NCBI GenBank assembly: GCA_040752275.1
Contig: JBFMFH010000121.1
Span: 10,849-74,848, forward strand
Source of the DNA: Acidobacteriota bacterium
Lineage (GTDB): Bacteria; Acidobacteriota; Vicinamibacteria; Vicinamibacterales; JAKQTR01
Direction of reading: 5' to 3'
Length of the DNA: 64,000 bases
The position numbers were made by a program, and so were the translations under genes. The notes under the pieces were generated by a model. That model was given only the letters and a program-made list of their open reading frames with translations. It had not been told where the DNA came from and did not search any database. Each line of letters starts with the position of its first letter. Within the stretch, counting starts at the first letter, position 1. Shown here piece after piece: positions 1 to 64,000 of this stretch.

Positions 1-218
1 TGCCTGAGGAGCGCGTCCTCGAGTTCCTTGGTAAACAGGCCCTTGCCGCCGATCCTGGCCAGCCGCGCGCCGAGCTCGCGATCGCCGGTCGTGCGGATGA
101 CCCGAAGGTCGACACGAATCCCTGGATGATGCGTCTGAATACGGCGCGCGACCTCGGAGGTCTGCGTCAACGCGAGATCGCTGCCGCGCGTGCCAATCGT
201 GAGTGCTTCGGCTCGCAT
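1..218 (-). CDS. hemC: Porphobilinogen deaminase, N-terminal 72 codons; the gene runs off the left edge
   Basis: Not in the ORF track because it is truncated. Reverse translation from the ATG at 218 gives MRAEALTIGTRGSDLALTQTSEVARRIQTHHPGIRVDLRVIRTTGDRELGARLARIGGKGLFTKELEDALLR. IGTRGSxLAL..Q and GGKGLFTKELE match the HemC N-terminus. It lies just downstream of hemA. Confidence 0.8.
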   Translation of the reverse strand, partial: MRAEALTIGTRGSDLALTQTSEVARRIQTHHPGIRVDLRVIRTTGDRELGARLARIGGKGLFTKELEDALLR

Positions 219-338
219 GTCCGGCCCCATGTCATGCCCTCCGAAAACGTGGCCGGGTCCGCTCGCTCAGCACTCAGCCCTGAGGGCCCGAGTACCTCGC
301 CGAGCCTGCGCGTCGAAGGGCTGAGGGTATCTGTCCGG

Positions 339-1634
339 TCATGGGGCGCCAACGCCAGCCTCGGTCCTGCTCGAGTGCGGCTCCAGAGCGAAGAGCTCCC
401 GAACCACTTCGAGTCTAGCCGACTCGACGCTCGCGGTGAACTCGCCCGACGTCAGGTGCGTGATCGGTGCACGGAGCAGCCGGCTGATGAGGGCCTTGGT
501 CATCCGCTCAACCGCGGCCTCCTCCTCCGGATGGAAGTGCCGGAGGTTTCTGCGCACCTCCTCCGCTCTGACCTGCTCGAAGCGCGCCGCCAGCTCGCGG
601 ACGACCGACGAGGCCCCGAGCCCACGGGTCCAGGCCATCAGTTTGCGGCACTCCTCATCGATGATGGCTTCGACGCGCGGCACTTCCCGCAGCCGGTGAG
701 CCAGGCTGCGATCGACGAGGGTCCGGACGGCGTCGATAGGATACAGCAACACCCCCGGCACCGTCTCGACAGACGGCTCGATGTCGCGCGGCACGGCGAC
801 GTCCACGAGGACGAGGGGGCGTTCGGGTCTGTCGGCCACGGCCGAATGCACCATGTCGCGGGTCACGACGAACCCCGGAGCGCGGGTGGCCGACACGACA
901 ACGTCGGTCGAGCCGAGGGCGTCCGGGATCTGGTCGAGCCGAATCGCCTCGCCGCCAAAAGCCGCCGCCACGGCTGCAGCGCGATCCGAACTGCGGTTCG
1001 CGACCACCAGACACGCCGGTCGGCGGTCGGCGAAGTGCCGCGCCGCCAGTCGGCACGTATCGCCGGCTCCAATCAGCAGCACCCGGCGGTTGCGGAGATC
1101 GCCGAGGGCCTGCTCGGCCAGGCTGACCGCGGCGGAGGCCACCGACACGGCGCCCATGCCGATGTCGGTCTCGGTTCGGGCGCGCTTGCCGGTGTGCAAC
1201 GCGGCGGACCAGAGCCGGTTCATCAGCGGTCCCAGCGTCTCAGCGTCACGGGCGCGGCTCTGGGCTTCGCGGACCTGCCCGAGGATCTGGTGCTCGCCGA
1301 GAATCATCGAGTCGAGCCCGGCTGCAACCCCCAGGAGGTGCCTGCACGCCTCTTCGCCGGTGCGCATGTACGCGTGAGGCGTGACGAGATCCGCCCGCTC
1401 GCCCGCCACGGTGAGGAACAGCCGCCGCATGGCCATCTCGGCCGCCAGTGGCTCGTCCGTGCAGACGTAGAGTTCGGTCCGGTTGCACGTGGCCAGGATG
1501 GCCGCTTCGCCGGTCGCCGGGTTGGTGCGGATGTCGCGCAGCATGCCGCGCACGCCTGCGCCATCCATCGCCAGCGCCTCACGAAGCTCAATCGGTGCCG
1601 TGTGGTGGTTGATGCCCAGTAGTTGAACCTGCAT
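339..1634 (-). CDS. hemA: Glutamyl-tRNA reductase
   Basis: ORF 339..1667. The conserved N-terminus MQVQLLGINHHTAPIELRE starts at the internal ATG at 1634, which has GAGG 5 nt upstream. Also has LATCNRTELY, an NAD-binding LLIGAGDT motif and full HemA length. Confidence 0.9.
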   Translation of the reverse strand: MQVQLLGINHHTAPIELREALAMDGAGVRGMLRDIRTNPATGEAAILATCNRTELYVCTDEPLAAEMAMRRLFLTVAGERADLVTPHAYMRTGEEACRHLLGVAAGLDSMILGEHQILGQVREAQSRARDAETLGPLMNRLWSAALHTGKRARTETDIGMGAVSVASAAVSLAEQALGDLRNRRVLLIGAGDTCRLAARHFADRRPACLVVANRSSDRAAAVAAAFGGEAIRLDQIPDALGSTDVVVSATRAPGFVVTRDMVHSAVADRPERPLVLVDVAVPRDIEPSVETVPGVLLYPIDAVRTLVDRSLAHRLREVPRVEAIIDEECRKLMAWTRGLGASSVVRELAARFEQVRAEEVRRNLRHFHPEEEAAVERMTKALISRLLRAPITHLTSGEFTASVESARLEVVRELFALEPHSSRTEAGVGAP

Positions 1635-1724
1635 ACCGACCTCTATCTCTCGAGCCACCCGTTCCACGCACGCATGAAGCCGCGACGGGGCCCCGCGCCT
1701 TGTGGGGACCAGGAAGATCCACGA

Positions 1725-1826
1725 CTGGTCCCCGGCCCCCTGGTCCCCGGCCCCCTGGTCCCTGGTCCCTCGTCCCTGGTCCCTGATGCCTACCCTGTCG
1801 CCCGCCGCCTGTCGCCTGTCGCCTGC
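1725..1826. repeat. Intergenic tandem micro-repeats: 2x CTGGTCCCCGGCCCC, about 4x TGGTCCC-like 7-mers, then 3x CCTGTCGC
   Basis: Read directly at 1725-1754 (15-mer x2), 1755-1790 (7-mers) and 1794-1822 (8-mers). Eight C-runs of >=3 lie on the plus strand, which are G-runs on the minus (sense) strand. GGGGACCAG at 1704-1712 is complementary to CTGGTCCCC at 1725-1733. Confidence 0.85.
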
Positions 1827-1827
1827 T

Positions 1828-3441
1828 CTAGTGCCACTCCCACTCGATGAACCCAGGGTTGACGTCCGTCATCGCGTTCACGATGAGCTCGACGAGCCCC
1901 CCGTACAGAATCCTGTGTTTCTCCCACAGGTCGTAGTAGTTGAGCATGTCGCGGAACTGTCCCTTGCAGTTGCTGCACGGCGCGCAGAGGTACTTGGGAA
2001 TCGACGGATCCAGGCAGTCGCCAAAAGCCTGCAGCACCTGTGCCAGCTTCTTCCGGCCGGACACCTTGAAGCGCCAGTCCGAGAAGTTGTGCCCGCTCAT
2101 GATGGCGAAGCCGCTCCCCCCGCCGCAGCAGTAGTTGTCGACGCCGTGCGGCGCCATCTCGCGGAATCTCGGGCAGATGGCACGCACGACCTCGCGCTGC
2201 GGCTCGACGACCCCCATCAGCCGGACCATGTTGCAGGGGTCGTGGAGCGTGACCGGAAAGTCATTTCGGGTCGGGTCGAGCTTGAGACGCCCGCTCGTGA
2301 CGATGTCACGCAGGAGCGTCATGGAACTCTCGCGAGGGATGTTGAGATCGCCCGTCAGCACGCGGTCGGCAATGACCGACAGCGCCTTGTGCGCGTGACC
2401 GCACTCGCCCAGCACGATCTTCTTGACCTTGAGCTTCTTCGCCGCCTCCGCGTGACGGATCGCCACTCGCGCGAATTGCGCGTCGTCGTACCAGAGGCCG
2501 TAGTTGATCGAATCGTAGCCGACGGCCTCTGACGACATCGTCCACTTGATGCCGGCCGCGGTCAGGATGAGGGCGAAGGCCCCGGGGTTCTCCGGCCAGG
2601 CCAGGATCTCGCCGGCGTTGTGGATGAGCAGGACATCGGCGCCTTCCACGTCCCACGGCGTCTCGACCTTGAAACCGGTCTTCTCGGACGTCTCTTCGTC
2701 GATGAACTCGATGTTGTCCTTCACCACTGTGGGCGACATGCCAGTCGAGGACCCGACCTTGAGCTGGAGCATCGAGCCAGTGTCGTGGATCTCCCTGGCC
2801 GCGATCCCCATCTCCTGGCTGAAGACCTTCCGCAGTTCGTGAGCGACCAGACCGTTGTCGGCGCCGATCGGGCATGTCTGCGCGCAGCGCCGGCAGAGAT
2901 TGCAGCGGTAGGCCAACTCGATCAGCCGCGCGACCAGGGGCCAATTCACGTCGATATCGCCGTGCTGCCAGGCCGACAGCACCCCACCGCGTCTGACGAA
3001 CTTGAAGTAGAGCCGGCGCACGATCTCGGAGCGGAACGTCGGCCGGTAGAGCTCGTTCCTGCCGCTCGCCTCGTAGATGTGGCACGATTCCGAGCACGTC
3101 TGGCACTTCGCGCAGTGCTCCATCGAGAGCAGCAGCGGCTGCAGGAAGGTCCAGTTGTTCTCGCGGGTGAACAGCTTGTCGAGGCCGGAGAGGAACTTCC
3201 GGACGAGCTCGTCCTCCTCCTCCTTGGTCTGTGGCTTCGGCACGCTCACCGCACACGTGTCATCGAGCAGGCACTCGTACTTCTCGAGGGCCTGGTCCGA
3301 CAGCGCAGCCCACCCAGGCTCGGCGGCCGGGTCTTCGAACGGAGCCGGCAGCCGCATCAGGTTCTCGGTCTCGAGGTGAACCAGCGGCTTGCCGTCCCGC
3401 CTCGACATGTCTTCCAGCTCGAGTGGATCGCGATCCGTCAT
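1828..3441 (-). CDS. HdrD/HmeD/DsrK-like cytoplasmic Fe-S oxidoreductase (two 4Fe-4S motifs plus CCG cysteine-rich domains)
   Basis: ORF 1828..3732. The likely start MTDRDPLE at 3441 forms an ATGA overlap with the stop of the upstream membrane gene. Motifs: CAKCQTCSESCH, CNLCRRCAQTCP, HDPCNMVR, YCCGGGSG, CAPCSNCKGQ. Confidence 0.75.
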   Translation of the reverse strand: MTDRDPLELEDMSRRDGKPLVHLETENLMRLPAPFEDPAAEPGWAALSDQALEKYECLLDDTCAVSVPKPQTKEEEDELVRKFLSGLDKLFTRENNWTFLQPLLLSMEHCAKCQTCSESCHIYEASGRNELYRPTFRSEIVRRLYFKFVRRGGVLSAWQHGDIDVNWPLVARLIELAYRCNLCRRCAQTCPIGADNGLVAHELRKVFSQEMGIAAREIHDTGSMLQLKVGSSTGMSPTVVKDNIEFIDEETSEKTGFKVETPWDVEGADVLLIHNAGEILAWPENPGAFALILTAAGIKWTMSSEAVGYDSINYGLWYDDAQFARVAIRHAEAAKKLKVKKIVLGECGHAHKALSVIADRVLTGDLNIPRESSMTLLRDIVTSGRLKLDPTRNDFPVTLHDPCNMVRLMGVVEPQREVVRAICPRFREMAPHGVDNYCCGGGSGFAIMSGHNFSDWRFKVSGRKKLAQVLQAFGDCLDPSIPKYLCAPCSNCKGQFRDMLNYYDLWEKHRILYGGLVELIVNAMTDVNPGFIEWEWH

Positions 3442-4373
3442 CGCTTCACCCCTCCCGTGGGGTTGGTCGTCACGACATCCGCCCACGTCCTGACCCCGTC
3501 GGCCGTCATATGCGGAGCCGTCCAGGTTGGCCGGTACGTCAGATACACCGCCAGCGCCCGCTCGAACCTCCCGCCGCGGCAATTGGCCGCGTCGTCCCAG
3601 CGCACGGCGTGGTAGGTGAAGTACTTGCCGACGAAGTGCGACATGTGCGTAAAGGGGATGTACGCCGCCAGCAGCCCGCACAGCACGAGGCCCGCGCCGA
3701 ACACGGCCGGCACCTGCACCGTGGTGTCCCACCTCAGCAGCCCAACCGTGGTCGCGAGGATCCCGGGAGCGCCAGCCGGGCGCAGCACGTAGCCCGCACC
3801 CAGCAGGCCGAGGGCCATCAGGAAGGCCGCCAGGTTGAAGATGTCACCCGGCGTCGTGTACGTCTTCAGGTCCGGGTCGGTGAGGCGTCGCGCCAGCAGG
3901 CCGAGCGCGCCAGCGAGGGTCAGGATGAGCCCTGCCCCTCCAACCGCCCTGCAGACCCACGTCGCGAGACTGCCCGCCGCGCCGGCCATCAGGGCCGGCG
4001 CGAGCAGGGTCGCCAGGGCTGCCACGAGCAGCAGACACACGGTCCCGATGAGTAGGTAGAGACCGACATGGAAGGGGAACGAGCGCCACCACAGGCGCGG
4101 GTTGAACTCGCGCAGCGCCTTGAGAAAGAGCATCTCGGTGAACATCGCCCGAAGCTCTCCCGCCACGTTGAAGTGGCCGTCCTTCGTCCACCAGTCGGAC
4201 TCCTCGAAGTACGACCCGCCATGCGCCGCCCGGCCCGGCGCTTCGTGGGGAACCGGGTAGAGTTCCCACCGGAGGTGCAGCGGCGCCCGCGCGTATCGGA
4301 GCGCGCGCAGTACCGTGCCCACGACGAAGACGAGGGCCGACGCGTACAGGACAACGAAGACTGCGGTCGTCAT
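3438..4373 (-). CDS. NarI/DsrM/HmeC-like integral membrane cytochrome b subunit
   Basis: 311-aa polytopic membrane protein. The N-terminus (VVLYASALVFVVGTVLRALRYARAPLHLRWELYPVPHE) is typical of the nitrate-reductase-gamma-like family. Translationally coupled to the HdrD-like gene. Confidence 0.7.
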   Translation of the reverse strand: MTTAVFVVLYASALVFVVGTVLRALRYARAPLHLRWELYPVPHEAPGRAAHGGSYFEESDWWTKDGHFNVAGELRAMFTEMLFLKALREFNPRLWWRSFPFHVGLYLLIGTVCLLLVAALATLLAPALMAGAAGSLATWVCRAVGGAGLILTLAGALGLLARRLTDPDLKTYTTPGDIFNLAAFLMALGLLGAGYVLRPAGAPGILATTVGLLRWDTTVQVPAVFGAGLVLCGLLAAYIPFTHMSHFVGKYFTYHAVRWDDAANCRGGRFERALAVYLTYRPTWTAPHMTADGVRTWADVVTTNPTGGVKR

Positions 4374-4385
4374 GGCGGATCCGAT

Positions 4386-5651
4386 CTACTTCTTCACGTC
4401 GCCGGTCGCGGCGCCGTGGAGCTTGACCTCCACCTTCTGCTCGAGGTTGTCGTAGTACTCCTTCAGGATGGCAATCACCTCCGGCTTCGAGAACTCGGCC
4501 GGTACGGGCTTGCCCTCGCTCATGAGCTTGCGGAGCAGCGTGCCCGAGAGCAGGAGTCTGGCCCCGCCCTTGTAGTTCCCGTCGTCGTCGATCACCGCCT
4601 TGCTGCTGTGGGGGCAGGTCTTCATCGAGGCCATCGTGCCGCACTCGTAGCAGTAGAAGGTCCAGTCCATGTTCAGCGGCCGGAGCTGCAGGGCGTCCGA
4701 CGGGATTTCGCTGAAGATCTTCTGGGCGTCGAACGGCCCGTAGTAGTCGCCCACGCCGGCGTGATCGCGTCCAACGATCAGGTGCGAGCAGCCGAAGTTC
4801 TGGCGGAACACGGCGTGCAGCAGCGCCTCGCGCGGTCCGGCGTAGCGCATCTCCATCGGGTAGCCCCCTTGAACGACCCGCTCCGCGCGGAAGTACTTGT
4901 TGACCAGCGCGTCAATCGCCTTCACGCGTACGTCGGCCGGGATGTCGCCCGCCTTCAGCTTGCCGACCAACTGGTGGATGTACACACCGTCGCAGACTTC
5001 GATGGCAATCCAGGCCAGATAGGCGTGCGACCCGTGCATCGGGTTGCGCAGCTGCAGCGCCGCCACCGTGCTCCAGCCGCGTTGCTCGAAGATCGCCCGG
5101 GCTTCGGCGGGCCGCTGGTAGATGCCCTTGAACATCTCGGGGAAGAACGACTCCGACACGACCTTGACTGGGCCGGCCAGGTTGACCTCGGCCTGCTCCA
5201 TGACCTTCTGCACCCCGGGGTGGGCCGTATCCGTGGTCTTGAACACCTCCTTGCACTCGTGTTCCTTGTCGACCGTGTACTTCTCTTCGACCTTCATCGT
5301 GCCCATGAGGGCGTCGGTCTCGACGTCCCACAGGGCGACCTCTTCGTTCTTCCCGATGGAATCGGCCAGCGCCTTGTCGGCCGAGAGCGTGATCGGGATC
5401 GGCCAGAACAGACCGTGACGGCTCGGCAGCGTGTAGGTGTCACAACTGCCCTGCCAGTCGTCCTTGCCCATGAAGCCATCGAGCGGCGTGAACGCGCCGA
5501 TGCCCATCATGATGAGGTCTCCCGTTTCACGGGAGGTCATGGGGACCCTCTTGAGGTTCTTCGCCTTCTTGACCTCGGCTTCGAGGGCCGAGCCCTGGAG
5601 CAGGAGCGGCTTCAGGGTGGGACTGCCGTGCGGCTTGACCAGATTACTCAT
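4386..5651 (-). CDS. sat: Sulfate adenylyltransferase (ATP sulfurylase)
   Basis: [29 protein letters not shown] and [12 protein letters not shown] motifs. The ATG at 5651 has GAGGTG 5 nt upstream. Confidence 0.93.
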
Positions 5652-5838
5652 GAACACACCTCACATCTGATGAATCATCACGCGCCACGGTGCCACCTTC
5701 CTGGACCCCGGCGCCTCTGCTCGTGCCCAACTCCAGAACCCGGGCCGAGCGCTCCCGGGCCTGACCGTGCCACAGCCGGGTCCATCGGCCCGGCTCCCTC
5801 CTTCGACGCAGCCTCCAGCCGCGCGACGACGCCGGCGC

Positions 5839-7317
5839 TCAGAGCGTCCGCGGGGTGTTCCCCGCCGGGTCCCGTGATCCGGTCTCCCTCGGGGGACACC
5901 CGGCCCCTGCCCGCACGAAGCGGCGGGCCGAGCTGAGCAGCCCCTCCGCCCACTGAGGCGTCGCGGCGGCGTGCACGTGCATGTAACTCGCCCAGACCTG
6001 GTGGGCCACGACGCCGTCGCGGCCCGCCACGCTGCCGGAGCCGCGAAGGACGGTACACGCGGTGGGCGGCACCGCCTCACCCTCCGCCACGATGCGCGAG
6101 TAGTGGAACTCGTGGCCGCGAAGCCGCTCCCCGACCGGAAAGAACGGGTTCGGGGTGTCGACGACCAGCTCCACATAGCCGTGGCCCTGCGGCGTACGAG
6201 CCAGCTCGACCTCCCATGCGAAGATGCCGGCCATCGGGCTCACGCGACCGGCCTGGCGAATGGCGCGCGAGAGCAGCATCAACCCTCCGCACTCGGCGTA
6301 CACCGGCATGCCTGCCTCGGCCCGACGGCGAAGGTCGTCGAGGAACGCTCGGTTGGCTGAGATGGCCGCTGCGTGCGTCTCGGGGAACCCGCCGCCGATG
6401 TACAACGCATGCAGGTCCGGCGGCAGCTCAGGAGCCGTCAGACTCGAGATGGGAACGAGCGTCGCACCGGCTGACGCCAGGATCTCGAGGTTCTCCGGAT
6501 AGTAGAAGGTGAACGCCGAGTCGCGCAGGTACCCGATACGCAGCCCGTTCCCGGACTCACGAGGCCTGAGCAATCCCGGCACATCGATCCGCGTCGCAGG
6601 GGCCTGGGCGGCCAGCATCACGATGCGATCGACGTCGAGATGAGCGCCGATCAGCTCCGCCAGCCGGGTCTGGAAGCCGTCCAGCCCGCCGTGTTCCTCG
6701 GGCGGCACGAGACCAAGGTGGCGGCCTGGCAGCAGGGCCGCGTCACGAAGCCGCGGCAGCACGCCGGCGATGGGCACGCCGCACGTGGTTTCGACGGCCT
6801 CGCGGATCACCCGCTCGTGCCTGGGGCCGCTGACCTGGTTCAGCACGACGCCCGCCAGACGGACGTGCGGGTCGAGCCGCTGGCACCCGAGGACGAGCGC
6901 CGCCACGGTCCGCGTCATCTTCGTGGCGTTCACGACGAGGATGACGGGCGCGTCCAGCGCCTTGGCGAGCTCGGCGGTGCTGTGCGTTCCTCCGGCATCG
7001 ACGCCGTCGTACAGCCCGCGGTTCCCTTCGATGAGCGCCAGAGCGGCTCCGGCCGCGTGGCGCGCGAAGCTCACGCGCACGCCGTCGACACCCATCAGGT
7101 AGGTGTCGAGGTTGCGCGCGGGTGCACCCGACGCCCACGCGAGCCAGGCCGCGTCGATATAGTCGGGGCCCTTCTTGAATGCCCGCACGTCGAGCCCGCG
7201 CGCGCGCGCGGCCTGCACCAGAGCCAGCGACACGAGTGTCTTCCCGGCGTCACCGCCGAGGCCGGCCACCACGAGGCGCGGCGGCCACGTGCCTCCCGCC
7301 GGCGCCGTGTCCGTCAC
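5839..7317 (-). CDS. dsrN: Cobyrinic acid a,c-diamide synthase family amidotransferase in dsr context (DsrN, siroheme amidase)
   Basis: This is the C-terminal 492 codons of the 1076-aa track ORF. The GTG at 7317 overlaps the dsrP stop (GTGA). Has a P-loop-like GLGGDAGKT and a glutamine amidotransferase part (YAECGGLMLL, GHEFHYS). Confidence 0.75.
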   Translation of the reverse strand: MTDTAPAGGTWPPRLVVAGLGGDAGKTLVSLALVQAARARGLDVRAFKKGPDYIDAAWLAWASGAPARNLDTYLMGVDGVRVSFARHAAGAALALIEGNRGLYDGVDAGGTHSTAELAKALDAPVILVVNATKMTRTVAALVLGCQRLDPHVRLAGVVLNQVSGPRHERVIREAVETTCGVPIAGVLPRLRDAALLPGRHLGLVPPEEHGGLDGFQTRLAELIGAHLDVDRIVMLAAQAPATRIDVPGLLRPRESGNGLRIGYLRDSAFTFYYPENLEILASAGATLVPISSLTAPELPPDLHALYIGGGFPETHAAAISANRAFLDDLRRRAEAGMPVYAECGGLMLLSRAIRQAGRVSPMAGIFAWEVELARTPQGHGYVELVVDTPNPFFPVGERLRGHEFHYSRIVAEGEAVPPTACTVLRGSGSVAGRDGVVAHQVWASYMHVHAAATPQWAEGLLSSARRFVRAGAGCPPRETGSRDPAGNTPRTL

Positions 7318-8480
7318 GAGGCGGCTACCTCCTCCCGCACCGACAACGCGATCTTGTAGAACACCGTGACCATCAGGAACCCGAGGGCCCAGATGCCGAG
7401 GACGATCAGGATCTCGGGCAAAGTCGGCACGTAGCTGGCCAAGGCACCGAGCGGCGACGGGACGAAGCCGCCTACGATCAAGCCCAGGCCCTTGTCGATC
7501 CACAGCGAGGCGAACACCATCACGCAGGTCACGGCCAGCACCGGCTCGCGGCGCCGCATCGACGGCACGAGCAGCAGCACCAGCGAGACGACGGCGAGGA
7601 TCGACGAGGTCCACATCCAGGGCGCCAGGGGCGCCTGGCCGTGCAGCCCCACGAACAGGTACCGGAAGTGCTCCATGTGTTCGGGGATCTGGCTGTAGAA
7701 GACCGTGAACAGCTCGAGCAGGATGAAGAACACGTTGGCCATCATCGCGTAGGTCACGATGACGCCCAGCTTTTGAATCGGCTCGCGGCCGGCGTCGAAC
7801 CACGTGACGCGACGCATGACCAGGCACAGCAGGATGAGCAGCGCCGGGCCAGCCGCGAAGGCCGAGGCCAGGAAGCGCGGGGCCAGGATCGCCGTCAGCC
7901 AGAACGAGCGGCCGGGCAGTCCGTTGTAGAGGAAGGCCGTCACCGTGTGGATACTGACCGCCCACGGGATCGACAGGATGATGACCGGCCGGATCCACCG
8001 AGGCGGCGCCACGCGCTTGCGCTCGGCGCTCAGCGTGACCAGTGCGATCACGGCGTTCAGCACGAAGTACCCGCCCAGCGACACCATGTCCCAGAACATC
8101 ATCGAGTTGGGTGTGGGATACAGGATGATATTCGCCACGCGCATGGGCTGTCCCATGTCGACCATGATGAACAGTCCGCACATCGTGACGGACGCGATGG
8201 CCAGCAACTCCCCGAGGATGGTGATGCGGCCGAAGACCTTGAAGTCGTGCAGGTAGAACGGCAGCACGACCATGACCGCCGAGGCGGCCACGCCCACGAA
8301 GAAGGTGAACTGCGCGATGTACAGCCCCCAGGTCACATCCCGGCTCAGTCCCGTCACGGCGAGCCCGACATCCAGCTGCCGCAGGTAGGCCACGAAGGCG
8401 ACGGCCATCACGGCCAGCAGGCCCAGGACCCACAGCCAGTAGCGCCGGCTGCCAGCGACCGCTTTTTCGAACATGAACAT
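7314..8480 (-). CDS. dsrP: DsrP, NrfD/PsrC-like integral membrane subunit
   Basis: 388-aa polytopic membrane protein between dsrO and dsrN. NrfD-like hydrophobic pattern. Confidence 0.8.
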   Translation of the reverse strand: MFMFEKAVAGSRRYWLWVLGLLAVMAVAFVAYLRQLDVGLAVTGLSRDVTWGLYIAQFTFFVGVAASAVMVVLPFYLHDFKVFGRITILGELLAIASVTMCGLFIMVDMGQPMRVANIILYPTPNSMMFWDMVSLGGYFVLNAVIALVTLSAERKRVAPPRWIRPVIILSIPWAVSIHTVTAFLYNGLPGRSFWLTAILAPRFLASAFAAGPALLILLCLVMRRVTWFDAGREPIQKLGVIVTYAMMANVFFILLELFTVFYSQIPEHMEHFRYLFVGLHGQAPLAPWMWTSSILAVVSLVLLLVPSMRRREPVLAVTCVMVFASLWIDKGLGLIVGGFVPSPLGALASYVPTLPEILIVLGIWALGFLMVTVFYKIALSVREEVAAS

Positions 8481-8489
8481 GGCCGTTCC

Positions 8490-9254
8490 TCAGACGATGT
8501 AGTAGACGGCGGGGCCCGTGCCCAGCTCGGCCTTCCGCCGGAGTGCGAGGCGCTCGCGCAGCAGCGACCGGACCTCTGACGACGCGTCGCCGAGATCGCC
8601 GAACACGATCGCCCTTTCGGGACATGCCTCGACACACGAGGGCACCTGGTTCTTCGCGAGGCGTTCCTCGCAAAACGTGCACTTCTCGACGACGCCCTTC
8701 GATCGCGTCGGGAACTCCGGCGTGATCCGGGCAATCGACGGCCGCGGGTCGCTCCAGTTGAAGCTGCGCGACCCGTAAGGGCAGCCGGCCATGCAGTACC
8801 GGCATCCGATGCACCGGTGCCAGTCCATCATCACGATGCCGTCCTCGCGCCTCCACGTCGCCTGCGTAGGACACACGCGGACGCACGGCGGGTTCTCGCA
8901 GTGGTTGCACAGCACCATGACCGGCTTGCCGTGCAGCGCCTCGGGTGGATGTTCCGATTCGAGGAACGGGAAGGCGGCCTCGAACTTCTCCTTCCAGATC
9001 CACTTGATCTCGCGGGCCGGGTCGGCCACCGACGGAACATTGTGCGCGACGTGGCACGCCTCGACGCACTTCACGCAGTCACCGGCGTCGAGACACTTGC
9101 GCGGGTCGATCACCATGGCCCACCGCCGGCCGGACGCCGCCTCGGAGGACTCGCTCACCACCTCGAAGCCGAGGGCGTCGAGGGTGGCCTTGCCGGCCAG
9201 CGCGAGGGTGGTGAGTCCCGCCGCGCCGAGGAACCCGCGTCTGCTGATGCTCAT
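8490..9254 (-). CDS. dsrO: DsrO, periplasmic 4Fe-4S ferredoxin-like subunit with Tat signal
   Basis: Start MSISRRGFLGAAGLTTLALAG (twin-arginine motif) at 9254, overlapping the dsrJ stop (ATGA). Multiple CxxCxxCxxxCP clusters. Confidence 0.85.
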   Translation of the reverse strand: MSISRRGFLGAAGLTTLALAGKATLDALGFEVVSESSEAASGRRWAMVIDPRKCLDAGDCVKCVEACHVAHNVPSVADPAREIKWIWKEKFEAAFPFLESEHPPEALHGKPVMVLCNHCENPPCVRVCPTQATWRREDGIVMMDWHRCIGCRYCMAGCPYGSRSFNWSDPRPSIARITPEFPTRSKGVVEKCTFCEERLAKNQVPSCVEACPERAIVFGDLGDASSEVRSLLRERLALRRKAELGTGPAVYYIV

Positions 9255-9646
9255 GGCCTGCTCCTTCGAATCGACGCCGGGTCGACATGGCAGTCCCAGC
9301 AGTAGGGCGTGACCCCCGCGTAGTCGTGACAGCGGTCGCAGAACTCCGCCTTGTTGTCGTGGCACCTCAGGCAGGTCGCGGTGAGGCTCTTGGTGTACGG
9401 CTTCCCGTCGTGCGACACGAACGTCCTGTCGTACCGGCGGACCACATCGTCGCGCCAGGTCATGAGCAGGTCCATGTGCGACGACCGCATGTAGCTGACG
9501 TCCATGACGCAGGACGTCTCGGTCGCGGGCCGCTTGATGTCGGGCGCATTCGACGGTGCGCCCGACACCAAGGCGTACCAGGATGGCGAGGTCACGAGAA
9601 CGAGGAAGGCGGCCAGGGCCGCGACGATCACGTAGCGGTCACGCAT
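9251..9646 (-). CDS. dsrJ: DsrJ, triheme cytochrome c
   Basis: 131 aa with an N-terminal TM/signal anchor. Three CxxCH motifs (CLRCH, CDRCH, CWDCH). Confidence 0.88.
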   Translation of the reverse strand: MRDRYVIVAALAAFLVLVTSPSWYALVSGAPSNAPDIKRPATETSCVMDVSYMRSSHMDLLMTWRDDVVRRYDRTFVSHDGKPYTKSLTATCLRCHDNKAEFCDRCHDYAGVTPYCWDCHVDPASIRRSRP

Positions 9647-11264
9647 GGACGGTCTCCTCTTCTCTGGCCTTCGCGAACGGCTCGCCGCGCAGGTCCGTCG
9701 TCCGATCGCGTTCGCCCTTCATGACGAGCGCGTTGCCGACGAACTCGTGGACGCCGGCCACCTCCACGCCCGGCGACCAGTACTCGAGGAGTGGCGGGAG
9801 GGTGGCCTTGTCAATGGCGCAGATGCAGGCCAGCACGTTGACGCCGTGGCGATCGCGGACGTGGCGCACCGCGTTGGCCCGGGGGAATCCGCCGCGCAGC
9901 CGCATCTCCAGATTCTCGTCCGTGCCCAGCCCCGCCCCGCTGCCACAGCAGAAGGTCTGTTCCCGGATCGTGTTCTCGGGCATCTCGTGGAACGACCGGC
10001 ACACCTGGCGGATGAGGAAGCGCGGCTCTTCGAAGAGGCCCATCGCCCGGGATGGATTGCAGGAATCGTGGAAGGTCACCTTCCAGTGGTCGTTCCGCGA
10101 CGGGTCGAGCCTCAGGCGGTTGTGGCGGATGAGGTCCGCGGTGAATTCGCAGATGTGCACCATCTTCGTCGAGGCCGCGTGTTCGAACCGCGTGCCGGTG
10201 ATGGGCGAGACTGGCACGTCGAGGAAGTCGGCCGGGCCGTTCATCGTGTCCATGTATTGATGGAGCACCCGCCACATGTGGCCGCACTCGGTGCCGATGA
10301 TCCACTTCACACCCAGCCGCTTGGCCTCGGCGTACACCTTGGCGTTCAGCCGCTTGATCATCTCGTGGGACGTGAACAATCCGAAGTTGCCGCCTTCGGA
10401 TGCGAACGCGCTGAACGTGTAGTCGAGGCCGATCTCGTGGAACAGCATCAGGTAGCCGAGCAGCGTGTAGTAGTGCGGCGAGGCGAAGTAGTCGGCCGAG
10501 GGCATCACCACGAGGATCTCGGCGCCCTTGCGGTTGATGGGCGCCTCGACGCGGACGCCGGTGATCTCCTCGAGTTCGTCCACGGCGAAGTCGATGCTGT
10601 CCTTGAAGCCGTGCGGCTGGATGCCGAGGTGGTTGCCGGTCCGGAAGCAGTTGGCCACCGGCTCCATCACCCAGTTGATGTTGCACCCCACCAGGTTCAG
10701 GAGTTCGCGTCCGATCATGGTCACGTCGGCGGTGTCGATGCCGTAGGGGCAGAAGACCGAACAGCGCCGGCACTCGGTGCACTGGTAGAAGTAGTAGAAC
10801 CACTCCTTCAGCACGTCCACGGTCAGGTCACGGGCCCCGACGGCGCGGCCAAACAGCCGTCCAGCAACGGTGAAGTAGCGACGGTAGACGGATCGGAGCA
10901 GTTCAGCCCGCAGCACGGGCATGTTCTTCGGATCCCCCGAGCCGAGGTAGAAGTGGCACTTGTCGGCGCACGCGCCACAGCGAACGCAGATGTCCATGAA
11001 GAGGCGGAACGAGCGGTACCGCTCCAGCCGCTCCTTCATCCCCTTCAGGATGATCTCCTTCCAGTCCGGCGGCAGCTTCCAGTCCTTGTCGAACGGCTGC
11101 CACTCGCGCGGGTTCGGCATGTCGAGATACTGGAGGTTCTTCGGCAGGGCGCTGTAGCAGAACGTGCCCTTCCGGAACTCCACGTGCGGATCGAGCCAGT
11201 TCGCGCCGGCAGGTCGGAAGTCAACCCGGGTCAGCGTATCAGGGCTCGGCGTCTGATCGGCCAT
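9639..11264 (-). CDS. dsrK: DsrK, HdrD-like catalytic Fe-S subunit
   Basis: 541 aa. CVRCGACADKCH and CTECRRCSVFCP motifs, with CCG-type cysteines near the C-terminus (FCCGSGAG). Its stop overlaps the dsrJ start by 8 nt. Confidence 0.9.
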   Translation of the reverse strand: MADQTPSPDTLTRVDFRPAGANWLDPHVEFRKGTFCYSALPKNLQYLDMPNPREWQPFDKDWKLPPDWKEIILKGMKERLERYRSFRLFMDICVRCGACADKCHFYLGSGDPKNMPVLRAELLRSVYRRYFTVAGRLFGRAVGARDLTVDVLKEWFYYFYQCTECRRCSVFCPYGIDTADVTMIGRELLNLVGCNINWVMEPVANCFRTGNHLGIQPHGFKDSIDFAVDELEEITGVRVEAPINRKGAEILVVMPSADYFASPHYYTLLGYLMLFHEIGLDYTFSAFASEGGNFGLFTSHEMIKRLNAKVYAEAKRLGVKWIIGTECGHMWRVLHQYMDTMNGPADFLDVPVSPITGTRFEHAASTKMVHICEFTADLIRHNRLRLDPSRNDHWKVTFHDSCNPSRAMGLFEEPRFLIRQVCRSFHEMPENTIREQTFCCGSGAGLGTDENLEMRLRGGFPRANAVRHVRDRHGVNVLACICAIDKATLPPLLEYWSPGVEVAGVHEFVGNALVMKGERDRTTDLRGEPFAKAREEETVHA

Positions 11265-11268
11265 GAAG

Positions 11269-12318
11269 CTATGCCCTCTCGACGGGAAGGCCGGCGGCCT
11301 TCATCTTGTCGCGGAACTCGTCTTCCCACTCCTCGTAGGTGTGGACTTTCACCGGGGAGTTCCACGGATTCACGTGCCGGCGCATCCGGTTCGTGTTTGC
11401 CAGGTTCCGGGTCGGGCTGAGGAACACACCCGCCATGTGCATCAGCTTGCTGAACGGGAAGTAGGCGATGAGCACACTGAGCAGGAAGAGGTGGACGAGG
11501 AACAGCGGGCCCACGCCCGTGGGGACCACCGGCGAGAAGGTCACCAGTCCCATCGCGAGCTCTTTGGCGGCAACCACGTCCTGGCGGATGAAATACCGCA
11601 TGAGGACGCCCGACACCGCCAGGCCGATGATCAGCCACAGGGCGAAGTAGTCCTGAAAGAGCGACAGGAAGCGGACCTGCGCATCGGCCAGCCGCCGGAC
11701 GAGCAGGTAACCGAGCGCGACGAGCATCGCGACGTCGGTGGCATAGAGCACCGGGGCGCCGACCTGGAAGAACCCGTCGATGGCGGCGACGAGGCCCACG
11801 AAGGCCGGCACCGGCTCGGTGAAGAAGCGCAGGTGGCGCACGAGCACGATGAGAAACGACCAGTGGAACGCCAGGGCGGCGAGCCACAGCCACTTCTCCT
11901 CGCCGTAGATCAACCGGGCCGGGCCGGGCGTCGGATCGGCCGGGCCGTGTCCGTCACCATGCGGGTCTCCGGCGCGTTCGGTCGTCATGGCGGCCCTGGT
12001 GTTGCGGAACAGCGACCGGAAGCACAGGACCTCCAGTGCCATGCGGGCCACCACGCCGAGGCGGGTCCAGGGGTTCTCGAGCCAGCCCGCTTCGATCCAG
12101 CCCAGCGACCGCTGCTGCCCGCAGGTCGTCGGGATGCGAAACGGCACGGGCACCCGCGACCACGCCACCACCTTGATGGCGATGCCGGCCAGGAAGATCA
12201 CGACCGCCAGGCCTGGCACGATCACGGCGAGGATCCACTTCAGGGACGCGACGCCGGCACCTGCCCAAGCGGCCGCGACCAGCAGCAGGACGAGGATGAG
12301 TGAAGCCAACGCGTTCAT
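11269..12318 (-). CDS. dsrM: DsrM, NarI-like diheme cytochrome b membrane subunit
   Basis: 349-aa polytopic membrane protein immediately upstream of dsrK. Nitrate-reductase-gamma-like pattern. Confidence 0.85.
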   Translation of the reverse strand: MNALASLILVLLLVAAAWAGAGVASLKWILAVIVPGLAVVIFLAGIAIKVVAWSRVPVPFRIPTTCGQQRSLGWIEAGWLENPWTRLGVVARMALEVLCFRSLFRNTRAAMTTERAGDPHGDGHGPADPTPGPARLIYGEEKWLWLAALAFHWSFLIVLVRHLRFFTEPVPAFVGLVAAIDGFFQVGAPVLYATDVAMLVALGYLLVRRLADAQVRFLSLFQDYFALWLIIGLAVSGVLMRYFIRQDVVAAKELAMGLVTFSPVVPTGVGPLFLVHLFLLSVLIAYFPFSKLMHMAGVFLSPTRNLANTNRMRRHVNPWNSPVKVHTYEEWEDEFRDKMKAAGLPVERA

Positions 12319-12860
12319 GCTGTGTTGCCTCGAGGGGGCGGCGGCGCCTCGGCGCGACTCAGGGCCCTCGCCCGCACGCGCTCGGGGACGAAAACGCGCC
12401 GGCGCGCCGCGCGCGCGCCGATCTCACGAATCTCGTCGCGGCAGGCGCGGAGCGCTTCGGCCGCGAGAATCGCCAGCTCGTCGATGCGCGATTCGACGAG
12501 GGCGAGTACACCCGGATCGACAGATGACGGGCCCGCGCACGTCGCGCGTTGAACGGCGTCTCTGGCGAGCGGCACGAACGCGACCGCCTCCGCCTGAGTG
12601 AAGTCCTGGACTGCCCGGATTCGCACGACGGCGTCGAGCGCCTTGATGACCCGAGTCCGGTCGAACGCGCCGAACAGTTCCGCGGCCAGCACGTCGAAGG
12701 CCGCGCGGAAGGTCGAGCCGACCGGGTTGCGGAAGGGATCCCGTTCCTCGTGCAGGAAGCGTCCAGTCTGATCCGGATACGTCCGGAGCGTGCACGCCAG
12801 CCACTCCTGGACGAACAGATCGCGCACCTGCCCCGGAACGATCCTGGGCGACATCACCAC
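12315..12860 (-). CDS. Small soluble protein upstream of dsrM; DsrT-like / RsbRD-N-like (tentative, mainly positional)
   Basis: 181 aa whose stop overlaps the dsrM start. The motif DPFRNPVG and the position in front of dsrMKJOP resemble dsrT of sulfate reducers and green sulfur bacteria. No search was run. Confidence 0.45.
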   Translation of the reverse strand: MVMSPRIVPGQVRDLFVQEWLACTLRTYPDQTGRFLHEERDPFRNPVGSTFRAAFDVLAAELFGAFDRTRVIKALDAVVRIRAVQDFTQAEAVAFVPLARDAVQRATCAGPSSVDPGVLALVESRIDELAILAAEALRACRDEIREIGARAARRRVFVPERVRARALSRAEAPPPPRGNTA

Positions 12861-12906
12861 ACCTCGCGTGGTCGCGTCACCGGCAGCGTCTTGGCCACCG
12901 CTGTCC

Positions 12907-13251
12907 CTACACGCACCCGGTCGGCTTCGGCAGTCCCGCGAGCTTGCAGGCCCCCTTGGCCGGTCCCGACGGGAAGAGGGCGTAGATCTCGTTGAGCTTG
13001 AACCCGGTCTCCTTGCACAACTTCCGGATCATCGGGGCGATGCCGAACTGGAGGTAGTAGTTGCGAAGGTAGTTGATGACCTTCCAGTGATCCTCCGTCA
13101 GCTCGGCGACCCCCTCGGTCGTCGCGAAGTCCTGGGCGACCTGTTCGTTCCAGATCTCGGGGTTCTCGAGGAACCCGTCCTCGTCGACGTTGTAGCTGTT
13201 ACCGTTGAGTTCGATGGTTGGCACGGTCCTGTTTCCTTTCGTCAGTGGCAT
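12907..13251 (-). CDS. dsrC: DsrC
   Basis: Internal start MPLTKGNR at 13251. The C-terminus ...GACKLAGLPKPTGCV has both conserved cysteines of bona fide DsrC. Confidence 0.93.
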   Translation of the reverse strand: MPLTKGNRTVPTIELNGNSYNVDEDGFLENPEIWNEQVAQDFATTEGVAELTEDHWKVINYLRNYYLQFGIAPMIRKLCKETGFKLNEIYALFPSGPAKGACKLAGLPKPTGCV

Positions 13252-13265
13252 GGCCCCAGGGGGCG

Positions 13266-14927
13266 CTACACCAGTTCGATATATCCGCAGGGACACTCCT
13301 CGGCGCACTTCTTGCAACCGTTGCACAGCTCGAGTTTGATCTTGTAGTGCTCGCCCTTGGGCAGCTTCACGAAGCAGCTGTTCGTGCAGTACATCCAGCA
13401 GGTCTCGCAGTCCATGCACAGGCCGCACGACATGCAGCGTTTGGCCTCGTCCAACGCGTCCGCCTCGCCGAGGCCGCGTTCGATTTCCGTCTCCGGCTCC
13501 CGCTCGACGACCGGCACGTGCGCGCGTTCGTGCCGCTGGCTCTCCTTGTACCAGCCGAGCTTCATCTTGTCGTTGAGCACCGTGGGCGGCACGCTCGGCA
13601 GTTCGAGAGGCGTCCCCCGCAGGTGCGCGTGGATGGCCTCGGCCGCAAACCGGCCTTGCCCGATGGCAATGGTCACCAGCCCGAGTCCCACATCGTCGCC
13701 GCCAGCGAACACGTCAGCGATGGGGGTCTTGCCCCAGCGGTCCGCCTTGATCCAGCCCTTGCCCTCATGGAGGTCTGGGAGGGGATCGAAGTCCGGCTCC
13801 TGGCTGATGGCAGCGATGATCGTGGTCGCCTGCAGGTCGTACTCGGAGCCCGCCCGAGGCACCGGGCGCGGCCGGCCCGACTTGTCGGGCTCACCGAGGT
13901 CCATGCGGATGCAGCGCATCCCGACGGCGAACCCGTCCTTGACGAGAATTTCGACTGGCGCGGCCAGGAACTCAATCTGGATGCCTTCCTCGATGGCGCC
14001 TTCGATTTCCGGCTTGATCGCCGGCATCTCCGCTCGTGTCCGCCGGTAGAGGATGGTGACCTCGGCGCCGAGGCGCTTGCTGACGCGCGCCGCGTCGATG
14101 GCGGTGTCGCCGCCGCCGACCACGATGACGCGCTCGCCGACCGGCACCACTTCGCCGCTGTTCACGCGGTTGAGAAACTGGGTGCCGGTGAAGACGTTGG
14201 GCGCATCCTCGCCGGGCACGCCGAGCCTCAGGCCCTTGTGCGCGCCGATCCCCACGAACACGGCCCTGTAACGTTCGCGCAGCGTGTCGAATCCGATGTC
14301 GCGCCCGACAACGGTGTTGCACTGCAGGTCGACGCCCAGGTCGACGATGCGCCGGATCTCGGCGTCGAGAACGGCCGCGGGCAGGCGGTAGCGCGGGATG
14401 CCGTAGCGGAGCATGCCGCCCGGCTTGGCGAAGGCCTCGAACACGGTGACCGGGTAGCCGCGGCGTGCCAGTTGGTACGCGCACGAGAGACCGGCCGGCC
14501 CCGCCCCAACGATCGCCACCGGCTCGTCGTACCGTGTGTCGGACAGCGGCGTGAGCGTGAGCTGGCGCTCGATGCCGAAGTCGCCGACGAACCGTTCGAG
14601 GGCATTGATGGCCACCGCGCCCTCCTTGGCGCCGCGGTTGCAGCCGTCCTCGCAGGGATGCGGACAGACGCGGCCGCAGACAGCGGGAAAGGGATTGCGA
14701 TCGGTGATGATCTCCCAGGCGAGGGTGTAGGCCTGCTCAGGTGTCCGTCCGTAGGCCTCGGCCTGAGCGATAGTGGTGATCCAGCCGCGGACATCGGTGC
14801 CGCCCGGGCAGGTGCCCATGCACGGCGCGGTCTTGGGCACGTAGCGCGGCCTCAGGGGACTGATCTCTCCGCCGGCCTGGCCCCCTGCCTTGATGACCGG
14901 CTTCTTGACCTCCTTGAACAACGGCAT
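13266..14927 (-). CDS. dsrL: DsrL-like NAD(P)H oxidoreductase (GltD-like with C-terminal ferredoxin domain)
   Basis: N-terminal Fe-S cysteines (CMGTCPGG, CGRVCPHPCEDGC). Two Rossmann motifs (IVGAGPAGLSCAY, VIVVGGGDTAIDAA). C-terminal 2x[4Fe-4S] (CMSCGLCMDCETC, CNGCKKCAEECP). Lies inside the dsr operon. Confidence 0.75.
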   Translation of the reverse strand: MPLFKEVKKPVIKAGGQAGGEISPLRPRYVPKTAPCMGTCPGGTDVRGWITTIAQAEAYGRTPEQAYTLAWEIITDRNPFPAVCGRVCPHPCEDGCNRGAKEGAVAINALERFVGDFGIERQLTLTPLSDTRYDEPVAIVGAGPAGLSCAYQLARRGYPVTVFEAFAKPGGMLRYGIPRYRLPAAVLDAEIRRIVDLGVDLQCNTVVGRDIGFDTLRERYRAVFVGIGAHKGLRLGVPGEDAPNVFTGTQFLNRVNSGEVVPVGERVIVVGGGDTAIDAARVSKRLGAEVTILYRRTRAEMPAIKPEIEGAIEEGIQIEFLAAPVEILVKDGFAVGMRCIRMDLGEPDKSGRPRPVPRAGSEYDLQATTIIAAISQEPDFDPLPDLHEGKGWIKADRWGKTPIADVFAGGDDVGLGLVTIAIGQGRFAAEAIHAHLRGTPLELPSVPPTVLNDKMKLGWYKESQRHERAHVPVVEREPETEIERGLGEADALDEAKRCMSCGLCMDCETCWMYCTNSCFVKLPKGEHYKIKLELCNGCKKCAEECPCGYIELV

Positions 14928-14994
14928 GGCTCAACACCCTCCGGTGCGGAACGCTCTCAGGCGTACGGGTAGATGTCCGGCTGGCGGCCCCGTC

Positions 14995-15240
14995 CTACTC
15001 GGGGGCGGCGCCCTCCTTGTGAGGCAGCGTGATGTAGCTGCCGCCGAAGTAGCTGTAGACGCAGCGGCCAGAGTCCATCAGGATGCGGATCGCGGCCTTG
15101 CAGTCGTCCTTGGTGCACTCGTCGCCGTACTTGGCGATCATGGCCTTCGTGAGATCACCGGCCTTGAGGTTCTTCTTGCCCATGGTCTCGGAGACCATCT
15201 GGAACATGTCTTCGGCCAGCGCTTCGACGGTGACCGGCAT
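14995..15240 (-). CDS. dsrD: DsrD
   Basis: 81 aa, MPVTVEALAEDMFQMVSETMGKKNLKAGDLTKAM...CVYSYFGGSYITLP. Small winged-helix DsrD pattern directly downstream of dsrB. Confidence 0.85.
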   Translation of the reverse strand: MPVTVEALAEDMFQMVSETMGKKNLKAGDLTKAMIAKYGDECTKDDCKAAIRILMDSGRCVYSYFGGSYITLPHKEGAAPE

Positions 15241-15300
15241 GGCGTCCTCCTGACCGTCCCGGGCGGGCGAGCCCCAGAAAGGGGCCCACCCGTCGAAGGA

Positions 15301-16383
15301 CTAGAAGCGGATGTGCGTGGAACGCGCGTAGGTCGTCCCCGCGAACTTGAAGTCATCCAGGTGATAGCGTGTGAACGGGATGCCGGCCAGCTTGAAGAAC
15401 CGCGGCCACCCGATTCGTTCGATCCACTCGCCCATGCGCTCGTACTTCCGTGCGTTCGCCGCGTAGACGTCGACGAGCTTGACGACCGCCTCGACCACTT
15501 CCGGCCAGCGGGGCGGGTTGTTCGGAATGAAGGGGATCGCCAGTTTCGAGAACTTCGGCGCGGTGCGGGCATTGCTGACCTTGCCGCCCACCCAGATCGA
15601 GATACCGTCGTTCTCGGGGTCGTTGAGCGGCATGGACGGGCAGACGGTGTAGCAGTTCCCGCAGAACATGCACTGTTCTTCCACGACTTCGACCGATGCC
15701 TTCTCGTGGACGGTGGCCGGGCGGATGGCCCCGGTCGGGCATGACGCGATCAGGGTCGGGATCTCGCAGGTCTTCGGCAGCGTCTCGTGGTTGATCTTCG
15801 GCAGCCGGCGATGGATGCCGAGGATGGCGATGTCCGAGCAGTGCACGGCCCCGCACATGTTGAGGCAGCAGGCCAGCGCGATGCGCAGCTTCGCCGGGAG
15901 GTTCTCGTGGGTGAAGCGCTCCACGATCGCGTCCATCACCGATTTGACGATGCCCGACGCATCGGTCGCCGACGAGTGGCAGTGGACCCAACCCTGGGTG
16001 TGCACGATGTTGCTGACGGCGTTGTTGGTGCCGCCCACCGGGAAGCCCTGCGCGGCCAGGTCCTTCTTCAGCGGCTCGACGTTCTTCTCGTCGGTGAGCA
16101 GGAACTCGATGTTGTTGCGGCTCGTGAAGCGCAGGTGGCCGCCGCAGTACTTGTCCGCCAGGTCGGCGAACATCCGAAGGGTCTGCACGCTCAGGAGTCG
16201 GGGCGAGCCCGCCCGCACGGTGTACAGCCTGTCGCCCGACGCGGCAACGTGACAGAGCACGCCGGGCGCCACCTTTTCGTGGTACGTCCACTGCCCGTAG
16301 TTCTTCTTGATGACGGGCGGCAGGAACTTCTCGTAGTGCGGGGGGCCGATATCCGTAATCCGCTTGACCGGTGCTGTCGCCAT
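15301..16383 (-). CDS. dsrB: Dissimilatory sulfite reductase beta subunit
   Basis: 360 aa. [32 protein letters not shown]..., a ferredoxin insert and siroheme/Fe-S cysteines. Confidence 0.93.
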
Positions 16384-16414
16384 TGTCTGTTCTCCTCGCA
16401 GGTCTGTGGGCCCG

Positions 16415-17605
16415 CTACTGCCCGTCCCCTTCCTTCTGGAAGAAGATGTACGGGTTGTCCCTTGGCGCGCTCACCATTTCCGGTTCTGGATCGAGCCCGA
16501 TGGCGTCCAGGAAGTTCGCCAGACCGACGCGCTGCATCAGCTCGCCGACGCGCTCGCGGTTCTTGCCGTACTCGTCCCAGAACTCCCACACGCGCGAGAT
16601 CAGTTCCTTCAGGGTGTCCATCAGCTCCTCGGCGGGCACGAAGGGCACCAGCACCGATGACAGCAGCGCCCCCTGGACGATCGGCGCCTTGGCGCCGATG
16701 AGGATCGTCGCACCGCGCTGTGTCCCGGGCCTGAGGGCCTTGGGCATCACGTTGATGCAGTGCATGCACCGCACGCACTCGCCGTTGGCAATGGTCAGCT
16801 TGGCGCCGTCCCACGACATGCAGCGGGTCGGGCACCGGTCGCACACGTCCTTCTGGATGTTCAGTCCGGCGGCCACATACTGCGCGACGGCCACGTCGTC
16901 CTGCTGGATGTCGTCCTTCCAGGTCCCGATCACGGACAGGTCGGCTCTGGCGATCGATGCCACGCAGTCGTTGGGGCAGCCCGCGCACTTGATCTTGAAC
17001 TTGTACGGGAACGGCGGCCGGTGCAGCTCGTCCTGGTACTGGTGGGTCAAGTCGTTGCAGAGCTTCAGCGTGTCGTAGCACGCCCACTCGCATCGCGCCT
17101 GGCCGACGCAGGCCGAAGGCGTCCGCATGCACGATCCCGATCCCCCGAGGTCGAAGCCGGCCTCGGTCAGCTCCTTGAAGGTCGGTTCGAGCTCATCGGT
17201 CTTCGTGCCGAGGAAGATGATGTCCCCCGTCGACCCGTGCATGTTCGTCAGGCCCGATCCGTGACGTTCCCAGATGTCGCACAGCGTCCGGATCGCATCG
17301 CTCGTGTAGAACCACCCCGACGGTTGGTTGACGCGCATCGTGTGGAAGTGGGCGACGTTGGGGAACTTCTCCGGCAGGTCGCTGTACCGCCCGATGACCC
17401 CGCCGCCGTAGCCGAGCACGCCGACGATGCCGCCGTGCTTCCAGTGCCCGATCTTCTCCGCGTAGGACTGCTCGAGCTGCCCCAGGAGATCGGTGCAGAC
17501 CGGGCTCTTCTCCTCCGCCCGCTTGATCTCCCGGACGAAGCTCGGCCACGGGCCGCGTTCGAGCTCGTCGAGCAGCGGTGTCTTGATTCTCTCGTCCGCC
17601 ATCAT
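16415..17605 (-). CDS. dsrA: Dissimilatory sulfite reductase alpha subunit
   Basis: 396 aa. [39 protein letters not shown] and [25 protein letters not shown] lies upstream of the start. Confidence 0.93.
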
Positions 17606-17693
17606 GTCCTCCTATCGACGGGGTAGGTCGCGCCGCCCCGCGAGCGTGCCGCGCCTGAACCAGCCCCGGCCTTGACGGGCCGGTTTCCTACAG

Positions 17694-18788
17694 TCACGTC
17701 CTGCCTGCCGCCGCCATGGCCACCGTCCGGTAGGCCAGGTGGGCGAACTTGGTATAGGGGGCACCGACAAAGAGGGCAAAGATCAACACCAGGTGCACGT
17801 AATACACCACGTACATCCAGGGGACCGCCTCGGCCAGGCGGAGGAACTGAATGACCATGCCGCTCACGAGCACGCCGGCCAGCGTCCACGCGAAGAACCA
17901 GTCGAAGGGGGTGCTGGCCGCCCGCTTCACCGGATCGCGCAGCCGATCCCCCAGCAGGAGCATCACGCCGGCGATTGCCGCCGCGCCACTCGCGTTGGCG
18001 AGGATCTTCAGGGGATTGGTTTGGGCCAGCGGCGTTTCGAGCAGGCCCGCCATCGTCAAGACGCCCACGACGGTCCCGACGGCAGCGAGGCCCAGAAATC
18101 CCCAGAGTGTCGCCAGGTGCCCGTAGAACCGCGTGCGTTCGGTACCGCACTGCCCGAAGCGCCGGTGGGTCAGAATCGCGGCCACGGCCGGGATCAGCCC
18201 GGCGATCAGAGGCCCGTCCGCCCCCGATGCGCGCAGCGCCCTGGTGAATCGGACCAGACCGCCGGCAAAGGCGATGAGGAGCAGACCGGACAGGGCGAAG
18301 AAGAACGCCTCGAGCACCGGCAACGGGAACATGTCCGCGAACTCGAAGCGGGGTTCGGCGGTGCCCTGCATCAACGGCCCGGACAGGCTCAGCAGCCCGA
18401 AGGCCACGGCACCGGCCAGGAACAGCACGGCGAGACCGGCCGGCCGCGAGAGCAGCGAGCCGAGGACGCCTGGAATGGCGAAGTGCTTGATCGCTTCGCT
18501 GCGCAGCGCACCGAAGACGTCGCCAGGCCGCGCGCCCCTCGGACAGCGAGTCGTACAATCCCCGCAGTTGTGGCACAGCCAGATGGCGGGATCGCCCATC
18601 AGCTGCCCCTTGAGGCCCCACTGAGCCCGGATCATCTGCCGGCGCGGAAACGGCGCATGGTCCGGCGACAGAGTGCACACGACGGAACAGGTGGCACACT
18701 GATAGCACTTCTTGAGATCTCCGCCTCCGCCGTTCACGACGCTCCTGATGAATCGAACGTCTGGCTGGAGGAGCACGGCGTCGGACAT
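17694..18788 (-). CDS. qmoC: QmoC (HdrC-like Fe-S domain fused to a NarI-like membrane domain)
   Basis: Real start MSDAVLLQPDVRF at 18788 within track ORF 17694..19430. CYQCATCSVVC and CHNCGDCTTRCP motifs followed by six TM helices. Confidence 0.85.
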   Translation of the reverse strand: MSDAVLLQPDVRFIRSVVNGGGGDLKKCYQCATCSVVCTLSPDHAPFPRRQMIRAQWGLKGQLMGDPAIWLCHNCGDCTTRCPRGARPGDVFGALRSEAIKHFAIPGVLGSLLSRPAGLAVLFLAGAVAFGLLSLSGPLMQGTAEPRFEFADMFPLPVLEAFFFALSGLLLIAFAGGLVRFTRALRASGADGPLIAGLIPAVAAILTHRRFGQCGTERTRFYGHLATLWGFLGLAAVGTVVGVLTMAGLLETPLAQTNPLKILANASGAAAIAGVMLLLGDRLRDPVKRAASTPFDWFFAWTLAGVLVSGMVIQFLRLAEAVPWMYVVYYVHLVLIFALFVGAPYTKFAHLAYRTVAMAAAGRT

Positions 18789-18805
18789 GGCGAAACGCTC
18801 CCGCG

Positions 18806-21073
18806 CTAAAACCCTTTGTACGGGTTCGGTCCGAGGTCCCGAATCCGGTCCATGAACTCGTCGATGAGCGCGGGCAGCTTCCCGTACTCGTTGATCGCCA
18901 GCTGGGTCAGCTGGATGCGCTCCGATTCCAGCTGGAGACGCTGCAGCGTTTCCTTCACGTTCTCCAGCCGCCGGTTGGCCAGTTCGCTGCCCTGAACGAA
19001 GTGGCACTGGTAGTCGTCGCCGTACTTGCAGCCGACGAGCATCACGCCATCGATGCCGCCCGACAAAGCATCGGCGATCCATACGATGTTGAGCGATCCC
19101 AGACAGCGAAGCGGCACGACGCGGACGGAGGGGTCGTAGTGCACCCGGTTCAGGCCCGCGACGTCCAGTGCCGGGTAGGCGTCGTTCTCGCACATCAGGA
19201 CCAGGACGCGCGGCTTCTCCTCGTCCTCGTCCGGCACCTCGATTGCCTTGATCATCGAGGCGATCATGTCGACCGAGTAGTTCTTGAACGAGATGATGCG
19301 TTCGGGGCACGCCCCCATGCAGACGCCGCACCGACGGCAGCGGTAGACGTTGAGCTGCGGGGTCCCCTTGGGATCCTCGTCGAGGGTGCCGAAGGGGCAC
19401 TCCTCGGTGCAGCGCTTGCACTGGGTGCACCGCTGCAGGAAGAACGACGGGAACGACAGATCGCCGGCCCTGGGGTGCACGGCCGCGCCGCGCGAGGCGA
19501 GCTCGACGCTCTGGATGGCCTTCATCGCGGCCCCCATTGCGTCCTCCTGGGCGTGCGCACCATCCATCGGCGCGCGCACCGCGCCCGCCGCGTAGATCCC
19601 GGTCCGCCTGGTCTCATAGGGGAAGCAGACGAAGTGCGAGTCGGGGAAGCCGTACTTGTGCGCCGGCAGATCCGGTCCCTGCCGGTAGGTCAGGCACAAG
19701 ATCTCGGTGCCTTCGTGGTGAGCGAGGTCCGCGATCTTCTTCCGCGCGTCGGACTTCTGTGGCTCGGTGGCCTCGGCGCGCGCCAGCGTCGCTCTGGAGT
19801 CCTTGACCAGCCTGATGGCCGCGCCGTCAGCGGCGTTGGGCACCATGCCGGTGGCCAGGACGACCAGATCGGCCTCGATGCGGACCTGCTCGCCGACGAG
19901 GGTGTCCTTGACCGTGGCTGCCATCCGGCCGCCGCCGTCGGCTTCGACGCCGACGATCTCGCCCTTGGTGAGGAATGTCAGCGGGTGATCCTGCGCGGCG
20001 CGGTAGAACCGCTCGTACTGGCCTGGCGTGCGGATGTCCTTGTAGACGACGAACACGGCCGCGTCGGGGTTCTGCGCGTGGATCATCGTGGCGTGCTTCA
20101 GCGTGGCCATGCAGCAGGTCGACGAGCAGTAGGGCAGGTGCCGCTCGTCGCGGGAACCCGCGCACTGCACGAACAGCACGCTCATCACGGGCCGGCCGTC
20201 CGACGGCCGCACGATGGGACCGGCGGCGGCCAGGCGTTCGAACTCGACGTTCGTGATAACGTCGGGGCTCGCACCATAGCCGAGCTGCCCGAGCTTCGTC
20301 GCGTCGTACGGTCTCCAGCCGGTGGCCAGCACGATGGCCCCGACCCGGGTCTTCAGCTCGCCCGACTCGGCCGCGATCGTGACGTCGAACATGCCCGGCT
20401 GGCCGGAGGTCTCGCGGATGGTCGCGGAGGTGAGCACCTGGATCTTCGGGTGATAGCTCACCTGCTGGATCTGGGCGGCCACGCCGCCGGCCTGGAGGTC
20501 CGTGTAGGGCGGCGCGGTCGGGAACCGCTGGGCCAGCGCCGCCACGAACCCGCCGAGCCGTGGTGACTTCTCCACGAGCACGACGTCATAACCGGCGGTC
20601 GCCGCCTCGATCGCCGCCGTCATGCCGGCGACGCCGCCGCCGACCACTAGGAGGCGCTTCGAGATCTCGTCCTGCTGCGGCTCGAGCGGCTCGCTCTTCC
20701 GCACCTTGGTGACGCCCATGCGGAGGTAGTCCTCCGCCAGCATCTGCGTGTCTTCGTCGTTCGGTTTGTGGCACCAGATCACGTGCTCGCGCAGGTTGAC
20801 GCGATCCAGCACCATCAGCGGGTCGAACGAGAACGCGTCGGTCTTCACCCGCGGCGAACAGGCGGCAATCACGACGCCGTCGACGGTTTCCGAGGCGATG
20901 TCCCGGCGGATCAGGTCGACGCCCTCCGGCCCGCAGAGGAAGGAGTGCGCCTCGCACCGGGGCACCTTGAGCTCGGCGGTCGCGACCTTGACGAGCTTGC
21001 CGATGTCGAGCGACTGGCCGATTCCGCAGCCGCTGCAGATGTAGACGCCCGGCCGCTCAGCCATGGTGTGCAC
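18806..21073 (-). CDS. qmoB: QmoB (HdrA-like flavoprotein with MvhD-like C-terminus)
   Basis: 755 aa. FAD motif LLVVGGGVAGMTAAIEAA and several Fe-S motifs. The start may be MAERPG at 21064. It overlaps the qmoA stop. Confidence 0.88.
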   Translation of the reverse strand: MHTMAERPGVYICSGCGIGQSLDIGKLVKVATAELKVPRCEAHSFLCGPEGVDLIRRDIASETVDGVVIAACSPRVKTDAFSFDPLMVLDRVNLREHVIWCHKPNDEDTQMLAEDYLRMGVTKVRKSEPLEPQQDEISKRLLVVGGGVAGMTAAIEAATAGYDVVLVEKSPRLGGFVAALAQRFPTAPPYTDLQAGGVAAQIQQVSYHPKIQVLTSATIRETSGQPGMFDVTIAAESGELKTRVGAIVLATGWRPYDATKLGQLGYGASPDVITNVEFERLAAAGPIVRPSDGRPVMSVLFVQCAGSRDERHLPYCSSTCCMATLKHATMIHAQNPDAAVFVVYKDIRTPGQYERFYRAAQDHPLTFLTKGEIVGVEADGGGRMAATVKDTLVGEQVRIEADLVVLATGMVPNAADGAAIRLVKDSRATLARAEATEPQKSDARKKIADLAHHEGTEILCLTYRQGPDLPAHKYGFPDSHFVCFPYETRRTGIYAAGAVRAPMDGAHAQEDAMGAAMKAIQSVELASRGAAVHPRAGDLSFPSFFLQRCTQCKRCTEECPFGTLDEDPKGTPQLNVYRCRRCGVCMGACPERIISFKNYSVDMIASMIKAIEVPDEDEEKPRVLVLMCENDAYPALDVAGLNRVHYDPSVRVVPLRCLGSLNIVWIADALSGGIDGVMLVGCKYGDDYQCHFVQGSELANRRLENVKETLQRLQLESERIQLTQLAINEYGKLPALIDEFMDRIRDLGPNPYKGF

Positions 21074-22337
21074 TCCTCACGACGGCCTGGAGTGCCCTCA
21101 GCGCGGCGGCGGTGGCGTCCTGCACCGTTGCCGACACCTCCTCGGGACGCGTGACGCACCCGGCTCCGAGGAGCCCTATATGGCCGCCTACGCGCGTCAC
21201 GAACCCGTAGTCGTCCGTGGCAAACCCTGCCGGCAGGGTGGCGGTCTGCGGCACGATGCCCGTCGCGAGCACCAGCATGCCAACCCGCTGGGTCACCTTC
21301 TTCCCGCTCTGCACGTCCTCCGCCGTCACGATGAGATCATGGGTCGCGGCGTCTTCCGTCACCTGTCCGACCTTGCCCTTGACGAGCGACAGGTGCGGGT
21401 CCGACGCGACCTTCGCACGGAAGTCCTCGAGGCGGCCTGGTGTGCGGATGTCGATGTAGAAGATGGTCGCGGGCACTTCCGGGTAGAGATCGCGCAGATA
21501 CGTGGCCTGCTTCAGCGAAGCGGCGCAGCATACGGCCGAGCAGTACGGCAGGTGGTTCTCGTCGCGCGAGCCGGCGCACTGGACGAATGCCACCGACGAT
21601 GGGGCCGCGCCGTCCGACGGCCGCACGATCCGCCCCCTGGTCGGGCCGTCCGGGGCGGCGTACCGCTCCAGCATCACGTTGGTGATCACGTTGGGGAACC
21701 TGCCGAAACCCAGGTTGTCGATCTTCGCCGCGTCGTACGGCGCCCAGCCTGTCGCGGCCACGGCAGCGGCCACCTTGACGGTCCGGCGTTCCGGCTGCTG
21801 GCCGAGGTCGACGGCCCCGTACGAGCAGGCGTCTCGGCACGCGGTGCAGCCATCCCGGCAGGCGGCGCGGTCGATGACGTAGGCCGCCGGAAACGCCATC
21901 TTGTGGGGCAGATACACCGCCTTCGTCGTTCCCATCCCCAGGTTGAACTCATCGGCTCGTTCGGCAGGGCACACCCGGGTGCACTCGTCGCAGAGCGTGC
22001 AGGCGTCGGTGACGAAGCGGGGGGCGATCGTGATGGTCGCCTCGAGATCGCCCGGCGTGCCACGGAGGCTGTCGACCGTGGCTTGCGTCAGCACCTGGAT
22101 GTGCGGATTGCCCTTCAGCCGTTTGAAGTTGATCTCCAGCCCGCATCCCGGCGGGCAGAGCTTCGGAAAGTACCGGTAGCTGCGCGCGACGCGCCCCCCG
22201 AGGTACGGGAGCGACTCGGCCAGAATGACCTCGCAGCCGGATTCGGCTGCTTCGACTGCCGTCGTCACGCCGGCGATGCCGCCTCCGATGACCAGGATGG
22301 GCTTTCCGGCAGTCCTGTGAACCTGCGTCGTCGTCAT
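21057..22337 (-). CDS. qmoA: QmoA (HdrA-like flavoprotein)
   Basis: 426 aa. ILVIGGGIAGVTTAVEAAESG and the HdrA-like FVQCAGSRD motif. Confidence 0.88.
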   Translation of the reverse strand: MTTTQVHRTAGKPILVIGGGIAGVTTAVEAAESGCEVILAESLPYLGGRVARSYRYFPKLCPPGCGLEINFKRLKGNPHIQVLTQATVDSLRGTPGDLEATITIAPRFVTDACTLCDECTRVCPAERADEFNLGMGTTKAVYLPHKMAFPAAYVIDRAACRDGCTACRDACSYGAVDLGQQPERRTVKVAAAVAATGWAPYDAAKIDNLGFGRFPNVITNVMLERYAAPDGPTRGRIVRPSDGAAPSSVAFVQCAGSRDENHLPYCSAVCCAASLKQATYLRDLYPEVPATIFYIDIRTPGRLEDFRAKVASDPHLSLVKGKVGQVTEDAATHDLIVTAEDVQSGKKVTQRVGMLVLATGIVPQTATLPAGFATDDYGFVTRVGGHIGLLGAGCVTRPEEVSATVQDATAAALRALQAVVRSAHHG

Positions 22338-22367
22338 CGTCGTGCCTGTGGTCTCCTCGGGCCGCGC

Positions 22368-23183
22368 CTACCGGCCCGCAGCCGCCATGGCCTGGCGCTT
22401 GGCTTCCATGACGGCCGGCTGGATCTTCATGCTCTTCTCGCCAAACAGCGCGAAACGGAGCCACTGCATGGCGAACTCGAGCAGATCGTCGTCGTTCGTG
22501 CGCATGGCGTCGACGCGTGCTTCGTCGACCACGAAGGTCTGGAGGAAGCGACTCTCGAACACGAACCGCCGGAAGCGGTCCAGATCGAAGCACGCCATGT
22601 AGTACAGGTCCATCTGCGCCGGCGTCAGGCCCTCGGTCCCGTCCCAGAACTCGTGCAGCATGAGCGCCTTGAACGAGGCGCCCATCATGTCGTATTCCTC
22701 GATCCCCTGGTCCTCGATCCACTCCCGGACCGTGTACTCGCGCCCCTGGCCGTGTCCCTGGCAGAGAGCCTCGCGCAGCAGGAAGTGAAACGCCCGGTCA
22801 TCGGGCGTCGACTGCCTGGGCTCGGCGGCGCCGAGCGGGTACATGCGGCACGCCCAGGGACGATGGCGATAGACGGAGCATCCGCCGGGGCCGACGAACG
22901 GGCACGCCTTCGACTCGTCGTTCATCTTCAGCAGCACGACCGGGAACTTCTGGTCCTTCGTGAACGGCGAGATCGTGTGCTTCTGCAGAAACTCCGACGA
23001 GTCGATGCCGAGCGCACGCTTCATGCGCAACACGTCGTAGGGAGTGAGGACAATCGATACGTCCGCGCAGCAGTGCGTGAAGCACTCGAGGCCGCGGTCG
23101 CAGCGGAACGTGAACCGATCGTCAAGGGTCATTCTCGGAAGGTCGCGCAGGATGTGTGCTTGGACCGACTGGTCGTTCGACAT
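22368..23183 (-). CDS. YkgJ/UPF0153 family cysteine-cluster (CxxCxxCC-type) protein
   Basis: FRCDRGLECFTHCCADVSIVLTPYDV and ACPFVGPGGCSVYRHRPWACRMYP match the YkgJ zinc/iron-chelating domain pattern. Located between aprA and qmoA. Confidence 0.7.
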   Translation of the reverse strand: MSNDQSVQAHILRDLPRMTLDDRFTFRCDRGLECFTHCCADVSIVLTPYDVLRMKRALGIDSSEFLQKHTISPFTKDQKFPVVLLKMNDESKACPFVGPGGCSVYRHRPWACRMYPLGAAEPRQSTPDDRAFHFLLREALCQGHGQGREYTVREWIEDQGIEEYDMMGASFKALMLHEFWDGTEGLTPAQMDLYYMACFDLDRFRRFVFESRFLQTFVVDEARVDAMRTNDDDLLEFAMQWLRFALFGEKSMKIQPAVMEAKRQAMAAAGR

Positions 23184-23185
23184 GG

Positions 23186-23461
23186 TCAGGGAGCCTCATC
23201 GTCCAGGATGCTGCTCCGGAGCGCATCCTTGGACCAGACAGGGAGCGGACCCGTCTCGCCGGTGGCGGGGTCCATTCGGAAGCGGTACGACGAGTGCGCG
23301 CCGAACTGATGTTCCATCCAGGCCCAGCCGCGAACGAAGTAGGGGCAGTCGTCGTTGAAGCAGACGTATTGGAACTCCCCCACCCACGACCCCATCGGGG
23401 GGTTCTGCCACCGCTTCATGGAACTCTGGCAGTGCGGGCAGATGGGTGTTCCAGCAGTCAT
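23186..23461 (-). CDS. Small Cys-rich (zinc-ribbon-like) protein of unknown function
   Basis: 91 aa, MTAGTPICPHCQSSMKRW...YVCFNDDCPYF (CxxC...CxxxxC). Its stop is 2 nt from the YkgJ-like start, and the codon third-position GC is typical of coding sequence here. Confidence 0.6.
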   Translation of the reverse strand: MTAGTPICPHCQSSMKRWQNPPMGSWVGEFQYVCFNDDCPYFVRGWAWMEHQFGAHSSYRFRMDPATGETGPLPVWSKDALRSSILDDEAP

Positions 23462-23503
23462 GCGGATCCTCGAGGCCGGCGGGGGCGCGGGTCGGGCTGG
23501 GCG

Positions 23504-23536
23504 CCGGAGGCCTCCGCTCCGTGCGGGGGCCTCCGG
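23504..23536 (-). other. Stable hairpin 15-47 nt downstream of the aprA stop (9-bp GC-rich stem, 15-nt loop)
   Basis: CCGGAGGCC at 23504-23512 is the exact reverse complement of GGCCTCCGG at 23528-23536. No U-tract follows on the minus strand, so it is not a canonical intrinsic terminator. Confidence 0.35.
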
Positions 23537-23550
23537 TCACCGTCGTGTCG

Positions 23551-25446
23551 CTAGAAGATGTGCTTGATCGGCCGCTTCGTCATCTCCCACGTGTTGGCGT
23601 TCGGGTCGAACCGGCAGTTGGCGAAGACCAGCCAGTTCTCCTGGTCGATCTTGGCCTTGTCGGCCCTGAAGTAGTAGCCGGGCCAGCGCGTCTCCTCGCG
23701 GAACAGCATCGTGCGGACGTGCGCCTCGGCCTGCCACATGCGGTGGACGTTTTCCCAGCACCGCATGAGCTCGTGGTGGTTCTCCGCGGCGAGCTTCACG
23801 GCATCGTCCCTGAGGAAGCCGAGCAACTCGAGCGCGCGGTTGAGCTGCGCCTCGTTGGTCGCGAAGCCGGAACTCACGCCGCCTGCGTACTCGTCCATCA
23901 GCTTCTGCAGGCGGAACATGAACATTCGCGGCTTCAGGTAGTTGGGGTTGATCTCCGGATCCGTCGTGGCGCCCTTGAACTGCTGGAAGGTGTCGAGCGG
24001 CTGCAGGATCTCCGCCTTCAGGGCGTCGATGGTCTTCTGGTCCACCTTGGGCATCGTGTTGTTCTCGACGACGAACTTCACGGCCGACTTGGCAGCGATG
24101 CGGCCCTCGGCGTGGGAGCCGGACGAGAACTTGTGGCTCGACGCGCCCGACGCGTCACCCGCGCAGAACAGCCCGGTGACGGTTGCCATGTTGGTGTAGC
24201 CCCAGAAGTAGTCCTTCTTCGTGGCGTCGGTCTGCAGATCCTCCGGACCGCTCACCCACGCGCCGGACGCTCCCGAGTGCGAGCCGATGAAGTACGGTTC
24301 GGCGGCGGCGATCTCGGAGCTCTTCTCCTCGGGCTGCACGTTCGTGGCCGCCCACAGGATGGCCTGGGAGATGGTCATGTCGAGGAAGTCCTCCCACGCC
24401 TCGGACTCGAGCTCCTTCATCTTCTTCTTGTAGACCTTCTCGTCGTCCTTGTAGGTGTCGGCGATCTTCTGGATGGCCTCTTCGGTCCTCATGAAGATCG
24501 GGCCCTTGCCCTCCTGGACGTCGAGCATGCCGAGGTAGTTGCGCAGGTTCGCCGGAATCGGTTTCACCCGGCCGTACGGGCCCCAGTTGTCGAGCTCGGC
24601 CTTCCGCTCGACCATGTACTCGCCGCCCATCGCGTTGGTCGCCCGCGACTTGAAGAGCAGGAACCACGCGCCGACCGGGCCGTACGCATCCTTGAAGCGA
24701 ACCGGGATGAAGCGCACTTCCTGGCAGGTCATCTCGGCGCCGGCCTTCAGGGTGAAGTAGGCCGACGAGCCGGAGTTCCATGGCGGGTACCAGGCGCGGC
24801 CGAGGCCCTCACCCGAGCTGCGCGGCTTGAAGACGTGCACCGCGCCACCCATGGCCACCAGCGTGGCCTTGGCCTTGAACACGTAGAACTTGTCCTCGCG
24901 GACCGAGAAGCCCACGGCCCCGGCGACGCGGTTGCCGTCCATGATCGGACCGACGATGAAGACACGCTCGTAGATCTCGCCCACGCCGCTCTGCAGCAGG
25001 GCGTTCTTCGCGGCCTCGGCGACGACAACCTTGTACGACTCGCCGTTGATCATCAGCTGCCAGCGGCCCTCGTGCACGTACCCGCCGTTCTCGTCCTTCC
25101 AGATCGGCAGGCCCCACTTCTCGAACAGGTGCACGGTCGAGTCGACGTGGCGGGCGATGTTGGCCACGAGATCCTCGCGGGTCACACCCATCAGGTCGTT
25201 GCGCACGTAGTCGACGTAGTCCTTGACGGTGTTCTGGCCGTCCTTCAGGCCCACGTACTGATTGATCGCCGACAGGCCCATGGCCACGGCACCCGAGCGA
25301 TCCACGGCGGCCTTGTCGACCAGCGTGACCTTGAGGCCGTTCTGTTTCGCCCAGTACGCCGCCTCGACCGCCGCGCCGCAGGCAGCCATGCCGCCGCCCA
25401 GGATGAGGAGGTCGGTTTCAACAACGACAGTTTCGAAGTTCGCCAT
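23551..25446 (-). CDS. aprA: Adenylylsulfate (APS) reductase alpha subunit
   Basis: 631 aa. MANFETVVVETDLLILGGGMAACGAA FAD motif and AprA-type length and sequence throughout. Confidence 0.93.
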   Translation of the reverse strand: MANFETVVVETDLLILGGGMAACGAAVEAAYWAKQNGLKVTLVDKAAVDRSGAVAMGLSAINQYVGLKDGQNTVKDYVDYVRNDLMGVTREDLVANIARHVDSTVHLFEKWGLPIWKDENGGYVHEGRWQLMINGESYKVVVAEAAKNALLQSGVGEIYERVFIVGPIMDGNRVAGAVGFSVREDKFYVFKAKATLVAMGGAVHVFKPRSSGEGLGRAWYPPWNSGSSAYFTLKAGAEMTCQEVRFIPVRFKDAYGPVGAWFLLFKSRATNAMGGEYMVERKAELDNWGPYGRVKPIPANLRNYLGMLDVQEGKGPIFMRTEEAIQKIADTYKDDEKVYKKKMKELESEAWEDFLDMTISQAILWAATNVQPEEKSSEIAAAEPYFIGSHSGASGAWVSGPEDLQTDATKKDYFWGYTNMATVTGLFCAGDASGASSHKFSSGSHAEGRIAAKSAVKFVVENNTMPKVDQKTIDALKAEILQPLDTFQQFKGATTDPEINPNYLKPRMFMFRLQKLMDEYAGGVSSGFATNEAQLNRALELLGFLRDDAVKLAAENHHELMRCWENVHRMWQAEAHVRTMLFREETRWPGYYFRADKAKIDQENWLVFANCRFDPNANTWEMTKRPIKHIF

Positions 25447-25464
25447 TGCGGTTCCTCCCCTTCC

Positions 25465-25905
25465 CTACTTCTTCAGGGTGTAGACTTCGGCCAGGCCGGT
25501 GGAGTCGGGCTCGGTGAACAGCGCGGGGCTGTTCAGGTCGGCCTTCGTCGTCCAGCCGCCGTCCGGTACGGCCTTGCCTTCTGCCGTCGTCCGGATGGGG
25601 AACTTGAACCGCTTCACGCTGCCGTTGCGGAACTTGACGGTCCACATGATCGAGTCGGTGGAGCGCAGCGGCGTGCAGCTCGCACCCATCGGCACGAAGT
25701 CTGCGTACCCGCGCACCTCGACGGCCTGCGTGGGGCAGATCTTCACGCAGTTGTAGCATTCCCAGCACATCGAGACATCGCGGTTGTACGCCTTCATGAG
25801 CTCCTTGTTGAGCACCATGAGGTCGTTCGGGCAAATGTGCTGGCAGGCGGTCTTGTCGAGCGCCTTGCAGCCATCACACTTGTCGGGGTTCACGTAACTT
25901 GGCAT
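25465..25905 (-). CDS. aprB: Adenylylsulfate (APS) reductase beta subunit
   Basis: 146 aa. MPSYVNPDKCDGCKALDKTACQHICPNDLM and CWECYNCVKICP ferredoxin motifs plus the AprB C-terminal tail. Confidence 0.93.
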   Translation of the reverse strand: MPSYVNPDKCDGCKALDKTACQHICPNDLMVLNKELMKAYNRDVSMCWECYNCVKICPTQAVEVRGYADFVPMGASCTPLRSTDSIMWTVKFRNGSVKRFKFPIRTTAEGKAVPDGGWTTKADLNSPALFTEPDSTGLAEVYTLKK

Positions 25906-25941
25906 TCCGCTACCTCCTAGGATGAGTGCGCCGTACGTCGG

Positions 25942-26808
25942 TCAGTGAACAGGGAGAGCCTTGCCGGCCCGCGGGTCCCCTGGCCGCCCGGGACGGCGGC
26001 CCCGCGTCCGTCGGAACCGCGCCACCAGAGCATCGATCCCGAACCCGAGAGTCATCATCAGTGCCACGGCCAGCGTCCCGTACACGGTGGCCCGGCTGTC
26101 GGCGAAGTCCCGCACCGTGGCCGCCACGCCAACTTCGCGGACCGCCACGCCAGCCGTGGCGCGGCCGACCACTTCGCCGCCGCGGCACTCGTAGACGGTC
26201 GCGTCGTAGCGACCCGGGGGCACGGTACTGGGCCAGACGAAGTCCAGGCCGTAGCGGGCACCGCCCTGCGGGAGCCGCTCGACGTGAACGGCGTCGGCGT
26301 CGAACCGGAACCGTCCCTCCACAATCTTCAGCTCCACGTAGTTCTCGCGAATCCGTGGCTCGTCCGCCTCGGCCGGGGCCACGGCCATCCGGCCAATGAC
26401 CGCCGTCGCGTCCAGCAGTTCACGATCGATGACGTCGCGCCTGAGGAACGCGTCCACGGGCATCGCACTGAAGACGTGCAGGACCGACGGCACGCCGGCG
26501 ACGTGGACCTGGCCCGAGGCAATCCAGATCGGGCCGAACCGGGCCTTGCGGTTGAAGGACTCGCGGGCGTCGGCGCCGGCGACGACCACCACGACCTGTG
26601 CGCCGTCGGCCACACGCCCGCTCGCCGTCAGCCTCGTCCCGCTCGAGAACATCCCCATCTCGATCGCCGGAGGCTCCAGCGCGATCGTCGGCGCGGCAGC
26701 ATCGGCCTGGGCCGTCCCGGCGGAGGCCGGACAGACGGCCGCGAGGAGCAGGATCAGGACCGCGGAAGACCGAATCACCCGCGTCACGTCAGTGTCCCTT
26801 CGCGGCAT
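25942..26808 (-). CDS. Secreted/membrane-anchored protein, TIGR02186 (Alph_Pro_TM)-like (tentative)
   Basis: Signal peptide (VLILLLAAVCPASAGTAQA) and a C-terminal TM helix (VYGTLAVALMMTLGFGI). The FNRKARFGPIWIASG motif and pairing with a DUF81/TauE gene match what I remember for this family. The start is uncertain (26808 or the GTG at 26787). Confidence 0.45.
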   Translation of the reverse strand: MPRRDTDVTRVIRSSAVLILLLAAVCPASAGTAQADAAAPTIALEPPAIEMGMFSSGTRLTASGRVADGAQVVVVVAGADARESFNRKARFGPIWIASGQVHVAGVPSVLHVFSAMPVDAFLRRDVIDRELLDATAVIGRMAVAPAEADEPRIRENYVELKIVEGRFRFDADAVHVERLPQGGARYGLDFVWPSTVPPGRYDATVYECRGGEVVGRATAGVAVREVGVAATVRDFADSRATVYGTLAVALMMTLGFGIDALVARFRRTRGRRPGRPGDPRAGKALPVH

Positions 26809-27712
26809 AGGACAGCAGGCTGTCCGGGGTCATGATGACGCCGATGGTCATCTTCGCCATGACGATAAGGACGATGATGGCCAGCACGATCTTGAGCTGG
26901 TCACCGCGCAGGAGCCGGCCGACCCGCGCGCCGATCTGGGCACCGATGGTCGACCCGGCGGCGATGATCAGCGCCAGGACGACGTCCACCGTGTGGTTCG
27001 TCGCGGCCTGCATGATGGTCAGGCCCGCGCAGGTGAACAGGATCTGGAACAGGTCTGTGCCGATCGCCACGTGCATGGGCATCCGCAGCAGGTAGACCAT
27101 CATCGGCACCATGATGAACCCGCCGCCCACACCCATGATGGCCGCGAGGACACCCACCATTGCGCATAGAACGAACGGCAAGAAGATCGAGTGCTGGACG
27201 CCCGAGCGCGGAAACTGCATCTGCAGCGGGAGCCGGCCGAACAGCCCGGCGCCCCCCCGGCGCCGCCCCGACGGCGCCGTCGATGCCATCGCCCCGCGGC
27301 GCAGGCCCTGCCAGCTCTCGATCAGCATGTAGGTGCCCAGGCTGCCGAGCACGACGATGTAGGTGACGGTGATCACGAAGTCCGCGTTGCCCAGCGCCCT
27401 GAGCACGCGGATGACTTGCACGCCGATGGCGGCGCCGGTGAGGCCGCCAAGCAGCAGCACGCTGCCGAGTTTCAGATCGACGTTGCCGAGGCGGAAGTGG
27501 GCGGCCATCCCCGACGACGATGTCGCGACGATCGCGTTGGTGTCGGAGGCGGCTGCCACGGTGGGCGGGACGCCGATCATCATGAGGATCGGCGTGAGCA
27601 GGAAGCCGCCGCCGACGCCGAGCAGCCCCGAAAGGAAGCCGACCATCCCACCCGCTCCGACGAGCAGGAAGAGGTTGATGGTCACGCCGGCGACCGGCAA
27701 GAAGATGTCCAA
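26789..27712 (-). CDS. TauE/SafE (TSUP, DUF81) family anion permease, short classical form
   Basis: 307 aa. Two internal repeats, each with GVGGGF(L/I)xxP motifs (GLLGVGGGFLLTPIL; IMGVGGGFIMVPMM). Confidence 0.85.
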   Translation of the reverse strand: MDIFLPVAGVTINLFLLVGAGGMVGFLSGLLGVGGGFLLTPILMMIGVPPTVAAASDTNAIVATSSSGMAAHFRLGNVDLKLGSVLLLGGLTGAAIGVQVIRVLRALGNADFVITVTYIVVLGSLGTYMLIESWQGLRRGAMASTAPSGRRRGGAGLFGRLPLQMQFPRSGVQHSIFLPFVLCAMVGVLAAIMGVGGGFIMVPMMVYLLRMPMHVAIGTDLFQILFTCAGLTIMQAATNHTVDVVLALIIAAGSTIGAQIGARVGRLLRGDQLKIVLAIIVLIVMAKMTIGVIMTPDSLLSYAAKGH

Positions 27713-27897
27713 CCGTACGCTCCGACGACGCTGTCAGGTCTGCGTGTCGACCGGTGGGCTGCCGAGGGCGGTCGTATGACGACCCCGGAACACCGCAGGC
27801 CGAACTGGATCTCGTGGGGGCGTGACTCCGGAGGGGGCTGGCGGCGGGCGTCGCGGTCTCGCGTTCCCGCGCGGGGACCAGCGGCACACCCAAGAGG

Positions 27898-27927
27898 ACG
27901 ATACGGTCTTGCGAGCCAATATGTCAA
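27898..27927 (-). promoter_or_regulatory. Candidate sigma-70 promoter (TTGACA-N18-TATCGT) inside an AT-rich island upstream of the TauE-aprBA string
   Basis: On the minus strand, TTGACA is the complement of 27922-27927 and TATCGT the complement of 27898-27903. The local GC drop is read directly. No experimental support. Confidence 0.25.
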
Positions 27928-28094
27928 GTATTTCGTTGAGCTTACGAGCGCTCCTGTATAGTCGATAGACTAACTGGCTCAATAGCCCCTTCGCTCGTGT
28001 GCTGGTGCGGAATCGTCTCTCGAACTGGCCCCGCACGCGCAGGGCCAGCGTGGCCAAATCCCTAGTCGCGAAGTCGGCAATTAGGTCGACGCAC

Positions 28095-28433
28095 TCAGGG
28101 AGCCTTGCCCTCGTTCTGCTCCTGGCGGGTGACGTTCATGACCGCAATGGCCCGGTTGCCGCCGCCCTCCTGCCGGTAGACCACGCGAACCATGTCGCCC
28201 ACCACCGGGCGGTTGCCAATCTCGGCGCTGGCGATGTCGAGCGCGAGCGGCGGCCCCTCCGGACGGGTCTCGTCCTGCACGGTGAGCATCTGGTTCTGGA
28301 TCGCGACGACCGTACCCTGGACGACGGGGGCCGGTGGGCCGCACGCCGTCGCGAGGAGTCCGATGCTGACGACAAAGACGGCGGGCAGCGGGCGGGGCCT
28401 GCCGCGCCGCGTCCTCGGGATAGAAGGCGTCAT
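28095..28433 (-). CDS. Small lipoprotein, trio copy A (paralogue of 59379..59690)
   Basis: Start MTPSIPRTRRGRPRPLPAVFVVSIGLLATAC at 28433. The mature part aligns with the other copy: QGxVVxxxxxxxxxxVxDE...GDxVRxxYRxxGGxxRAIxxMNxTRQ. Confidence 0.65.
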   Translation of the reverse strand: MTPSIPRTRRGRPRPLPAVFVVSIGLLATACGPPAPVVQGTVVAIQNQMLTVQDETRPEGPPLALDIASAEIGNRPVVGDMVRVVYRQEGGGNRAIAVMNVTRQEQNEGKAP

Positions 28434-28459
28434 GACCACGTTCTCCTCCGCCGCCAACG

Positions 28460-29485
28460 TCACGGCCTGTCGGCCGCTTCGCTCGGCCGCCGCAGTTCCT
28501 GGATGGCCCCGCGCACCATGCCGTAGACGACGACCATCGTCATGGCCGTGACGGCCGCCATCACCAGCCAGGCGGCCGACGTCCCCATGTCCAGCTGCTT
28601 GAGCACGACCGACACGAGCGCGCAGATGACGGTCACGCCGAACATCAAGCGGATGCCGTAGCCGCGGATGTACTTCGTCGCGATGGTCCCGATCTGGGCG
28701 CCGGGGGCGGCGCCGGCCAGCATGAAGAGCACGGCCAGCAGCTCCACGCGCCCCTTCATGGCATACGTGAAGGCGCCGTAGAAGCCCGAGAGCATCACCG
28801 TGAACAGATCGGTGCCTACGGCGACGTAGGTCGGCGCACCAATCAGGTACACGAGCGCCGGCATCATGATGAGGCCTCCGCCGATCCCGAGGAAGCCGGC
28901 CAGGATACCCACCAGCAGCCCGACGAGCGCCGGCAGCCACATCGAGCAGCGCACTTGTGCCACGTCGAAGGTCACGATGGGCGGGACGTTGATGCGGTGC
29001 AGCGTCAGATGCCACCGTACGGCCGACTCGCCCTCGCTCGCCATCCCCGTCCGTTCGAGGGTCCGCTTCTTGAAGTAGTCGTAGAAGACCAGACCGCCGA
29101 TCAGGGCCAGGAACACCACGTACACCCAGCGGATGACGGGGCCCGCTAAGCCGTGGCCCTCGAGCAGCATGACCAGTCTGGCGCCAATCTCGATGCCGAC
29201 CACGTCGAAAGCCAGCATCGTCAGGCCGAGCTTCATGTCGACATTACCGAACTTCGCATGCCGCCTCGTCGAGATGATCGACTTGCCGGCCATGTGACAG
29301 AGGTCGGTGCCCACGGCGAACGGCATCGGAAAGCCGAAGATGTTGAGGGCGGGCGTCACCATCCACGCGCCCCCCATACCGAAGAACCCGCCGAGCACCC
29401 CGACGGCGACGCCGAGCAGCGCCAGCAACAGGATGTTCACGGGCACACCCGAGATGGGCAGGATCACGGTGAAGAAGTCGAACAT
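28460..29485 (-). CDS. TauE/SafE (TSUP) permease, long subfamily, trio copy A
   Basis: 341 aa. GGFFGMGGAWMVTPALNIFGFP and GFLGIGGGLIMMPALVYLIG repeats. Colinear with 59856..60887 and similar to 41195..42298. Confidence 0.85.
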   Translation of the reverse strand: MFDFFTVILPISGVPVNILLLALLGVAVGVLGGFFGMGGAWMVTPALNIFGFPMPFAVGTDLCHMAGKSIISTRRHAKFGNVDMKLGLTMLAFDVVGIEIGARLVMLLEGHGLAGPVIRWVYVVFLALIGGLVFYDYFKKRTLERTGMASEGESAVRWHLTLHRINVPPIVTFDVAQVRCSMWLPALVGLLVGILAGFLGIGGGLIMMPALVYLIGAPTYVAVGTDLFTVMLSGFYGAFTYAMKGRVELLAVLFMLAGAAPGAQIGTIATKYIRGYGIRLMFGVTVICALVSVVLKQLDMGTSAAWLVMAAVTAMTMVVVYGMVRGAIQELRRPSEAADRP

Positions 29486-29506
29486 GGCGTTCTCCGTCGC
29501 GCGCTG

Positions 29507-29812
29507 CTATTCCCGGGAGTGGCGTTTTTCGAGGTCGAGGCCGATGGCACTCACCGCCACGTCCATCACCCAGCCGAGGAACAGACCGAGGATGGCCGTC
29601 AGGCCGACCGCAAAGATCGTGAACAGGAGCCGGTCGGTGTTGTACAGGTTGGCGACAAACAGGTTGAATCCCGACAGGTTCCGGGTGTCCGCCACGTGCA
29701 CGAGCTTGCCGGCCTTCTCGGCCGGCGCCGCCTCGAGGAGCGCGGGGTGGAGGGAGACCAGGACGCATGAGACCCAAAGCGTCAGCTGTGCCCGAAGCGA
29801 GCAAGGCGTCAT
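29507..29812 (-). CDS. Small signal-peptide plus C-terminal-TM protein, trio copy A (paralogue of 60915..61238)
   Basis: The likely start MTPCSLRAQLTLWV at 29812 has GGAGGT 7 nt upstream. Shares KLVxVADTR....NxYNT and a C-terminal TM helix with the other copy. Confidence 0.6.
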   Translation of the reverse strand: MTPCSLRAQLTLWVSCVLVSLHPALLEAAPAEKAGKLVHVADTRNLSGFNLFVANLYNTDRLLFTIFAVGLTAILGLFLGWVMDVAVSAIGLDLEKRHSRE

Positions 29813-29909
29813 CGCGGTACCTCCGGTCGGAATCACACCCACGGGCCGGGGAGCGATTGCCCGTGGCGGCAGGGGGCGCGCCAGAGTCAGGGCCCGGGCG
29901 CGTTCACGG

Positions 29910-29927
29910 TTGGCACGATACGGGCTG
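29910..29927 (+). promoter_or_regulatory. Candidate sigma-54 promoter (TTGGCACGATACGGGCTG) upstream of the HK-1 operon
   Basis: TGGCACG at 29911-29917 is a perfect -24 element. GC at 29924-29925 has the correct GG-N10-GC spacing. It lies about 80 nt upstream of the HK-1 start. The -12 element is only partly consensus, and no EBP gene is present in the window. Confidence 0.3.
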
Positions 29928-30007
29928 ACGCGAGGTCTGTCAAGGGTATGCGCGCTCTCTGCGGTCTGTCTAGCAGCTTTGTGGCCTTTTCGTAGGAGGC
30001 CCGGGCC

Positions 30008-31069
30008 GTGCTAATGTGGCGGCACGGAAGGGGGTCCGCATTGCCTCCGACTGACGAGTTTCCGCGTCTCGTCCGCGCCGAGTTCAGGTTCCCGGTGCGC
30101 AGTCTGATCGGCGCTGTCGCCTCAATCCCCCTCGCGTTCCTGGCCGTGACGCTGGTGCTCCTGGTTGGCGATCTCGGCATCGGCCACTGGACCATTGCGG
30201 CGATCGTCTCGCTCGGTCTGGTCGTGTCATACGTCGTGGCGGCCACCGTCACGCGCCGGATTGCGCGGCGCCTCCTTGAACTCGAACGCCAGCGGGACGC
30301 CTTCTATCAGGAGTTCTCGCGGCTGTCGAAGGCCGCCTCGCTCGGCGAGATTGCCTCCGGCGTGGCCCACGACATCAACAATCCCCTGGCGGTCATGAAC
30401 GAGGAGGCGGGCTGGCTGCGCGATCTGCTGGGCGGCCCCGGCCTCGACCGCGAGTCGACGCGGCAGGAGTTTGCAGCATCGGTCGAGCAGATCGGCGTTC
30501 AGATCAAACGGGCCAGCAGCGTGACCAGGCGCCTGCTCCATTGGGCGCGCGACATGACCCGCCCGTCGGACGTCATCGACGTGAACCCCCTGCTGACGCG
30601 GACCCTCTACCTGCTGGAGGGGGAACTCACCTCCGCCGACGTGCGGGTCGTGACCCGGCTCGACCCGAAGCTGCCGAAGGCGGTCGGCAGCGAGGCGGAG
30701 ATCACCCAGGTGCTGCTGCACCTCATGAAGAACGCTCTCGACGCGATGAAGGGCGGTGGCGGGACGCTGACCATCACGACTGACCGGTTCGACGGTCTGG
30801 TGCGCGTCGGCATCGCCGATACGGGGCCCGGCATTCCGCCGGAGCTCGTCGCGCGTATCTTCGAACCGTTCTTCACGACGAAGCCCGTGGGCGAGGGCGC
30901 CGGCCTCGGCCTGGCCATCAGCGCGTGGATCGTCCAGCGCGCCGGCGGCCACATCGCGGTGGACAGCGTCCCCGGGTCGGGCGCCACGTTTCATGTCACG
31001 CTCCAGCCTGCAGGTGTGAGCGCAGAACACGGAGGAGAGGATGAGGGTCGTGCGGCTGTTGCTCGTTGA
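30008..31069 (+). CDS. Membrane-anchored histidine kinase (2 TM, no obvious extracytoplasmic domain; HisKA + HATPase_c), HK-1
   Basis: H-box SGVAHDINNPLAV. G-boxes IADTGPGIP and GEGAGLGLAIS. AGGAGG lies 8 nt upstream of the GTG at 30008. Confidence 0.85.
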   Translation: MLMWRHGRGSALPPTDEFPRLVRAEFRFPVRSLIGAVASIPLAFLAVTLVLLVGDLGIGHWTIAAIVSLGLVVSYVVAATVTRRIARRLLELERQRDAFYQEFSRLSKAASLGEIASGVAHDINNPLAVMNEEAGWLRDLLGGPGLDRESTRQEFAASVEQIGVQIKRASSVTRRLLHWARDMTRPSDVIDVNPLLTRTLYLLEGELTSADVRVVTRLDPKLPKAVGSEAEITQVLLHLMKNALDAMKGGGGTLTITTDRFDGLVRVGIADTGPGIPPELVARIFEPFFTTKPVGEGAGLGLAISAWIVQRAGGHIAVDSVPGSGATFHVTLQPAGVSAEHGGEDEGRAAVAR

Positions 31070-31448
31070 CGACGAGGCACGGTTCGTCGAGACGCTGTCG
31101 AAGCGCCTGACCTCCCGTGGGTACTACGTTGAGAAGGCCCTCTCGGGCCAGGAGGCGCTCGACTTGGTGACGAGCCGGCCCTTCGACGTCATGCTCCTCG
31201 ACGTGCGCATGCCGGGCATGGACGGGCTCGAGACGCTCCGCGCCGTGCACAGGCTGCAGCCCCTGGTGAAGGTGATTCTCCTGAGCGGGCACGCGTCGAT
31301 CAACGCTGCCGTTGAGGGCATGCGTTTGGGGGCGTACGACTACCTGCTCAAGCCGACGGACCTCGAGGACATCCTGGCCAAGGTCGAAGCGGCGTTCGAA
31401 AAGAAGCGCCTGGAAGAGGAGCAGCAGGGCGATTGGCGCCAGCCTTGA
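31041..31448 (+). CDS. Receiver-only response regulator, RR-1
   Basis: 135 aa. LLLVDDE, the phospho-acceptor context MLLDVRMPGMDG, and DYLLKP. No output domain. Confidence 0.88.
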   Translation: MRVVRLLLVDDEARFVETLSKRLTSRGYYVEKALSGQEALDLVTSRPFDVMLLDVRMPGMDGLETLRAVHRLQPLVKVILLSGHASINAAVEGMRLGAYDYLLKPTDLEDILAKVEAAFEKKRLEEEQQGDWRQP

Positions 31449-31461
31449 GGGCGGGGCGCGT

Positions 31462-34122
31462 GTGGTGTCGGGCTCTCTGGGAGTAGCCATCGTGGGTCTG
31501 ACGACGCTCGTGCGCAAGCTGTTCGGCCGCGATCAGTGGCGGCCGCTCATCGCCCAGCGCGATACGAAGGCCGCGCTGCGCCTCTCGTACCTCGCATTCA
31601 AGGACCTCATCACCTCGAACGACGAGCTGCTCGAAATCGTGGCCGACATCGAGCAGAAGCTGGAGACGGGCTCCCCCTTCGGGATGACCTACGTCCGGTT
31701 CCGGGCCGTCGCCTGCGCGACCCACACCTACCGGATGATTCTCTGCCTGGACAAGCTGTCCGCCCGGCGGTACCAAGAACTGCATTTCGTCTTTGCGGGC
31801 ATCCAGAAGGCCATCGAGCCCCTGCTCTCCGGCACCCGTCCCGCCCACGCCACGTGTCCGCTCGTCCTTCGTCTGTCGGACATCGACGCCACCAGTGCAG
31901 ACGACGCCGGCGGCAAGGCGGCGAACGTGGCCGAGGTGCGCAACCGGGCGAGGCTGCCGGTCCCCGACGGGTTCGTCGTGTCGACGACGGCCTTCGCCGC
32001 CTTCCTGGCTCACGAACAGCTCGGCGAGGACATTCGCGCGAAGCACGACGGCCTGGCGCCCGACGACCAGCAGTCCCTCCACGACGTGAGCGAAGAGCTG
32101 CAGGCGCTCATTTCGGCGCACCGCGTGCCCGGCCGCCTCGTGCAGTCCATCCTGGGCGCCTACGACGATCTCGCCGCCCGTTGTGGCACCAACCCGCGCG
32201 TGTCGGTGCGATCGAGCGCCGTGGGAGAGGACGGCGAGTTCTCCTTCGCAGGGCAGTACACCAGCGTATTGAACGTGGGGCGCGACGGCCTCGTCGATGC
32301 CTACCGCCGGGTGGTGGCCAGCCTCTATACGCCGCGCGCCATCTTCTACCGGGCGATACACGGCATCCCGGACGAACAGGCGGCCATGGCCGTGCTGTGC
32401 ATGGTACAGATCGACTCGGTCGCCAGCGGCGTGGCCTGTTCGGTCGACCCGGGCCGGCCGGACGCAGGCACGCTGCTCATCACGGGGGCCTGGGGCCTCG
32501 GCATCACGACCGTCGGGGGGTCGGTCAGCCCCGACGTGTGGGAGGTGGCGCGCGCGGCGGGTACGCCCGTTCTTCGCGCCCGCCTCGGCGTCAAGGACAC
32601 GCGCGCCGACGCCAGTCCGGAGGGGGGCGTCGGCTTTCTCGAACTGCCGGAGTCCGTCACGTCGACCTACTGTCTCACCGACACCCAGGTGCGCGACCTG
32701 GCGGCCATCGTCCTCGCGGCCGAGGCCCACTACGGCAAGCCACAGGAGGTGGAATGGGCCCTGGACCGGGCCGGCCGCTTCGTCCTGCTGCAATCGCGGC
32801 CGCTGCACGTCCGCGCCGTCCCGGCAGCCGTGACCGATCTCGACGGCCACGCGGACGGGCATGCCCTGATTCTTACGGGGGCGTCGGCCTCGGCGGGGTG
32901 CGCGTCGGGGCCCGTCTACCACATGTCCGAGTCGGACGACACGTCGCGGTTCCCCGACAGGGCAGTGCTCGTGGCCCGGCACTCGTCGCCCAAGTACGTC
33001 AAGGTGATGGCGCGCGCGGCGGCCATCATCACGGACATCGGGGCCACCACCGGCCACATGGCCTCGCTAGCCCGGGAGTTCGGGGTGCCCGCCGTGCTCG
33101 ACACGCGGTCCGCGACGACGACGCTCGAGCCGGGACAGGTCGTCACGGTCGATGCCAACCGGGGGGCGGTCTACGAGGGACGGGTCGACTGCCTGTTGTC
33201 GGGCTCGGCGGCAGCACCGGCCCGGACGATGACAGGTACACCGACCTATGCGATCCTCCGCCAGGTGGCGGATCGCATCGCGCCCTTGACGCTGACCGAT
33301 CCGAAGAGCGTGAGCTTCCGGCCCGATCAGTGTCGTACCTTCCACGACATCGCCCGCTTCGCCCATGAGAAGGCCTTCGGCGAGATGTTCAGGATGAGCG
33401 ATCGCGTGGCCGACGTGTCGCATCGAGCCGTCAGGCTGGCGGAGCGGCTGCCCTTCGAGCTCCATCTGATCGACATCGGCGGCGGCATTGCCCAGAGTTC
33501 CCCAGGCGAGCCCGCGGTCAGGGCGGCGGCGATCGTGTCGGAGCCGATGGCGGCTCTGCTGCGGGGCATGATGAACCCGCAGCTGCGCTGGTGGGAGCCG
33601 CGGGGCATCTCGCTCTCCGGCTTCTTCGCGGTGGCGACCGAGGCGATGATGAACCCGGCCCACGATGCGGACCAGCGCCGATTGGGCGACAAGAGCTACG
33701 CGATCGTCGCCGAGTCGTACTGCAACTTCAGCTCGCGCATCGGCTACCATTTCGCCGCCGTGGATGCGTACTGTACCGATTCGCTCTCCAGGAACTACGT
33801 GAGCTTCCGTTTCAAGGGCGGCGCCGCCGATGACGCCCGGCGTGCGCGGCGTTGCGCCCTCATCGGGGAGGTCCTCAAGAAGCTCGACTTCCAGACCGAC
33901 CGCCGGGGCGATCTGGTGAACGCCCGCCTCCGCAAGTACCCGCGCGAGGCGCTTCTGGAACGCCTCGATCTGGTCGGCCGGCTCATCGTCGCCACCAGAC
34001 AGCTCGACATGCGGATGGGACGCGGCACTCCGGTTGATTGGTTCGTCCAGGCGTTCTTCGCCGGCAACTACCTCTTCGACCCGGAGCAGGGCCGGGCCGC
34101 GGCCGGAGGGTCTCCGCCGTGA
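31462..34122 (+). CDS. Atypical PpsA-like protein PpsL-1: novel N-domain + PPDK_N ATP-grasp + swivel phospho-His domain + novel C-domain
   Basis: GGKAANVAEV..LPVPDGFVV, VSVRSSAVGEDGEFSFAGQY, and swivel ITDIGATTGHMASLAREFGVPAV with the His codon at 33055-33057. The C-terminal ~300 aa show no PEP-utilizer TIM-barrel motifs. The start (GTG at 31462/31465) is approximate. Confidence 0.8.
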   Translation: MVSGSLGVAIVGLTTLVRKLFGRDQWRPLIAQRDTKAALRLSYLAFKDLITSNDELLEIVADIEQKLETGSPFGMTYVRFRAVACATHTYRMILCLDKLSARRYQELHFVFAGIQKAIEPLLSGTRPAHATCPLVLRLSDIDATSADDAGGKAANVAEVRNRARLPVPDGFVVSTTAFAAFLAHEQLGEDIRAKHDGLAPDDQQSLHDVSEELQALISAHRVPGRLVQSILGAYDDLAARCGTNPRVSVRSSAVGEDGEFSFAGQYTSVLNVGRDGLVDAYRRVVASLYTPRAIFYRAIHGIPDEQAAMAVLCMVQIDSVASGVACSVDPGRPDAGTLLITGAWGLGITTVGGSVSPDVWEVARAAGTPVLRARLGVKDTRADASPEGGVGFLELPESVTSTYCLTDTQVRDLAAIVLAAEAHYGKPQEVEWALDRAGRFVLLQSRPLHVRAVPAAVTDLDGHADGHALILTGASASAGCASGPVYHMSESDDTSRFPDRAVLVARHSSPKYVKVMARAAAIITDIGATTGHMASLAREFGVPAVLDTRSATTTLEPGQVVTVDANRGAVYEGRVDCLLSGSAAAPARTMTGTPTYAILRQVADRIAPLTLTDPKSVSFRPDQCRTFHDIARFAHEKAFGEMFRMSDRVADVSHRAVRLAERLPFELHLIDIGGGIAQSSPGEPAVRAAAIVSEPMAALLRGMMNPQLRWWEPRGISLSGFFAVATEAMMNPAHDADQRRLGDKSYAIVAESYCNFSSRIGYHFAAVDAYCTDSLSRNYVSFRFKGGAADDARRARRCALIGEVLKKLDFQTDRRGDLVNARLRKYPREALLERLDLVGRLIVATRQLDMRMGRGTPVDWFVQAFFAGNYLFDPEQGRAAAGGSPP

Positions 34123-36686
34123 GGATCGAGACGCTGGCCGACCGGCTGCGATCGCTGCGCCGCGCACCCCGGGTGCGGGCGGGCGTCCGGGAGAAGTACG
34201 CCGCCCTGAGCAGGCTCACCGCAGCCAACAACGCGGCGCTGGAGCTCGTCGCGGATCTCCAGCGCTCGGCCACCGGCGAGTTCGTCTTCGATGCCAACTA
34301 CCTGCGTACGGCGTCGGATCGGGCCCTGGCTTACGGGCGCGAGGTCGTCGAGGCGCTCGATATTCTGTCGGACGGACGTGAGCGCAGGCTCGGCGCGCTT
34401 CTCGAGCGCCTGTCCGCCGAGATCGGAAACGTGCTGCGTGACGACCGAAGCATCCCGGAGGGTCCCTACGTCCTCGACTTCAGCCGGATGAAGGGGGTCC
34501 CGGCGGACCTGCTCGGGGCCAAGGTGCGGCGCCTCGCGGAAATCCGCCTCGACGTGGGCGTGCCGGTGCCCGACGGCTTCGCCGTCACGAGCGCGGCCTG
34601 TCACGCGCTGCTGGTTCAGTCCGGATTGTGGGCGTCGATCCAGGCCACCATCCGCAGCCTCACGCTAATCGACAAGGCACGCCTGGCCCGCGCCAGCGGC
34701 GACATCCGAGCCCGCATCCTCGACACGCCGTGGCCTCGGGCCGTGGCGGCCGCCGTCCTCGAGGCATACGATGGGCTCGTCGCGCGGGCCGGACGCGAGT
34801 CGCCGCTGGTGTCGGTGCGGTCGAGCGCCGCCGACGAGGACGGCGAGTTCAGCTTCGCGGGCCAGTACGTCTCGGTCCTGAACGTCGACCGGAGCCGCCT
34901 CTTGCAGGCGTGCAGTGAGGTCGTTGCCAGTCAGTTCGGACCGCGCGCGGTCGTCTACTACAAGTCCCGGGGCCTCGAGAGCGCCCACCACCCCATGGCG
35001 ATCGGCATCGTGCTGATGATCGACGCCCTCGCGAGCGGCGTGCTCTACACCCGGTCTCCCGAGCGGCCAGGCGAGCAGACGATGCTCATCACCGGCACGT
35101 GGGGTCTCGGCCCGTCCACGGCTGACGGTACCGTAAGCCCCGACGTCATCCGTGTGTCGGCGAGACCCGGGCACGATATCGTCAGCTCGACCATCGCCCT
35201 CAAGCCTCGCATGCTGCTCACCCGCGAGGGCGGAGGCGTCATCGAGGTCGACGTGCCGGGCTGGATGCGCGAGCAGCCGTGCCTGACCCGGGCGCAGGTC
35301 GGGATGCTCGCGGCGTACGGATCGCGCCTCGAACGTCACTACGGCGGTCCTCAGGACGTCGAGTGGGCGGTCGACCGGGCTGAGCGGGTCCTGGTGCTGC
35401 AGTCACGCCCGCTGCGCACCGAGGAGCCACGTGCCTCGGCTCCGCTCCACGAACTGCGCAAGGGCCTGCCTCTGTTGCTCTCCGGCGGCATCATCGCGTC
35501 GACGGGCGTTGCTGCCGGGCCCGTTTCCGTGGTGGACGACACCGGGCCCTTCGACGTGCCGGCGGGAGCCGTGGTCGTGTCGCGGGCTGCGGTGCCGGCT
35601 CTCGCCGAAGTCGCGGATCGCGCGTCGGCCTTCGTGACCGAGGTCGGGTCGGTCGCCTGCCACCTGGCCACCGTGGCGCGCGAGTTCCGCATCCCGACCA
35701 TCGTCAACGCGGATGGCGCCAGGGCCGCGCTCAGGCCCGGTCAGGTCGTGACGGTCGACGCCGAGATGGGCCACGTCTACGAGGGGCGCATCGACGCGCT
35801 CCTGGCACTGACCGGAGCCAGGCAGCCCGATCGCGCGATGCTGCAGAGTCCGCTGTTCCGCAGGCTGGGATCGGTCCTGTCTCTCCTGGCGCCCCTGCAC
35901 CTGACCGATCCGAGGAGCCGGGACTTCAAGGCGTCCGGCTGCCAGACGCTGCACGACCTGCTGCGCTACGCGCACGAACGGGCCGTGCAGGAGATGTTCG
36001 TCGCGGGAGGCGAAGTGGCCGAGCTCGGCGCGTCCGTGAAGCTGGCCAGCGATCTGCCGCTCGACTTCTTCCTGGTGGACTTGGGCGGCGGCCTGGCGGG
36101 TGCGGGAGACGAGGACACCGTGACGCCGGAGGCGTTCCGCTGCCGACCGCTCCGGGCGATCTGGGCGGGGCTCGTCGCTGCGCCGTGGGCCGGTGGACCG
36201 GCTGTGGGCTTGGCGAGCCTGGGCTCTCTCCTCGTCACCGGCCTCTCGCGCCGCGAGCCGGCCGGCGGGCCTGAGGCCAACTACGTGCTCGTCACGGATA
36301 GCTACGTGAACATCAGCTTCCGGTTCGGGTTCCACTTCGCCCGAATCGACGCGTCGCTGTCGCAGGACTTCCGGACGAACTACGCCAGCGTGGTGTTTCA
36401 CGGAGGAGCCGCCGGCGCAGGCGGCCGCGAGCGGCGGCTGGACTTCATCGCCGGCGTGCTCGCCTCACGTCCGTGGACCGTCAGCCGCCGCGGCGACGCG
36501 CTGTTCGGTCGGGCGGACAACCTGCCGGACGCGGAGCTGTCGAAGGAACTCGAGACGCTCGGCCGTCTGCTGGTCGTGACGCGGCAGCTCGACACCAGAC
36601 TCGCCGACGACGAGGCGACGGCGCGTGCCGTGGCAGCGTTCGGCGCGGGCGATGACAGCCTGGGCCTCGACGTCACGGACGCGTGA
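34119..36686 (+). CDS. Atypical PpsA-like protein PpsL-2 (tandem paralogue)
   Basis: The GTG at 34119 overlaps the PpsL-1 stop (GTGA). LGAKVRRLAEI..VPVPDGFAV, VSVRSSAADEDGEFSFAGQY, and swivel TEVGSVACHLATVAREFRIPTI with the His codon at 35661-35663. Shares the C-domain motifs. Confidence 0.8.
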   Translation: MRIETLADRLRSLRRAPRVRAGVREKYAALSRLTAANNAALELVADLQRSATGEFVFDANYLRTASDRALAYGREVVEALDILSDGRERRLGALLERLSAEIGNVLRDDRSIPEGPYVLDFSRMKGVPADLLGAKVRRLAEIRLDVGVPVPDGFAVTSAACHALLVQSGLWASIQATIRSLTLIDKARLARASGDIRARILDTPWPRAVAAAVLEAYDGLVARAGRESPLVSVRSSAADEDGEFSFAGQYVSVLNVDRSRLLQACSEVVASQFGPRAVVYYKSRGLESAHHPMAIGIVLMIDALASGVLYTRSPERPGEQTMLITGTWGLGPSTADGTVSPDVIRVSARPGHDIVSSTIALKPRMLLTREGGGVIEVDVPGWMREQPCLTRAQVGMLAAYGSRLERHYGGPQDVEWAVDRAERVLVLQSRPLRTEEPRASAPLHELRKGLPLLLSGGIIASTGVAAGPVSVVDDTGPFDVPAGAVVVSRAAVPALAEVADRASAFVTEVGSVACHLATVAREFRIPTIVNADGARAALRPGQVVTVDAEMGHVYEGRIDALLALTGARQPDRAMLQSPLFRRLGSVLSLLAPLHLTDPRSRDFKASGCQTLHDLLRYAHERAVQEMFVAGGEVAELGASVKLASDLPLDFFLVDLGGGLAGAGDEDTVTPEAFRCRPLRAIWAGLVAAPWAGGPAVGLASLGSLLVTGLSRREPAGGPEANYVLVTDSYVNISFRFGFHFARIDASLSQDFRTNYASVVFHGGAAGAGGRERRLDFIAGVLASRPWTVSRRGDALFGRADNLPDAELSKELETLGRLLVVTRQLDTRLADDEATARAVAAFGAGDDSLGLDVTDA

Positions 36687-36695
36687 GGAACCGGT

Positions 36696-38525
36696 ATGCG
36701 GTGGGATCACAATCGGCGCATCGTTCCCCTGGTCGGCATGGTCGCGGCGGCGGCGCTGCTCGTGGCGGCCTTCATCCAGGGACTGCTGTCCTTCGGCCAG
36801 GTGCGAGGCGTCGTCGCGGAGGAGTTCAACGCCCAGCAACTCGTGCTCGCGCGGAACCTGTCGATGTTGATCCGCCAGGACCTGAGCTTCCTGGAACGGG
36901 AGCTGCTGGTCTTGAGCCAGCTGCCCTGCACCGGGAACGCCGCGCCCGCATGGGCCAGCCGGATGCGCAACGCGATGACGTCCATCGGAGACGGGAAGGT
37001 GATCGACGTCCGCTGCATCGACGCGTCCGGTACCACCGCGCGGATCGTGGCGGCCTCCGGGGAGGAGCGCATCGAGCAGTCTGACTTCGTGTCGGCCGCG
37101 CCGTTCGAGTGGGCCATGCACCCCGGACGGCGTGGCGAGGTACTGGTCGTACCCTCGCGACAGCCGGTCGGGCTGGCACAGCACGAACTGACGCTGATCA
37201 TGGCGACCGGGCAGTACTCGCCTCCCGTGGGGCCCGAGGGCCCGAAGCCCCCTGCCCCCGCGGGCGTCATCATGTTCGCGGTGGACGCGCCCGCGCTCGC
37301 GCGGCGGTTCACGGCCGAGGCGAGGTCCGGGACGACCGGCTACGCATGGGTCATCGATGACGAGGGGATCTTCCTGGCGCACCCGATGGCGGATTTCATC
37401 GGCAAGAACGCCTTCACCGCCCGGCACGAGCGGGATCCACACCTCGGGTTCGAGGGCATCAACGTCATCATGCGCGACCACATGCTGCGCGGCGAGGAAG
37501 GCGTGGGCGAATACGAGTCCGGGTGGCACCGCCAGGAAGTAGGGCCGGTGCAGAAGCTGATTGGCTACAGTCCGATCCGGCTCGGGCCGACGAGGTCGGC
37601 GTTGAGGTGGTCCGTGGCGGTCGTGGCCCCGACGAGCGAGGTCCAGGGCATGGTCCGCGCGCTGTTCCTGCGCCAGTTGTTCGTGCAGTCCGCCATCGCG
37701 CTCGCCATCCTGGCGGGCAGCGTCTCGCTGCTGCGCCGCGAGCGGTACTGGTCGCAGCTGCAGAAACAGAAGGAACGGCAGATCAACTTGAACTCGCGTC
37801 TCGCGGCCCTGGGCACGCTGGCGGCCGGCGTCGCCCACGAAGTCAACAACCCGATTGCCATTATCCTCGGGTTCACGGACCTCCTGCGCGAGCAGACGCC
37901 GAAGGACTCACCTTCGTCGGAGCCGCTCGAGATCATCGAACGGCAGGCCACGGCCTGCAAGCGGATCGTCGAGAACCTCGGGCGATTCGCCCGCGGGCCG
38001 GCCGGGGGCGGTGAAACCACGGATCTGAATGTCGAACTGCAGCGGGTACTGGCCATCGTGGGCAATACGCTGCTCACCGAGAAGATCCAGTGCGCGCTCG
38101 ATCTCGAGGAGTCCGTGCCACTCGTGCGCGGCGACCCGCAGGGCATCCAGCAGGTTCTGCTGAACCTGATCACCAACGCGCGTGCGGCCATGAAGTCGGG
38201 CGGCACGCTGACCCTGCGGACGAGGCGGGAGGGTGGATCCGTGCGAATGGAGATCTCGGACACCGGTCATGGGATTCCGTCACCGGTCCTCGAGCGCATC
38301 TTCGATCCGTTCTTCACCACCAAGGCGGCGGGCGAAGGTACGGGCCTGGGGCTGTTCATCAGCCACGGCATCATCCAGGAAGCCGGCGGCACGATGGCCG
38401 TCGAGAGCCGGGCAGAAACGGACGTCGGCCGGGCCGAGTCCGGCACGACCGTCCGGGTGTCGCTGCCGGTAGCGCCGTCCTCGGAGGGCGCCGACTCGGG
38501 GCAAGCCGGTCCAGCCGGAAAGTGA
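36696..38525 (+). CDS. Sensor histidine kinase with a periplasmic Cache/PDC-like domain (tentative), HK-2
   Basis: TM1, then a ~280-aa extracytoplasmic region (GYAWVIDDEGIFLAHP...WSVAVVAP), then TM2. H-box AGVAHEVNNPIAI and HATPase_c (ISDTGHGIP, GEGTGLGLFIS). Confidence 0.85.
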   Translation: MRWDHNRRIVPLVGMVAAAALLVAAFIQGLLSFGQVRGVVAEEFNAQQLVLARNLSMLIRQDLSFLERELLVLSQLPCTGNAAPAWASRMRNAMTSIGDGKVIDVRCIDASGTTARIVAASGEERIEQSDFVSAAPFEWAMHPGRRGEVLVVPSRQPVGLAQHELTLIMATGQYSPPVGPEGPKPPAPAGVIMFAVDAPALARRFTAEARSGTTGYAWVIDDEGIFLAHPMADFIGKNAFTARHERDPHLGFEGINVIMRDHMLRGEEGVGEYESGWHRQEVGPVQKLIGYSPIRLGPTRSALRWSVAVVAPTSEVQGMVRALFLRQLFVQSAIALAILAGSVSLLRRERYWSQLQKQKERQINLNSRLAALGTLAAGVAHEVNNPIAIILGFTDLLREQTPKDSPSSEPLEIIERQATACKRIVENLGRFARGPAGGGETTDLNVELQRVLAIVGNTLLTEKIQCALDLEESVPLVRGDPQGIQQVLLNLITNARAAMKSGGTLTLRTRREGGSVRMEISDTGHGIPSPVLERIFDPFFTTKAAGEGTGLGLFISHGIIQEAGGTMAVESRAETDVGRAESGTTVRVSLPVAPSSEGADSGQAGPAGK

Positions 38526-38537
38526 GGTCACAACACC

Positions 38538-38948
38538 GTGGGCGAGACGATTCTTGTTCTCGATGACGAACTCGACATGCTGCGGCTGCTGGAGACGATC
38601 ATCACCAGCCGCACCGGCCACTCGGTCGTCACGACCAACAATCCCCTTGAGCTGGAGGATCTGATGGCAGCCAGCCCGCCGTCGCTCGTGATCTCCGATC
38701 TGAAGATGCTCGGGCGGGACGGCCTGGAAGTGATCGAGACGGCACACCGGATCGATCCGACCCTGCCGGTTGTCATCATCACGGCGTACGGCAGCCTCGA
38801 ATCGGCGGAAGAGGCGATCCGCCAGGGCGCGTACGACTACATCACCAAGCCCTTCCGAAAGGAACAGGTGCTGATTGCGATCGAGCGGGCGCTCGAATGG
38901 CGGCATCTCACGCGGGAGAACCTGCGGCTGAAACAGGGGACCGCGTGA
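38538..38948 (+). CDS. Receiver-only response regulator, RR-2
   Basis: 136 aa. ILVLDDE, LVISDLKMLGRDG, DYITKPF. No output domain. Confidence 0.85.
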   Translation: MGETILVLDDELDMLRLLETIITSRTGHSVVTTNNPLELEDLMAASPPSLVISDLKMLGRDGLEVIETAHRIDPTLPVVIITAYGSLESAEEAIRQGAYDYITKPFRKEQVLIAIERALEWRHLTRENLRLKQGTA

Positions 38949-39116
38949 GGCGAGGTCCCCGTCCTCAAGACTCGCGGCCCAGCGGAGGACGGCCGCTGCT
39001 GCGGGGATGAAGACCCGAGGCTCAACCAACGAGGCACGCGCGAGGAGGCGGGGTCGTCTGACCCGGAGCCTGTGGTAGGATGCCCTCGATCGGTGGCCCC
39101 CGGACGGAGCGGACTC

Positions 39117-39515
39117 ATGGTGAATTCACCGCTACGGGTGCTGGTCATCGACGACGAGGCGATCGTCGGCAAGCGCCTGCTACTGGCCCTGACTGACAGC
39201 GGGTATGACGTGGAGGTGTTTGTCGATCCGAAGCAGGCGCTGGGCCGACTGGCAGAACGTTCGTTCGACATCGTCGTGACCGACGTGCGCATGCAGGACG
39301 TCGACGGCATTCAGATTCTCGAAGCCGTGGCCGCCCAATCGCCCGCCACCAAGGTGATCATGATCACGGCCTATGCGACCATCGAGGTTGCCCACGAGGC
39401 CATCGCGAAGGGTGTGTTCGACTTCATCCCGAAACCGTTCAAGGTCAGCGAGTTCTTGGACGTGATGTCGAAGGCGTCGGCAGCCATTCGTGCGGAATCG
39501 CCCGCGCCCGTCTGA
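39117..39515 (+). CDS. Receiver-only response regulator, RR-3
   Basis: Internal start MVNSPLRVLVIDDE at 39117. IVVTDVRMQDVDG, DFIPKPF. No output domain. Confidence 0.82.
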   Translation: MVNSPLRVLVIDDEAIVGKRLLLALTDSGYDVEVFVDPKQALGRLAERSFDIVVTDVRMQDVDGIQILEAVAAQSPATKVIMITAYATIEVAHEAIAKGVFDFIPKPFKVSEFLDVMSKASAAIRAESPAPV

Positions 39516-39572
39516 TCATGCGAGTGATGTGCCGGCGTCGCGGCAGCCAGCGACCGCCGGCCCCAGGGGGCC

Positions 39573-41186
39573 ATGGCACACAACGTGCGGGCACCGGACG
39601 CCTCTACGACGCCGGCCCTGGACGCGCACCCGGTGTCCGGCGCGGCTGAGTTCGCCGATGCCATCCCGTCGGCTGACGACCGGCTGCAGGAAGCCGCACG
39701 GCGCGCCCTCCTCGAGCGTCCGAGTGTCAGCATTCGCGCCAGGATCGCCCTCGCCTTCTTGCTGCTGCTGGCGTTGAGCGGCGGGAGCGTGCTGGCCTCC
39801 TGGTTCTTGCTCTCCCAGGCACAGCGGAAGCTCGATCTGCTCGTCGTCGTGGATCGCCTGACCATCGAAGTGCAACAGGCCCGGCGCTTCGAGAAGAACT
39901 ACCTGCTGTACGGCACGAACCTGGCGGACGCCCTCGAGCACGCGCGCCAGGCCAGTGAGTTGCTGGCTGCCCACCTGGCGGGTGGCGAACGGGATCCGGC
40001 CCTGAGCGAGCGTACGCTGGCCACACTGGCGCGCGACCTCGGCCAGTACGAGGATCTGCTCACGTCACTGGCTCGTGGAGCCCACGACCCGACAGTATCG
40101 ACGGCGGCGCAGGACCGCGATGAGTTGGTTGCGCGCGTCCGGGACCGCGGCGCGCGCACGACCTCCGATGTCCTCCAGATGGCCGCTGACGAACGCCGTT
40201 CGGTCCAGGACACACTCAACGTCGCGAAGCGGATTCCCCTCGTGCTGCTTGCGGTCACCCTTGTGCTGGCCGTGTATGTCGCCAACTTCCTCGGCCGCCA
40301 GATTGTCGGACCGCTCACCCGCTTCGTCGACGTCACGCAACGGATTGCCTCCGGCGACTTCACGCCGCTGATGCCGGCCCGCCGCTATCGCGACGAATTC
40401 TCGAATCTGTCGCTCGCCATCAACCGCATGCTGCAGGAACTCGAACACCGCTACCAGGTCATGGTCGAGTCCCACAAGCTCCGCGCGGTCGGGACGCTGA
40501 CGGCCGGTATCGCGCACGAACTGAACAACCCGCTCAACAACATCACGCTCACCGCGTCGACGCTGAGGCAGTTCCACTCCAAGCTCGACGAGCCGCAGCG
40601 CCTCGAGATGCTGGACGAGCTCGTGGCCGAGGCCGATCGATCCCAGAAGATCGTCCGCAACCTGCTCGACTTCACACGGCAGACCGAAACGGCGATCGAA
40701 CCGTTGAACCTGCGCAGCCTGATTCAGGACGTGGTCGGTCTTGCGCAGAACCAAGTGAAGCTGCATGGGTGCACGCTGGAGCTCCACGTCCCCCCTGACC
40801 TGCCGGCCATCCACGGGGATCGCAACCTGCTTCGCCAGGTGTTCCTGAACCTGCTGCTCAACGCGCTGGATGCCATCGACAAGGGCGGCCGGATCCAGGT
40901 CACGGCCGACGCCGGTCGCGAGCCTGGCTTTGTCGTCACCGATGTGGCCGACAACGGCACAGGGATCCCGCCGCACATGATCGGAGCGATCTTCGATCCG
41001 TTCTTCACCACGAAGGCGACCGGCAAGGGAACCGGCCTTGGCCTGTCGATGTCCAGGGGTATCGTGCGGCAGCACGGTGGCGACATCCGGGTCCGAAGCA
41101 GGCCCGGGGCAGGCTCGACCTTCAGCGTCCTGCTGCCGTCCACGCAAGTGGAGGCACAGATCCCAGCTGGCGCTCGCGTCCCGTAG
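39573..41186 (+). CDS. Histidine kinase with a helical extracytoplasmic domain, HAMP, HisKA and HATPase_c, HK-3
   Basis: Two TM helices. HAMP (GPLTRFVDVTQRIASGDFTP). H-box AGIAHELNNPLNN. VADNGTGIP, GKGTGLGLSMS. Confidence 0.85.
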   Translation: MAHNVRAPDASTTPALDAHPVSGAAEFADAIPSADDRLQEAARRALLERPSVSIRARIALAFLLLLALSGGSVLASWFLLSQAQRKLDLLVVVDRLTIEVQQARRFEKNYLLYGTNLADALEHARQASELLAAHLAGGERDPALSERTLATLARDLGQYEDLLTSLARGAHDPTVSTAAQDRDELVARVRDRGARTTSDVLQMAADERRSVQDTLNVAKRIPLVLLAVTLVLAVYVANFLGRQIVGPLTRFVDVTQRIASGDFTPLMPARRYRDEFSNLSLAINRMLQELEHRYQVMVESHKLRAVGTLTAGIAHELNNPLNNITLTASTLRQFHSKLDEPQRLEMLDELVAEADRSQKIVRNLLDFTRQTETAIEPLNLRSLIQDVVGLAQNQVKLHGCTLELHVPPDLPAIHGDRNLLRQVFLNLLLNALDAIDKGGRIQVTADAGREPGFVVTDVADNGTGIPPHMIGAIFDPFFTTKATGKGTGLGLSMSRGIVRQHGGDIRVRSRPGAGSTFSVLLPSTQVEAQIPAGARVP

Positions 41187-41194
41187 CGGGTGGG

Positions 41195-42298
41195 TCAGGA
41201 CCCGGCCCTCGGCACGAGGGTCCGGCTCCCCGAGATGGCGGCCTGGACCGCTAGGCGCTGGCGGTGCGCCTTGACGACCAGCGTCAGGATCATCGCCAGT
41301 CCGGCGAGTCCCGCCGCAAAGAGCAGGCCCTTGCTCACGGCATTCAGGTAGGCGTCCGCGCCCGCATCCAGGGACACCATGCCGAGATGGTGCAGGTAGA
41401 TCGGGATGGCGACGGCACGACTCAGCACACACACGAGGATGACCACGGCTGTCACGAGCCGAATCATCACTTGGCGTACGATCTTGGTGCCGTAGGTACC
41501 GACGAAGATCCCAAAGAGCGACCCGGCGTAGAGCAGCAGTGTCAGCCGGATGTCCACCATCCCCTGCCAGGCATAGCTGAGGCAGCCGAACCCACCCATG
41601 AACATCGCGAGGTAGAGTTCCGTGCCTGCCGCAACGGCCGTTGGCACCCCGAACAGGTAGATCATCGCCGGCACGCCCAGGAACCCGCCGACGCCGATCG
41701 TGCCCGCCATGTACCCGACCGCCAGGCCAATGATGAGGATCAACCACAGGGACACGCGGGTCTCCGACACCCGGAAGTGGATGATCGGCGGCAGGCTGAG
41801 GTTCGATAGGACCGACGCCAGTCGCGATGCCTGTGCCTCCCGGCCCCTCAGCGTCCGCCACACTTCGTGCATGACCGAGGCCCCAACCACCGAGAGGACG
41901 GTGACGAACACGACGCTGATGTACAGATCGCCGGCGGCGCTCCCCGACGATCCTCCGTGCCCATCCCCCCCCGCGTCGAAGAGTCGCGTGTTCACCCAGA
42001 CCGCGAACTGGATCCCGATGAAGCTCGTGGCGATCATGAACGCGGCCAGCCGGTGATCGACATGCCCGAGCTCGCAGTGCTTGCGCGATCCAACGAGGGC
42101 CTTGCCGAACTTGTGGGTGATGTTGCTGCCGACGGCAATGATCCCCGGGACGCCGAGGTTCATCATGCCAGGGGTCATGAAGAAGGCTCCCCCGCTGCCG
42201 ATGAATCCGGAGAGGACGCCCCCAATGAAGCCCAGGGCGATCACTTGCAGTACCGCGCTCACATCCAGCGCGATGAAGCCGTCAAGACCGGTGAGCAT
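41195..42298 (-). CDS. TauE/SafE (TSUP) permease, long subfamily, third member
   Basis: Real start MLTGLDGFIAL at 42298 within track ORF 41195..42739. GFIGSGGAFFMTPGMM and GTIGVGGFLGVPAMIYLFG repeats. The central loop motif IHFRVSETRVSLW resembles IVTFDVAQVRCSMW and IHFPASGMTCSLW in the other long copies. Confidence 0.8.
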   Translation of the reverse strand: MLTGLDGFIALDVSAVLQVIALGFIGGVLSGFIGSGGAFFMTPGMMNLGVPGIIAVGSNITHKFGKALVGSRKHCELGHVDHRLAAFMIATSFIGIQFAVWVNTRLFDAGGDGHGGSSGSAAGDLYISVVFVTVLSVVGASVMHEVWRTLRGREAQASRLASVLSNLSLPPIIHFRVSETRVSLWLILIIGLAVGYMAGTIGVGGFLGVPAMIYLFGVPTAVAAGTELYLAMFMGGFGCLSYAWQGMVDIRLTLLLYAGSLFGIFVGTYGTKIVRQVMIRLVTAVVILVCVLSRAVAIPIYLHHLGMVSLDAGADAYLNAVSKGLLFAAGLAGLAMILTLVVKAHRQRLAVQAAISGSRTLVPRAGS

Positions 42299-42369
42299 GG
42301 GAGGTTCTCCAAGCGCATCCGCAATCCTGGCCCGGGTGAGTGCCGTCGCACCATGCGCCGGGCCGTCGA

Positions 42370-43884
42370 TTAGTCGAACCGCAACAGCCGTGCCAACAGA
42401 CCCAGCACCGATCCGAACATCCAGGCGAAGATCGGCGTTCCGATCGCCAGGGCGCCCATGGCGAGTATCCGATCGAACCGGCCATCTCCTGCCGCGATGA
42501 AGCGGATGATCGGCTCCTGATTCGTGAACACCACGAGATAGACGAGCGCCACCGCGAGACCTCCCGTCACCAGCTTGGCCGCTTCGGGCAGGCCAACATG
42601 CAGCCGGCGCTTGAGATCGTCCACGCCGACCACGGGCACGCCGAGGCGGTCCGCCAACGCCGTCTGCAGCTCGCGCGCGAGCCTGCCCCGGACCACATCG
42701 GGCTTGTCCTTGAAGACGTTCCCGACAACGACGAGACAATGCCGCGCCTGGGGTTCGAGCGCGACGGGCAGGAGATCGGCCGCAACCACCTTGGCTTCAC
42801 CCGGTCGCCCGCGTCCGAGTAAGGCGTCGAGGGTGGCCTCAATGTCTTCATCGTCCGACCCGATCGCGGCGGCGCCGTTCTCACCGTCGAAGACGACGCC
42901 GCCATCGTCCTCAACGCCGGGCTGTCGGGCCGAGCGGGCCCGCACGGCCACGGTCCGCATCTCGGCAGCTCCTGGCTCCGGGGAGGCCTTCAACAGCTCC
43001 ACCGAGGCGTCCCACCGCTCCGCCAGATCCGCGATGTGGGGGAATGCGTCCGACGATGGCGAGAAGTGCTCGTCGATCCACAGCAGACTGGTGGCGGCAA
43101 TGGCGGTGTGAAGCTCCCTGACGCCCTCGAGGCCCTCGAGTACCCGAGGAACGTCCGGAGCGATGCTCGCCTGCTGTGGCAGGTGCTTGACACTCAGCAC
43201 GCCGTTGTGGGCGGTGATGACGACGTCGGCCTGCGCCGTCCTGGGGTCCACACCCAGGCGCACCCGGGCCCGCGCGGCCAGCAGGAGATCACGAAGACGC
43301 AGCGTCGATGCCGGAGTGGGCTTGAACTCCGGAAGCTCAGACACGGCGCAGACGGCGGTCGCGGCGTTTGACACCGCCATGTGTTCGAGGTTGATGATCA
43401 GGTCGTAGTGGGAGGGATCGGACCAGTCGACCCCGTAGAGGAAATCGACCCAGCGCGCGCGATCAGCGTCTACGCCGCGGATGTACTTCTTGGCCTGTTC
43501 CCTGGAGATGTTCATCCGCGCCATGGCGGCCTTGATCCGGAATTCCTGATCGGCGTTCACCCGCACGCGAAGGACGTGCGTGACACCCGGCAGCAGGAGG
43601 TGCGCCGCATGGCCGTGATACACGAGGTTGCCGGACAGGGCGCGCTCCCCCAGGGTGGCGGTGATGGCCGCCAGGTACATCTCGCGCTCGCGGGCGAAAC
43701 CCCGGAACGTGGCCGGCGCCTTGACCATGGCGGCCTTCAGACGCGAGACGGGCACGCCGAACTTGCGTGCCGCCTCGCCCAACACCTCGGACTCGGTGCA
43801 GTCGCATCCGAGCTTCTTGGCGAGTTCCTCGGCGAGCAGGCGTCCGCCGCTGAAGGTGCCCCGGGAAATGGTCACGATAGGCAT
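42370..43884 (-). CDS. Cytidylate-kinase-like (Cytidylate_kin2) protein with BON-like segment, acidic linker and C-terminal 2-TM anchor
   Basis: Start MPIVTISRGTFSGGRLLAEELAKKLG at 43884, with GAGGTG 8 nt upstream. Colinear with the two 268-aa CK-like/BON proteins over the first ~270 aa. The C-terminus has two hydrophobic helices (LVTGGLAVALVYLVVF; ILAMGALAIGTPIFAWMFGSVLGLL). Confidence 0.65.
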   Translation of the reverse strand: MPIVTISRGTFSGGRLLAEELAKKLGCDCTESEVLGEAARKFGVPVSRLKAAMVKAPATFRGFAREREMYLAAITATLGERALSGNLVYHGHAAHLLLPGVTHVLRVRVNADQEFRIKAAMARMNISREQAKKYIRGVDADRARWVDFLYGVDWSDPSHYDLIINLEHMAVSNAATAVCAVSELPEFKPTPASTLRLRDLLLAARARVRLGVDPRTAQADVVITAHNGVLSVKHLPQQASIAPDVPRVLEGLEGVRELHTAIAATSLLWIDEHFSPSSDAFPHIADLAERWDASVELLKASPEPGAAEMRTVAVRARSARQPGVEDDGGVVFDGENGAAAIGSDDEDIEATLDALLGRGRPGEAKVVAADLLPVALEPQARHCLVVVGNVFKDKPDVVRGRLARELQTALADRLGVPVVGVDDLKRRLHVGLPEAAKLVTGGLAVALVYLVVFTNQEPIIRFIAAGDGRFDRILAMGALAIGTPIFAWMFGSVLGLLARLLRFD

Positions 43885-44218
43885 CGCGATGTCACCTCGT
43901 CCGGCCGAGCCGAAGCTCGGCACCGGGGGCGGGCATCACGGGGGCCGAGACACGCAGGGGGCAACGCGCGGCGGGCGACCGACCCGCATGGCGCCGAACG
44001 GGCCGCCTCCATGGACACGCCCGATCCGTCGTCTCCGGACGGCGGAGTTGGCTACCGCGGCCGGGTCGAGCGCGCCCTACCGCAGAGCAGAGACCGGGGC
44101 TTCGGATCCGGCGCATCCCAAGCCCGGCGCTCTCCGGCGCTCAGGTGAGTCGACCACGCGCCGAGAGCAAGGCCTGCGGCCCTGGGGCGAACAAGGCCAA
44201 CACACGTGAGCTCCATGG

Positions 44219-46435
44219 TCAGTTCCCGAAGTGAATCGCGTACAGGATCGGCGCCAGAATCATTGCGACGACGCTGATGAGCTTGATCAGGATGTTGAGC
44301 GACGGCCCTGACGTGTCCTTGAACGGGTCACCCACGGTGTCGCCCGTGACCGTCGCCTTGTGCATGGCGTCATAGGCCTCGCCGTAGGTCTTGAGCCCCT
44401 CTTCCTTGACCTGCTTCTTCGAGTTGTCCCAGGCCCCGCCCGCGTTCGCCTGGAAGATCGCCAGGCACACGCCCGAGATCGTGACGCCGACCAGGAGGCC
44501 ACCGAGCATGTCGGGCGAATAGAGCCCGACCGCGAGCGGCGCGAGGAGCGCCATCAGCCCCGGTGCCACCATCTTCTTGATGGCCGCCGCCGTGGCGATG
44601 TCCACGCAGTGCGCGTACTCCGCCTTGCCGTCGGCCTTGCGGATGACCTCTTGCTCCTCGGCCGTGGGCTCGCGCTCTTCGGATTCGGCCCGCCGGGCCG
44701 CCGTCAGGGCGGGCCGGAGTTCCGGGATGTCACGGAACTGCCGCCGCACTTCCTGAATCATGTCCTGTGCCGCCTTGCCGACGGCCACCATGGCCATCGC
44801 TGAGAAACGGAACGGCAGCATGCAGCCGAGGAGTAGTCCGACGAGGACGTAGGGGTTGGCCGCATCCATGTCGACCCTCCCGTGCATCTTCGTGAGGAAC
44901 GCGGCCGTCAGGGCCAGCGCGGTGAGCGCCGCCGACCCGATGGCGAAGCCCTTGCCGATGGCGGCCGTCGTGTTGCCCACGGCATCGAGCTTGTCGGTGC
45001 GCGCCCGGATGTCACGCCCGAGGCGCGACATCTCGGCGACGCCGCCGGCGTTGTCCGCAATCGGACCGTACGCGTCGGTTGCCAGCTGGATGGCCAGCGT
45101 CGAGAGCATGCCGACGCCCGCCAGCGCGATCCCGTAGAGGCCCGCGAACTCGTAGGCCACGATGATCGACAGGCCGATGACGATGATGGGCAGTGTCGTG
45201 GAATTCATGCCGACGGCGAGGCCCTGGATGATGGTGGTGGCGGGCCCGGTCTTCGACGCCTCGACGATCGTCTTCACGGGCCCCTTGAAGGTAGCCGTGT
45301 AGTACTCGGTAATGAGTCCGACGGCGATCCCGGCGACCAGGCCGCCGACCACGGCGAGCATGACACCCCACCAGCTGTACGTATAGGTCTGCCCCGTGAT
45401 GATGTCGGGTACCTGCACGCCGCCGACGGGAATCATCCAGCGGATGGCGAAGACGGTACCGATCACCATGAGGATGCCGGCTCCGAAGGTGCCGCGGTTG
45501 AGGCCGTCCTGAGGATTGCCGCCTTCTCTGGTTCGCACGAAGAGGAAGCCGATGATGGATGCCATGATGCCGATCAGGGCGACCATGAGAGGCAGGTAGA
45601 CGGCGTTGAGGCCGATGGCCGGATTGACGGCGGTCAGACCCTGGACCCAGGCGACGCCGAGGATCATCGCAGACACAATGGCGCCCACGTAGGATTCGAA
45701 CAGATCGGCGCCCATCCCGGCAACGTCACCCACGTTGTCGCCCACGTTGTCGGCGATGGTCGCCGGATTGAGCGGGTGATCCTCGGGGATGCCGGCCTCG
45801 ACCTTGCCGACCAGATCCGCGCCGACATCAGCGGCCTTGGTGTAGATGCCGCCGCCCACGCGGGCGAAGAGCGCGATGGACGAGGCGCCCAGCGAGAAAC
45901 CCGACAGGTTGTTGAGCACCAGCATCATCACCTTCTCGCTCGTCAGCGAGTCGGGGTACATCTGGGTGTACACGAAGAAGAGGGAGCCCAAGCCGAGCAG
46001 TGCCAAGCCCACCACGGACAGGCCCATCACCGAGCCGCCGCCGAAGGCCACCATCAAGGCGTCGTTCAAGCCCTTGCGTGCCGCACTGGCCGTCCTCGTG
46101 TTCGCCGCCGTGGCGGTCTTCATGCCGAAGAACCCGGCCAGCGCCGAGCAGATGGCTCCCAGCACAAAGGACAGCGCGATGAACGCGTTGGTGTCCTCGG
46201 ACACGAAGTAGTTCGAGATGCCGAGCAGCACCGCAACCGCCAGGACGAACCAGGCGAGAAACTGGTACTCCCGCCTGAGGAACGCCATGGCGCCGTCCCC
46301 AATCCACGATCCGATCATCTTCATCCGGTCCGTGCCGGGATCCTGGCGCCTCACCCAGGCCGCACGCATGTACGCGTAGATCAACGCCAGAATCGCCACA
46401 ACAGGCACGACGATCACAAGGTTCTTCGGCTCCAC
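44219..46435 (-). CDS. hppA: Membrane-integral ion-translocating pyrophosphatase
   Basis: 738 aa with a GTG start preceded by [34 protein letters not shown] and [10 protein letters not shown] motifs. Confidence 0.93.
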
Positions 46436-46471
46436 CGTCTACCTCCTCTGTCCAGCGCAAAGATAGAGATT

Positions 46472-47278
46472 CTACACCCGGATCTCCGTGAACATCTGCA
46501 ACTCGACCTCCGTCACGCCCGACACCCGCCTGACCACGCCCTCAACGTCCTTCAGCTGATCGCGGTCCGACAGCTTGCCCGAAATCGTCACCGCACCGGC
46601 ATGGGCCGCGACGTCCACTTCGAGGCCGCTGGTTTCCGGGGTGACCGCCAGGTTGGCGCGGACACGGCTCGCCAGGGCCAGGTCTTCCATCGCCGCCCGC
46701 GACTGCGCCGTCTCCCTGAAGCTGTCGAGCCGGGCCATGGCCGCGATGATCTCGCAGGCCTGCGGCACATCCAGCTGTTCGAGGTTGAGGACCAAATCGT
46801 AGTGGGCCGCGTCACCCCAGTCGACGCCGTACAGGTACTGGGTCCACCGCTGGCGGTCCTGGTCCATTCGCTGGATGTAGGTCAGGGCATCGTCCTGGTT
46901 CAGCTTGAGGCGATCCTGCACGGCCCTGACACGCATACTCATGGGTGCGATGATCCGTGTGCGCATCACGTGACCGACGCCGCGCAACAGAAGGTGCCCG
47001 GCGTTGCCGTGGTAGATCGCATTGCCCTGGCTCACCTCGACCGTGAGCGCGGCCTGGATGAGCGTCAGGTACACGTACTTCGTGTGTTTGAAGCGATCCC
47101 AGAATGTCGGCGGCTTCTCCAGGGCGTTGCGGATCTCGGCCTGTGAGACGCCATAGGCCGCCGCCTTCTCGACGATCACCTCGCGGTCGATGCACCGGTA
47201 CCCCAGGCGGGCAGCCGCGCACTCGGCCAGCATCTTCCCGCCGCTGAACGACCCTCTCGAGATGGTGATGACTGCCAT
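46472..47278 (-). CDS. Cytidylate-kinase-like (Cytidylate_kin2) + BON domain protein, copy 1
   Basis: Start MAVITISRGSFSGGKML at 47278 with AAGGAG upstream. 268 aa with a gapless alignment to 61766..62572. The C-terminal BON-like segment is EVDVAAHAGAVTISGKLSDRDQLKDVEGVVRRVSGVTEV. Confidence 0.7.
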   Translation of the reverse strand: MAVITISRGSFSGGKMLAECAAARLGYRCIDREVIVEKAAAYGVSQAEIRNALEKPPTFWDRFKHTKYVYLTLIQAALTVEVSQGNAIYHGNAGHLLLRGVGHVMRTRIIAPMSMRVRAVQDRLKLNQDDALTYIQRMDQDRQRWTQYLYGVDWGDAAHYDLVLNLEQLDVPQACEIIAAMARLDSFRETAQSRAAMEDLALASRVRANLAVTPETSGLEVDVAAHAGAVTISGKLSDRDQLKDVEGVVRRVSGVTEVELQMFTEIRV

Positions 47279-47314
47279 CGCCGCTGTTCTCCTTCGCACT
47301 CCGTCCCAACCACA

Positions 47315-49900
47315 CTATGGCCCCGATGCCACGTCCGCCTGGTGCGGTCCGGCCTGTCGCGCGCCGGCTTGGCCGGTGTCAAACGAGTAGTTGCCGGCCA
47401 GGAACTGCTCGACGTACCACCGCACCGCGTCGTGCCCGGTCATGTACATGTCGAGCTGGCTCGCACAGGCCATGAGGCGCCCCAGCAGATCCAGCCGCGA
47501 TTCGGTGTCCCGGGCGGGCGCCTTCTTGAACCAGGCGTTGACGACGTCGCCACGACGGTCCGCGTGGAAGCCGAGCTTCGAGAGGCAGGCGTCCAGGAAG
47601 CAGGCTCGCAGGTTCCGCCGGGCGCGTGTGGCCCCACCACCCGCGAAGCGGAACGAGATGTAGTTCTGTCCCGGCACCTCGGAGACATACGCATCAACCA
47701 GCGTGAAGTGATACGCGAGCCTCGAGTTCAGGTTCATGTACTCCCGGCTCACCAGCAGGTAGCTCTTCTCGCCCAGCGCCCGCGTCGCCCCCATGGACGC
47801 CGACAGGCTGCCGGCCATGACCGAGGCCAGACCGCTGAAGCTGGCGCGCATGCCGCGATTCCAGTCGACGCTTGGGTGGGTCATCCCTCGCCAGATGGCC
47901 TGGAATGGCCGGCAGACAATCTGGGACGGGCGCACGACATCGGCCTCCGGACCGTCGGCCTCCATCCCGCCCCCGAGGTCCAGGACATGCAGATTGACGG
48001 GCGTCGGCGCCAGCAGGCGGCTGGCCCGATGCGCGCCGCGCTGAAGGGCCGCGTCATTAAGCGCAAACATGCCCTGGATGGCCTTCTCGTGGCAGAACCG
48101 CAGCACATCGTGGGCGCTTCGGCACCCCGCCGGGCGGAAATTCCACGCCGATGGCTCCAACAACCGCAGCGAGAGGAGCCGGCGCGTCAGCGGATCCCCA
48201 CCGGCCTCGCCATAACGATCAGCCACAGCCGAGGCCGGACCGGCCGCCGGAGGCCAGAGCGTCCCGGCGTAGACTCGGGCCTGCCCGGCGTCGAGGCTCA
48301 CGGCCTCGCCGTTCCGAACCCGATCGAGGGCACCCGCCATCTCAAACGCGGATGGCACCTTGAACTCACGCAACAGCGCGGCGCCATGGCCAGTCACGTT
48401 GCCCCATTCGGCCACCAGGCCGGCCAGCCGTGGCAGCACCTTCACGATCTCCGGCGTCGGCTGCCGCAGAAAGACGACAGATCCATGCGGCGTCTGGCCG
48501 AGCCGGCTGGCCTCATCGGCGACGAATGCCGGTCCGGATGTCCGCCCTGGGAAGACGGCCCGCCCTCCGGCCATGAGGGCTTCCTGCTGGACGCGACGGC
48601 GCACGGCCGTGTCACGATCGACGAGGGCGAGCGGCCGCGCCTGCAGGATCCAGATCTTGTCGGCCTCGTCGATCGCCCACTCGATGTCCTGAGGCTTGCC
48701 CGTGTGACGCTCGATCGCCAGCGCCCACAGCGCGAGGCCCGCGGCGTCTTGGTCGCTCAGGCTCGGGCGCTCTCGCTCAGCCGGACCCAGCGGCTCCCGT
48801 ACGACACGGCCATCGCTCGTCGCCACCGCCCGGTCACGTTTGGCGGCGACGCGACCCTCGACAATCCGGTGCGGCCTGCTGCGAAAGATGACGAAGAGGT
48901 CGGACGGAGCCACTCCACTGGCGATATCCAGGGCTAGCCCCCAGGTCGCGCTGATCAGGAGGGTGCCGGATCCAGGATCCCGTGGATCGCGTGTGTACAG
49001 AATGCCGGCGGACCGCGCCCGGATGACCGGCAGCACGAGCACCGCCATCGGCGTGTCGACCTCGGCGAGGCCGGTGGCCAGACGGTACGACAGGGCTCGC
49101 TCGCTGAACCGGCTCGCCACGACCTCGCGGTAGGCCTGAACCACCTGATGCGCCGGAGTGTTGATCCGGCTGTTGAACTGCCCGGCGAACGTCCGGCTTC
49201 CACCCTCGCCCACTGCACTCGACCTGACGGCCAACCCCAGTCCGTGCGATTGCAGCACGGCGGCGCGCTCCGCCAGCGCCACTTCGACGGCACGCGGGAC
49301 GGGCGCGTTCAGAACCGTGTCTGTCAGCTCCCTCGACATCCGGCCCAGACCCTCCAGGTCGTCCGGATCCCACCGGCGTTCGGCGTTGCGGATCCGCTTC
49401 CAGTACGGCAGGCCGAAAAACTGACGATACGCCTCCGTGGTCAGCACATAGCCATCGGGCACCGGCGCCCCGACCTTGTTCCGGGCCTCGCCGAGCGCCG
49501 CCGCCTTGTCCCCGACCTCGGCCGCTTCTGCCAGCCCAATCTCGGACATCCGAACGGCGAGGCGCGGCATCACGCGTCCCTGGCGCTGAGCCAGGTACTG
49601 TTCGACCTCCTGTCGCTGCTGCCGAACGGCGGCCTCGAGCCTGGGGTAGGGCCGGCCTTCGAGTGCCGACAGGGCGGAGATGGCCCCCCGGACCTTCTCG
49701 AAGACCGCGCCGACACGGTTCCCCAGCACATCAAGGCGCGGGGGTACATAGAGCGAGTCCTCCTGGATGCCGGCCAGCAGCTCGAGGGCCTCGTTGTTGA
49801 GTGCGATCACCTTGCGCCAGTTCTCGTACGTGTGCTGCAGCCGCGCCTCCGGTGGCGCGTCCCGCGTCTCGACCGCTTGTCTCCGCCTCCGAAACTGCAT
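47315..49900 (-). CDS. Atypical PpsA-like protein PpsL-3
   Basis: Real start MQFRRRRQAVE at 49900 within the 1406-aa track ORF. VGDKAAALGEA..VPDGYVL, AVRSSAVGEGGSRTFAGQF, and swivel AEWGNVTGHGAALLREFKVPS with the His codon at 48388-48386. Shares the N- and C-domain motifs. Confidence 0.8.
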   Translation of the reverse strand: MQFRRRRQAVETRDAPPEARLQHTYENWRKVIALNNEALELLAGIQEDSLYVPPRLDVLGNRVGAVFEKVRGAISALSALEGRPYPRLEAAVRQQRQEVEQYLAQRQGRVMPRLAVRMSEIGLAEAAEVGDKAAALGEARNKVGAPVPDGYVLTTEAYRQFFGLPYWKRIRNAERRWDPDDLEGLGRMSRELTDTVLNAPVPRAVEVALAERAAVLQSHGLGLAVRSSAVGEGGSRTFAGQFNSRINTPAHQVVQAYREVVASRFSERALSYRLATGLAEVDTPMAVLVLPVIRARSAGILYTRDPRDPGSGTLLISATWGLALDIASGVAPSDLFVIFRSRPHRIVEGRVAAKRDRAVATSDGRVVREPLGPAERERPSLSDQDAAGLALWALAIERHTGKPQDIEWAIDEADKIWILQARPLALVDRDTAVRRRVQQEALMAGGRAVFPGRTSGPAFVADEASRLGQTPHGSVVFLRQPTPEIVKVLPRLAGLVAEWGNVTGHGAALLREFKVPSAFEMAGALDRVRNGEAVSLDAGQARVYAGTLWPPAAGPASAVADRYGEAGGDPLTRRLLSLRLLEPSAWNFRPAGCRSAHDVLRFCHEKAIQGMFALNDAALQRGAHRASRLLAPTPVNLHVLDLGGGMEADGPEADVVRPSQIVCRPFQAIWRGMTHPSVDWNRGMRASFSGLASVMAGSLSASMGATRALGEKSYLLVSREYMNLNSRLAYHFTLVDAYVSEVPGQNYISFRFAGGGATRARRNLRACFLDACLSKLGFHADRRGDVVNAWFKKAPARDTESRLDLLGRLMACASQLDMYMTGHDAVRWYVEQFLAGNYSFDTGQAGARQAGPHQADVASGP

Positions 49901-49920
49901 CGTCGTCGCACGACCTCTGC

Positions 49921-50079
49921 CTACGTCCCCGGCCGCACCCAGCTGCTCAGCCAGCCGAGCGCCACGAGCAGAACGACCCCCAGGATGAGGCAGCCAGCCA
50001 CGAGCGCCTTCTCGATGTCCAGCAGCGGCTCCTCTTCCATCCGGGAGAGTTCCTCTGCCAGCTTCGGTTGTTCCGCCAT
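49921..50079 (-). CDS. Unannotated 52-aa single-TM micro-protein
   Basis: Below the ORF-track length cutoff. My hand translation gives MAEQPKLAEELSRMEEEPLLDIEKALVAGCLILGVVLLVALGWLSSWVRPGT*. GGAGGCGGAGG lies immediately upstream of the ATG. It fills the gap between the YeiH-like gene and PpsL-3 and has high third-position GC. Confidence 0.5.
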   Translation of the reverse strand: MAEQPKLAEELSRMEEEPLLDIEKALVAGCLILGVVLLVALGWLSSWVRPGT

Positions 50080-50103
50080 CCTCCGCCTCCCTCGGGCGGT
50101 CGG

Positions 50104-51606
50104 CTACCCGCCGACGATCGGTGGCTTGATCCCGTGGAAGAAGACCCACGAGATGAGCAGGCCAATCCAGATGATGAACCCGAACAGACTGACCAGGTAC
50201 ACGGCCGCCAGACGCCAGATGCCTTCCTCGCGCAGCTTCTTGAAGTTCGACACGAGGCCGATCGTGAAGAACGTCATGGCGAAGAGCAAGACGCGGAACG
50301 AGGTCGCCTCGTCGCTCGACAGTGCGGCGCCCGCGCTGAGGTCCGGCCACACCAGACAGATGCCGAGCAGGACGAAGAACGTGACGGCGTACCCCAGGAC
50401 GAACTTGGGGAACCGTTCCCACACCACGCCCGCGCCGACGCGCTCGCCTGGCCGCCGATCGATCCGGGTACACCAGATGACGGCCAGCACCAGCGCCCAC
50501 ACACCAATGAACACGTCGATGAACATCTTCGTCGTCGTCGCCGCGACGAGCATCCAGCCTTCCTTGTACTCGATGCCCTGAACGGCCAGCGCCTTCGCCC
50601 GCACGAGCGAATCGACGATAGCCCCGCTGGCAACCGCTGCCCCGTCGGTCTTGACGGCAAGCCCCATCCAGGCGCCTGCGACCATCGGTTCGTGGTAGAG
50701 GAGAATCTGCGCCAGAAACGGCAGCAGCAGCAGTTCCACGACCGCGAAGATCACGACGAGGGAACTCACCATGATGGGCACGCTCGGTCGCGCCCGCACG
50801 GCAGCGCCAGTCGCGATGGCGGCGGAGACGCCGCAGATCGACACGCCGGCCGCCAGCGGCACGGCCCACTCCCGCGTGAATCCGAAATACCGGCGGGCAA
50901 TGTAGTAGACCAGCGACCAGAAGATGAGGTAGGCGGCCACGATGGCACACAGGCCGTTGAAGAGCACCACGCCCGCCAGGCCCGTCGCCGACGCGGCCTT
51001 GGCGCCCAACGCCCCACCCATGATGACCACGGCCGTCTTGATGTACCACTCGGGTCTGGTCGCTTCCGCGAGCCGCCCCGCGAGGCGCGGGTGGAAGTTC
51101 CCGACCGCCAGGCCGGCCAGAAGCGCCAGCACGAATCCGGCCTCGCCCGTGAGGTTCAGCGACCATGAGATCCCGAACGCCTGCAGCTTGTCGGGCGTGG
51201 CCGCGACGTAGGCGTAGTGGCCGAGCACCCAGCAGGCGTAGCTCGCCCAGAAGATGACCGTGAAACCGGCGACGAACCGGCGCAGCGAGAACTGCAGGTA
51301 AATGGCGCCGATGAGGGCGACAGCCAACAAGAACACGTATGTTCCGGCGATCGACACCAGGACTGGCGTCGAGGCGTATCCGGCCGAGACCGGTCTGACG
51401 GCCGCAAGCGGCGCCAACCAGACATGGGATTTCGCTGCCCAGCCCAGCAGGTCGACACCCAGGATGACGCCCATCGACAGCACGAAGATCGCCAGGCCGA
51501 GCCAGACGGACCACCAGTCCTCGCTGGAGAGCCATGTAGAACGGACCGGCGCCGGTCCATCCGCTGATGACGCGGGGGCCGAAGGCGGAGAGCCGCCAAC
51601 CGGCAT
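50104..51606 (-). CDS. YeiH/UPF0324 family membrane transporter (often annotated as putative sulfate exporter), long form
   Basis: Real start MPVGGSPPS at 51606. AAGVSICGVSAAIATGAAVRA and LLFAMTFFTIGLVSNFKKLREEG correspond to the YeiH GAGSSICGAAAV and LLAMAMAALGL...LKKAG regions. About 12 TM helices. Confidence 0.65.
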   Translation of the reverse strand: MPVGGSPPSAPASSADGPAPVRSTWLSSEDWWSVWLGLAIFVLSMGVILGVDLLGWAAKSHVWLAPLAAVRPVSAGYASTPVLVSIAGTYVFLLAVALIGAIYLQFSLRRFVAGFTVIFWASYACWVLGHYAYVAATPDKLQAFGISWSLNLTGEAGFVLALLAGLAVGNFHPRLAGRLAEATRPEWYIKTAVVIMGGALGAKAASATGLAGVVLFNGLCAIVAAYLIFWSLVYYIARRYFGFTREWAVPLAAGVSICGVSAAIATGAAVRARPSVPIMVSSLVVIFAVVELLLLPFLAQILLYHEPMVAGAWMGLAVKTDGAAVASGAIVDSLVRAKALAVQGIEYKEGWMLVAATTTKMFIDVFIGVWALVLAVIWCTRIDRRPGERVGAGVVWERFPKFVLGYAVTFFVLLGICLVWPDLSAGAALSSDEATSFRVLLFAMTFFTIGLVSNFKKLREEGIWRLAAVYLVSLFGFIIWIGLLISWVFFHGIKPPIVGG

Positions 51607-51771
51607 GAGCACCTCCTCCGGGAAACGGGAAGCTGGCGGGGGCGTCTGAATCACCGCGCGGGACGAGGCGCGGGGCCGGCGTTGGCCGGCAATTCGGGGG
51701 ACCTTCGCTTTCAGCCTGAGACTAGAGCGATGCGGGGGCCGTGTCAAGGACTCCTGGCAATTGAACGAACG

Positions 51772-51800
51772 ACGATAATGCCGGCAGGCTTGGTAGACAA
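51772..51800 (-). promoter_or_regulatory. Candidate sigma-70 promoter (TTGTCT-N17-TATCGT) for the YeiH-like operon, in a divergent AT-richer region
   Basis: The complement of 51795-51800 gives TTGTCT and the complement of 51772-51777 gives TATCGT. This is the same -10 hexamer as the candidate at 27898. Confidence 0.2.
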
Positions 51801-51904
51801 ACACGCTCCAATTGACTCACGTGCTAAGCTTGGGGCGACTGCAGGTGCGACTCCGGCGCGCCTCCCGCTGCGCGCCGCACCTGTCCCGCCCCTTCCCGAA
51901 ACCG

Positions 51905-52156
51905 ATGGCTCCCTGGGGTCCACCCATCATGCCGGGTGACTGGACACCCATCCAAATCGGGATTGTCGATCAGATCGAACGGATCGCCCGCCGGCGCCCG
52001 TGCACACCCGCGCGGGTCTTCAGTGACACAGCTGGCGTCGTGGGGATCGACCGGCACGATGTGCTCGACCGTGGCGCAGGGCTGGACCTCGTCACCGGCA
52101 CCGAACGGGAGCCGCGCTTCGGCCTCACAGGCGAAGCAGGCCCGGTGTGGTCATGA
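51905..52156 (+). CDS. Possible small protein (75-83 aa) translationally coupled to PpsL-4
   Basis: Part of track ORF 51812..52156. ATG candidates at 51905 and 51929. Its TGA (52154-52156) overlaps the PpsL-4 ATG (52153) as ATGA. High third-position GC. I recognise no family resemblance. Confidence 0.3.
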   Translation: MAPWGPPIMPGDWTPIQIGIVDQIERIARRRPCTPARVFSDTAGVVGIDRHDVLDRGAGLDLVTGTEREPRFGLTGEAGPVWS

Positions 52157-54711
52157 AACTGGCAGATCTGCGGCGGGCGTTTCGCCGCCGGGAGCGGCCT
52201 CCCCTCGAATTGCCGGCACGCGTGTCCTACTGCCGTGAGGTGCTGCAAGCCAACAACGCGGCCCTCGGCTATCTGGCCCAGATCCAGGAGACGCTCGCCG
52301 GCACGGACCCGCTCCCGGCTGGTCAGGTCCGTCGCCTCGTGGCCGGAGTGATGACCCAGACGTTCCGGATGATCGTCAACCTGAGCCGGATCACTGGAGG
52401 GCGTTTCGGCGAAGTGGAGTCGCGGTTCCGGCAGATCAAGGCGTCACTGGCCAGGAGTGTCGAGGTGCCGGCCGACGCCGGCGACGTGGGCTACACCGTC
52501 GGCCTCGATCGGCTCGACGCGTCGTTCGCGGAGGTGGTCGGCCAGAAGAGCGCATTCCTCGGAGAGGCCCGCCGGTGGCTGCCGGCGCACGTGCCGCACG
52601 GATTCGCCACGTCGGTGACCGCCTACCGGGCCTTCATGGACCACGACGGCCTCGGCGCGCGGGTTGCCGAGATCCTCGAGCGGGGCGGGATGGGGGATGT
52701 CGCAAGCTGTTTCGAGCTCTCGGCGGACATCGTACGTCTCGTCGAAGGCGCTCGGGTCCCCGCCGACGTGGCCGGCGCCATCGCAGCATCCCTCGACGCC
52801 ATTCCTGGAGGAGATGCGCGGCGCTTCGCCGTGCGATCGAGCGCCCTCTTGGAGGGCGGGGCCGAGATGTCCTTCGCCGGGCAGTATCGGTCGTGCCTGA
52901 ACGTCCCTCCCGACGGCGTGGTCGACGCCTTCAAGCGGGTGATCGCCAGCAAGTACTCGCCCGAGGCCATTTCGTATCGCGCACTGCGGGGGTTCGACGA
53001 CGAAGACGTCGCCATGTGTTGCTGTGTCATCGAGATGGTCGACGCCGTGGCCGCCGGGGTCCTCTACAGCTCGTGTCAGGGTGAGACAGAGCCGACGACG
53101 CTCGTCCAGGCCGTGAGAGGCCTCGGCCTCGCGGCCGTGGATGGGTCGGCAGAGCCGGACTCGTACACGGCCGGCTGCCAGACGAAGCGCATGCTCGGCA
53201 CGAGGTTGGGGCGCCAGGCCTCTCGCATCGTGGGCGCGCCGCACGAGGGAACGGTGCGCGAGGCGATCGCGCCCGGAGACGGTTCGTCTCCAGTGCTCGA
53301 CGAGTCACAGGTGCTCGGGCTTGCGGGGCTCGCCTGGGCCCTGCAACCCCGTCTCGGCACCCCCCTCGACATGGAATGGGCAATCGGGCGAGACCGGCGT
53401 TTCGTCATCCTCCAGCTGAGGCCGCAGCCCGTGGAGATGGTGCGAGGCGCGAAGCCGCTCCAGCGGCGCGTGGTTGGCTACCGGATCCTGTTGGAAGGGG
53501 GATCGGTCGTCTCCCCCGGGGTGGCGTCCGGCCCCGTCTGCCACGTCGAGAGCGATCTCGACATGCTCAGGTGCGGGAAGGGCGCCGTCCTGGTGACCAC
53601 CGAAGCGAGCCCGCGCCTGGCCGTCCTCCTGCCCAGAGTGGCCGCCGTCGTCGCAGACCTCGGAGAAGTGACCGGGCACCTGGCTGCTGTCGCACGCGAG
53701 CTGAAGGTGCCGGCCCTGTTCGCCACCCGCGCGGCGAGTACGGCGCTCGCAGCAGGCGCGATGGCGACGGTCGATGCCGAAGCAGCCGTTGTGTACGAGG
53801 GCCGCGTGGTCGAACTGGTCGATGTGCCGCCGCCGCCGAGCCTCGTCCGGACGATCGATCCGAACAGGGCGCTTCTCGCGTCCGTCGCCGACCGGATCGT
53901 ACCGCTGACGCTGAAGGACCGGCTGGCCAGCGGCTACACGCCTGCGCGATGCCGGTCGCTGCACGACATCATCCGGTTCTGCCATCAGGCCACGATCGAG
54001 GCCATCTTCGATCTTGGTGACCGGGCACTGCACCGCAACGAAGGGCTGCGGCGCCTGGTCACCGACGTGCCAATCGATTGCCGGTTGTTCGATCTCGGCG
54101 GCGGGTTCAGCGACAACTTGCCGGCGGGCGACATCCGCATCGAGGACGTCACGTGCCGCCCCATGCGGGCCTTGTGGCGGGGGATGACCGATCCCCGCGT
54201 GGTGTGGCGGGCCTCGCGGCCAGTGTCCTTGACGGGACTGGCGTCCGCGCTGGTCAACTACAACCTCGACCACGACCAGCGGATGCGGAATCTGGGTGAG
54301 CCGTCCTACGCGTTCGTCACCGCCGATTACCTGAATCTGAACTCACGGGTTGGCTATCATTTCACCACCGTGGACGCGCGACTGGGCGAGGCGTCCGAAT
54401 CCAACTACGCGTCCCTGCGCTTCGTGGGCGGCTCGACGGGCGTCGACCAGCGGTCCCGGCGCGCGGCGCTGATCCGGCGCCTGCTCGAGGCCTACCGGTT
54501 CGAGACGGACTGCCGCGTGGATCTCGTCAATGCCCGAATCCGTCACCGGCCACCGGCCGAGATGGAGGAGGCACTCGCACGGGTCGGCCGCCTGCTCGGC
54601 TACGTCAATCACCTCGACATGGCCCTGACCTCTGAGGCCGCTGTTGCCGAGTACGAAGCGGCGTTCCTCCGGGGCGACTACCACTTCAAGGGGAGCAGTC
54701 TCCATGACTGA
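52153..54711 (+). CDS. Atypical PpsA-like protein PpsL-4
   Basis: VGQKSAFLGEA..VPHGFAT, AVRSSALLEGGAEMSFAGQY, and swivel ADLGEVTGHLAAVARELKVPAL with the His codon at 53677-53679. Shares the N- and C-domain motifs. The start is ATG 52153 or GTG 52147. Confidence 0.8.
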   Translation: MKLADLRRAFRRRERPPLELPARVSYCREVLQANNAALGYLAQIQETLAGTDPLPAGQVRRLVAGVMTQTFRMIVNLSRITGGRFGEVESRFRQIKASLARSVEVPADAGDVGYTVGLDRLDASFAEVVGQKSAFLGEARRWLPAHVPHGFATSVTAYRAFMDHDGLGARVAEILERGGMGDVASCFELSADIVRLVEGARVPADVAGAIAASLDAIPGGDARRFAVRSSALLEGGAEMSFAGQYRSCLNVPPDGVVDAFKRVIASKYSPEAISYRALRGFDDEDVAMCCCVIEMVDAVAAGVLYSSCQGETEPTTLVQAVRGLGLAAVDGSAEPDSYTAGCQTKRMLGTRLGRQASRIVGAPHEGTVREAIAPGDGSSPVLDESQVLGLAGLAWALQPRLGTPLDMEWAIGRDRRFVILQLRPQPVEMVRGAKPLQRRVVGYRILLEGGSVVSPGVASGPVCHVESDLDMLRCGKGAVLVTTEASPRLAVLLPRVAAVVADLGEVTGHLAAVARELKVPALFATRAASTALAAGAMATVDAEAAVVYEGRVVELVDVPPPPSLVRTIDPNRALLASVADRIVPLTLKDRLASGYTPARCRSLHDIIRFCHQATIEAIFDLGDRALHRNEGLRRLVTDVPIDCRLFDLGGGFSDNLPAGDIRIEDVTCRPMRALWRGMTDPRVVWRASRPVSLTGLASALVNYNLDHDQRMRNLGEPSYAFVTADYLNLNSRVGYHFTTVDARLGEASESNYASLRFVGGSTGVDQRSRRAALIRRLLEAYRFETDCRVDLVNARIRHRPPAEMEEALARVGRLLGYVNHLDMALTSEAAVAEYEAAFLRGDYHFKGSSLHD

Positions 54712-56386
54712 GCGCATCAGCCGGCCGTACCGCCGCCTGGCGAGCCAGATGCTGATGGTGCTACTCGCGTTCGGACTCGTTCCGCTCGTGGTGATGGGGA
54801 TCGCGGGGTTCGCCGCCCAACTCAACGCCGTCGAGACTCGGACGCGAAACGTCCTCGAGGCCATGGTCAAGAACCGCCGGGCCACCGTCGAGCTCTTCCT
54901 CGAAGAGAAGCGCCGGCAGCTGGAGTTGGTGGCGGCGGCGGCGCCCGTGAGCGAGCTGGGCAAGCCGGCGGTGATCGAAATGCTGCGGGACCAGTTGCGC
55001 AGCGAACACGGAGCGATTGTCGATCTCGGCCTTATCGACGACACCGGCCGCCATGTCGTGTATGTGGGGCCCTACAGCCTGCAGGACCTGAACTACTCGG
55101 ACCAGCCGTGGTTCGAGCAGGTCATGGTCCGCGGCCACTACGAGAGCGACATCTTCATGGGGTTCCGCCGGTTTCCGCACATGGTTATGGCGGTCAAGAA
55201 GCGCGAACAGGGGCGGGTGTGGATACTGCGGGCCACTATCGACACCGACCAGCTCAGCGACTTGGTCCGGGAGGGCGGGCTCGAGTCGGGCGCCGACGTC
55301 TTCGTGCTCAACCGCGCCGGCGAGTACCAGACGCGCTACTCGGCGGAACACCGGCTCATGGAGCGGGCAGATCTCCCGGTTCCGCCCCTCCACTCGGGCG
55401 TGCGGGTGATCGACTACGCTAAGCACGGCGCGCGCGAGTTCGTCGCCACGGCGTGGCTCCGCAATGACAACTGGGTCCTGGTGGCCCGGCAGCGCGTGCC
55501 GGGATTCCTGGCGCTTGTCGTCTCGAGCCCGATCGTCACGATCGTGTTCGTGGCGGGCCTCCTGCTCGTGCCGCCGTTGTCTCTCTTCGTGGCCCGCCGC
55601 CGCCTGAGCCAGATCCGCGGCCTCGAGCGGGAGCGGGCGGAACTCTACCAGTCGGTGGCTCAGTCCGAGAAGATGGCCACCATCGGCCGGATGGCCGCAT
55701 CGATCGCCCATGAGATCAACAATCCGTTCGCAATCATCCAGGAGCAGGTCGGAGTGTTGACCGACGGACTGGCCGACGCAGGCGGGGTACCGGACGCCGA
55801 GTTGCGCGACCGCCTCCGGAAGATCGAGGCCCAGATCCAGCGCGGCCGGGGCGTGACCCATCGGCTGCTGGGCTTCTCGCGGCGTCTGGGCCCTGGCGTC
55901 GAGCCGATTGACGTCGCCGAGGCACTCAACGAGACGCTGAACTTCTTGGCCAAGGAGGCCGAGGCCTCCAACATCCAGATCGTCCGCGACTACGACAAGG
56001 ACGCCCCGCTCATCCGCTCCAGTGTGGCGCAAATGCAGCAGGTCTTCCTGAACCTGATCAATAACGCGATCGACGCCGTCGGGCGCGATGGTGAGATCCG
56101 ACTGTCAGTGAGACGGGACGGCGATGGTGTCGCCGTCGCCGTCGCCGACAACGGTCCGGGCATCCCCGCCGCACTGCGCGACCGGGTCTTCGACCCGTTC
56201 TTCTCGACCAAGACGGGCCCGACGCACAACGCGGGTCTGGGTTTGGCCATCTGCCGCGAAACAATGTTGGCGCTTGGCGGCCGGATCGAGATCGACAGCC
56301 GGATCGAGAGAGGGACACGGTTCATTGTCTGGTTCCCGACGATACCGCCCGGTGAGACGAACCGGCTTGCGCGCGCGCATGCGTGA
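54704..56386 (+). CDS. Sensor histidine kinase with a Cache/PDC-like extracytoplasmic domain (tentative), HK-4
   Basis: The ATG at 54704 overlaps the PpsL-4 stop by 8 nt. TM1, a ~250-aa sensor (DDTGRHVVYVGPY...DQPWFEQV...VFVLNRAGEY), then TM2. H-box ASIAHEINNPFAI. VADNGPGIP. Confidence 0.85.
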   Translation: MTERISRPYRRLASQMLMVLLAFGLVPLVVMGIAGFAAQLNAVETRTRNVLEAMVKNRRATVELFLEEKRRQLELVAAAAPVSELGKPAVIEMLRDQLRSEHGAIVDLGLIDDTGRHVVYVGPYSLQDLNYSDQPWFEQVMVRGHYESDIFMGFRRFPHMVMAVKKREQGRVWILRATIDTDQLSDLVREGGLESGADVFVLNRAGEYQTRYSAEHRLMERADLPVPPLHSGVRVIDYAKHGAREFVATAWLRNDNWVLVARQRVPGFLALVVSSPIVTIVFVAGLLLVPPLSLFVARRRLSQIRGLERERAELYQSVAQSEKMATIGRMAASIAHEINNPFAIIQEQVGVLTDGLADAGGVPDAELRDRLRKIEAQIQRGRGVTHRLLGFSRRLGPGVEPIDVAEALNETLNFLAKEAEASNIQIVRDYDKDAPLIRSSVAQMQQVFLNLINNAIDAVGRDGEIRLSVRRDGDGVAVAVADNGPGIPAALRDRVFDPFFSTKTGPTHNAGLGLAICRETMLALGGRIEIDSRIERGTRFIVWFPTIPPGETNRLARAHA

Positions 56387-56426
56387 GGCGGTTTTCGAAA
56401 CAACCCGCGAGAGGTGGAGGTACGAC

Positions 56427-56813
56427 ATGGCCGATCTGAGGTTGCTCCTGGTCGATGACGAGCCGGACTTCCTCGAGCCGCTCTGCACGCGGCTGACCCG
56501 CCGGCGGGTCGCGTGCGCCACCGCCGCCAGCGGGGAGGAGGCCCTGCAGGCGCTCGCGGACAGCCGTTTCGACTGCGCAGTCGTCGACGTCAAGATGCCA
56601 GGCATGGACGGCCTCGAGCTGCTGCGTCGGATCCGGCGTGACCACCCGGGCACCCCAGTGGTGCTGCTCACGGGTCACGCCTCGGTCGAGATGGGCGTGC
56701 AGGGCATGGAGCTCGGCGCCTTCGACTACCTGCTCAAGCCCGTCGATCTCGACGAGCTGCTCGACGTCGTGCGTCGGGCCGCCGAACAGCCCCGCGAACC
56801 CGGTTTGCCGTGA
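56427..56813 (+). CDS. Receiver-only response regulator, RR-4
   Basis: MADLRLLLVDDEPDF with GGTGGAGG upstream. AVVDVKMPGMDG, DYLLKP. Its stop overlaps the PpsL-5 start (GTGA). Confidence 0.88.
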   Translation: MADLRLLLVDDEPDFLEPLCTRLTRRRVACATAASGEEALQALADSRFDCAVVDVKMPGMDGLELLRRIRRDHPGTPVVLLTGHASVEMGVQGMELGAFDYLLKPVDLDELLDVVRRAAEQPREPGLP

Positions 56814-59353
56814 CACCACGTCCGGACTCGGGCGGGACGGGCGGCCGGCTCAAGGCGGCATGGCAGGCCCTCGTCTCCCGCGCCGCGCAGGCGCCTCCCA
56901 CTGCCGACATGGCGCGGATTCGGCTGATGTACGAGCGGTTTCGCGAGATCCTGGCCGGCAATGACGCCACACTCCAGCTGATTGCCGAAATCGATGAGTG
57001 TCTCGCCGGACGGGCGGTCTTCACCCTCGAGAGCCTCGTGCGGCAGATTCACAAGGCGGAGATGCACGTCTTCGTCATGGTGAAGAACCTGAACCTGCTC
57101 TCCGGCAACGCCCACGGCGGCCTCTACGCGAGATTGCGGGAACTCTCGGCCGAGATCGCGGCGATGAGCCCCTTGTCTGGGGACGCGCCGGAGCAGGCTG
57201 AGGTCATGGCGCTCGAGGATATCCGCCTCGACCGGGCGTTGCTGGTCGGATCGAAAATCGCGCGGCTAGGCGAGGCCAGGGCGCGTGCGGGCGTCACCGT
57301 GCCCGAGGGGTTTGCGATCACCACGGCTGCGTTCTCCGCCTTCATGTCGGCGAACGGCCTCTGGGAGCGCGCGGCGCATCTCGAGGACTTGGTGCAGACC
57401 CGGGGCGACGCGTCCGCCGTGGCGCTCGCCTGCCAGGAAGTGCAGCGGGCGATTCTGGGGGCGCCCGTCCCGGAACGCATCGTCGGAACCATCACCGGCG
57501 CATTTGATCACCTCGCCGAGGGGACCGACCTGCGCGTTGCCATGCGGTCGAGCGCTGTTGGCGAGGATACCTACGTGTCACATGCGGGCCAGTACCATAC
57601 CGAGTTGGGCGTGAGGCGCGAAGGCTTGCTCGACGCGTATCGCGCGGTCATCGCCAGCGCCTATGGCCGTGCGGCCATCTTGTACCGATTCGAACACAAG
57701 ATGGGCACCCGCGAGACGGCCATGGCCGTCGGCTGCCTCCGCATGCTCGACCCCCGGTGCAGCGGCGTCATGTTCACGCGCCGGCCCGACGCGCCAGACA
57801 TCGACGCGGTGGTTGTGGCTGCGGTGCCCGGCCTCGCATCCGCCCTGGTCGCCGGCGAGCAGGACGCACACGTCTGGATCACCGGGGACGATCCCCGGAC
57901 ACCGGCGAGCACGCTGCTCACACCGGACGACCTCTCCGGTCTGTCTGCCATCGCACGCCGCCTCGAATCGTGTCTCGGCGGGCCGCAGGAAGTGGAGTGG
58001 GCCATCGAACGGGCAGGCCCAATCGTCGTCGTCCAGAGCCGCGCGCTCATCGCGACGCAGCGCACGCCCGTTCAGGACACGCCCATCAGCGACGAACCGC
58101 CGCTCCTGGCCGGCGGGCTGACCGCGTGCCCCGGTGTTGGGGCGGGACGCGTGGTGCAGGTGGCGCGAGAGGATGATCTCGATGCGTTTCCTGACCGGGG
58201 CGTGCTCGTCGCCCGGCAGGCGCTCCCGATGTACTCGCGGATCTTGTCTCGGTGCGCCGCCATCGTTACGGACATCGGATCGCCGGCGGGGCACATGGCC
58301 AGCCTGGCCCGCGAGTACGGCGTTCCGGCTCTCGTCGGCTGCGGGGAGGCCACGTCGGTGCTGCTGGCGGGAATGCCGGTCACCGTGGACGCCACGCGGG
58401 CACAGGTGTTCTCCGGATTGCTGGCCGCGTCGGAGTCCGCGCCGGCGCGCCCGGCGCCTGCGGCAGACGCGCCGGCCGTTCAGGCGCTCAGACGGATCGC
58501 CCGCCTGATCACCCCGCTCTCGCTCACCGATCCCGCCAATCCGGTTTTCCGCCCCGCGTCCTGCCAGTCACTGCACGACATCGCGCGCTATGTGCACGAG
58601 AAGACCTTTGAGGTTGTGTTCCACTGGGGCGATGTGAACTGGGGCGATACGCGCCATGCCCGCCGGTTGCAGGTGCATCTGCCGTTGACGATCGATGTCA
58701 TCGACGTCGGGGGCGGGATCAGAGACGCCGGCGCGCGCCGCGATGACGAGCCGCACGCAGGGCCGGCGGCGGGAAGCGCCGGCGCGCCGGGCATCGGTGT
58801 CGAGGATGTGCTCTCAGTGCCCTTCCGCGCGCTGCTCTCCGGCATGCTGGACGCGCGCATCCGGTGGGATCGGCCCCGGCCGCTGTCGGCCCGCGGGTTT
58901 CTGGCCGTGGTTGGGGAACGGATGGCCGGTTTGCCCGGCGAAGCGCTCGGGGTGGGCGGTGCGTCCTACGCTATCGTGTCGGATCGGTACCTGAACTTCT
59001 CGACCAAGGCCGGCTATCACTTCGCCACCATCGACACCTACTGCGGGCACAGCGTCAACAAGAACTACATCCACTTCCGTTTCGCGGGCGGCGCCGCGGA
59101 CGGCGCCCGTCGAGAGCGGCGGGTGCGCTTGATCGCCAGTGTCCTTGCCAGCCTCGATTTCAAAGTGCAGACGCGAGGCGACCTCCTGGTGGCTCGGCTG
59201 GGTCAGTTCGACCAGGCGACGCTGCTCGCGAGACTGGAGGACATGGGTCGGCTCTGCATGTGCACGCGTCAGCTCGACATGCTGATGGACACGGAAGGCA
59301 GCCCCGAGTTCTTCGCCCGGGCGTTTCTCGCCGGCCAGCTCGATCGCTTCTGA
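56810..59353 (+). CDS. Atypical PpsA-like protein PpsL-5
   Basis: VGSKIARLGEA..VPEGFAI, AMRSSAVGEDTYVSHAGQY, and swivel TDIGSPAGHMASLAREYGVPAL with the His codon at 58292-58294. Shares the N- and C-domain motifs. Confidence 0.8.
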   Translation: MTPRPDSGGTGGRLKAAWQALVSRAAQAPPTADMARIRLMYERFREILAGNDATLQLIAEIDECLAGRAVFTLESLVRQIHKAEMHVFVMVKNLNLLSGNAHGGLYARLRELSAEIAAMSPLSGDAPEQAEVMALEDIRLDRALLVGSKIARLGEARARAGVTVPEGFAITTAAFSAFMSANGLWERAAHLEDLVQTRGDASAVALACQEVQRAILGAPVPERIVGTITGAFDHLAEGTDLRVAMRSSAVGEDTYVSHAGQYHTELGVRREGLLDAYRAVIASAYGRAAILYRFEHKMGTRETAMAVGCLRMLDPRCSGVMFTRRPDAPDIDAVVVAAVPGLASALVAGEQDAHVWITGDDPRTPASTLLTPDDLSGLSAIARRLESCLGGPQEVEWAIERAGPIVVVQSRALIATQRTPVQDTPISDEPPLLAGGLTACPGVGAGRVVQVAREDDLDAFPDRGVLVARQALPMYSRILSRCAAIVTDIGSPAGHMASLAREYGVPALVGCGEATSVLLAGMPVTVDATRAQVFSGLLAASESAPARPAPAADAPAVQALRRIARLITPLSLTDPANPVFRPASCQSLHDIARYVHEKTFEVVFHWGDVNWGDTRHARRLQVHLPLTIDVIDVGGGIRDAGARRDDEPHAGPAAGSAGAPGIGVEDVLSVPFRALLSGMLDARIRWDRPRPLSARGFLAVVGERMAGLPGEALGVGGASYAIVSDRYLNFSTKAGYHFATIDTYCGHSVNKNYIHFRFAGGAADGARRERRVRLIASVLASLDFKVQTRGDLLVARLGQFDQATLLARLEDMGRLCMCTRQLDMLMDTEGSPEFFARAFLAGQLDRF

Positions 59354-59378
59354 GGACGGGCCCCTCTTCAGCCTATCG

Positions 59379-59690
59379 TCAGTGGGCTCCGCCCTTCTTG
59401 GCCAGCTCTGCCTGACGTGTCAGATTCATCATCCGGATGGCGCGCTTCTCTCCGCCCGCGACCCGATACGCCAGGCGCACCAGATCGCCCGGCGCGGGCA
59501 ACACCCCGATGTCGGCGCCTGCGAGAGAGAAGGCCACTTCTTCGCTGGGCGGGATCTCGTCCTTGACCACGACCGTGGCTGCGGCCTGGTCGTAGCTGAC
59601 GACGACGCCCTGCAGCACGAGGGGGCGGTCGCCGCACCCGGCGCACGCGGCCAGCGCCGCGCCGACAAGCAGGATCGTGAACAACTTCAT
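59379..59690 (-). CDS. Small lipoprotein, trio copy B
   Basis: Start MKLFTILLVGAALAACAGC (lipobox LAAC) at 59690 with GGGGGAGA upstream. The mature part aligns with 28095..28433. Confidence 0.7.
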   Translation of the reverse strand: MKLFTILLVGAALAACAGCGDRPLVLQGVVVSYDQAAATVVVKDEIPPSEEVAFSLAGADIGVLPAPGDLVRLAYRVAGGEKRAIRMMNLTRQAELAKKGGAH

Positions 59691-59802
59691 CGTCTCCCCC
59701 TGGACGTCTCGAAAGCCGACGGTGTTTGCAGATGAGTCAAGGTTCTCTGCGGCCTTCAAGACGTCTCGCCCCGCCGGAGGCAGGGCAACACCAACACTGT
59801 GA

Positions 59803-59860
59803 TCTAGCGAGGCGGAGCCCGCAAGCACATGCTTCCGGTCCGAGGCGGAGCCTCGCTAGA
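59803..59860. other. 11-bp perfect inverted repeat (TCTAGCGAGGC ... GCCTCGCTAGA) with an internal GAGGCGGAGCC direct repeat, spanning the TauE-4 stop codon
   Basis: Read directly: left arm 59803-59813, right arm 59850-59860, GAGGCGGAGCC at 59809-59819 and 59842-59852. The corresponding spacer in trio copy A is only 26 bp and lacks this element. Confidence 0.6.
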
Positions 59861-60887
59861 GGTTCAGGCTCATGCCGGCGCGCCTGGCGGCGCGCTCGTG
59901 CCGGACACCCTTGACGAGCCAGCCGATGATGACCAGCGAAATCGCGCCGCCGGCCGTCAGAATGGTGATCGACGACGCCAGTTGCAGGCTGAGCTGTTTG
60001 AGGACGACCGATGCGCAGGCGATGAAGATGGTGACCGCAAACAGCAACCGAATCGAATAGCCTTTGACGTACTTGACCGCCACGGTGCCGAGCTGGGCCC
60101 CGACGCTGGCGCCGAGCAGCATCCACATCGCGGCCAGGAGGTCGACGCGTCCCTTGATTCCGTAGGTGAACGCTCCGTACGCGCCGGTGATCATAACCTC
60201 GAAGAGGTCCGTGCCGACCGCAACAGCCGTCGGACAACCGATCAGGTAGATGAGGGCCGGCATGCGGATGAACCCGCCGCCGACGCCGAGCACTGCAGCG
60301 ACGATGCCAGTGGTGAGCCCGACGAGGATCGGCAGCCACAGCGAGCACGTCATGCCGGAGGCCGGGAAGTGGATCATTGGCGGGATGCGCATCCGCTGGA
60401 GGCGCCGGGCGAAGGTCTCGGGCTCGGCCGGCACGCCGTCTGAGATCTCCTGGTAGCGCCGCCGGCGCGTGTGGTTGATGTAGTCGTAGAGCACGTACGA
60501 CCCGATAAAGGTCAGGAAGACGATGTAGGCGATTCGGATGTAGGACTCGGCCAGGCCCGCCCGCTCGAGCGCCATCACCAGCGTCGCCCCGAGTTCCATC
60601 CCGACGGTAGTCCCGATGATCATGGACACACCGAGCTTGATATCGACGTTGCCGAACTTACCGTGCCGGATGGTCGAGACAATCGACTTGCCGCCCATAT
60701 GAGCCAGGTCGGTCCCGATGGCATACGGCATCGGGAAGCCGAAGATGTTGAGCGCGGGCGTCACGATCCAGGCGCCGCCGATGCCAAAGAACCCGCCGCA
60801 GACCCCGACCGTGAAGCCGATGAGCAGAAGGATGAGGACGTTGAAATCGAGACCTGCAATCGGCAGGTAGACGTTCAAGAAGTCCAT
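59856..60887 (-). CDS. TauE/SafE (TSUP) permease, long subfamily, trio copy B
   Basis: 343 aa. GGFFGIGGAWIVTPALNIFGFP and AVLGVGGGFIRMPALIYLIG. Colinear with 28460..29485. Confidence 0.85.
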   Translation of the reverse strand: MDFLNVYLPIAGLDFNVLILLLIGFTVGVCGGFFGIGGAWIVTPALNIFGFPMPYAIGTDLAHMGGKSIVSTIRHGKFGNVDIKLGVSMIIGTTVGMELGATLVMALERAGLAESYIRIAYIVFLTFIGSYVLYDYINHTRRRRYQEISDGVPAEPETFARRLQRMRIPPMIHFPASGMTCSLWLPILVGLTTGIVAAVLGVGGGFIRMPALIYLIGCPTAVAVGTDLFEVMITGAYGAFTYGIKGRVDLLAAMWMLLGASVGAQLGTVAVKYVKGYSIRLLFAVTIFIACASVVLKQLSLQLASSITILTAGGAISLVIIGWLVKGVRHERAARRAGMSLNL

Positions 60888-60914
60888 GTGGAACGCTCCC
60901 CCTCGTGTCCGCCG

Positions 60915-61238
60915 CTACTCGTGGTGTGCGATCCGGCCGAGGTTGATGCCAAGCAGGCCGACGAGCCTGTCGGTGACCAGGCCGAGGATGAGCCCCATCG
61001 CCACCATGGTGACGACGACGAGCGCGCCGAACCACCACAGGTTGGTGTTGTAGACGTCGGCGATCCACCGGCCCAGGCCGGGGTCCATGGCGCGCGTGTC
61101 GGCCACGTTGACGAGCTTCGTCGCCGGCTTGGCCGGAGCAGCCAGCACCGCGCCGGACGCCAGGATCCACGCGAACCAGGCGCCCGTCAGGGTCCGGCGC
61201 CACGCGGGCGACCCTCTCTGTGTGTCCCTCGTGTTCAT
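60915..61238 (-). CDS. Small signal-peptide plus C-terminal-TM protein, trio copy B
   Basis: Start MNTRDTQRGSPAW at 61238 overlaps the RR-5 stop (ATGA). Has KLVNVADTR and a C-terminal TM helix, as in 29507..29812. Confidence 0.6.
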   Translation of the reverse strand: MNTRDTQRGSPAWRRTLTGAWFAWILASGAVLAAPAKPATKLVNVADTRAMDPGLGRWIADVYNTNLWWFGALVVVTMVAMGLILGLVTDRLVGLLGINLGRIAHHE

Positions 61239-61672
61239 GATCCAGCTCCCTCTCTCGTTCCGTTGGCGTGCGCATCGCCGGAGGCCGGATGCCCGACCGC
61301 CGTGACGATCGCGGCGCACAGCGTGTCGATGTCCGCGGGCTTCTGCAGGAAGTCTGCCGCCCCGATCTGCATCCCGTCGATGCCGCTTTCCACCGTCCCA
61401 TGGCCGGTCAGTACGATCACACGCACGGATGGTGTGCGCCGCCGCACCCGGCGCAACGTCTCCAGCCCGTCGGTGCCAGGCATCTTCAGGTCAAGGACCA
61501 ACACGTCCGCCTCGCCGGCTTCGGCGCGGCGGACTGCGTCCTCTCCGGTGAACACGGCGTCAGCGGTAAAGCCTCGCCGCTGGAGCCGTGACGCCAGCGC
61601 CGTGGCGAAGTCGACTTCGTCGTCCACCACGAGCACTCTGATCGGTGCGAACGCGGGGTCCGAGACCGCCAC
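61235..61672 (-). CDS. Receiver-only response regulator, RR-5
   Basis: GTG start with AGGAGG upstream. IRVLVVDDE, LVLDLKMPGTDG, DFLQKP. No output domain. Confidence 0.85.
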   Translation of the reverse strand: MAVSDPAFAPIRVLVVDDEVDFATALASRLQRRGFTADAVFTGEDAVRRAEAGEADVLVLDLKMPGTDGLETLRRVRRRTPSVRVIVLTGHGTVESGIDGMQIGAADFLQKPADIDTLCAAIVTAVGHPASGDAHANGTREGAGS

Positions 61673-61765
61673 TCGCCCTCCTTCGGCACCGGCACGCCTG
61701 TCTATGGCGCGGCGGCCCTGAGCGCGACTCGTCGGGCAGAGACGTCTGGCCGACCCTTTGCCCGT

Positions 61766-62572
61766 CTATACGTCGATGTCCGGAGCCACTTCCAGGCGCA
61801 CATCGGTCACGCCCGCGACGTCGTGCACGATCGCCTCGACCTCGGTGAACTGCACGCCTGGCGACAGCCGTCCCCTGATGGTGACCGAGCCGTGGCGGGC
61901 GACGACGGCCACCTCGAGGTCAGCGGTGCGCGGCGCCCGCGCCAGCGTCGCTCGGACGCGGCTGGCCAGGACGAGGTTGTCCATCGCCGCCTGGCTTTCG
62001 ACCGTCTCGGCAAAGTACGGCATGGCCGCTGCTGACGCGATCAGGTCGCACGCGCCCGGGATGTCGATGGACGCCAGATTCACCACGACGTCGTAGAGCG
62101 AGGGATCGCCCCAGTCGACGCCGTAGAGATACTGGGTCCACTTCTGCCGGTCCTGGTCCATCTGCTGGACGTGGGCCAGCGCCTCGGCTTCGCTCAGTTT
62201 GCGGCGGTCCTGGACCGCCGCAACGCGGTAGGCCATCGACGCGATGATGCGCGTCCGCAGGACGTGGCTCACCCCGCGCAGCAGCAGGTGCCCGGCGTTG
62301 CCATGGTAGACGGCCTTGCCGTGCTGCACTTCTTCGGTCAATGCTGCCTGGATCAACGTGAGATAGACGTAGCGCTTGTGGCGGAACCGGTCCCAGAACG
62401 AGGGCGGCTTCGCCAGCGCGTCGTGGAGTTCTTCCTGCGGCACGCCGTAGGCGGCGGCCCGCTCCACGATCACGTCCCGGTCGATACACCGGTATCCCAG
62501 CTTGTCGGCCAGACACCCGCCGAGCATCTTGCCGCCGCTGAACGACCCTCTCGAGATAGTGATCACTGCCAT
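61766..62572 (-). CDS. Cytidylate-kinase-like (Cytidylate_kin2) + BON domain protein, copy 2
   Basis: 268 aa starting MAVITISRGSFSGGKML. Gapless alignment to 46472..47278, and the first ~50 nt are nearly identical at the DNA level. BON-like C-terminus EVAVVARHGSVTIRGRLSPGVQFTEVEAIVHDVAGVTDV. Confidence 0.7.
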   Translation of the reverse strand: MAVITISRGSFSGGKMLGGCLADKLGYRCIDRDVIVERAAAYGVPQEELHDALAKPPSFWDRFRHKRYVYLTLIQAALTEEVQHGKAVYHGNAGHLLLRGVSHVLRTRIIASMAYRVAAVQDRRKLSEAEALAHVQQMDQDRQKWTQYLYGVDWGDPSLYDVVVNLASIDIPGACDLIASAAAMPYFAETVESQAAMDNLVLASRVRATLARAPRTADLEVAVVARHGSVTIRGRLSPGVQFTEVEAIVHDVAGVTDVRLEVAPDIDV

Positions 62573-62620
62573 CGGTGCTGTCCTCGTTCTTCCCGCGCTC
62601 TGCCGCTCAGCGCGCCCGCA

Positions 62621-63262
62621 TCATTCTGCCGCCCCTGCCTCATCCAGGAGCGCCGTCATCAGGTCTCCGGCCCGAGCCTCGTCCCCGGACGCGATGGCCT
62701 CGACGAACCCGGCATCGATGAGCGTACTGATGGAGCGCCGGATCCGGGCCGAGTCCCAGCCCGCGTCCATCAGCCGCTCGCGAAGGCGGCCCAACCGTTC
62801 GACGGCCTGTTCGTACTCCGGACCGAACTGCCGCTCGAGACGCTCGCGCAGCACCCGGGCCAACGACGGGCACTGGCCGTCGGTCGCAACGGCCACCGTC
62901 AGGAGCCCGCGGCGGACGACGGCCGGAACCGTGTAGGTGCACAGGGCCGGGCGGTCCACGATGTTTACGAGCGCGCCCCAGACGCGTGCGTCCTTCGCCA
63001 CCTGTCGGTTGACGTCGTCGTCATCGGTGGCCCCGACGACGAGGAACGCCCCGCGGGCGTCTCCCGGCTCGAACCGGCGGCGGACCACTTCGATCCGTCC
63101 GTCGCGCTCGAGTTGGATCACCGCATCCCCGATCTCCGGAGCGATCACCGTCACCGCGGCGCCCGCGTCCGCGAGCGCGGCGATCTTGCGGCCGGCGACC
63201 GAACCTGCTCCGACGACGAGCGCCGGGCGGCCTTGCACGTCGAGGTTGACCACATAGCCCAT
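62621..63262 (-). CDS. Precorrin-2 dehydrogenase / sirohydrochlorin ferrochelatase (SirC / CysG N-domain-like)
   Basis: Start MGYVVNLDVQGRPALVVGAGSVAGRKIAAL at 63262. Rossmann motif and TVAVATDGQCPSLAR, typical of siroheme synthase N-terminal domains. Confidence 0.75.
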   Translation of the reverse strand: MGYVVNLDVQGRPALVVGAGSVAGRKIAALADAGAAVTVIAPEIGDAVIQLERDGRIEVVRRRFEPGDARGAFLVVGATDDDDVNRQVAKDARVWGALVNIVDRPALCTYTVPAVVRRGLLTVAVATDGQCPSLARVLRERLERQFGPEYEQAVERLGRLRERLMDAGWDSARIRRSISTLIDAGFVEAIASGDEARAGDLMTALLDEAGAAE

Positions 63263-63269
63263 CGTCCCG

Positions 63270-64000
63270 TCACCCTCCGGACCCGGCAGCGCCGCACCGG
63301 GACCCGCCGAGCTTTTCCCGCAGGCGGACCACGTCACCGACGACGAGCGTCGCGGGTGCCGGAACGCCGGCCGCCTCGACGAGGTCGGCGATCGTACCCA
63401 GGGTTCCCGTGACGATCTGTTCGTCGTCCCAGAACGCCGCGTGGATGACCGCCGCCGGCGTCGATGCCGGGCGACCGTGCTCCATCAGCCGTCCGGTGGT
63501 GCGCCGCAGGCTCTGCAGCGCCATCACGAAGACCAGCGTCGGCATTCGACTGAGCGCCTCCCAGTCGAGCTGGCTGTCTCCATCCTGCAGTTCGTGGCCG
63601 GTGGCGAATGCCACGCACGAGGCGACTCCGCGGTGCGTGACTGGAATCAGCGCTCTGAGGGGAGCCGCAACCGTGGACGACACCCCCGGCACGACCTCGA
63701 AGGGCACCCCGTGTTCGGCCAGCGCCTCAGCTTCCTCGCCGCCGCGACCGAACATGAAGGGGTCGCCGCCCTTCAGCCGCACGACCATCTTCCCCTCGCG
63801 GGCCTTGGCCAGGAGGATCTCATGAATGCGGTCCTGCTGGGTGACGGGGCCGCCGATGATCTTCCCCACGAACACGCGCTCGGCTCCTGGCCTCGCGCGC
63901 GACAGCACGTGTTCCTGGATCAGCCGATCATAGACGATGACGTCGGCCGCCTCGATGAGCGAGGCGGCGCGCACGGTGAGCAGGTCCGGGTGACCCGGCC
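63270..64000 (-). CDS. cobA: Uroporphyrinogen-III C-methyltransferase (SUMT); N-terminus beyond the right edge
   Basis: GPGHPDLLTVRAASLIEAADVIVYDRL, RLKGGDPFMFGRGGEE and VVPGVSS motifs. The reading frame continues to position 64000. Confidence 0.88.
   Translation of the reverse strand, partial: PGHPDLLTVRAASLIEAADVIVYDRLIQEHVLSRARPGAERVFVGKIIGGPVTQQDRIHEILLAKAREGKMVVRLKGGDPFMFGRGGEEAEALAEHGVPFEVVPGVSSTVAAPLRALIPVTHRGVASCVAFATGHELQDGDSQLDWEALSRMPTLVFVMALQSLRRTTGRLMEHGRPASTPAAVIHAAFWDDEQIVTGTLGTIADLVEAAGVPAPATLVVGDVVRLREKLGGSRCGAAGSGG

What the first reader, a model, noticed from the sequence alone, without database searches (positions are those of the whole stretch)
28095..62572. 34-kb block of recurring uncharacterised families wedged between the sulfate-reduction supercluster and the siroheme genes
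Apart from hppA and a YeiH-like transporter, the block is assembled from a small set of repeated parts. Five PpsA-like proteins lack a recognisable PEP/pyruvate domain (31462-34122, 34119-36686, 47315-49900, 52153-54711, 56810-59353). Four histidine kinases and five receiver-only response regulators are present. Three cytidylate-kinase-like proteins occur (42370-43884, 46472-47278, 61766-62572). Three long TSUP/TauE permeases occur (28460-29485, 41195-42298, 59856-60887), and two of them sit in a duplicated three-gene trio. Genes from different families are joined by ATGA/GTGA overlaps, which argues for co-expression and physical partnership rather than chance adjacency. The block lies directly between aprBA/qmo/dsr/sat and cobA/sirC. 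I know of no described system with this combination. My hypothesis is a phosphotransfer network that gates sulfate/sulfite (TSUP, YeiH) transport or energy coupling (PPase) for the dissimilatory sulfate-reduction pathway.
Basis: partly seen in the sequence, partly recalled or inferred. Interest (0 to 1): 0.9.

Follow-up and report, generated by a model that had tools for sequence, protein, structure and literature searches.

The report
Conserved dikinase–permease signalling module of sulfate reducers
Next to the sulfate-respiration genes of an uncultured Acidobacteriota bacterium lies a real, conserved but uncharacterised gene system, combining sensor kinases, unusual ATP-driven phosphotransfer enzymes and anion permeases, that recurs in every sulfate-reducing lineage sampled and probably controls sulfur-anion transport.

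Summary
The block holds five PpsA-like paralogs ("PpsL"), four histidine kinases, five receiver-only regulators, three cytidylate-kinase-like (CK2) proteins, three TSUP/TauE permeases, hppA and a YeiH-like gene.

PpsL keeps the ATP-grasp domain and the invariant catalytic histidine. The PEP/pyruvate barrel is replaced by a ~290-aa domain with no Pfam or PDB relative. That domain has 1,566 representative clusters in 1.8 billion proteins.

The best 80 genome loci, of at least 588 relatives, are all Acidobacteriota or sulfate-reducer lineages of Thermodesulfobacteriota. In 40 of 50 long loci a TSUP lies within 10 kb, usually as DVU0150-like/TSUP/lipoprotein next to PpsL with kinase–regulator pairs.

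Fusions support a functional link: Alph_Pro_TM::PpsL in two genomes and CK2::receiver in one. Acidobacterial relatives place the set beside sat, qmo, apr or siroheme genes.

The permease trio matches Desulfovibrio vulgaris DVU0148–0150, which is induced in sulfate-free syntrophy and has no known function.

Best reading: two-component pathways control a dikinase-type phosphohistidine enzyme coupled to sulfur-oxyanion permeases. The acceptor and the transported anion remain unknown. I rate it a new variant of known kinds, of moderately high interest.

The parts
25942..26808 (-). Alph_Pro_TM (PF09608/TIGR02186) membrane protein directly downstream of aprB. It is the partner of the next TauE.
   Evidence: Pfam E 3.9e-36. 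The same pair follows aprBA in L002 and L083. Alph_Pro_TM is fused to PpsL in L002 and L083.
26789..27712 (-). Fourth TSUP/TauE permease (307 aa, short type)
   Evidence: Pfam TauE E 2.3e-46.
28095..28439 (-). Small lipoprotein, trio 1 (DVU0148/DUF4881-like C-terminal motif)
   Evidence: Lipobox LATAC|G. Motif GDMVRVVYRQ..RAIAVMNVTR resembles the DUF4881 C-terminus. The DUF4881 hit is sub-threshold, E 0.15. The gene sits at the same position as DUF4881 in L001 and L086.
28460..29485 (-). Long TSUP/TauE permease, trio 1 (DVU0149-type)
   Evidence: Pfam TauE E 2.7e-45. It is 52% identical to the TauE of the Nitratidesulfovibrio-type cluster L086.
29507..29842 (-). DVU0150-family small signal-peptide/TM protein, trio 1 (the start codon may be the ATG near 29812)
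   Evidence: 38% identity to the L086 PF28216 protein. Close homologs in L002 and L083 carry PF28216 in precomputed annotation.
30008..31069 (+). Histidine kinase (short, membrane-bound)
   Evidence: HisKA + HATPase_c.
31041..31448 (+). Receiver-only response regulator
   Evidence: Response_reg E 5e-30. All 20 RRs that directly precede PpsL in other loci match this one best.
31462..34122 (+). PpsL-1: three-helix N-domain, ATP-grasp, phosphohistidine swivel domain, novel C-terminal domain
34119..36686 (+). PpsL-2, translationally coupled to PpsL-1 by a GTGA overlap
   Evidence: The tandem PpsL-PpsL pair is conserved in Acidobacteriota and Desulfobulbus loci.
36696..38525 (+). dCache histidine kinase
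38538..38948 (+). Receiver-only response regulator
39072..39515 (+). Receiver-only response regulator
39573..41186 (+). HAMP histidine kinase
41195..42298 (-). Long TSUP/TauE permease (367 aa)
   Evidence: Pfam TauE E 1.8e-33.
42381..42395 (-). Exact sigma-54 -24/-12 consensus TGGCACGGCTGTTGC, about 83 nt upstream of the TSUP start at 42298
   Evidence: It is the only exact match in the window. An exact match also lies upstream of the DVU0150-type operon in L086. It is a consensus match only, and no EBP is encoded in the window.
42370..43884 (-). Long CK2-like protein: Cytidylate_kin2, a BON-like region, and a C-terminal extension with two TM helices
   Evidence: The Walker lysine is replaced by arginine.
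44219..46435 (-). hppA, membrane H+/Na+-pyrophosphatase
   Evidence: Pfam H_PPase E 1.5e-249.
46472..47278 (-). CK2 + BON protein, 36 nt downstream of PpsL-3 and 36 nt upstream of hppA
47315..49900 (-). PpsL-3
49921..50076 (-). Small (~52 aa) single-TM ORF between the YeiH-like gene and PpsL-3
   Evidence: GC3 0.87; sequence; no family.
50104..51804 (-). YeiH-like (PF03601) membrane protein with an N-terminal extension
   Evidence: A homolog lies next to CK2/BON, PpsL and a DASS transporter in L084.
52153..54711 (+). PpsL-4
54704..56386 (+). dCache histidine kinase, overlapping the end of PpsL-4 by 8 nt
56430..56813 (+). Receiver-only response regulator, with a GTGA overlap onto PpsL-5
56810..59353 (+). 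PpsL-5
59379..59693 (-). Small lipoprotein, trio 2
   Evidence: DUF4881 C-terminal hit, E 0.023.
59856..60887 (-). Long TSUP/TauE permease, trio 2
   Evidence: It is 55% identical to the trio-1 TSUP.
60915..61238 (-). DVU0150-family small membrane protein, trio 2
61235..61672 (-). Receiver-only response regulator, with an ATGA overlap onto the DVU0150-like gene
61766..62572 (-). CK2 + BON protein heading the trio-2 operon
   Evidence: It is 65% identical to 46472-47278.

Best explanation
The block is one conserved accessory system of dissimilatory sulfate reducers, not a chance assembly.

Proposed mechanism:
1. Membrane sensor kinases (dCache, HAMP) phosphorylate receiver-only regulators.
2. 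These regulators have no DNA-binding output, so they act by protein contact on the adjacent, often translationally coupled PpsL enzymes.
3. PpsL is a dikinase-type enzyme. Its ATP-grasp domain phosphorylates an invariant histidine on a swivelling domain. That domain delivers the phosphate to an acceptor bound by a novel, strongly conserved C-terminal domain that replaces the PEP/pyruvate barrel.
4. The target of this output is tied to TSUP/TauE permease modules (DVU0150-like + TSUP + lipoprotein, and TSUP + Alph_Pro_TM), to YeiH and, in Acidobacteriota, to membrane-tethered CK2/BON P-loop proteins and HppA.
5. The net effect is adjustment of sulfur-oxyanion traffic, and possibly PPi handling, to sulfate availability.

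Shown: the domain content, the invariant catalytic residues, the synteny, the fusions and the lineage distribution.

Inferred: RR-to-PpsL control, the existence of a phospho-acceptor, coupling to transport, and the identity of the anion.
For: Domains.

Catalytic machinery: the catalytic His (H532 in PpsL-1) and the ATP-grasp residues (K152, R250, E256, Q265, E431, R446) are invariant across the 5 paralogs and 8 distant homologs.

C-terminal domain:
- 31 invariant, mostly polar residues in 19 sequences.
- The model has pLDDT 79, is not a (beta-alpha)8 barrel, and has no PDB match below E 0.07.
- The full-length model matches PEP synthase, RPH and PPDK; the best hit, PEP synthase 2ols, aligns over only 459 columns (the ATP-grasp plus His-domain span), and the C-terminal domain searched on its own found no PDB match.
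- It is found almost always at the C-terminus of ~830-895-aa proteins, in 1,566 representative clusters.

Synteny: of 50 loci of at least 15 kb anchored on this domain, TSUP is present in 40, a DVU0150-like gene in 35, an RR in 49 and an HK in 46. Of 48 DVU0150-like genes, 45 abut a TSUP. The order HK-RR-PpsL-PpsL-HK-RR recurs in Acidobacteriota and Desulfobulbus. All 20 RRs directly upstream of PpsL belong to one subfamily.

Fusions: Alph_Pro_TM::PpsL in two genomes, CK2::receiver in Desulfobulbus elongatus, and LMWPc::PpsL next to MFS and chromate-type transporters.

Acidobacterial contexts: qmoABC-sat-CK2/BON-TauE-PpsL-Alph_Pro_TM; sirC-PpsL-CK2/BON next to YeiH and DASS; aprB next to Alph_Pro_TM-TauE.

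Translational coupling.

Link to D. vulgaris: L086 mirrors DVU0145-0151, and the published DVU0149 primer hits its TauE gene. That cluster is up-regulated in sulfate-free syntrophy and down-regulated on return to sulfidogenic growth (PMC4265775).
Against: - No experiment or structural complex links RR, PpsL, CK2 and TSUP.
- The acceptor is unknown and could be a small molecule unrelated to transport.
- Some PpsL genes are orphans with no permease nearby (L088; several loci).
- CK2 lies within 10 kb of PpsL in only 3 of the 50 surveyed loci. Two of those three are Thermodesulfobacteriota loci (L047, L081). All three CK2/BON contexts inspected separately were acidobacterial-type.
- hppA is adjacent in one surveyed locus only.
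- TSUP substrates are unknown in sulfate reducers (PMC5840216).
- The D. vulgaris data point to sulfate-free growth, not to active sulfate respiration.
- The survey shows only the best 80 of at least 588 genome hits, so restriction to sulfate reducers is sampled, not proven.
Confidence: 0.5

Rival explanations
1. PpsL is an ordinary metabolic small-molecule dikinase, like phenylphosphate synthase, HpeHI, rifampin phosphotransferase or PigC. It would phosphorylate a hydroxyl compound, perhaps a hydroxy-sulfonate or another solute imported by the neighbouring TSUP. The TSUP would then be the substrate carrier, and the HK/RR pairs would merely tune enzyme activity.
For: - The superfamily repeatedly swaps its acceptor domain. 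NCBIfam and Foldseek relatives include RPH, PigC/RedH and HpeI.
- The conserved polar residues in the C-terminal domain look like an active site.
- Adjacency to transporters of several families (TSUP, YeiH, DASS, MFS, ChrA) fits a transporter-plus-enzyme pair.
Against: - Five paralogs in one genome, most flanked by an HK-RR pair of their own and two directly preceded by a receiver-only RR, look more like signalling outputs than like one catabolic step.
- No other catabolic genes co-occur in the loci.
- The Alph_Pro_TM::PpsL fusions place the enzyme on the membrane protein itself.
Confidence: 0.25
2. The block is an adenylate/pyrophosphate salvage module. Sat plus APS reductase release PPi and AMP, which are the substrates of a PPDK-type dikinase run in the ATP-forming direction. 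PpsL, the NMP-kinase-like CK2 and HppA would together recycle AMP and PPi at the membrane.
For: - The operon order is PpsL-3, CK2/BON, hppA.
- The order sat-CK2/BON-TauE-PpsL occurs in L085.
- CK2 belongs to the NMP-kinase-like fold family.
- The stoichiometry of sulfate activation is established knowledge.
Against: - No phosphoryl donor is evident.
- The CK2 Walker lysine is never followed by Ser/Thr. It is replaced by Arg in the window's long copy and by Glu in L081, and the motif is lost in the L047 fusion. CK2 scores far below the CMP-kinase cutoff (about 29-34 bits against 102).
- hppA and CK2 are absent from most PpsL loci.
- This model does not explain the HK/RR and TSUP linkage.
Confidence: 0.1
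3. PpsL is itself a phosphodonor for the receiver domains. It would be an ATP-driven phosphohistidine protein feeding Asp phosphorylation of the receiver-only RRs in parallel with the classical kinases, with the C-terminal domain as the docking site.
For: - RR genes are translationally coupled to PpsL.
- His~P to Asp transfer is the standard two-component chemistry.
- There are more RRs than HKs in many loci.
Against: - The C-terminal domain shows no relation to the HK core (hhalign probability 0.7%) or to any solved fold.
- Cognate HKs are present next to the RRs, so a second donor is not required.
Confidence: 0.1
4. The genes are unrelated neighbours, or a mis-annotated set of ordinary PEP synthases, as databases name them.
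For: Public names given by sources are 'pyruvate, water dikinase' or 'phosphoenolpyruvate synthase'.
Against: - The PEP/pyruvate domain is absent and replaced.
- Scores are below the equivalog cutoffs.
- Synteny is conserved across two phyla, and fusions exist.
Confidence: 0.03

Closest known systems
PEP synthase (PpsA) and pyruvate phosphate dikinase
   Same: The domain order is ATP-grasp then phosphohistidine swivel domain. The catalytic His sits in a T-x-H motif. The Thr two residues before the His, which is the PSRP/PDRP target in PpsA and PPDK, is kept in 3 of the 5 paralogs. The best sequence and fold matches are to these enzymes.
   Different: The C-terminal PEP/pyruvate TIM barrel is replaced by an unrelated ~290-aa alpha/beta domain. 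There is an extra N-terminal three-helix domain. Scores fall below the family cutoffs.
Acceptor-swapped dikinases: rifampin phosphotransferase, PigC/RedH, HpeHI, phenylphosphate synthase
   Same: The ATP-grasp plus swivel-His machinery is coupled to a lineage-specific acceptor domain.
   Different: RPH-type proteins place the His domain at the C-terminus, after the substrate domain. The PpsL acceptor domain matches none of them. PpsL is embedded in two-component and permease operons.
D. vulgaris Hildenborough DVU0145-DVU0150 cluster with the sigma-54 activator DVU0151
   Same: The same DVU0150-like/TauE/lipoprotein trio plus a receiver-only RR. L086 (a Nitratidesulfovibrio relative) has RR, two unknown genes, DUF4881, TauE, DVU0150, then divergently an EBP followed by PpsL. 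The published DVU0149 primer matches its TauE gene. The window TSUP is 52% identical to that TauE.
   Different: The window has no EBP, and its trios are wired to HK/RR, CK2/BON and PpsL instead. Its lipoproteins are short versions that keep only the DUF4881 C-terminal motif. Whether Hildenborough itself has a PpsL was not verified.
PTS Enzyme I / EI-Ntr
   Same: A phosphohistidine swivel domain feeds a membrane-transport-linked phosphorelay. EI-Ntr also carries an N-terminal regulatory domain.
   Different: The PTS uses PEP, not ATP. No HPr, EIIA/B or EIIC is present here. This is a resemblance in logic only.
TSUP family (TauE/SafE; C. glutamicum CysZ)
   Same: Pfam PF01925 is met. The family is linked to sulfite, sulfonate and sulfate transport, and is abundant in sulfate reducers (PMC5840216).
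   Different: The long type has a ~50-aa central insert and dedicated partner proteins (DVU0150-like and lipoprotein, or Alph_Pro_TM). The substrate is unknown.

Membership tests
PEP synthase / PPDK | ATP-grasp nucleotide-binding domain (PF01326) | tested here: met
   E 1e-55 to 4e-82 in all five paralogs.
PEP synthase / PPDK | Swivelling phosphohistidine domain with catalytic His (PF00391) | tested here: met
   PF00391 is found in all five. The His is invariant in 13 sequences.
PEP synthase / PPDK | C-terminal PEP/pyruvate-binding TIM barrel (PF02896) | tested here: not met
   There is no Pfam hit. PpsA model matches stop at about position 469 of 798. The AF2 model of the domain is a beta-meander/alpha fold with no PDB match.
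PEP synthase / PPDK | Score above the curated equivalog cutoff | tested here: not met
   231-331 bits against 598 (NF005057), and 224-318 bits against 740 (TIGR01418).
Rifampin phosphotransferase-like | Order ATP-grasp, substrate domain, C-terminal His domain; score above cutoff | tested here: not met
   The His domain is central. Scores are 161-211 bits against a cutoff of 999.
Two-component system | HisKA + HATPase_c kinases and receiver domains | tested here: met
   Four HKs and five receivers without an output domain.
TSUP / TauE | PF01925 above the gathering score | tested here: met
   Four proteins at 117-159 bits against a cutoff of 32.6.
TSUP / TauE | Transport of sulfite, sulfonate or sulfate | not testable with these tools
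   Only context is available: sat/apr/qmo, YeiH and DASS neighbours.
Cytidylate (NMP) kinase | Canonical Walker A GxxxxGK[ST] and a score above the CMP-kinase cutoff | tested here: not met
   The motif is GSFSGGK followed by M, L, T, R or I. The Lys is Arg in the long copy and Glu in L081, and the motif is lost in L047. TIGR02173 scores 29-34 bits against 102. Only the broad PF13189 family is met.
DVU0145-0150-type cluster | DVU0150-family protein (PF28216) immediately upstream of a TauE, followed by a lipoprotein | tested here: met
   The order is conserved twice in the window. Identity to the L086 proteins is 38% (DVU0150-like) and 52% (TauE). The PF28216 label comes from precomputed hits on close homologs, because the local Pfam copy lacks that model.
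DVU0145-0150-type cluster | Full-length DUF4881 lipoprotein | tested here: inconclusive
   The window lipoproteins are about 105-115 aa and hit only the last ~25 positions of DUF4881, at E 0.02-0.15.
DVU0145-0150-type cluster | Divergent sigma-54 enhancer-binding protein (DVU0151-type) | tested here: not met
   No Sigma54_activat domain is found in any block gene. One is present in L025, L070 and L086.
Phosphotransferase system (PTS) | HPr and EII components downstream of the His-domain enzyme | tested here: not met
   No such domain is found among the block's proteins.

The most novel reading that the evidence does not exclude
PpsL is the engine of a previously unrecognised kind of transport control. 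In this reading, an ATP-driven phosphohistidine (dikinase-type) relay is switched by receiver-only regulators and directly phosphorylates or energises TSUP-family permease complexes or their CK2/BON partners. The logic would be PTS-like, for sulfur oxyanions, and specific to dissimilatory sulfate reducers. Its novel C-terminal domain would then be a new phosphotransfer fold.
Probability: 0.15. Interest if true: 0.85.

Novelty: new variant of a known kind. Interest (0 to 1): 0.66.

Why it matters
How sulfate reducers move sulfate, sulfite and related anions across the membrane, and how they regulate that movement, is still unresolved. TSUP proteins are abundant in sulfate reducers but have no assigned role there (PMC5840216).

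This module ties a defined TSUP subtype and its partner proteins to a dedicated sensing and phosphotransfer apparatus. In Acidobacteriota it sits directly beside the core sat/apr/qmo/dsr genes.

It gives a genomic context to the long-unexplained DVU0145-0150 'syntrophy' cluster of D. vulgaris. It also defines a compact new domain family with about 1,566 representative clusters.

Homologs exist in cultured strains, so the hypothesis can be tested. Examples are Desulfobulbus elongatus, Desulforhabdus sp. TSK, Desulfacinum hydrothermale and Nitratidesulfovibrio liaohensis.

Tried and rejected
- I tested whether the C-terminal domain, with its long helix carrying H-D-x-x-R-x-x-H-E, is a hidden histidine-kinase core. 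The hhalign probability was 0.7%, so I rejected this.
- I tested whether it is a diverged PEP/pyruvate barrel. The order of secondary-structure elements in the model is incompatible, so I rejected this.
- An Rfam scan of the whole window found no RNA family.
- A sigma-54 promoter scan showed no overall enrichment: 50 matches at up to 2 mismatches against 61 expected. There was a single exact match, upstream of one TSUP.
I treat it as intergenic.
- I tried to find a D. vulgaris Hildenborough PpsL by homology search from the N. liaohensis protein. The closest named hit was a Nitratidesulfovibrio sp., and no Hildenborough protein was seen. Presence of PpsL in strain Hildenborough is therefore unverified.
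- Literature searches for DVU0146-0152, PF09608, PF13189, PF28216, DUF4881 and TSUP in sulfate reducers found no functional description. Only open-access papers are searchable.
- I considered CK2 as a true adenylate or cytidylate kinase. The non-canonical and non-conserved P-loop weakens this.

Full report
**Gene content**

The window is about 67% G+C. I called genes by third-position GC bias and annotated them with Pfam and NCBIfam.

Upstream of the block, all on the minus strand, lie hemA, a second dsrMK-like pair, sat, dsrMKJOP, a DsrL/GltD-like gene, dsrBA, qmoABC and aprBA.

- Five PpsA-like proteins, which I call PpsL.
- Four histidine kinases: two with dCache, one with HAMP, and one short.
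- Five response regulators that are receiver domains only.
- Three Cytidylate_kin2 (CK2) proteins. Two carry a BON domain. One is long and ends in two predicted TM helices.
- Three TauE/TSUP permeases of 341-367 aa.
- hppA and a PF03601 (YeiH-like) protein.

sirC and cobA follow the block.

Two genes just outside the stated start belong with it. A shorter TauE (26789-27712) and an Alph_Pro_TM protein (25942-26808) lie directly after aprB.

The 'duplicated trio' is real. Each copy is a small signal-peptide/TM protein, then a TSUP, then a small lipoprotein. Overlapping stop and start codons join RR to PpsL, RR to the small membrane protein, PpsL to PpsL and PpsL to HK. One claimed overlap, at 52153, is with an ORF that is probably not a gene.

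**What the PpsA-like proteins are**

All five align over their full length at 29-39% identity, so they are anciently diverged paralogs.
- They match PEP synthase models only over the ATP-grasp and phosphohistidine domains (model positions ~6-469 of 798), and score below the family cutoffs. PDB sequence matches say the same.
- In an alignment with eight homologs from other lineages, the catalytic histidine and the ATP-grasp residues are invariant. ATP-dependent autophosphorylation is therefore expected.
- The last ~290 residues form a separate, strongly conserved domain with 31 invariant, mostly polar residues in 19 sequences.
- An AlphaFold model of this domain (pLDDT 79, pTM 0.73) is an alpha/beta fold with an antiparallel beta-meander, not a TIM barrel.
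- Foldseek against the PDB gave no match better than E 0.07. It is also unrelated to the histidine-kinase core.
- The full-length model (pLDDT 81.5) adds an N-terminal bundle of three long helices. Its fold matches are PEP synthase, HpeI, rifampin phosphotransferase and PPDK. The best, PEP synthase 2ols, aligns over only 459 columns, which is the ATP-grasp plus His-domain span.
- A profile of the C-terminal domain finds 1,566 representative clusters among 1.84 billion proteins. It is nearly always at the end of ~830-895-aa proteins.
- Rare variants carry an N-terminal low-molecular-weight phosphatase domain or an extra ~200-aa tail.

**Conservation of the neighbourhood**

A scan of one genome per species with the C-terminal domain returned at least 588 relatives. 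The best 80 loci are all from two groups:
- Acidobacteriota, including Thermoanaerobaculia.
- Sulfate-reducer lineages of Thermodesulfobacteriota: Desulfobulbus, Desulfobacula, Desulfovibrionaceae, Desulfomicrobium, Desulfomonile, Desulfobacca, Syntrophobacteraceae, Desulforhabdus, Desulfarculaceae and Desulfonatronovibrio.

Further members belong to Desulfonatronum, Desulfacinum, Desulfurivibrionaceae and Desulfobulbia.

I annotated these loci with profiles built from the window's own proteins. Among the 50 loci of at least 15 kb:

| Family within the locus | Loci (of 50) |
|---|---|
| Receiver (RR) | 49 |
| Histidine kinase | 46 |
| TSUP | 40 |
| DVU0150-like | 35 |
| CK2 | 3 |
| aprA | 2 |
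| hppA | 1 |

Other patterns:
- 45 of 48 DVU0150-like genes directly abut a TSUP on the same strand.
- The recurrent layout is lipoprotein < TSUP < DVU0150-like < | PpsL >, divergent, with HK/RR pairs around it.
- In Acidobacteriota and Desulfobulbus the order is HK-RR-PpsL-PpsL-HK-RR.
- All 20 regulators that directly precede a PpsL elsewhere are most similar to the window's RR at 31041.
- With about nine TSUP genes in a ~3.5-Mb genome such as D. vulgaris (gene count from PMC5840216), I estimate that about 5% of 20-kb windows would hold one by chance. The observed figure is 80%.

**Fusions and acidobacterial contexts**
- In a relative with 71% identity (L002) the order is qmo-aprBA-Alph_Pro_TM-TauE-lipoprotein-TauE-DVU0150-HK-RR-PpsL-PpsL-HK-RR-TauE-[Alph_Pro_TM::PpsL fusion]-hppA.
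- A second genome has the same fusion, next to CK2/BON, the trio and aprB (L083).
- CK2/BON homologs are 60-90% identical across many Acidobacteriota. All three contexts I inspected contain PpsL and permease genes. One is qmoABC-sat-CK2/BON-TauE-PpsL-Alph_Pro_TM (L085). Another is DsrE-cobA-sirC-PpsL-CK2/BON beside YeiH, a DASS transporter, an RR and an HK (L084).
- In Desulfobulbus elongatus a CK2 domain is fused to a receiver domain.
- The phosphatase::PpsL fusion sits beside MFS and chromate-type oxyanion transporters.
- Not every PpsL has such neighbours.

**Link to a model organism**

Pfam's precomputed annotation labels the small protein upstream of the TSUP as family 'DVU0150' (PF28216), and the lipoprotein of the delta-proteobacterial versions as DUF4881.

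In Desulfovibrionaceae and Desulfarculaceae, a sigma-54 enhancer-binding protein with a long unknown N-terminal region lies between the trio and PpsL.

L086, from a Nitratidesulfovibrio relative, reads RR < two unknown genes < DUF4881 < TauE < DVU0150 < | EBP > PpsL >. This is the published layout of DVU0145-DVU0150 and DVU0151 in D. vulgaris Hildenborough (PMC4641369). Three further points tie them together:
- The published DVU0149 qPCR primer matches the L086 TauE gene with two mismatches.
- An exact sigma-54 promoter consensus lies upstream of its DVU0150 gene.
- The window's TSUP is 52% identical to that TauE, and its small protein is 38% identical to the L086 DVU0150 protein.

The D. vulgaris cluster is reported as up-regulated in sulfate-free syntrophic growth and down-regulated on return to sulfidogenic growth, with no known function (PMC4265775). 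I could not confirm that strain Hildenborough itself has a PpsL.

**How it most likely works**

Shown by sequence:
- Periplasm-sensing kinases and output-less receivers.
- PpsL enzymes competent for ATP-dependent histidine phosphorylation.
- A conserved novel domain where PpsA binds pyruvate.
- Membrane permease modules with dedicated partners.
- CK2 proteins that carry membrane-binding (BON) or membrane-spanning tails.

Inferred:
- The regulators act on PpsL by contact. The evidence is translational coupling and the conserved HK-RR-PpsL order.
- PpsL passes phosphate to an acceptor held by the C-terminal domain.
- This output acts on, or together with, the TSUP modules. The evidence is adjacency and the Alph_Pro_TM::PpsL fusions.
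- CK2 may regulate PpsL as PSRP/PDRP regulate PpsA and PPDK. The Thr two residues before the His is kept in three paralogs, including the one next to CK2. This point is speculation.
- The anion is probably a sulfur oxyanion. The evidence is family precedent, the sat/apr/qmo, YeiH and DASS neighbours, and the lineage distribution.

**Rival explanations**
- An ordinary small-molecule dikinase whose substrate the TSUP imports.
- An AMP/PPi salvage module with HppA. This is weakened by the non-canonical, non-conserved CK2 P-loop and by the rarity of hppA and CK2 in the loci.
- PpsL as an alternative phosphodonor for the receivers.
- Mis-annotated PEP synthases. This is excluded.

**Verdict**

Direct adjacency to dsr/apr/sat was seen only in Acidobacteriota. 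The parts belong to known superfamilies, but PpsL's acceptor domain and the combination as a system are undescribed in the literature I could search.

Noticed in passing
window 25942-27712 (- strand): An Alph_Pro_TM (PF09608) gene and a short TauE gene follow aprB directly. The same pair follows aprBA in relatives, and Alph_Pro_TM is fused to a PpsL in two other genomes. The DVU0150-like protein at 60915-61238 gives a weak hit (E 0.06) to the C-terminal TM segment of Alph_Pro_TM, so the two kinds of TSUP partner may be related.
   Followed up: partly
window 42381-42395 (- strand): This is the only exact sigma-54 -24/-12 consensus in the window (TGGCACGGCTGTTGC). It lies inside the 3' end of the long CK2 gene, about 83 nt upstream of the TSUP at 41195-42298. 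No enhancer-binding protein is encoded in the window.
   Followed up: partly
window 49921-50076 (- strand): A ~52-aa single-TM ORF with strong codon bias (MAEQPKLAEEL...) lies between the YeiH-like gene and PpsL-3. It matches no family.
   Followed up: no
window 1828-4385 (- strand): A second, divergent DsrK-like/DsrM-like pair (324 bits, below the DsrK cutoff of 400) lies between hemA and sat, in addition to the canonical dsrMKJOP at 7314-12423.
   Followed up: no
window 22368-23536 (- strand): Two ORFs without NCBIfam hits lie between qmoA and aprA. Relatives (L002, L085) have a CxxCxxCC (PF03692) protein and an Ogr_Delta zinc-finger protein at the same position.
   Followed up: no
window 13266-15300 (- strand): A GltD/DsrL-like NAD(P)-binding Fe-S flavoprotein (583 bits to NF009410) and a 101-aa ORF (possibly DsrD) lie downstream of dsrAB. 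I did not classify them further.
   Followed up: no
window 28460-29485 and L086 5219-6271: The long TSUPs carry a ~50-aa insert between their two halves. Its motif (W-H-x-x-L-H-x-I-x-x-P-P) is conserved between the window (Acidobacteriota) and a Desulfovibrionaceae relative, at 52% overall identity. It could be a regulatory loop.
   Followed up: no
L025 2068-4587, L070 5577-8261, L086 7154-9997: The sigma-54 activators encoded immediately upstream of PpsL have a 475-550-aa N-terminal region with no Pfam domain. This is the same feature noted for DVU0151 in PMC4641369.
   Followed up: no

Follow-up and report, generated by a model that had tools for sequence, protein, structure and literature searches.

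A twofold three-gene TSUP permease unit in an acidobacterial sat-apr-qmo-dsr island: a candidate tripartite transporter

Two three-gene units and their surroundings

The window, that is the whole stretch of DNA analysed here, comprises 64,000 nucleotides of contig JBFMFH010000121.1 (assembly GCA_040752275.1). It carries two copies of a unit, trio A and trio B, each composed of a gene for a small transmembrane protein (gene 1), a gene for a long-form TSUP permease (gene 2) and a gene for a small, predicted periplasmic protein (gene 3). The features of the two trios are as follows:

28095..28433, minus strand: trio A gene 3, small periplasmic OB-fold protein (predicted), 112 aa (ORF; AF2 model)
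28460..29485, minus strand: trio A gene 2, long-form TSUP/TauE permease, 341 aa (Pfam PF01925, E 2.7e-45)
29507..29812, minus strand: trio A gene 1, DVU0150-family protein, 101 aa (ORF; NCBIfam NF040783)
29915..29943, minus strand: sigma-70-like promoter candidate upstream of trio A, TTGACA-17-TATCGT (consensus match only)
59379..59690, minus strand: trio B gene 3, small OB-type putative lipoprotein, 103 aa, lipobox LAAC/AGC (44% identity to copy A)
59856..60887, minus strand: trio B gene 2, long-form TSUP permease, 343 aa (Pfam TauE, E 2.3e-45)
60915..61238, minus strand: trio B gene 1, DVU0150-family paralogue, 107 aa (35% identity to copy A)

The coordinates of trio A and its intergenic gaps of 21 and 26 nt, as given in a preliminary description of this DNA, agree exactly with the ORFs. 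NCBI annotation of the source contig (an Acidobacteriota MAG, 90,017 bp) also predicts both small genes, and two NCBI-annotated proteins (P0001 and P0012) are 100% identical to their products. The same description had placed the three families a second time, in the same order, at 61238-59379; this range is right, and each gene of one trio is paralogous to its counterpart in the other (BLASTP: gene 1, 35% identity, E 1e-14; gene 2, 55%, E 2e-126; gene 3, 44%, E 2e-15). The repeat represents true paralogy rather than a chance resemblance.

The sigma-70-like hexamers upstream of trio A are also found at 27927-27898, upstream of the third TSUP gene of the window. A search for sigma-54 promoters upstream of the trios resulted in 50 consensus matches compared to 61 expected by chance, and thus in no enrichment; the best sigma-54-type site near trio A (29883-29869) has 2 mismatches. 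An Rfam scan of 27600-30100 returned no match.

Both trios are embedded in a full sat-apr-qmo-dsr island containing sat, dsrAB, dsrMK(J)OP-type genes, qmo, aprBA, an H+-PPase and sirohaem genes, and the sulfur context previously proposed for the trio is therefore present within the window. No SulP, DASS or CysP transporter was found among the annotated ORFs of the window, which are a subset of its ORFs. The following neighbours are relevant to the analysis:

27712-25942: TSUP + TIGR02186 / Alph_Pro_TM pair, directly upstream of aprBA (Pfam/NCBIfam)
30008-31069, plus strand: histidine kinase, divergent from trio A
31041-31448, plus strand: receiver-only response regulator, divergent from trio A
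31312..36686, plus strand: two PpsA-like proteins, each with a PPDK_N ATP-grasp domain, a mobile His domain and a C-terminal domain of ~300 aa
56810..59353, plus strand: PpsA-like protein, convergent with trio B
61235..61672, minus strand: receiver-only response regulator (Pfam Response_reg, E 1.9e-28)

Trio A is indeed divergent from a histidine kinase and response regulator pair, as first described, and sister Acidobacteriota loci have the same pair next to the trio. At trio B, the regulator at 61235..61672 belongs to the trio operon because its stop codon overlaps the start of gene 1 (ATGA). Elsewhere in the Acidobacteriota the A-type trio runs in the same direction as aprBA, and at loci L169-L171 it is found immediately upstream of aprB-aprA-qmoABC-dsrA.

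Conservation of the unit and identity of its proteins

The order small transmembrane protein, long TSUP, small periplasmic protein is found in 80 of the 80 species-level genome loci that could be checked on their contig, spanning at least six phyla. More specifically, HMM searches place gene 1 directly upstream of the TSUP gene in 78 of these loci and gene 3 directly downstream in 77, the exceptions being loci cut off at the end of a contig, a single gene 1 that lacks a canonical start codon and a single gene 3 interrupted by an insertion. The HMMs used for these counts were built from the window proteins and their close homologues only, and the gene 3 counts are those of the round-0 profile, since a third iteration drifted to 235 matches and was discarded. 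In 63 of 63 testable metagenome loci, where long-form DUF4881 lipoproteins fill the gene 3 position, the TSUP gene is likewise flanked by both small partners. Median gaps across loci are 25 and 17.5 nt. At least 542 relatives of the TSUP subfamily are present in species-level genomes, and separate searches for gene 3 homologues gave 594 clusters and 159 representatives.

The three genes are a conserved unit, with one operon per trio. The A-type and B-type trios go back to an ancient duplication, each retaining its own cognate partners. Pairwise distances of the TSUP are correlated with those of gene 3 (r=0.81) and of gene 1 (r=0.84), and in a Mantel test of co-divergence the observed value was reached in 0 of 1000 permutations. 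Linked genes co-diverge with or without interaction of their products. At one locus (L044, a Sumerlaeota MAG), TSUP and gene 3 form a single ORF in which the signal sequence becomes a linker helix; this MAG provides the sole fusion.

The evidence that ties the small genes to the permease is genomic, and they might conceivably be co-transcribed neighbours with roles of their own in the envelope or in signalling rather than permease subunits. We consider this very improbable: order and presence are strict in at least six phyla and have persisted through the A-type/B-type duplication with cognate partners, one TSUP-gene 3 fusion exists, and gene 1 is conserved over its full length, including its transmembrane and cytoplasmic parts.

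Gene 1 of trio A matches NCBIfam NF040783 with 84.4 bits, above the cutoff of 70. Its trio B counterpart scores 60.8 bits, below this cutoff, yet it is 35% identical to copy A and occupies the same position. P0012 is named 'DVU0150 family protein' and carries Pfam PF28216. The earlier statement that neither small protein matches a known family is thus superseded: gene 1 is a member of NF040783 / PF28216, and gene 3 appears to be a sub-threshold, shorter relative of DUF4881 (see below). The architecture originally read from gene 1, a signal peptide, a KLVxVADTR motif and a C-terminal transmembrane helix, is seen in trio A, where a periplasmic segment KLVHVADTR...NLYNT precedes one helix at about residues 62-88 (a single hydrophobic segment, 62-80, by hydropathy). 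The helix is followed by a conserved cytoplasmic tail, GLDLEKRHSRE. Both small proteins had been called extracytoplasmic; they are exported or membrane proteins, but gene 1 spans the membrane with this conserved tail and is not merely periplasmic.

The gene 2 products match PF01925 with 155.3 and 155.6 bits (cutoff 32.6) over profile positions 1-235 of 237. Hydropathy of the trio A permease indicates about 9-10 hydrophobic segments, with a basic central loop of 45 residues and an extra C-terminal helix. A sequence search for a solved TSUP structure found none.

Gene 3 is above cutoff for no family in Pfam and NCBIfam, and an exact-sequence look-up of the window protein returned no record. Against DUF4881 (PF16222), the two window proteins score 12.5 and 15.2 bits (cutoff 27), with the match covering the C-terminal motif only. 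Gene 3 and DUF4881 have in common an N-terminal V-x-QG strand, a C-terminal GD-x-x-R...MNV-x-K motif and the third position after the same TSUP subfamily, and they differ in length, DUF4881 having ~200 aa and some ~90 additional residues in its middle part. Profile search and gene position together suggest that gene 3 is a short relative of DUF4881.

The AF2 model of gene 3 (mean pLDDT 82.9, core >90) consists of a five-strand barrel and a C-terminal helix. Foldseek with this model gave 13 PDB matches at E<=1e-3, those listed being OB-fold-type small barrels (RMI2, CusF, cold-shock domains), and the best compact match is CusF (TM 0.75, rmsd 2.7 A). Gene 3 is accordingly predicted to be a small, CusF-like OB barrel. 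Among 130 family members the invariant residues are V, Q, G, A, G, P, R and M. With a single Met and no His, Trp or Cys among the invariant positions, the family lacks the CusF metal site (His/Met/Met/Trp). Speaking against an oxyanion as substrate, gene 3 shows no recognised motif for anion binding, and the periplasmic protein that it matches best in structure is a metal binder.

The trio A protein has a lipobox-like signal, LLATAC, and the motif RAIAVMNVTRQ. Its initial designation as a lipoprotein probably holds for this clade, where LLATAC and the LAAC/AGC of trio B fit the lipobox pattern, but does not extend to the whole family, in which only about 27 of 78 members have a lipobox and 43 of 78 have a type-I-like signal. 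We infer that the lipid anchor may be clade-specific, the protein being anchored in the window clade and soluble in Desulfobacterota.

Candidate function, substrate and direction

The trio corresponds to DVU0150/DVU0149/DVU0148 of Desulfovibrio vulgaris, because gene 1 belongs to the DVU0150 family and DVU0149 primers match the TSUP subfamily. The latter correspondence was tested through published primers and not through D. vulgaris sequence; these primers, which encode KFGNVDY and EKVVRWI, have 0-1 mismatch to the TSUP genes of the compared loci. DVU0150-DVU0146 is described as a sigma-54-dependent operon for 'transmembrane transport', with a TSUP without assigned substrate (PMC4641369). According to a further study, expression of this operon differs between the sulfidogenic and the syntrophic life style, and it is up in sulfate-free syntrophic co-culture (PMC4265775). 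The preliminary description had expected a conserved accessory pair to be new; the cluster corresponds to the DVU0150-DVU0146 operon, already described in both of these papers. Our literature search found no paper on the DVU0150 family, PF28216, TIGR02186 or DUF4881, and none that proposes or tests TSUP accessory subunits.

Our preferred reading, held tentatively and at somewhat less than an even chance, is that the trio would be a tripartite TSUP transporter for the uptake of sulfate or a related sulfur oxyanion, serving Sat-Apr-Dsr. We hypothesize that the three components would assemble around the long-form permease as one membrane transport system. The OB protein encoded by gene 3 would capture or gate the substrate in the periplasm and pass it on to the TSUP, the single-pass gene 1 subunit would pack against the permease, and its cytoplasmic tail may connect the permease with the receiver-only response regulators of the neighbouring genes. 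The substrate, moving inward, would be sulfate or a close sulfur oxyanion (thiosulfate, sulfite) feeding the Sat-Apr-Dsr pathway, and the system would be turned on under acceptor scarcity. A sulfur substrate is favoured by the genomic context, namely the sulfur genes of the window and the trio's place upstream of the apr genes in other Acidobacteriota, and by the published expression of the D. vulgaris operon.

The direction of transport could also be reversed, the same complex exporting sulfite, sulfate or another cytoplasmic anion with the periplasmic OB protein as cap or receiver. The family name points this way, as do the proposed roles of characterised TauE relatives as (sulfite) exporters (PMC3949148, PMC13490349) and the rise of TauE and a co-occurring membrane protein during thiosulfate disproportionation (PMC13490349); acidobacterial dsr islands could, furthermore, also run oxidatively. 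We nevertheless find an exporter quite unlikely. Importers (TRAP, TTT, ABC) typically use periplasmic capture proteins, which counts against export. Export also fits poorly with induction in syntrophic D. vulgaris, which grows sulfate-free and makes no sulfite or sulfide from sulfate.

A third possibility concerns the substrate. Certain observations count against a sulfur oxyanion. Adjacency to apr genes is restricted to Acidobacteriota, and what all clades keep next to the trio is not sulfur enzymes but PpsA-like dikinases, Cache histidine kinases and receiver-only regulators (52/80 loci); 52 of 80 loci have a PpsA-like gene no more than 6 kb away from the trio. The trio is also frequent in human-gut metagenome contigs. 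Some gut sulfidogens do not respire sulfate. The same three-component transporter could move a non-sulfur substrate, either an organic acid or small molecule phosphorylated by the PpsA-like 'X, water dikinase' or a metal ion via the CusF-like protein. Besides these most widely conserved neighbours, the rank of CusF as best compact periplasmic structural match and the diverse, mostly uncharacterised substrates of TSUP proteins (PMC5840216, PMC4641369) argue for such a substrate. Against a metal stands the missing CusF site. For a PpsA-linked substrate, the C-terminal domain of the PpsA-like proteins has no Pfam or PDB sequence match, and its AF2 prediction (made with 5 paralogues, pLDDT 58.8) has no PDB fold match at E<0.05, so that no substrate can be read from it. 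A non-sulfur substrate would also leave the position of the trio at the head of aprBA-qmo-dsr in Acidobacteriota unexplained, and we judge it unlikely, though deserving of serious attention.

To our knowledge, the molecular identity of the sulfate uptake system of dissimilatory sulfate reducers has never been established. A 2018 comparative survey lists only candidate families for sulfate import, considers TSUP functions not predictable and singles out a different TSUP clade, that with DVU2958 (PMC5840216). The sulfur-oxyanion uptake reading can be extended further: the trio might represent a new tripartite class of secondary transporter, in which a TSUP depends on an OB capture subunit of ~80 residues and a single-pass subunit, and might be the system by which dissimilatory sulfate reducers take up sulfate (or thiosulfate/sulfite) inducibly and with high affinity. 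This broader proposal is doubtful at present. If true, tripartite uptake would account for the switch-on of DVU0148-0150 in sulfate-free syntrophic growth, and a very large transporter family treated as single-gene would gain accessory subunits.

Effectively, the analysis ties together the long-known, syntrophy-induced DVU0148-0150 genes of D. vulgaris, a strictly conserved three-gene architecture found in many phyla and, in Acidobacteriota, a place at the front of the aprBA-qmo-dsr array, and it gives DUF4881 and the DVU0150 family a functional setting. The trio is a testable candidate for a sulfur-anion transporter of sulfate reducers, as D. vulgaris is genetically tractable: mutants, fitness libraries and uptake assays exist.

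Comparison with known transport systems

The proposed division of labour between a large permease, a small subunit in the membrane and a capture protein outside the cytoplasm is that of the TRAP (DctPQM) and TTT (TctABC) transporters. This likeness is an analogy only: no trio protein has a Pfam or NCBIfam match to TRAP or TTT domains (DctP/DctQ/DctM, TctA/B/C), and the capture protein would be an OB fold of ~80 residues rather than a periplasmic binding protein of ~300 residues. CusF, the periplasmic Cu(I)/Ag(I) chaperone of the CusCBA pump, is a small periplasmic five-strand OB barrel serving a membrane transporter, as predicted for gene 3; its identity to gene 3 is 13-14%, and the residues with which it binds metal are not kept across the gene 3 family.

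Gene 2 shares the 4+4 repeat and GTD motifs of TauE/SafE/TsaS-type TSUP proteins (PF01925, TCDB 2.A.102), but is ~90 residues longer, with the basic central loop and the extra C-terminal helix, and is always accompanied by two small partner genes, whereas characterised members of this type are described as single-gene permeases. In annotation systems, another TSUP pair already has a partner named 'transmembrane protein co-occurring with sulfite exporter TauE/SafE' (PMC13490349). In the TSUP + TIGR02186 / Alph_Pro_TM pair, as in the trio, a TSUP has a dedicated partner with a signal peptide and a C-terminal transmembrane helix, here a single protein of ~290 aa. The DVU0150 family was considered as a truncated relative of TIGR02186 on a weak Pfam match (E 0.06); this was rejected, homology being unsupported (hhalign probability 1%).

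The closest known system is DVU0150-DVU0148, with its operon DVU0150-DVU0146 and regulator DVU0151. The window trios differ from it in several respects. No DVU0151-type activator adjoins either trio and no clear sigma-54 promoter precedes them, while a divergent sigma-54 activator is present at the D. aminophilus locus. The fourth (2-TM protein) and fifth (~265 aa) genes of the Desulfobacterota type are missing. Gene 3 is the short form of ~110 aa, DVU0148 appearing, from its primer, to be the long DUF4881 form, and the window trios sit in a dsr/apr island, unlike DVU0150-DVU0148. Common to both are the three families and their order, as well as the receiver-only regulator and PpsA-like genes nearby.

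Two trios within a sulfate-respiration island

The window is a sulfate-respiration island, and it carries two copies of a three-gene unit, trio A and trio B, each encoding a small single-transmembrane (TM) protein (gene 1), a long TSUP/TauE permease (gene 2) and a small exported protein (gene 3). Coordinates, gene order and the gaps of 21 and then 26 nt in trio A were all reproduced as in the preliminary description, and the NCBI annotation of the source Acidobacteriota metagenome-assembled genome (MAG) contig has identical small-gene calls. Gene content was read from Pfam matches of the ORFs around the trios; at 339-25905, a single strand carries a complete array of dissimilatory sulfur genes.

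Trios and surrounding genes in the window (Pfam annotation for the island genes, except as stated)
339-25905, sulfur array, including hemA
within the array, HdrD-like protein
4386-5657, sat
about 7.3-12.3 kb, DsrMK(J)OP-type genes
listed between the DsrMK(J)OP-type genes and dsrB, DsrL-like flavoprotein
within the array, 81-aa ORF in the DsrD position, no Pfam match
15301-17605, dsrB and dsrA
17602-22337, qmo-type genes
listed between the qmo-type genes and aprA, CxxCxxCC protein
23551-25905, aprA and aprB
26808-25942, minus, TIGR02186/Alph_Pro_TM protein, 288 aa (Pfam E 4e-36)
27712-26789, minus, third TSUP, 307 aa, paired with the preceding protein
28433-28095, minus, trio A gene 3, 112 aa
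29485-28460, minus, trio A gene 2, TSUP, 341 aa
29812-29507, minus, trio A gene 1, 101 aa
30008-31448, 36696-39515, 39573-41186, 54644-56813 and 61235-61672, histidine kinase/receiver-only regulator regions
about 42301-41195, minus, fourth long-form TSUP, beside a cytidylate-kinase-like gene
42370-43923, minus, cytidylate-kinase-like protein, 517 aa, hydrophobic C-terminal segment, precedes the fourth TSUP
44219-46435, H+-pyrophosphatase
59690-59379, minus, trio B gene 3
60887-59856, minus, trio B gene 2, TSUP
61238-60915, minus, trio B gene 1
62621-63974, sirohaem synthase parts

Gene 2 of both trios is a TauE/TSUP permease (PF01925, E about 1e-45). The A and B paralogues share 35% identity for gene 1 (E 1e-14), 55% for gene 2 (E 2e-126) and 44% for gene 3 (E 2e-15). 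In trio B, the stop codon of a receiver-only regulator overlaps the start of gene 1.

Besides the trio permeases, the window encodes two further TSUPs, four in all. The third overlaps its TIGR02186/Alph_Pro_TM partner gene by 20 nt, with aprB-aprA directly downstream of the two; a comparable pair ('transmembrane protein co-occurring with sulfite exporter TauE/SafE') rises in abundance in Dissulfuribacter when thiosulfate is disproportionated (PMC13490349). Trio A is preceded by promoter-like hexamers (TTGACA, 17-18 nt, TATCGT) at 29915-29943 (minus), and identical ones precede the third TSUP at 27898-27927 (minus), two sites against 0.2 expected in shuffles. The fourth TSUP shares the central-loop motif LPPIIHF...SLWL with the trio permeases, and neither gene 1 nor gene 3 accompanies it at its locus (~41195-42301).

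Inheritance of the trio as a unit

With an alignment of both window TSUPs as query, at least 542 relatives were recovered from a set of genomes with one representative per species, and the best 80 of these loci were kept for neighbourhood analysis. They span Acidobacteriota, Zixibacteria and many Desulfobacterota orders, together with MAGs labelled Phycisphaera, Chitinivibrionia, Sumerlaeota, Acidithiobacillales and Polyangiaceae. HMMs derived solely from the window proteins and close homologues placed gene 1 directly upstream of the TSUP at 78/80 loci and gene 3 directly downstream at 77/80, with median spacings of 25 and 17.5 nt, respectively. Three exceptions are contig ends, and in another gene 1 is intact and lacks a canonical start codon. 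At L077:7035-9170, gene 3 is in two pieces, split by an inserted 448-aa putative transposase ORF.

Pairwise divergences of the three proteins correlate (r = 0.81, 0.84 and 0.76; 0/1000 label permutations reach the observed values), and the correlation holds across the old split between A-type and B-type lineages, both of which occur in the window. Because such correlation is expected for any tightly linked genes, it shows inheritance as a unit rather than contact. In a Sumerlaeota MAG (L044:3039-4451), TSUP and gene 3 form a single ORF, a natural fusion in which the former signal peptide has become a linker or extra transmembrane helix after a basic cytoplasmic stretch, which supports a functional link between the two proteins and a cytoplasmic TSUP C-terminus. 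Taken together, these purely genomic data argue strongly that the three genes would constitute one transport system.

The two small proteins

The preliminary description matched neither small protein to a known family. Gene 1 does belong to one, the NCBIfam NF040783 "DVU0150 family" (84.4 bits for A and 60.8 bits for B, cutoff 70), and also carries PF28216. It comprises a signal peptide, a periplasmic part with an invariant ADTR motif and a YN motif, one TM helix and a conserved cytoplasmic tail (G-L/I-D-L...E); such whole-length conservation is consistent with a subunit that packs against another protein.

Gene 3 matched no Pfam or NCBIfam family above threshold. Its profile retrieved 594 clusters and, in a search of 1.84 billion proteins, only 159 representatives at 50% identity, almost all of them 95-115 aa long. 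An AlphaFold2 model from 130 sequences predicts with good confidence (mean pLDDT 82.9, core above 90) a barrel of five strands plus a C-terminal helix, for which Foldseek against the PDB returned OB folds. The best compact match is CusF, a periplasmic copper chaperone (TM 0.75, rmsd 2.7 A), with which gene 3 shares the predicted OB-fold barrel, but the CusF metal ligands are not conserved in the family. Acidobacteriota/Zixibacteria-type members have a lipobox, whereas most Desulfobacterota members have a type-I-like site instead (A-x-A, then EV-x-QGK). Judging from these signals, the conserved feature of gene 3 is probably export and not the lipidation initially described.

The profile also matches ~200-aa lipoproteins of Pfam DUF4881 type. 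When metagenomes were scanned with these, 63/63 loci had a member of the same TSUP subfamily and a DVU0150-family gene upstream, a count that leaves out loci cut by a contig end; the arrangement is identical, and gene 3 therefore has a short and a long form. The 490-aa protein P0319 contains five tandem copies of a gene 3-like domain, so the barrel is also found beyond the trio, in repeated form.

Neighbours, candidate substrate and the Desulfovibrio cluster

Within 6 kb of the trio, 52/80 loci carry a PpsA-like gene, usually accompanied by a (Cache) histidine kinase and a receiver-only regulator. The encoded proteins combine a PPDK_N ATP-grasp, a mobile His domain and, replacing the PEP/pyruvate TIM barrel, a C-terminal domain of about 300 aa with the conserved motifs C..HD..R..H, D-x-GGG and NY then F-x-GG; searches of Pfam, PDB sequences and folds gave no match to this domain, and its AF2 model is of low confidence. 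Five PpsA-like paralogues lie in the window (31312-34122, 34038-36686, 47315-51535 on the minus strand, 52147-54711 and 56810-59353). Histidine kinases and receiver-only response regulators are unusually dense in the island; two of the kinases carry dCache and one HAMP, and the six regulators showed no DNA-binding output domain. Three Cytidylate_kin2 proteins, two with a BON domain, are encoded at 61766-62572, 46472-47299 and 42370-43923 (all minus); the same family lies upstream of a regulator and B-type trio at L014, L015 and L067.

In Desulfobacterota-type clusters, gene 3 is followed by two more conserved genes, a fourth whose product of about 75 aa has two TM segments (42 loci) and a fifth of about 265 aa (19 loci; both counts among loci L017-L080, example L081:9428-10485). 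Both are absent from the window and match no Pfam or NCBIfam family. In D. aminophilus, the order is DVU0150-family gene, TauE, gene 3, 81-aa, 271-aa, receiver-only regulator and PpsA-like gene, and a PpsA-like gene with a sigma-54 activator is divergent from the trio cluster. Published qPCR primers for DVU0149 of D. vulgaris encode subfamily motifs and differ by 0-1 mismatch from the TSUP genes in the retrieved loci, and the DVU0148 reverse primer encodes VSLRFM, the C-terminal motif of long-form gene 3. The D. vulgaris operon DVU0150-DVU0146 has a predicted sigma-54 dependence, with DVU0151 as its regulator, and is classed as "transmembrane transport", substrate data lacking (PMC4641369); the cluster, "without any functional annotation", is upregulated in syntrophic co-culture lacking sulfate (PMC4265775).

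By analogy with tripartite secondary transporters and CusF, the TSUP would be the pore, gene 1 its single-pass partner, and the OB protein of gene 3 would capture substrate or act as a gate in the periplasm, possibly under control of the receiver-only regulators. The substrate is the least certain part of this reading. The trio may handle a sulfur oxyanion, the simplest case being uptake of sulfate when the acceptor is scarce; this is supported by the dsr/apr setting in Acidobacteriota, by the lack of another sulfate carrier (no SulP, DASS or CysP transporter among the annotated window ORFs, a subset of all ORFs) and by how the operon is expressed in D. vulgaris. The A-type trio of sister Acidobacteriota runs in the same direction as aprBA, and at L169-L171 it lies immediately upstream of aprB-aprA-qmoABC-dsrA. 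The trio may instead move other substrates, or export: the neighbours it keeps across clades are PpsA-like and signalling genes rather than sulfur enzymes, an export role is proposed for TauE relatives, and the trio is common in gut metagenomes. In two Desulfobacteraceae loci (L083:1417-2121, L086:923-1645), a 2-phosphosulfolactate phosphatase gene (ComB-type, PF04029) adjoins the regulator-kinase-PpsA-like-trio block, which may hint at sulfonate metabolism or reflect simple synteny between relatives.

The initial interpretation of the small proteins as new periplasmic accessory subunits of a TSUP stands in part. No paper was found in a literature search on the DVU0150 family, PF28216, TIGR02186 and DUF4881, nor was the idea of TSUP accessory subunits found in the searchable literature; a 2018 sulfate-transporter survey considers TSUP functions not predictable and highlights a different clade (PMC5840216). 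The accessory-subunit idea is now well grounded and open to testing, and the unit in the window is an acidobacterial, duplicated and minimal three-gene version of a known, functionally uncharacterised cluster family.

What the first reader, a model, noticed from the sequence alone, without database searches (positions are those of the whole stretch)
30008..41186. Two-component network with no output domains: every response regulator is receiver-only
RR-1, RR-2 and RR-3 here, and RR-4 and RR-5 elsewhere in the block, are 128-145-aa stand-alone receivers. Their phospho-acceptor Asp context is intact (DxxMPGMDG-like), and they have the NtrC-type D(Y/F)(L/I)xKP motif. No HTH, AAA+, GGDEF or other effector domain is encoded anywhere in the 64 kb. 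The kinases have NtrB-like H-boxes (AHE(I/L/V)NNP). The output must therefore be protein-protein. The only conserved neighbours available as targets are the PpsL proteins, whose novel N-terminal domain could dock a phospho-receiver, and the TSUP/CK-like proteins.
Basis: partly seen in the sequence, partly recalled or inferred. Interest (0 to 1): 0.7.

Follow-up and report, generated by a model that had tools for sequence, protein, structure and literature searches.

The report
Receiver-only regulators beside sulfate-transport genes
Five small signalling proteins with no DNA-binding part sit with four sensor kinases in a sulfur-anion transport block of a sulfate-reducing Acidobacterium, and because the same set recurs in many sulfate reducers it probably controls neighbouring proteins directly rather than through gene expression.

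Summary
The window (a MAG of Acidobacteriota, with dsr/apr/sat/qmo genes on its left half) encodes four HisKA kinases and five response regulators of 128-145 aa. All five are receiver-only and keep every catalytic residue. No HTH, AAA+ or GGDEF domain occurs in the 64 kb.

It is not a local oddity. Around 80 PpsL homologues from other genomes, 145 of 185 receiver domains are receiver-only.

The receivers fall into two classes.
- Class A (RR1, RR4, RR5; 'TGH' motif) never carries a DNA-binding output.
- Class B (RR2, RR3) is the receiver type of NtrC/DctD sigma-54 activators. Such activators sit in about 30% of related loci but are missing here.

The cytidylate-kinase-like protein is fused to a class-A receiver in more than 100 protein clusters, and CK3-RR5 here is the split form.

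HK4-RR4 matches the Cache-kinase/regulator pair found next to SulP and DASS sulfate transporters in Syntrophobacteraceae. A similar cluster was described in 2025, with its regulators called 'WalR type'.

Nothing supports docking on the PpsL N-domain or PpsL-to-receiver phosphotransfer.

Verdict: a real, conserved and only partly described signalling set. It is a new variant of a known kind, of moderate interest.

The parts
30008..31069 (+). HK1. A sensor-less membrane histidine kinase: two TM segments, HisKA and HATPase_c. H-box AHDINNP.
   Evidence: Pfam; H-box.
31041..31448 (+). RR1. Class-A stand-alone receiver of 135 aa ('LLSGH'). It overlaps the end of HK1 by 29 nt and ends 13 nt before PpsL1.
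   Evidence: Pfam. Residues. The 120 closest protein clusters are all 127-142 aa with PF00072 only.
31462..34122 (+). PpsL1. A dikinase-like protein: N-terminal helical bundle, PPDK_N ATP-grasp, PEP-utilizers His domain and a C-terminal domain of about 300 aa of unknown fold. The start codon is uncertain.
   Evidence: Pfam; alignment.
34038..36686 (+). PpsL2, a paralogue of PpsL1. 34038 is the start of the ORF. The true start is probably near 34100, at the PpsL1 stop, but was not pinned down.
   Evidence: Pfam; alignment; one search showed that 34110 is not a start codon.
36696..38525 (+). HK2. Histidine kinase with a dCache_1 sensor. H-box AHEVNNP.
   Evidence: Pfam.
38538..38948 (+). RR2. 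Class-B receiver of 136 aa ('IITAY') with a DctD/NtrX-like linker tail (…TRENLRLKQ).
   Evidence: Pfam. PDB matches run to residue 133. Nearest relatives include receivers of full activators at 48-50% identity.
39117..39515 (+). RR3. Class-B receiver of 132 aa (147 aa if it starts at the GTG at 39072).
   Evidence: Pfam.
39573..41186 (+). HK3. Histidine kinase with a HAMP domain and an N-terminal region of about 230 aa. H-box AHELNNP.
   Evidence: Pfam.
41195..42300 (-). TauE/TSUP permease. The start is approximate.
   Evidence: Pfam.
42380..42395 (-). Candidate sigma-54 -24/-12 element TGGCACGGCTGTTGCG, about 80-130 nt upstream of this TauE gene.
   Evidence: one mismatch to the consensus. 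The window as a whole is not enriched for such sites (24 found, 21.9 expected).
42370..43923 (-). CK1. Cytidylate-kinase-like protein of 517 aa with a long C-terminal extension that ends in hydrophobic helices.
   Evidence: Pfam; alignment.
46472..47299 (-). CK2. Cytidylate-kinase-like domain plus BON domain.
   Evidence: Pfam.
47315..49933 (-). PpsL3.
   Evidence: Pfam; alignment.
50104..51804 (-). Membrane protein of the YeiH family (putative sulfate exporter family).
   Evidence: Pfam; NCBIfam.
52147..54711 (+). PpsL4. It was the query for the family analysis. Its catalytic His511 is invariant.
54704..56386 (+). HK4. dCache_1 histidine kinase whose ATG overlaps the PpsL4 stop codon. It is the counterpart of the kinases found next to SulP sulfate transporters.
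   Evidence: Pfam. It is 34-35% identical over its full length, E about 1e-113, to the L083-L085 kinases.
56427..56813 (+). RR4. Class-A receiver of 128 aa. Its stop codon overlaps the GTG start of PpsL5.
   Evidence: Pfam. Orthologues keep the order PpsL-HK-RR-PpsL in L001, L002, L004 and L005.
56810..59353 (+). PpsL5.
   Evidence: Pfam.
59379..59828 (-). p149. A small putative lipoprotein that is conserved downstream of TauE.
   Evidence: HMM scan; sequence with a lipobox-like segment.
59856..60887 (-). TauE/TSUP permease.
   Evidence: Pfam.
60915..61238 (-). Small membrane protein resembling the DVU0150 family. Its ATG overlaps the RR5 stop codon.
   Evidence: NCBIfam DVU0150_fam, E 2.7e-16, below the curated cut-off. 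The orthologue in L002 carries PF28216..
61235..61672 (-). RR5. Class-A receiver of 145 aa with no adjacent kinase, directly downstream of CK3.
   Evidence: Pfam. Among the window receivers it is the best match to the receiver half of the CK-REC fusions.
61766..62572 (-). CK3. Cytidylate-kinase-like domain plus BON domain. With RR5 it forms the split form of the CK-REC fusion.
   Evidence: Pfam.
25942..29842 (-). Left-hand transporter modules, in coordinate order: Alph_Pro_TM protein (25942-26808), TauE (26789-27712), a p149-like protein (28098-28508), TauE (28460-29485) and a DVU0150-like protein (29507-29842).
   Evidence: Pfam; HMM scan.

Best explanation
This is the acidobacterial version of a signalling set that sulfate reducers keep next to sulfur-oxyanion transporter genes.

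Four HisKA kinases phosphorylate small receivers. Two have periplasmic dCache sensors, one has a HAMP domain, and one has no sensor domain.

The class-A receivers (RR1, RR4, RR5) are a dedicated stand-alone family. They act by binding proteins encoded beside them. The best-supported partner is the cytidylate-kinase-like/BON protein, which in other bacteria is fused to exactly this receiver class. CK3 plus RR5 is the split form of that fusion. The CK-like domain has a degenerate P-loop, so it is more likely a ligand-binding switch than an enzyme. Second-rank partners are the PpsL dikinases and the DVU0150-like/TauE transporter modules, to which RR1, RR4 and RR5 are translationally coupled.

The class-B receivers (RR2, RR3) are NtrC/DctD-type receiver-plus-linker modules without the ATPase and DNA-binding parts. 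They most likely modulate phosphate flow from HK2 and HK3, as a sink or competitor or by pairing with a full activator encoded elsewhere.

The net effect would be mainly post-translational control of sulfur-anion transport and handling in response to an external signal, plausibly sulfate.

Shown here: the domain architectures, the conservation of the set, the fusion, and the kinase/receiver orthology to sulfate-transporter clusters. Inferred: who binds whom, the signal, and the direction of regulation.
For: Architecture and intact catalytic residues.

Conservation: among 37 PpsL loci with full 10-kb flanks, 32 have receiver-only regulators (89 in all), 32 have kinases and 30 have TauE.

Class split: of the '[ST]GH' receivers, 113 are receiver-only, 2 are CK-REC fusions and none is an activator. 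Of the '[ST]A[YHF]' receivers, 19 are activator-like and 11 are receiver-only.

The 120 closest clusters to RR1 are all 127-142 aa with PF00072 only.

Fusion evidence:
- Cytidylate_kin2 plus Response_reg is confirmed in L027 and L057 and in all 120 best clusters.
- The fused receiver is class A, and RR5 is its best match in the window (45-50% identity).
- The order CK, then RR, then DVU0150-like, then TauE is also kept in L002.

Coupling: the RR4 stop overlaps the PpsL5 start, the RR5 stop overlaps the DVU0150-like start, and RR1 ends 13 nt before PpsL1. In other loci a receiver is sandwiched between two PpsL genes (L028, L030, L056).

Link to sulfate transport:
- The CK-REC fusions sit in clusters of the form dCache-HK, RR, SulP, CK-REC, RR x3, CBS, DASS.
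- HK4 and RR4 match that kinase/regulator pair.
- 16 of 80 PpsL loci carry a DASS transporter.
- A published model proposes sulfate-sensing Cache kinases in such clusters (PMC11887813).
- TauE, its partner membrane protein and a 'PEP synthase' rise together under thiosulfate disproportionation (PMC13490349).

Class B is activator-like.
Against: No binding or phosphotransfer has been measured. Everything rests on architecture, synteny and fusion.

The fusion links receivers to the CK-like protein. It does not link them to PpsL or TauE.

The CK-like genes are in only 13 of 81 related loci within 10 kb, so they cannot be the partner of every receiver.

A transcription factor could lie in the 26 kb of contig that I could not read.

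One good sigma-54-like site upstream of a TauE gene hints at activator-dependent transcription.

The published description of the related Desulfobacteraceae clusters calls their regulators 'WalR type', that is, DNA-binding. I could not inspect those sequences.
Confidence: 0.45

Rival explanations
1. The real output is transcriptional, through a sigma-54 activator (NtrC-type or one-component) encoded outside the window. The stand-alone receivers are then only accessories: phosphate sinks, insulators or connectors that tune that pathway.
For: Full activators (Response_reg, Sigma54_activat and HTH_8) follow a kinase gene in 11 of 37 full-flank related loci. One of these is an Acidobacteriota relative, L004.

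RR2 and RR3 are 45-50% identical to those activators' receivers.

One-component PAS-sigma-54 activators head the SulP/DASS clusters.

In D. vulgaris the DVU0150-0146 operon is sigma-54 dependent under DVU0151 (PMC4641369).

A one-mismatch -24/-12 site lies upstream of the TauE gene at 42380-42395.
Against: No activator lies in the 64 kb.

26 of the 37 full-flank related loci have no activator within 10 kb, whereas 32 of the 37 have receiver-only regulators.

Class-A receivers are never found fused to AAA+ or HTH domains, but they are found fused to the CK-like domain.

Sigma-54-like sites are not enriched in the window.
Confidence: 0.25
2. Phosphorylated receivers dock on the novel N-terminal domain of the PpsL proteins and switch the dikinase on or off. 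On this view PpsL is the principal output.
For: There are five PpsL genes and five receivers in the window.

RR1 and RR4 are translationally coupled to PpsL1 and PpsL5.

In related loci, 20 receiver-only genes have a PpsL gene as their next downstream neighbour on the same strand, and 9 as their upstream neighbour.

Receivers are sandwiched between two PpsL genes in L028, L030 and L056.
Against: The N-domain model is a generic three-helix bundle (pLDDT 84). Only N36, L40 and L79 are invariant, there is no conserved His, and there is no significant PDB match (best E 0.5).

No PpsL-receiver fusion appears among the 120 closest homologues, the 80 loci or the 150 best C-domain relatives.

The same kinase/receiver set occurs next to SulP and DASS transporters with no PpsL within 10 kb.
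Confidence: 0.15
3. The receivers are intermediates of a multi-step phosphorelay of the Spo0F type. They would pass phosphate via a His-phosphotransfer protein to a terminal regulator.
For: The Spo0F receivers are among the better PDB matches of RR1 and RR2. There are more receivers than kinases.
Against: The window has no HPt or Spo0B-like domain and no hybrid kinase. Hybrid kinases are rare in related loci (7 of 185 receiver domains).
Confidence: 0.05
4. PpsL~His phosphorylates the receivers directly, giving a kinase-independent relay driven by ATP.
For: PpsL keeps the catalytic His (H511 invariant). RR5 and some sandwiched receivers have no adjacent kinase.
Against: Kinases are the commonest upstream neighbours of these receivers: 70 cases on the same strand.

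The conserved C-terminal domain of about 290 aa carries many invariant polar and Arg residues. It looks like the acceptor-binding site, as the equivalent position is in other dikinases. That points to a small anionic substrate.

I know of no precedent for transfer from a swivel-domain His to a receiver Asp (own knowledge).
Confidence: 0.04

Closest known systems
Stand-alone (single-domain) response regulators that act by protein binding, such as CheY, DivK, CpdR and Myxococcus EpsW (PMC12802240)
   Same: They consist of a receiver domain only, keep an intact phosphorylation site and are usually encoded next to a kinase. Their output is binding to a protein.
   Different: There is no chemotaxis, cell-cycle or polysaccharide context here. 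Five receivers of two classes share one block, and the proposed partners (CK-like, PpsL, TauE modules) are all uncharacterised.
NtrC1/DctD/NtrX-type sigma-54 enhancer-binding response regulators
   Same: They are the best sequence matches of the receivers. RR2 keeps the linker helix. The kinases carry NtrB-like H-boxes. Full activators occur in related loci.
   Different: None of the five has the AAA+ sigma-54 domain or HTH_8.
CK-REC response regulators (Cytidylate_kin2 PF13189 plus Response_reg PF00072, about 410 aa). They are unnamed and are annotated only as 'response regulator' or 'CheY-like/cytidylate kinase'.
   Same: They share the CK-like domain, a BON-like segment and a class-A receiver. 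They sit in the same kinase and multi-receiver context.
   Different: In the window the two halves are separate genes (CK3 and RR5) 93 nt apart. CK1 and CK2 have no adjacent receiver.
Sulfate-transporter gene clusters with Cache-domain kinases, many two-component systems and CBS proteins in Desulfobacteraceae (Sci Adv 2025, PMC11887813)
   Same: They have dCache kinases and many regulators next to sulfur-anion transporters in sulfate reducers. HK4 and RR4 match the kinase/regulator pair next to SulP in Syntrophobacteraceae.
   Different: The transporters here are TauE/TSUP and YeiH-like, not DASS or SulP. The window has no CBS protein, and PpsL is prominent. The paper calls the regulators 'WalR type' acting on promoters, whereas the ones I could read are receiver-only.
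Desulfovibrio vulgaris DVU0145-DVU0151 cluster
   Same: It combines a DVU0150-family small membrane protein, membrane proteins and lipoproteins and a response regulator (DVU0145) in one cluster. It responds to the syntrophic (sulfate-free) versus sulfidogenic lifestyle (PMC4265775).
   Different: There the operon is assigned to a sigma-54 activator, DVU0151 (PMC4641369). I did not inspect the D. vulgaris sequences, so the gene-by-gene correspondence is inferred.
PEP synthase, pyruvate phosphate dikinase and rifampicin phosphotransferase (for the PpsL proteins)
   Same: They share the ATP-grasp PPDK_N domain and the swivelling His domain. The PDB match covers residues 116-560.
   Different: PpsL has no PEP/pyruvate TIM barrel. 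It has an extra N-terminal helical bundle and a C-terminal domain of about 290 aa with no match in the PDB. Its domain order differs from that of rifampicin phosphotransferase.

Membership tests
Stand-alone (single-domain) response regulators | The receiver domain is the only domain in the polypeptide. | tested here: met
   Response_reg is the only family found in all five, at 128-145 aa. The 120 closest clusters to RR1 are also PF00072 only.
Stand-alone (single-domain) response regulators | Intact phospho-acceptor pocket: acidic pair, Asp, Thr/Ser, aromatic residue and Lys. | tested here: met
   Alignment.
Stand-alone (single-domain) response regulators | Phosphorylated by a cognate kinase, with output through protein binding. 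| not testable with these tools
   Only adjacency could be examined: HK1-RR1, HK2-RR2, RR3-HK3 and HK4-RR4. RR5 has no adjacent kinase.
NtrC-family sigma-54 enhancer-binding regulators | NtrC-like receiver domain. | tested here: met
   The best PDB hits are NtrC1, NtrX, DctD and NtrC. The best NCBIfam hit of RR5 is ntrC, over the receiver only.
NtrC-family sigma-54 enhancer-binding regulators | Central AAA+ sigma-54 interaction domain. | tested here: not met
   Sigma54_activat is found nowhere in the window. It is found in relatives from other loci.
NtrC-family sigma-54 enhancer-binding regulators | C-terminal Fis-type HTH. | tested here: not met
   HTH_8 is found nowhere in the window (same calls).
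CheY of chemotaxis pathways | Partnered with a CheA-type kinase and with CheW and chemoreceptors. | tested here: not met
   All four kinases are of the HisKA/HATPase_c type. The window has no CheA, CheW or MCP domain.
Spo0F-type phosphorelay intermediates | An HPt or Spo0B-like phosphotransferase and a terminal regulator that carries an output domain. | tested here: not met
   None is present in the 64 kb. The rest of the genome was not available.
CK-REC response regulators (PF13189 + PF00072) | The CK-like domain and the receiver lie in one polypeptide. | tested here: not met
   CK3 (61766-62572) and RR5 (61235-61672) are separate ORFs 93 nt apart.
CK-REC response regulators (PF13189 + PF00072) | The receiver is class A and the CK-like part is homologous. 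| tested here: met
   RR5 is 45-50% identical to the fused receivers. CK1, CK2 and CK3 are 30-32% identical to the CK half over about 265 aa.
Sulfate-transporter-associated Cache-kinase systems of sulfate reducers (PMC11887813) | Kinase with a periplasmic Cache sensor that is homologous across sulfate reducers. | tested here: met
   HK2 and HK4 have dCache_1. HK4 aligns over its full length to the kinases next to SulP. I made no direct comparison with the paper's own sequences.
Sulfate-transporter-associated Cache-kinase systems of sulfate reducers (PMC11887813) | Adjacent DASS or SulP sulfate transporter and CBS-domain proteins. | tested here: not met
   The window has no Na_sulph_symp, Sulfate_transp or CBS domain. 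TauE and YeiH-like proteins take their place.
PEP synthase / pyruvate phosphate dikinase (for PpsL) | ATP-grasp domain plus swivelling His domain with the catalytic His. | tested here: met
   PPDK_N and PEP-utilizers are found in all five paralogues. H511 is invariant.
PEP synthase / pyruvate phosphate dikinase (for PpsL) | C-terminal PEP/pyruvate-binding TIM barrel. | tested here: not met
   There is no PEP-utilizers_C hit. The C-domain model is a mixed alpha/beta fold with no PDB match.

The most novel reading that the evidence does not exclude
Sulfate reducers may carry a conserved signalling layer that has not been characterised experimentally. Cache-type kinases would sense external sulfur anions. 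A dedicated family of stand-alone receivers would then act directly on a pseudo-kinase-like nucleotide-binding switch (the CK-like/BON protein) and on a new class of His-dikinase (PpsL). This would set sulfate or sulfite transport and the cell's AMP/PPi economy post-translationally, without a transcription step. The block in this window, placed beside sat, apr, qmo and dsr genes, would be the most complete single-locus example.
Probability: 0.3. Interest if true: 0.75.

Novelty: new variant of a known kind. Interest (0 to 1): 0.5.

Why it matters
How sulfate reducers sense sulfate and regulate its uptake is poorly understood, although uptake limits sulfate reduction rates. The only published model for the related clusters assumes DNA-binding regulators.

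If the receivers are receiver-only and work through the CK-like protein, PpsL or the transporters, regulation would be fast and post-translational. It would also give first functional handles on three widespread families with no known role:
- PpsL (about 1,500 representative clusters),
- the CK-like/BON protein and its receiver fusion,
- the TauE companion proteins.

A practical point follows. Automatic names such as 'DNA-binding NtrC family response regulator', 'CpxR' or 'WalR type' are attached to these proteins even though they have no DNA-binding domain.

Tried and rejected
Extending the contig beyond the window: three exact-sequence look-ups (CK3, Sat, P0001) found nothing on record. The 26 kb outside the window stays unseen.

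Sigma-54 promoter scan: 24 sites against 21.9 expected, so no enrichment. I kept single sites only as leads.

Fold searches:
- The PpsL C-domain model (pLDDT 80) has no PDB match (best E 0.09, TM 0.22).
- The N-domain model (pLDDT 84) matches only generic helical hairpins (E >= 0.5). I therefore rejected the idea that it is an HPt- or DHp-like docking domain.

PpsL-receiver fusions: I looked in 120 close homologues, 80 loci and 150 C-domain relatives and found none. The longer variants carry an LMWPc domain or an unassigned extension of about 205 aa.

Rfam: no RNA family anywhere in the window.

Terminator and sigma-70 scan of 29.4-42.6 kb: counts were at chance level, with no convincing internal terminator. 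This is consistent with one eight-gene operon but does not prove it.

Chemotaxis and phosphorelay readings were rejected for lack of CheA/CheW and HPt domains.

My first GC3-based gene call missed dsrN and qmoC and put qmoC in the wrong frame. This was corrected.

Full report
**What the window is.** The window has 67% G+C, so raw ORF lists are useless. A third-position G+C filter plus Pfam scans of about 60 coding regions gave the gene map.

The left half, on the minus strand, is a dissimilatory sulfur locus. It holds hemA/hemC-like genes, sat, dsrN, dsrMKJOP-like genes, a DsrT-like RsbRD_N protein, a DsrL-like GltD homologue, dsrAB, qmoABC-like genes and aprBA.

From about 25.9 kb to 62.6 kb lies a block of repeated modules:
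- five 'PpsL' proteins (PPDK_N plus the PEP-utilizers His domain, with no TIM barrel);
- four TauE/TSUP permeases;
- three cytidylate-kinase-like proteins, two of them with a BON domain;
- a proton-pumping pyrophosphatase;
- a YeiH-family membrane protein;
- four histidine kinases and five response regulators.

PpsL4 and RR1 are 100% identical to proteins of an Acidobacteriota MAG on a 90-kb contig.

**Checking the observation.** The region 30008-41186 is one tightly packed run of eight genes on the + strand: HK1, RR1, PpsL1, PpsL2, HK2, RR2, RR3 and HK3. Gene overlaps or gaps are 13 nt or less, except 57 nt and about 125-170 nt around RR3. No convincing internal terminator was found.

RR4 and RR5 lie at 56427-56813 (+) and 61235-61672 (-). 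All five receivers are 128-145 aa and have Response_reg as their only domain. They keep the acidic pair, the acceptor Asp, the Thr/Ser, the aromatic switch residue and the Lys-Pro. The four kinases carry AH(D/E)(I/V/L)NNP H-boxes.

No HTH, sigma-54 AAA+, GGDEF, EAL, HD-GYP or HPt domain occurs in the 64 kb. The only candidates for nucleic-acid binding are an Ogr/Delta-type zinc-finger ORF at 23186-23461 and a sub-threshold HTH_28 hit in CK1.

Stand-alone receivers make up roughly 15-20% of bacterial regulators (my own knowledge). Five of five is therefore unlikely by chance, at about 3e-4.

**Is it a local oddity?** It is not. PpsL is a well-conserved family of about 850 aa, and its close homologues are 53-81% identical over the full length. 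A scan of one genome per species found at least 574 loci. Most are in Desulfobacterota (Desulfobacterales, Syntrophobacterales, Desulfobaccales, Desulfovibrionales). Others are in Acidobacteriota, Nitrospirota and a few other phyla.

I built profile HMMs from the window's own proteins and scanned all ORFs within 10 kb of PpsL in 80 such loci. Among the 37 loci with full flanks, 32 have receiver-only regulators (89 in all), 32 have kinases, 30 have TauE and 11 have a long regulator. Overall, 145 of 185 full receiver domains are receiver-only.

None of these loci carries dsr, apr or sat genes within 10 kb. The placement beside the sulfate-reduction genes is therefore special to this lineage.

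**Two classes of receiver.** Alignment and all-against-all comparison split the receivers by the residues after beta-strand 4.

Class A ('[ST]GH': RR1, RR4, RR5) accounts for 113 receiver-only proteins, 2 CK-like fusions and no activator. Class B ('[ST]A[YHF]': RR2, RR3) accounts for 19 activator-like proteins and 11 receiver-only ones. Pfam confirmed that the long class-B proteins are complete NtrC-type activators with Response_reg, Sigma54_activat and HTH_8. One is in an Acidobacteriota relative whose gene order is PpsL, HK, RR, PpsL, HK, activator, RR.

RR2 and RR3 are 45-50% identical to those activators' receivers. RR2 aligns to the DctD and NtrX receiver-plus-linker constructs up to its last residues. 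RR2 and RR3 are thus activator front ends without the ATPase and DNA-binding parts.

By contrast, the 120 closest database clusters to RR1 are all 127-142 aa with a receiver only. Many are named 'DNA-binding NtrC family' or 'OmpR family' regulator by automatic annotation.

**An effector domain after all.** Two loci encode a single protein with a cytidylate-kinase-like domain, a BON-like segment and a C-terminal receiver. A database search with one of them showed that this is a common architecture. All 120 best clusters carry PF13189 plus PF00072 at about 410 aa. They come from Syntrophobacteraceae, Desulforhabdus and also Acidobacteriota.

The fused receiver is class A, and RR5 is its best match in the window. 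In the window CK3 lies 93 nt upstream of RR5, and the order CK, RR, DVU0150-like, TauE is kept in the closest relative. CK3 plus RR5 is therefore the split form of a known fusion. This is the classic argument for a physical or functional partnership.

The Walker-A lysine is present in CK2 and CK3, is Arg in CK1, and is Glu in the fusions. The only solved relatives are two uncharacterised 'putative kinases'. I therefore read the CK-like domain as a ligand-binding switch rather than an enzyme. That reading is an inference.

**Link to sulfate transport.** The fusions sit in clusters of the form dCache-kinase, receiver, SulP(STAS), CK-REC, soluble mini-kinase, three receivers, CBS protein, two DASS transporters and Usp.

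HK4 aligns over its whole length, sensor included, to the kinase next to SulP (34-35% identity, E about 1e-113). RR4 is 49% identical to that kinase's regulator. In addition, 16 of the 80 PpsL loci carry a DASS transporter within 10 kb.

A 2025 paper on Desulfobacteraceae describes such clusters: DASS or SulP transporters, many two-component systems with Cache kinases, and CBS proteins. It proposes sulfate sensing, but it calls the regulators 'WalR type' acting on promoters (PMC11887813). I could not inspect the paper's own sequences. The receivers I could read in related clusters are receiver-only.

Two further reports fit a role in sulfur-anion handling. In Dissulfuribacter, a 'PEP synthase', a TauE-associated membrane protein and TauE are adjacent, and all three increase under thiosulfate disproportionation (PMC13490349). 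In D. vulgaris, the DVU0145-0150 cluster is up in sulfate-free syntrophic growth and is assigned to the sigma-54 activator DVU0151 (PMC4265775 and PMC4641369). That cluster holds a regulator, membrane proteins and lipoproteins, and DVU0150 gives its name to the family of the small protein next to RR5.

**PpsL as a target.** PpsL keeps the ATP-grasp domain and the catalytic His (H511 invariant). It matches PEP synthase only over residues 116-560.

The N-terminal 127 residues model as a three-helix bundle (pLDDT 84). Only three positions are invariant, there is no conserved His, and there is no significant structural match.

The C-terminal 287 residues model as a mixed alpha/beta domain (pLDDT 80) that is not a TIM barrel and has no PDB match. 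This domain carries many invariant Cys, His, Asp and Arg residues. That looks like the binding site for a small anionic acceptor. The C-domain family has about 1,490 representative clusters.

Variants are fused to an Alph_Pro_TM membrane protein, to a low-molecular-weight phosphatase domain, or to an unassigned extension of about 205 aa. None is fused to a receiver.

The evidence for a receiver-PpsL link is therefore positional only. The RR4 stop overlaps the PpsL5 start, RR1 ends 13 nt before PpsL1, and receivers are sandwiched between PpsL genes elsewhere. The same kinase/receiver set also occurs without PpsL.

**Most likely mechanism.** External signals, plausibly sulfur oxyanions, are sensed by the dCache and HAMP kinases. 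The sensor-less HK1 may instead report on a membrane partner.

Class-A receivers are phosphorylated and bind locus-encoded proteins. The CK-like/BON switch is the best-supported partner, and PpsL and the DVU0150-like/TauE modules rank second. Class-B receivers tune phosphate flow or interact with an activator encoded elsewhere.

Architecture, conservation, fusion and orthology are shown. Binding partners, the signal and the sign of regulation are inferred. I put 0.45 on this explanation. I put 0.25 on a mainly transcriptional output through an unseen activator, 0.15 on PpsL as the main dock, and about 0.05 each on a phosphorelay and on direct transfer from PpsL~His to a receiver.

**Novelty and interest.** Stand-alone receivers that act by protein binding are a known kind. 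The related sulfate-transporter clusters have been noticed in print.

What appears to be new:
- a dedicated, widely conserved class of receiver-only regulators tied to PpsL, TauE and CK-like genes;
- the CK-like domain recognised as a receiver output that is split here;
- the correction that these regulators lack DNA-binding domains.

I rate this a new variant of a known kind, with interest 0.5.

Noticed in passing
window 23186-23461 (-): A 91-aa ORF with an Ogr/Delta-like zinc finger (37 bits, above the Pfam cut-off). It lies between aprA and the CxxCxxCC/qmoA genes. It is the only candidate nucleic-acid-binding protein in the window.
   Followed up: no
window 53848-54708 (the PpsL4 C-domain) and the same region of PpsL1, 2, 3 and 5: The C-terminal domain of about 290 aa has many invariant Cys, His, Asp and Arg residues (C602, H606, D607, R610, H613, D649, the G651-G653 run, H738, D743, R769, R772, D792, D824). 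Its confident model has no PDB match, and its family has about 1,490 representative clusters. It is probably the acceptor site of an uncharacterised dikinase.
   Followed up: partly
L002 1-893; proteins P0236, P0229, P0235, P0254, P0258: PpsL occurs fused to other domains. One fusion is to an Alph_Pro_TM membrane protein (the companion of TauE). One is to an N-terminal low-molecular-weight phosphatase/ArsC-like domain. Several carry an unassigned beta-rich C-terminal extension of about 205 aa.
   Followed up: partly
window 42370-43923 (-), CK1: This CK-like paralogue is 517 aa. It has Arg in place of the Walker-A Lys. Its 240-aa extension has no Pfam hit and ends in hydrophobic helices, so the protein may be membrane-anchored.
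   Followed up: no
window 42380-42395 (-), 29911-29926 (+), 49949-49964 (-): Sigma-54-like -24/-12 elements lie upstream of a TauE gene (one mismatch), of HK1 and of PpsL3 (two mismatches each). Such sites are not enriched overall, so these are leads only.
   Followed up: partly
L083-L085, gene just downstream of the CK-REC fusion (e.g. L084 11248-11910): A soluble protein of about 220 aa with an H-box-like 'FTHEVKN' and weak similarity to the kinase cores of HK1 and HK4. It may be a mini-kinase or phosphotransferase dedicated to the CK-REC regulator.
   Followed up: no
L039 19465-20397; L050 1090-2034 (-): Some PpsL loci encode regulators made of a receiver plus CBS domains. This is a second non-DNA-binding output in the same neighbourhood.
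   Followed up: no
window 44219-46435 (-): A proton-pumping pyrophosphatase lies inside the block between CK1 and CK2, and the closest relative L002 has the same arrangement. Of all the related loci scanned, only L002 carries one within 10 kb.
   Followed up: no
window 5839-7290 (-) and 17694-18803 (-): dsrN (a CobB/CbiA-type amidase) and qmoC were missed or put in the wrong frame by the simple ORF and GC3 pass. They were recovered by a frame-wise GC3 profile.
   Followed up: yes
database annotations of RR1 and CK-REC homologues: Receiver-only proteins and CK-REC fusions are widely labelled 'DNA-binding NtrC family response regulator', 'OmpR family … CpxR' or similar, although they have no DNA-binding domain.
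   Followed up: yes
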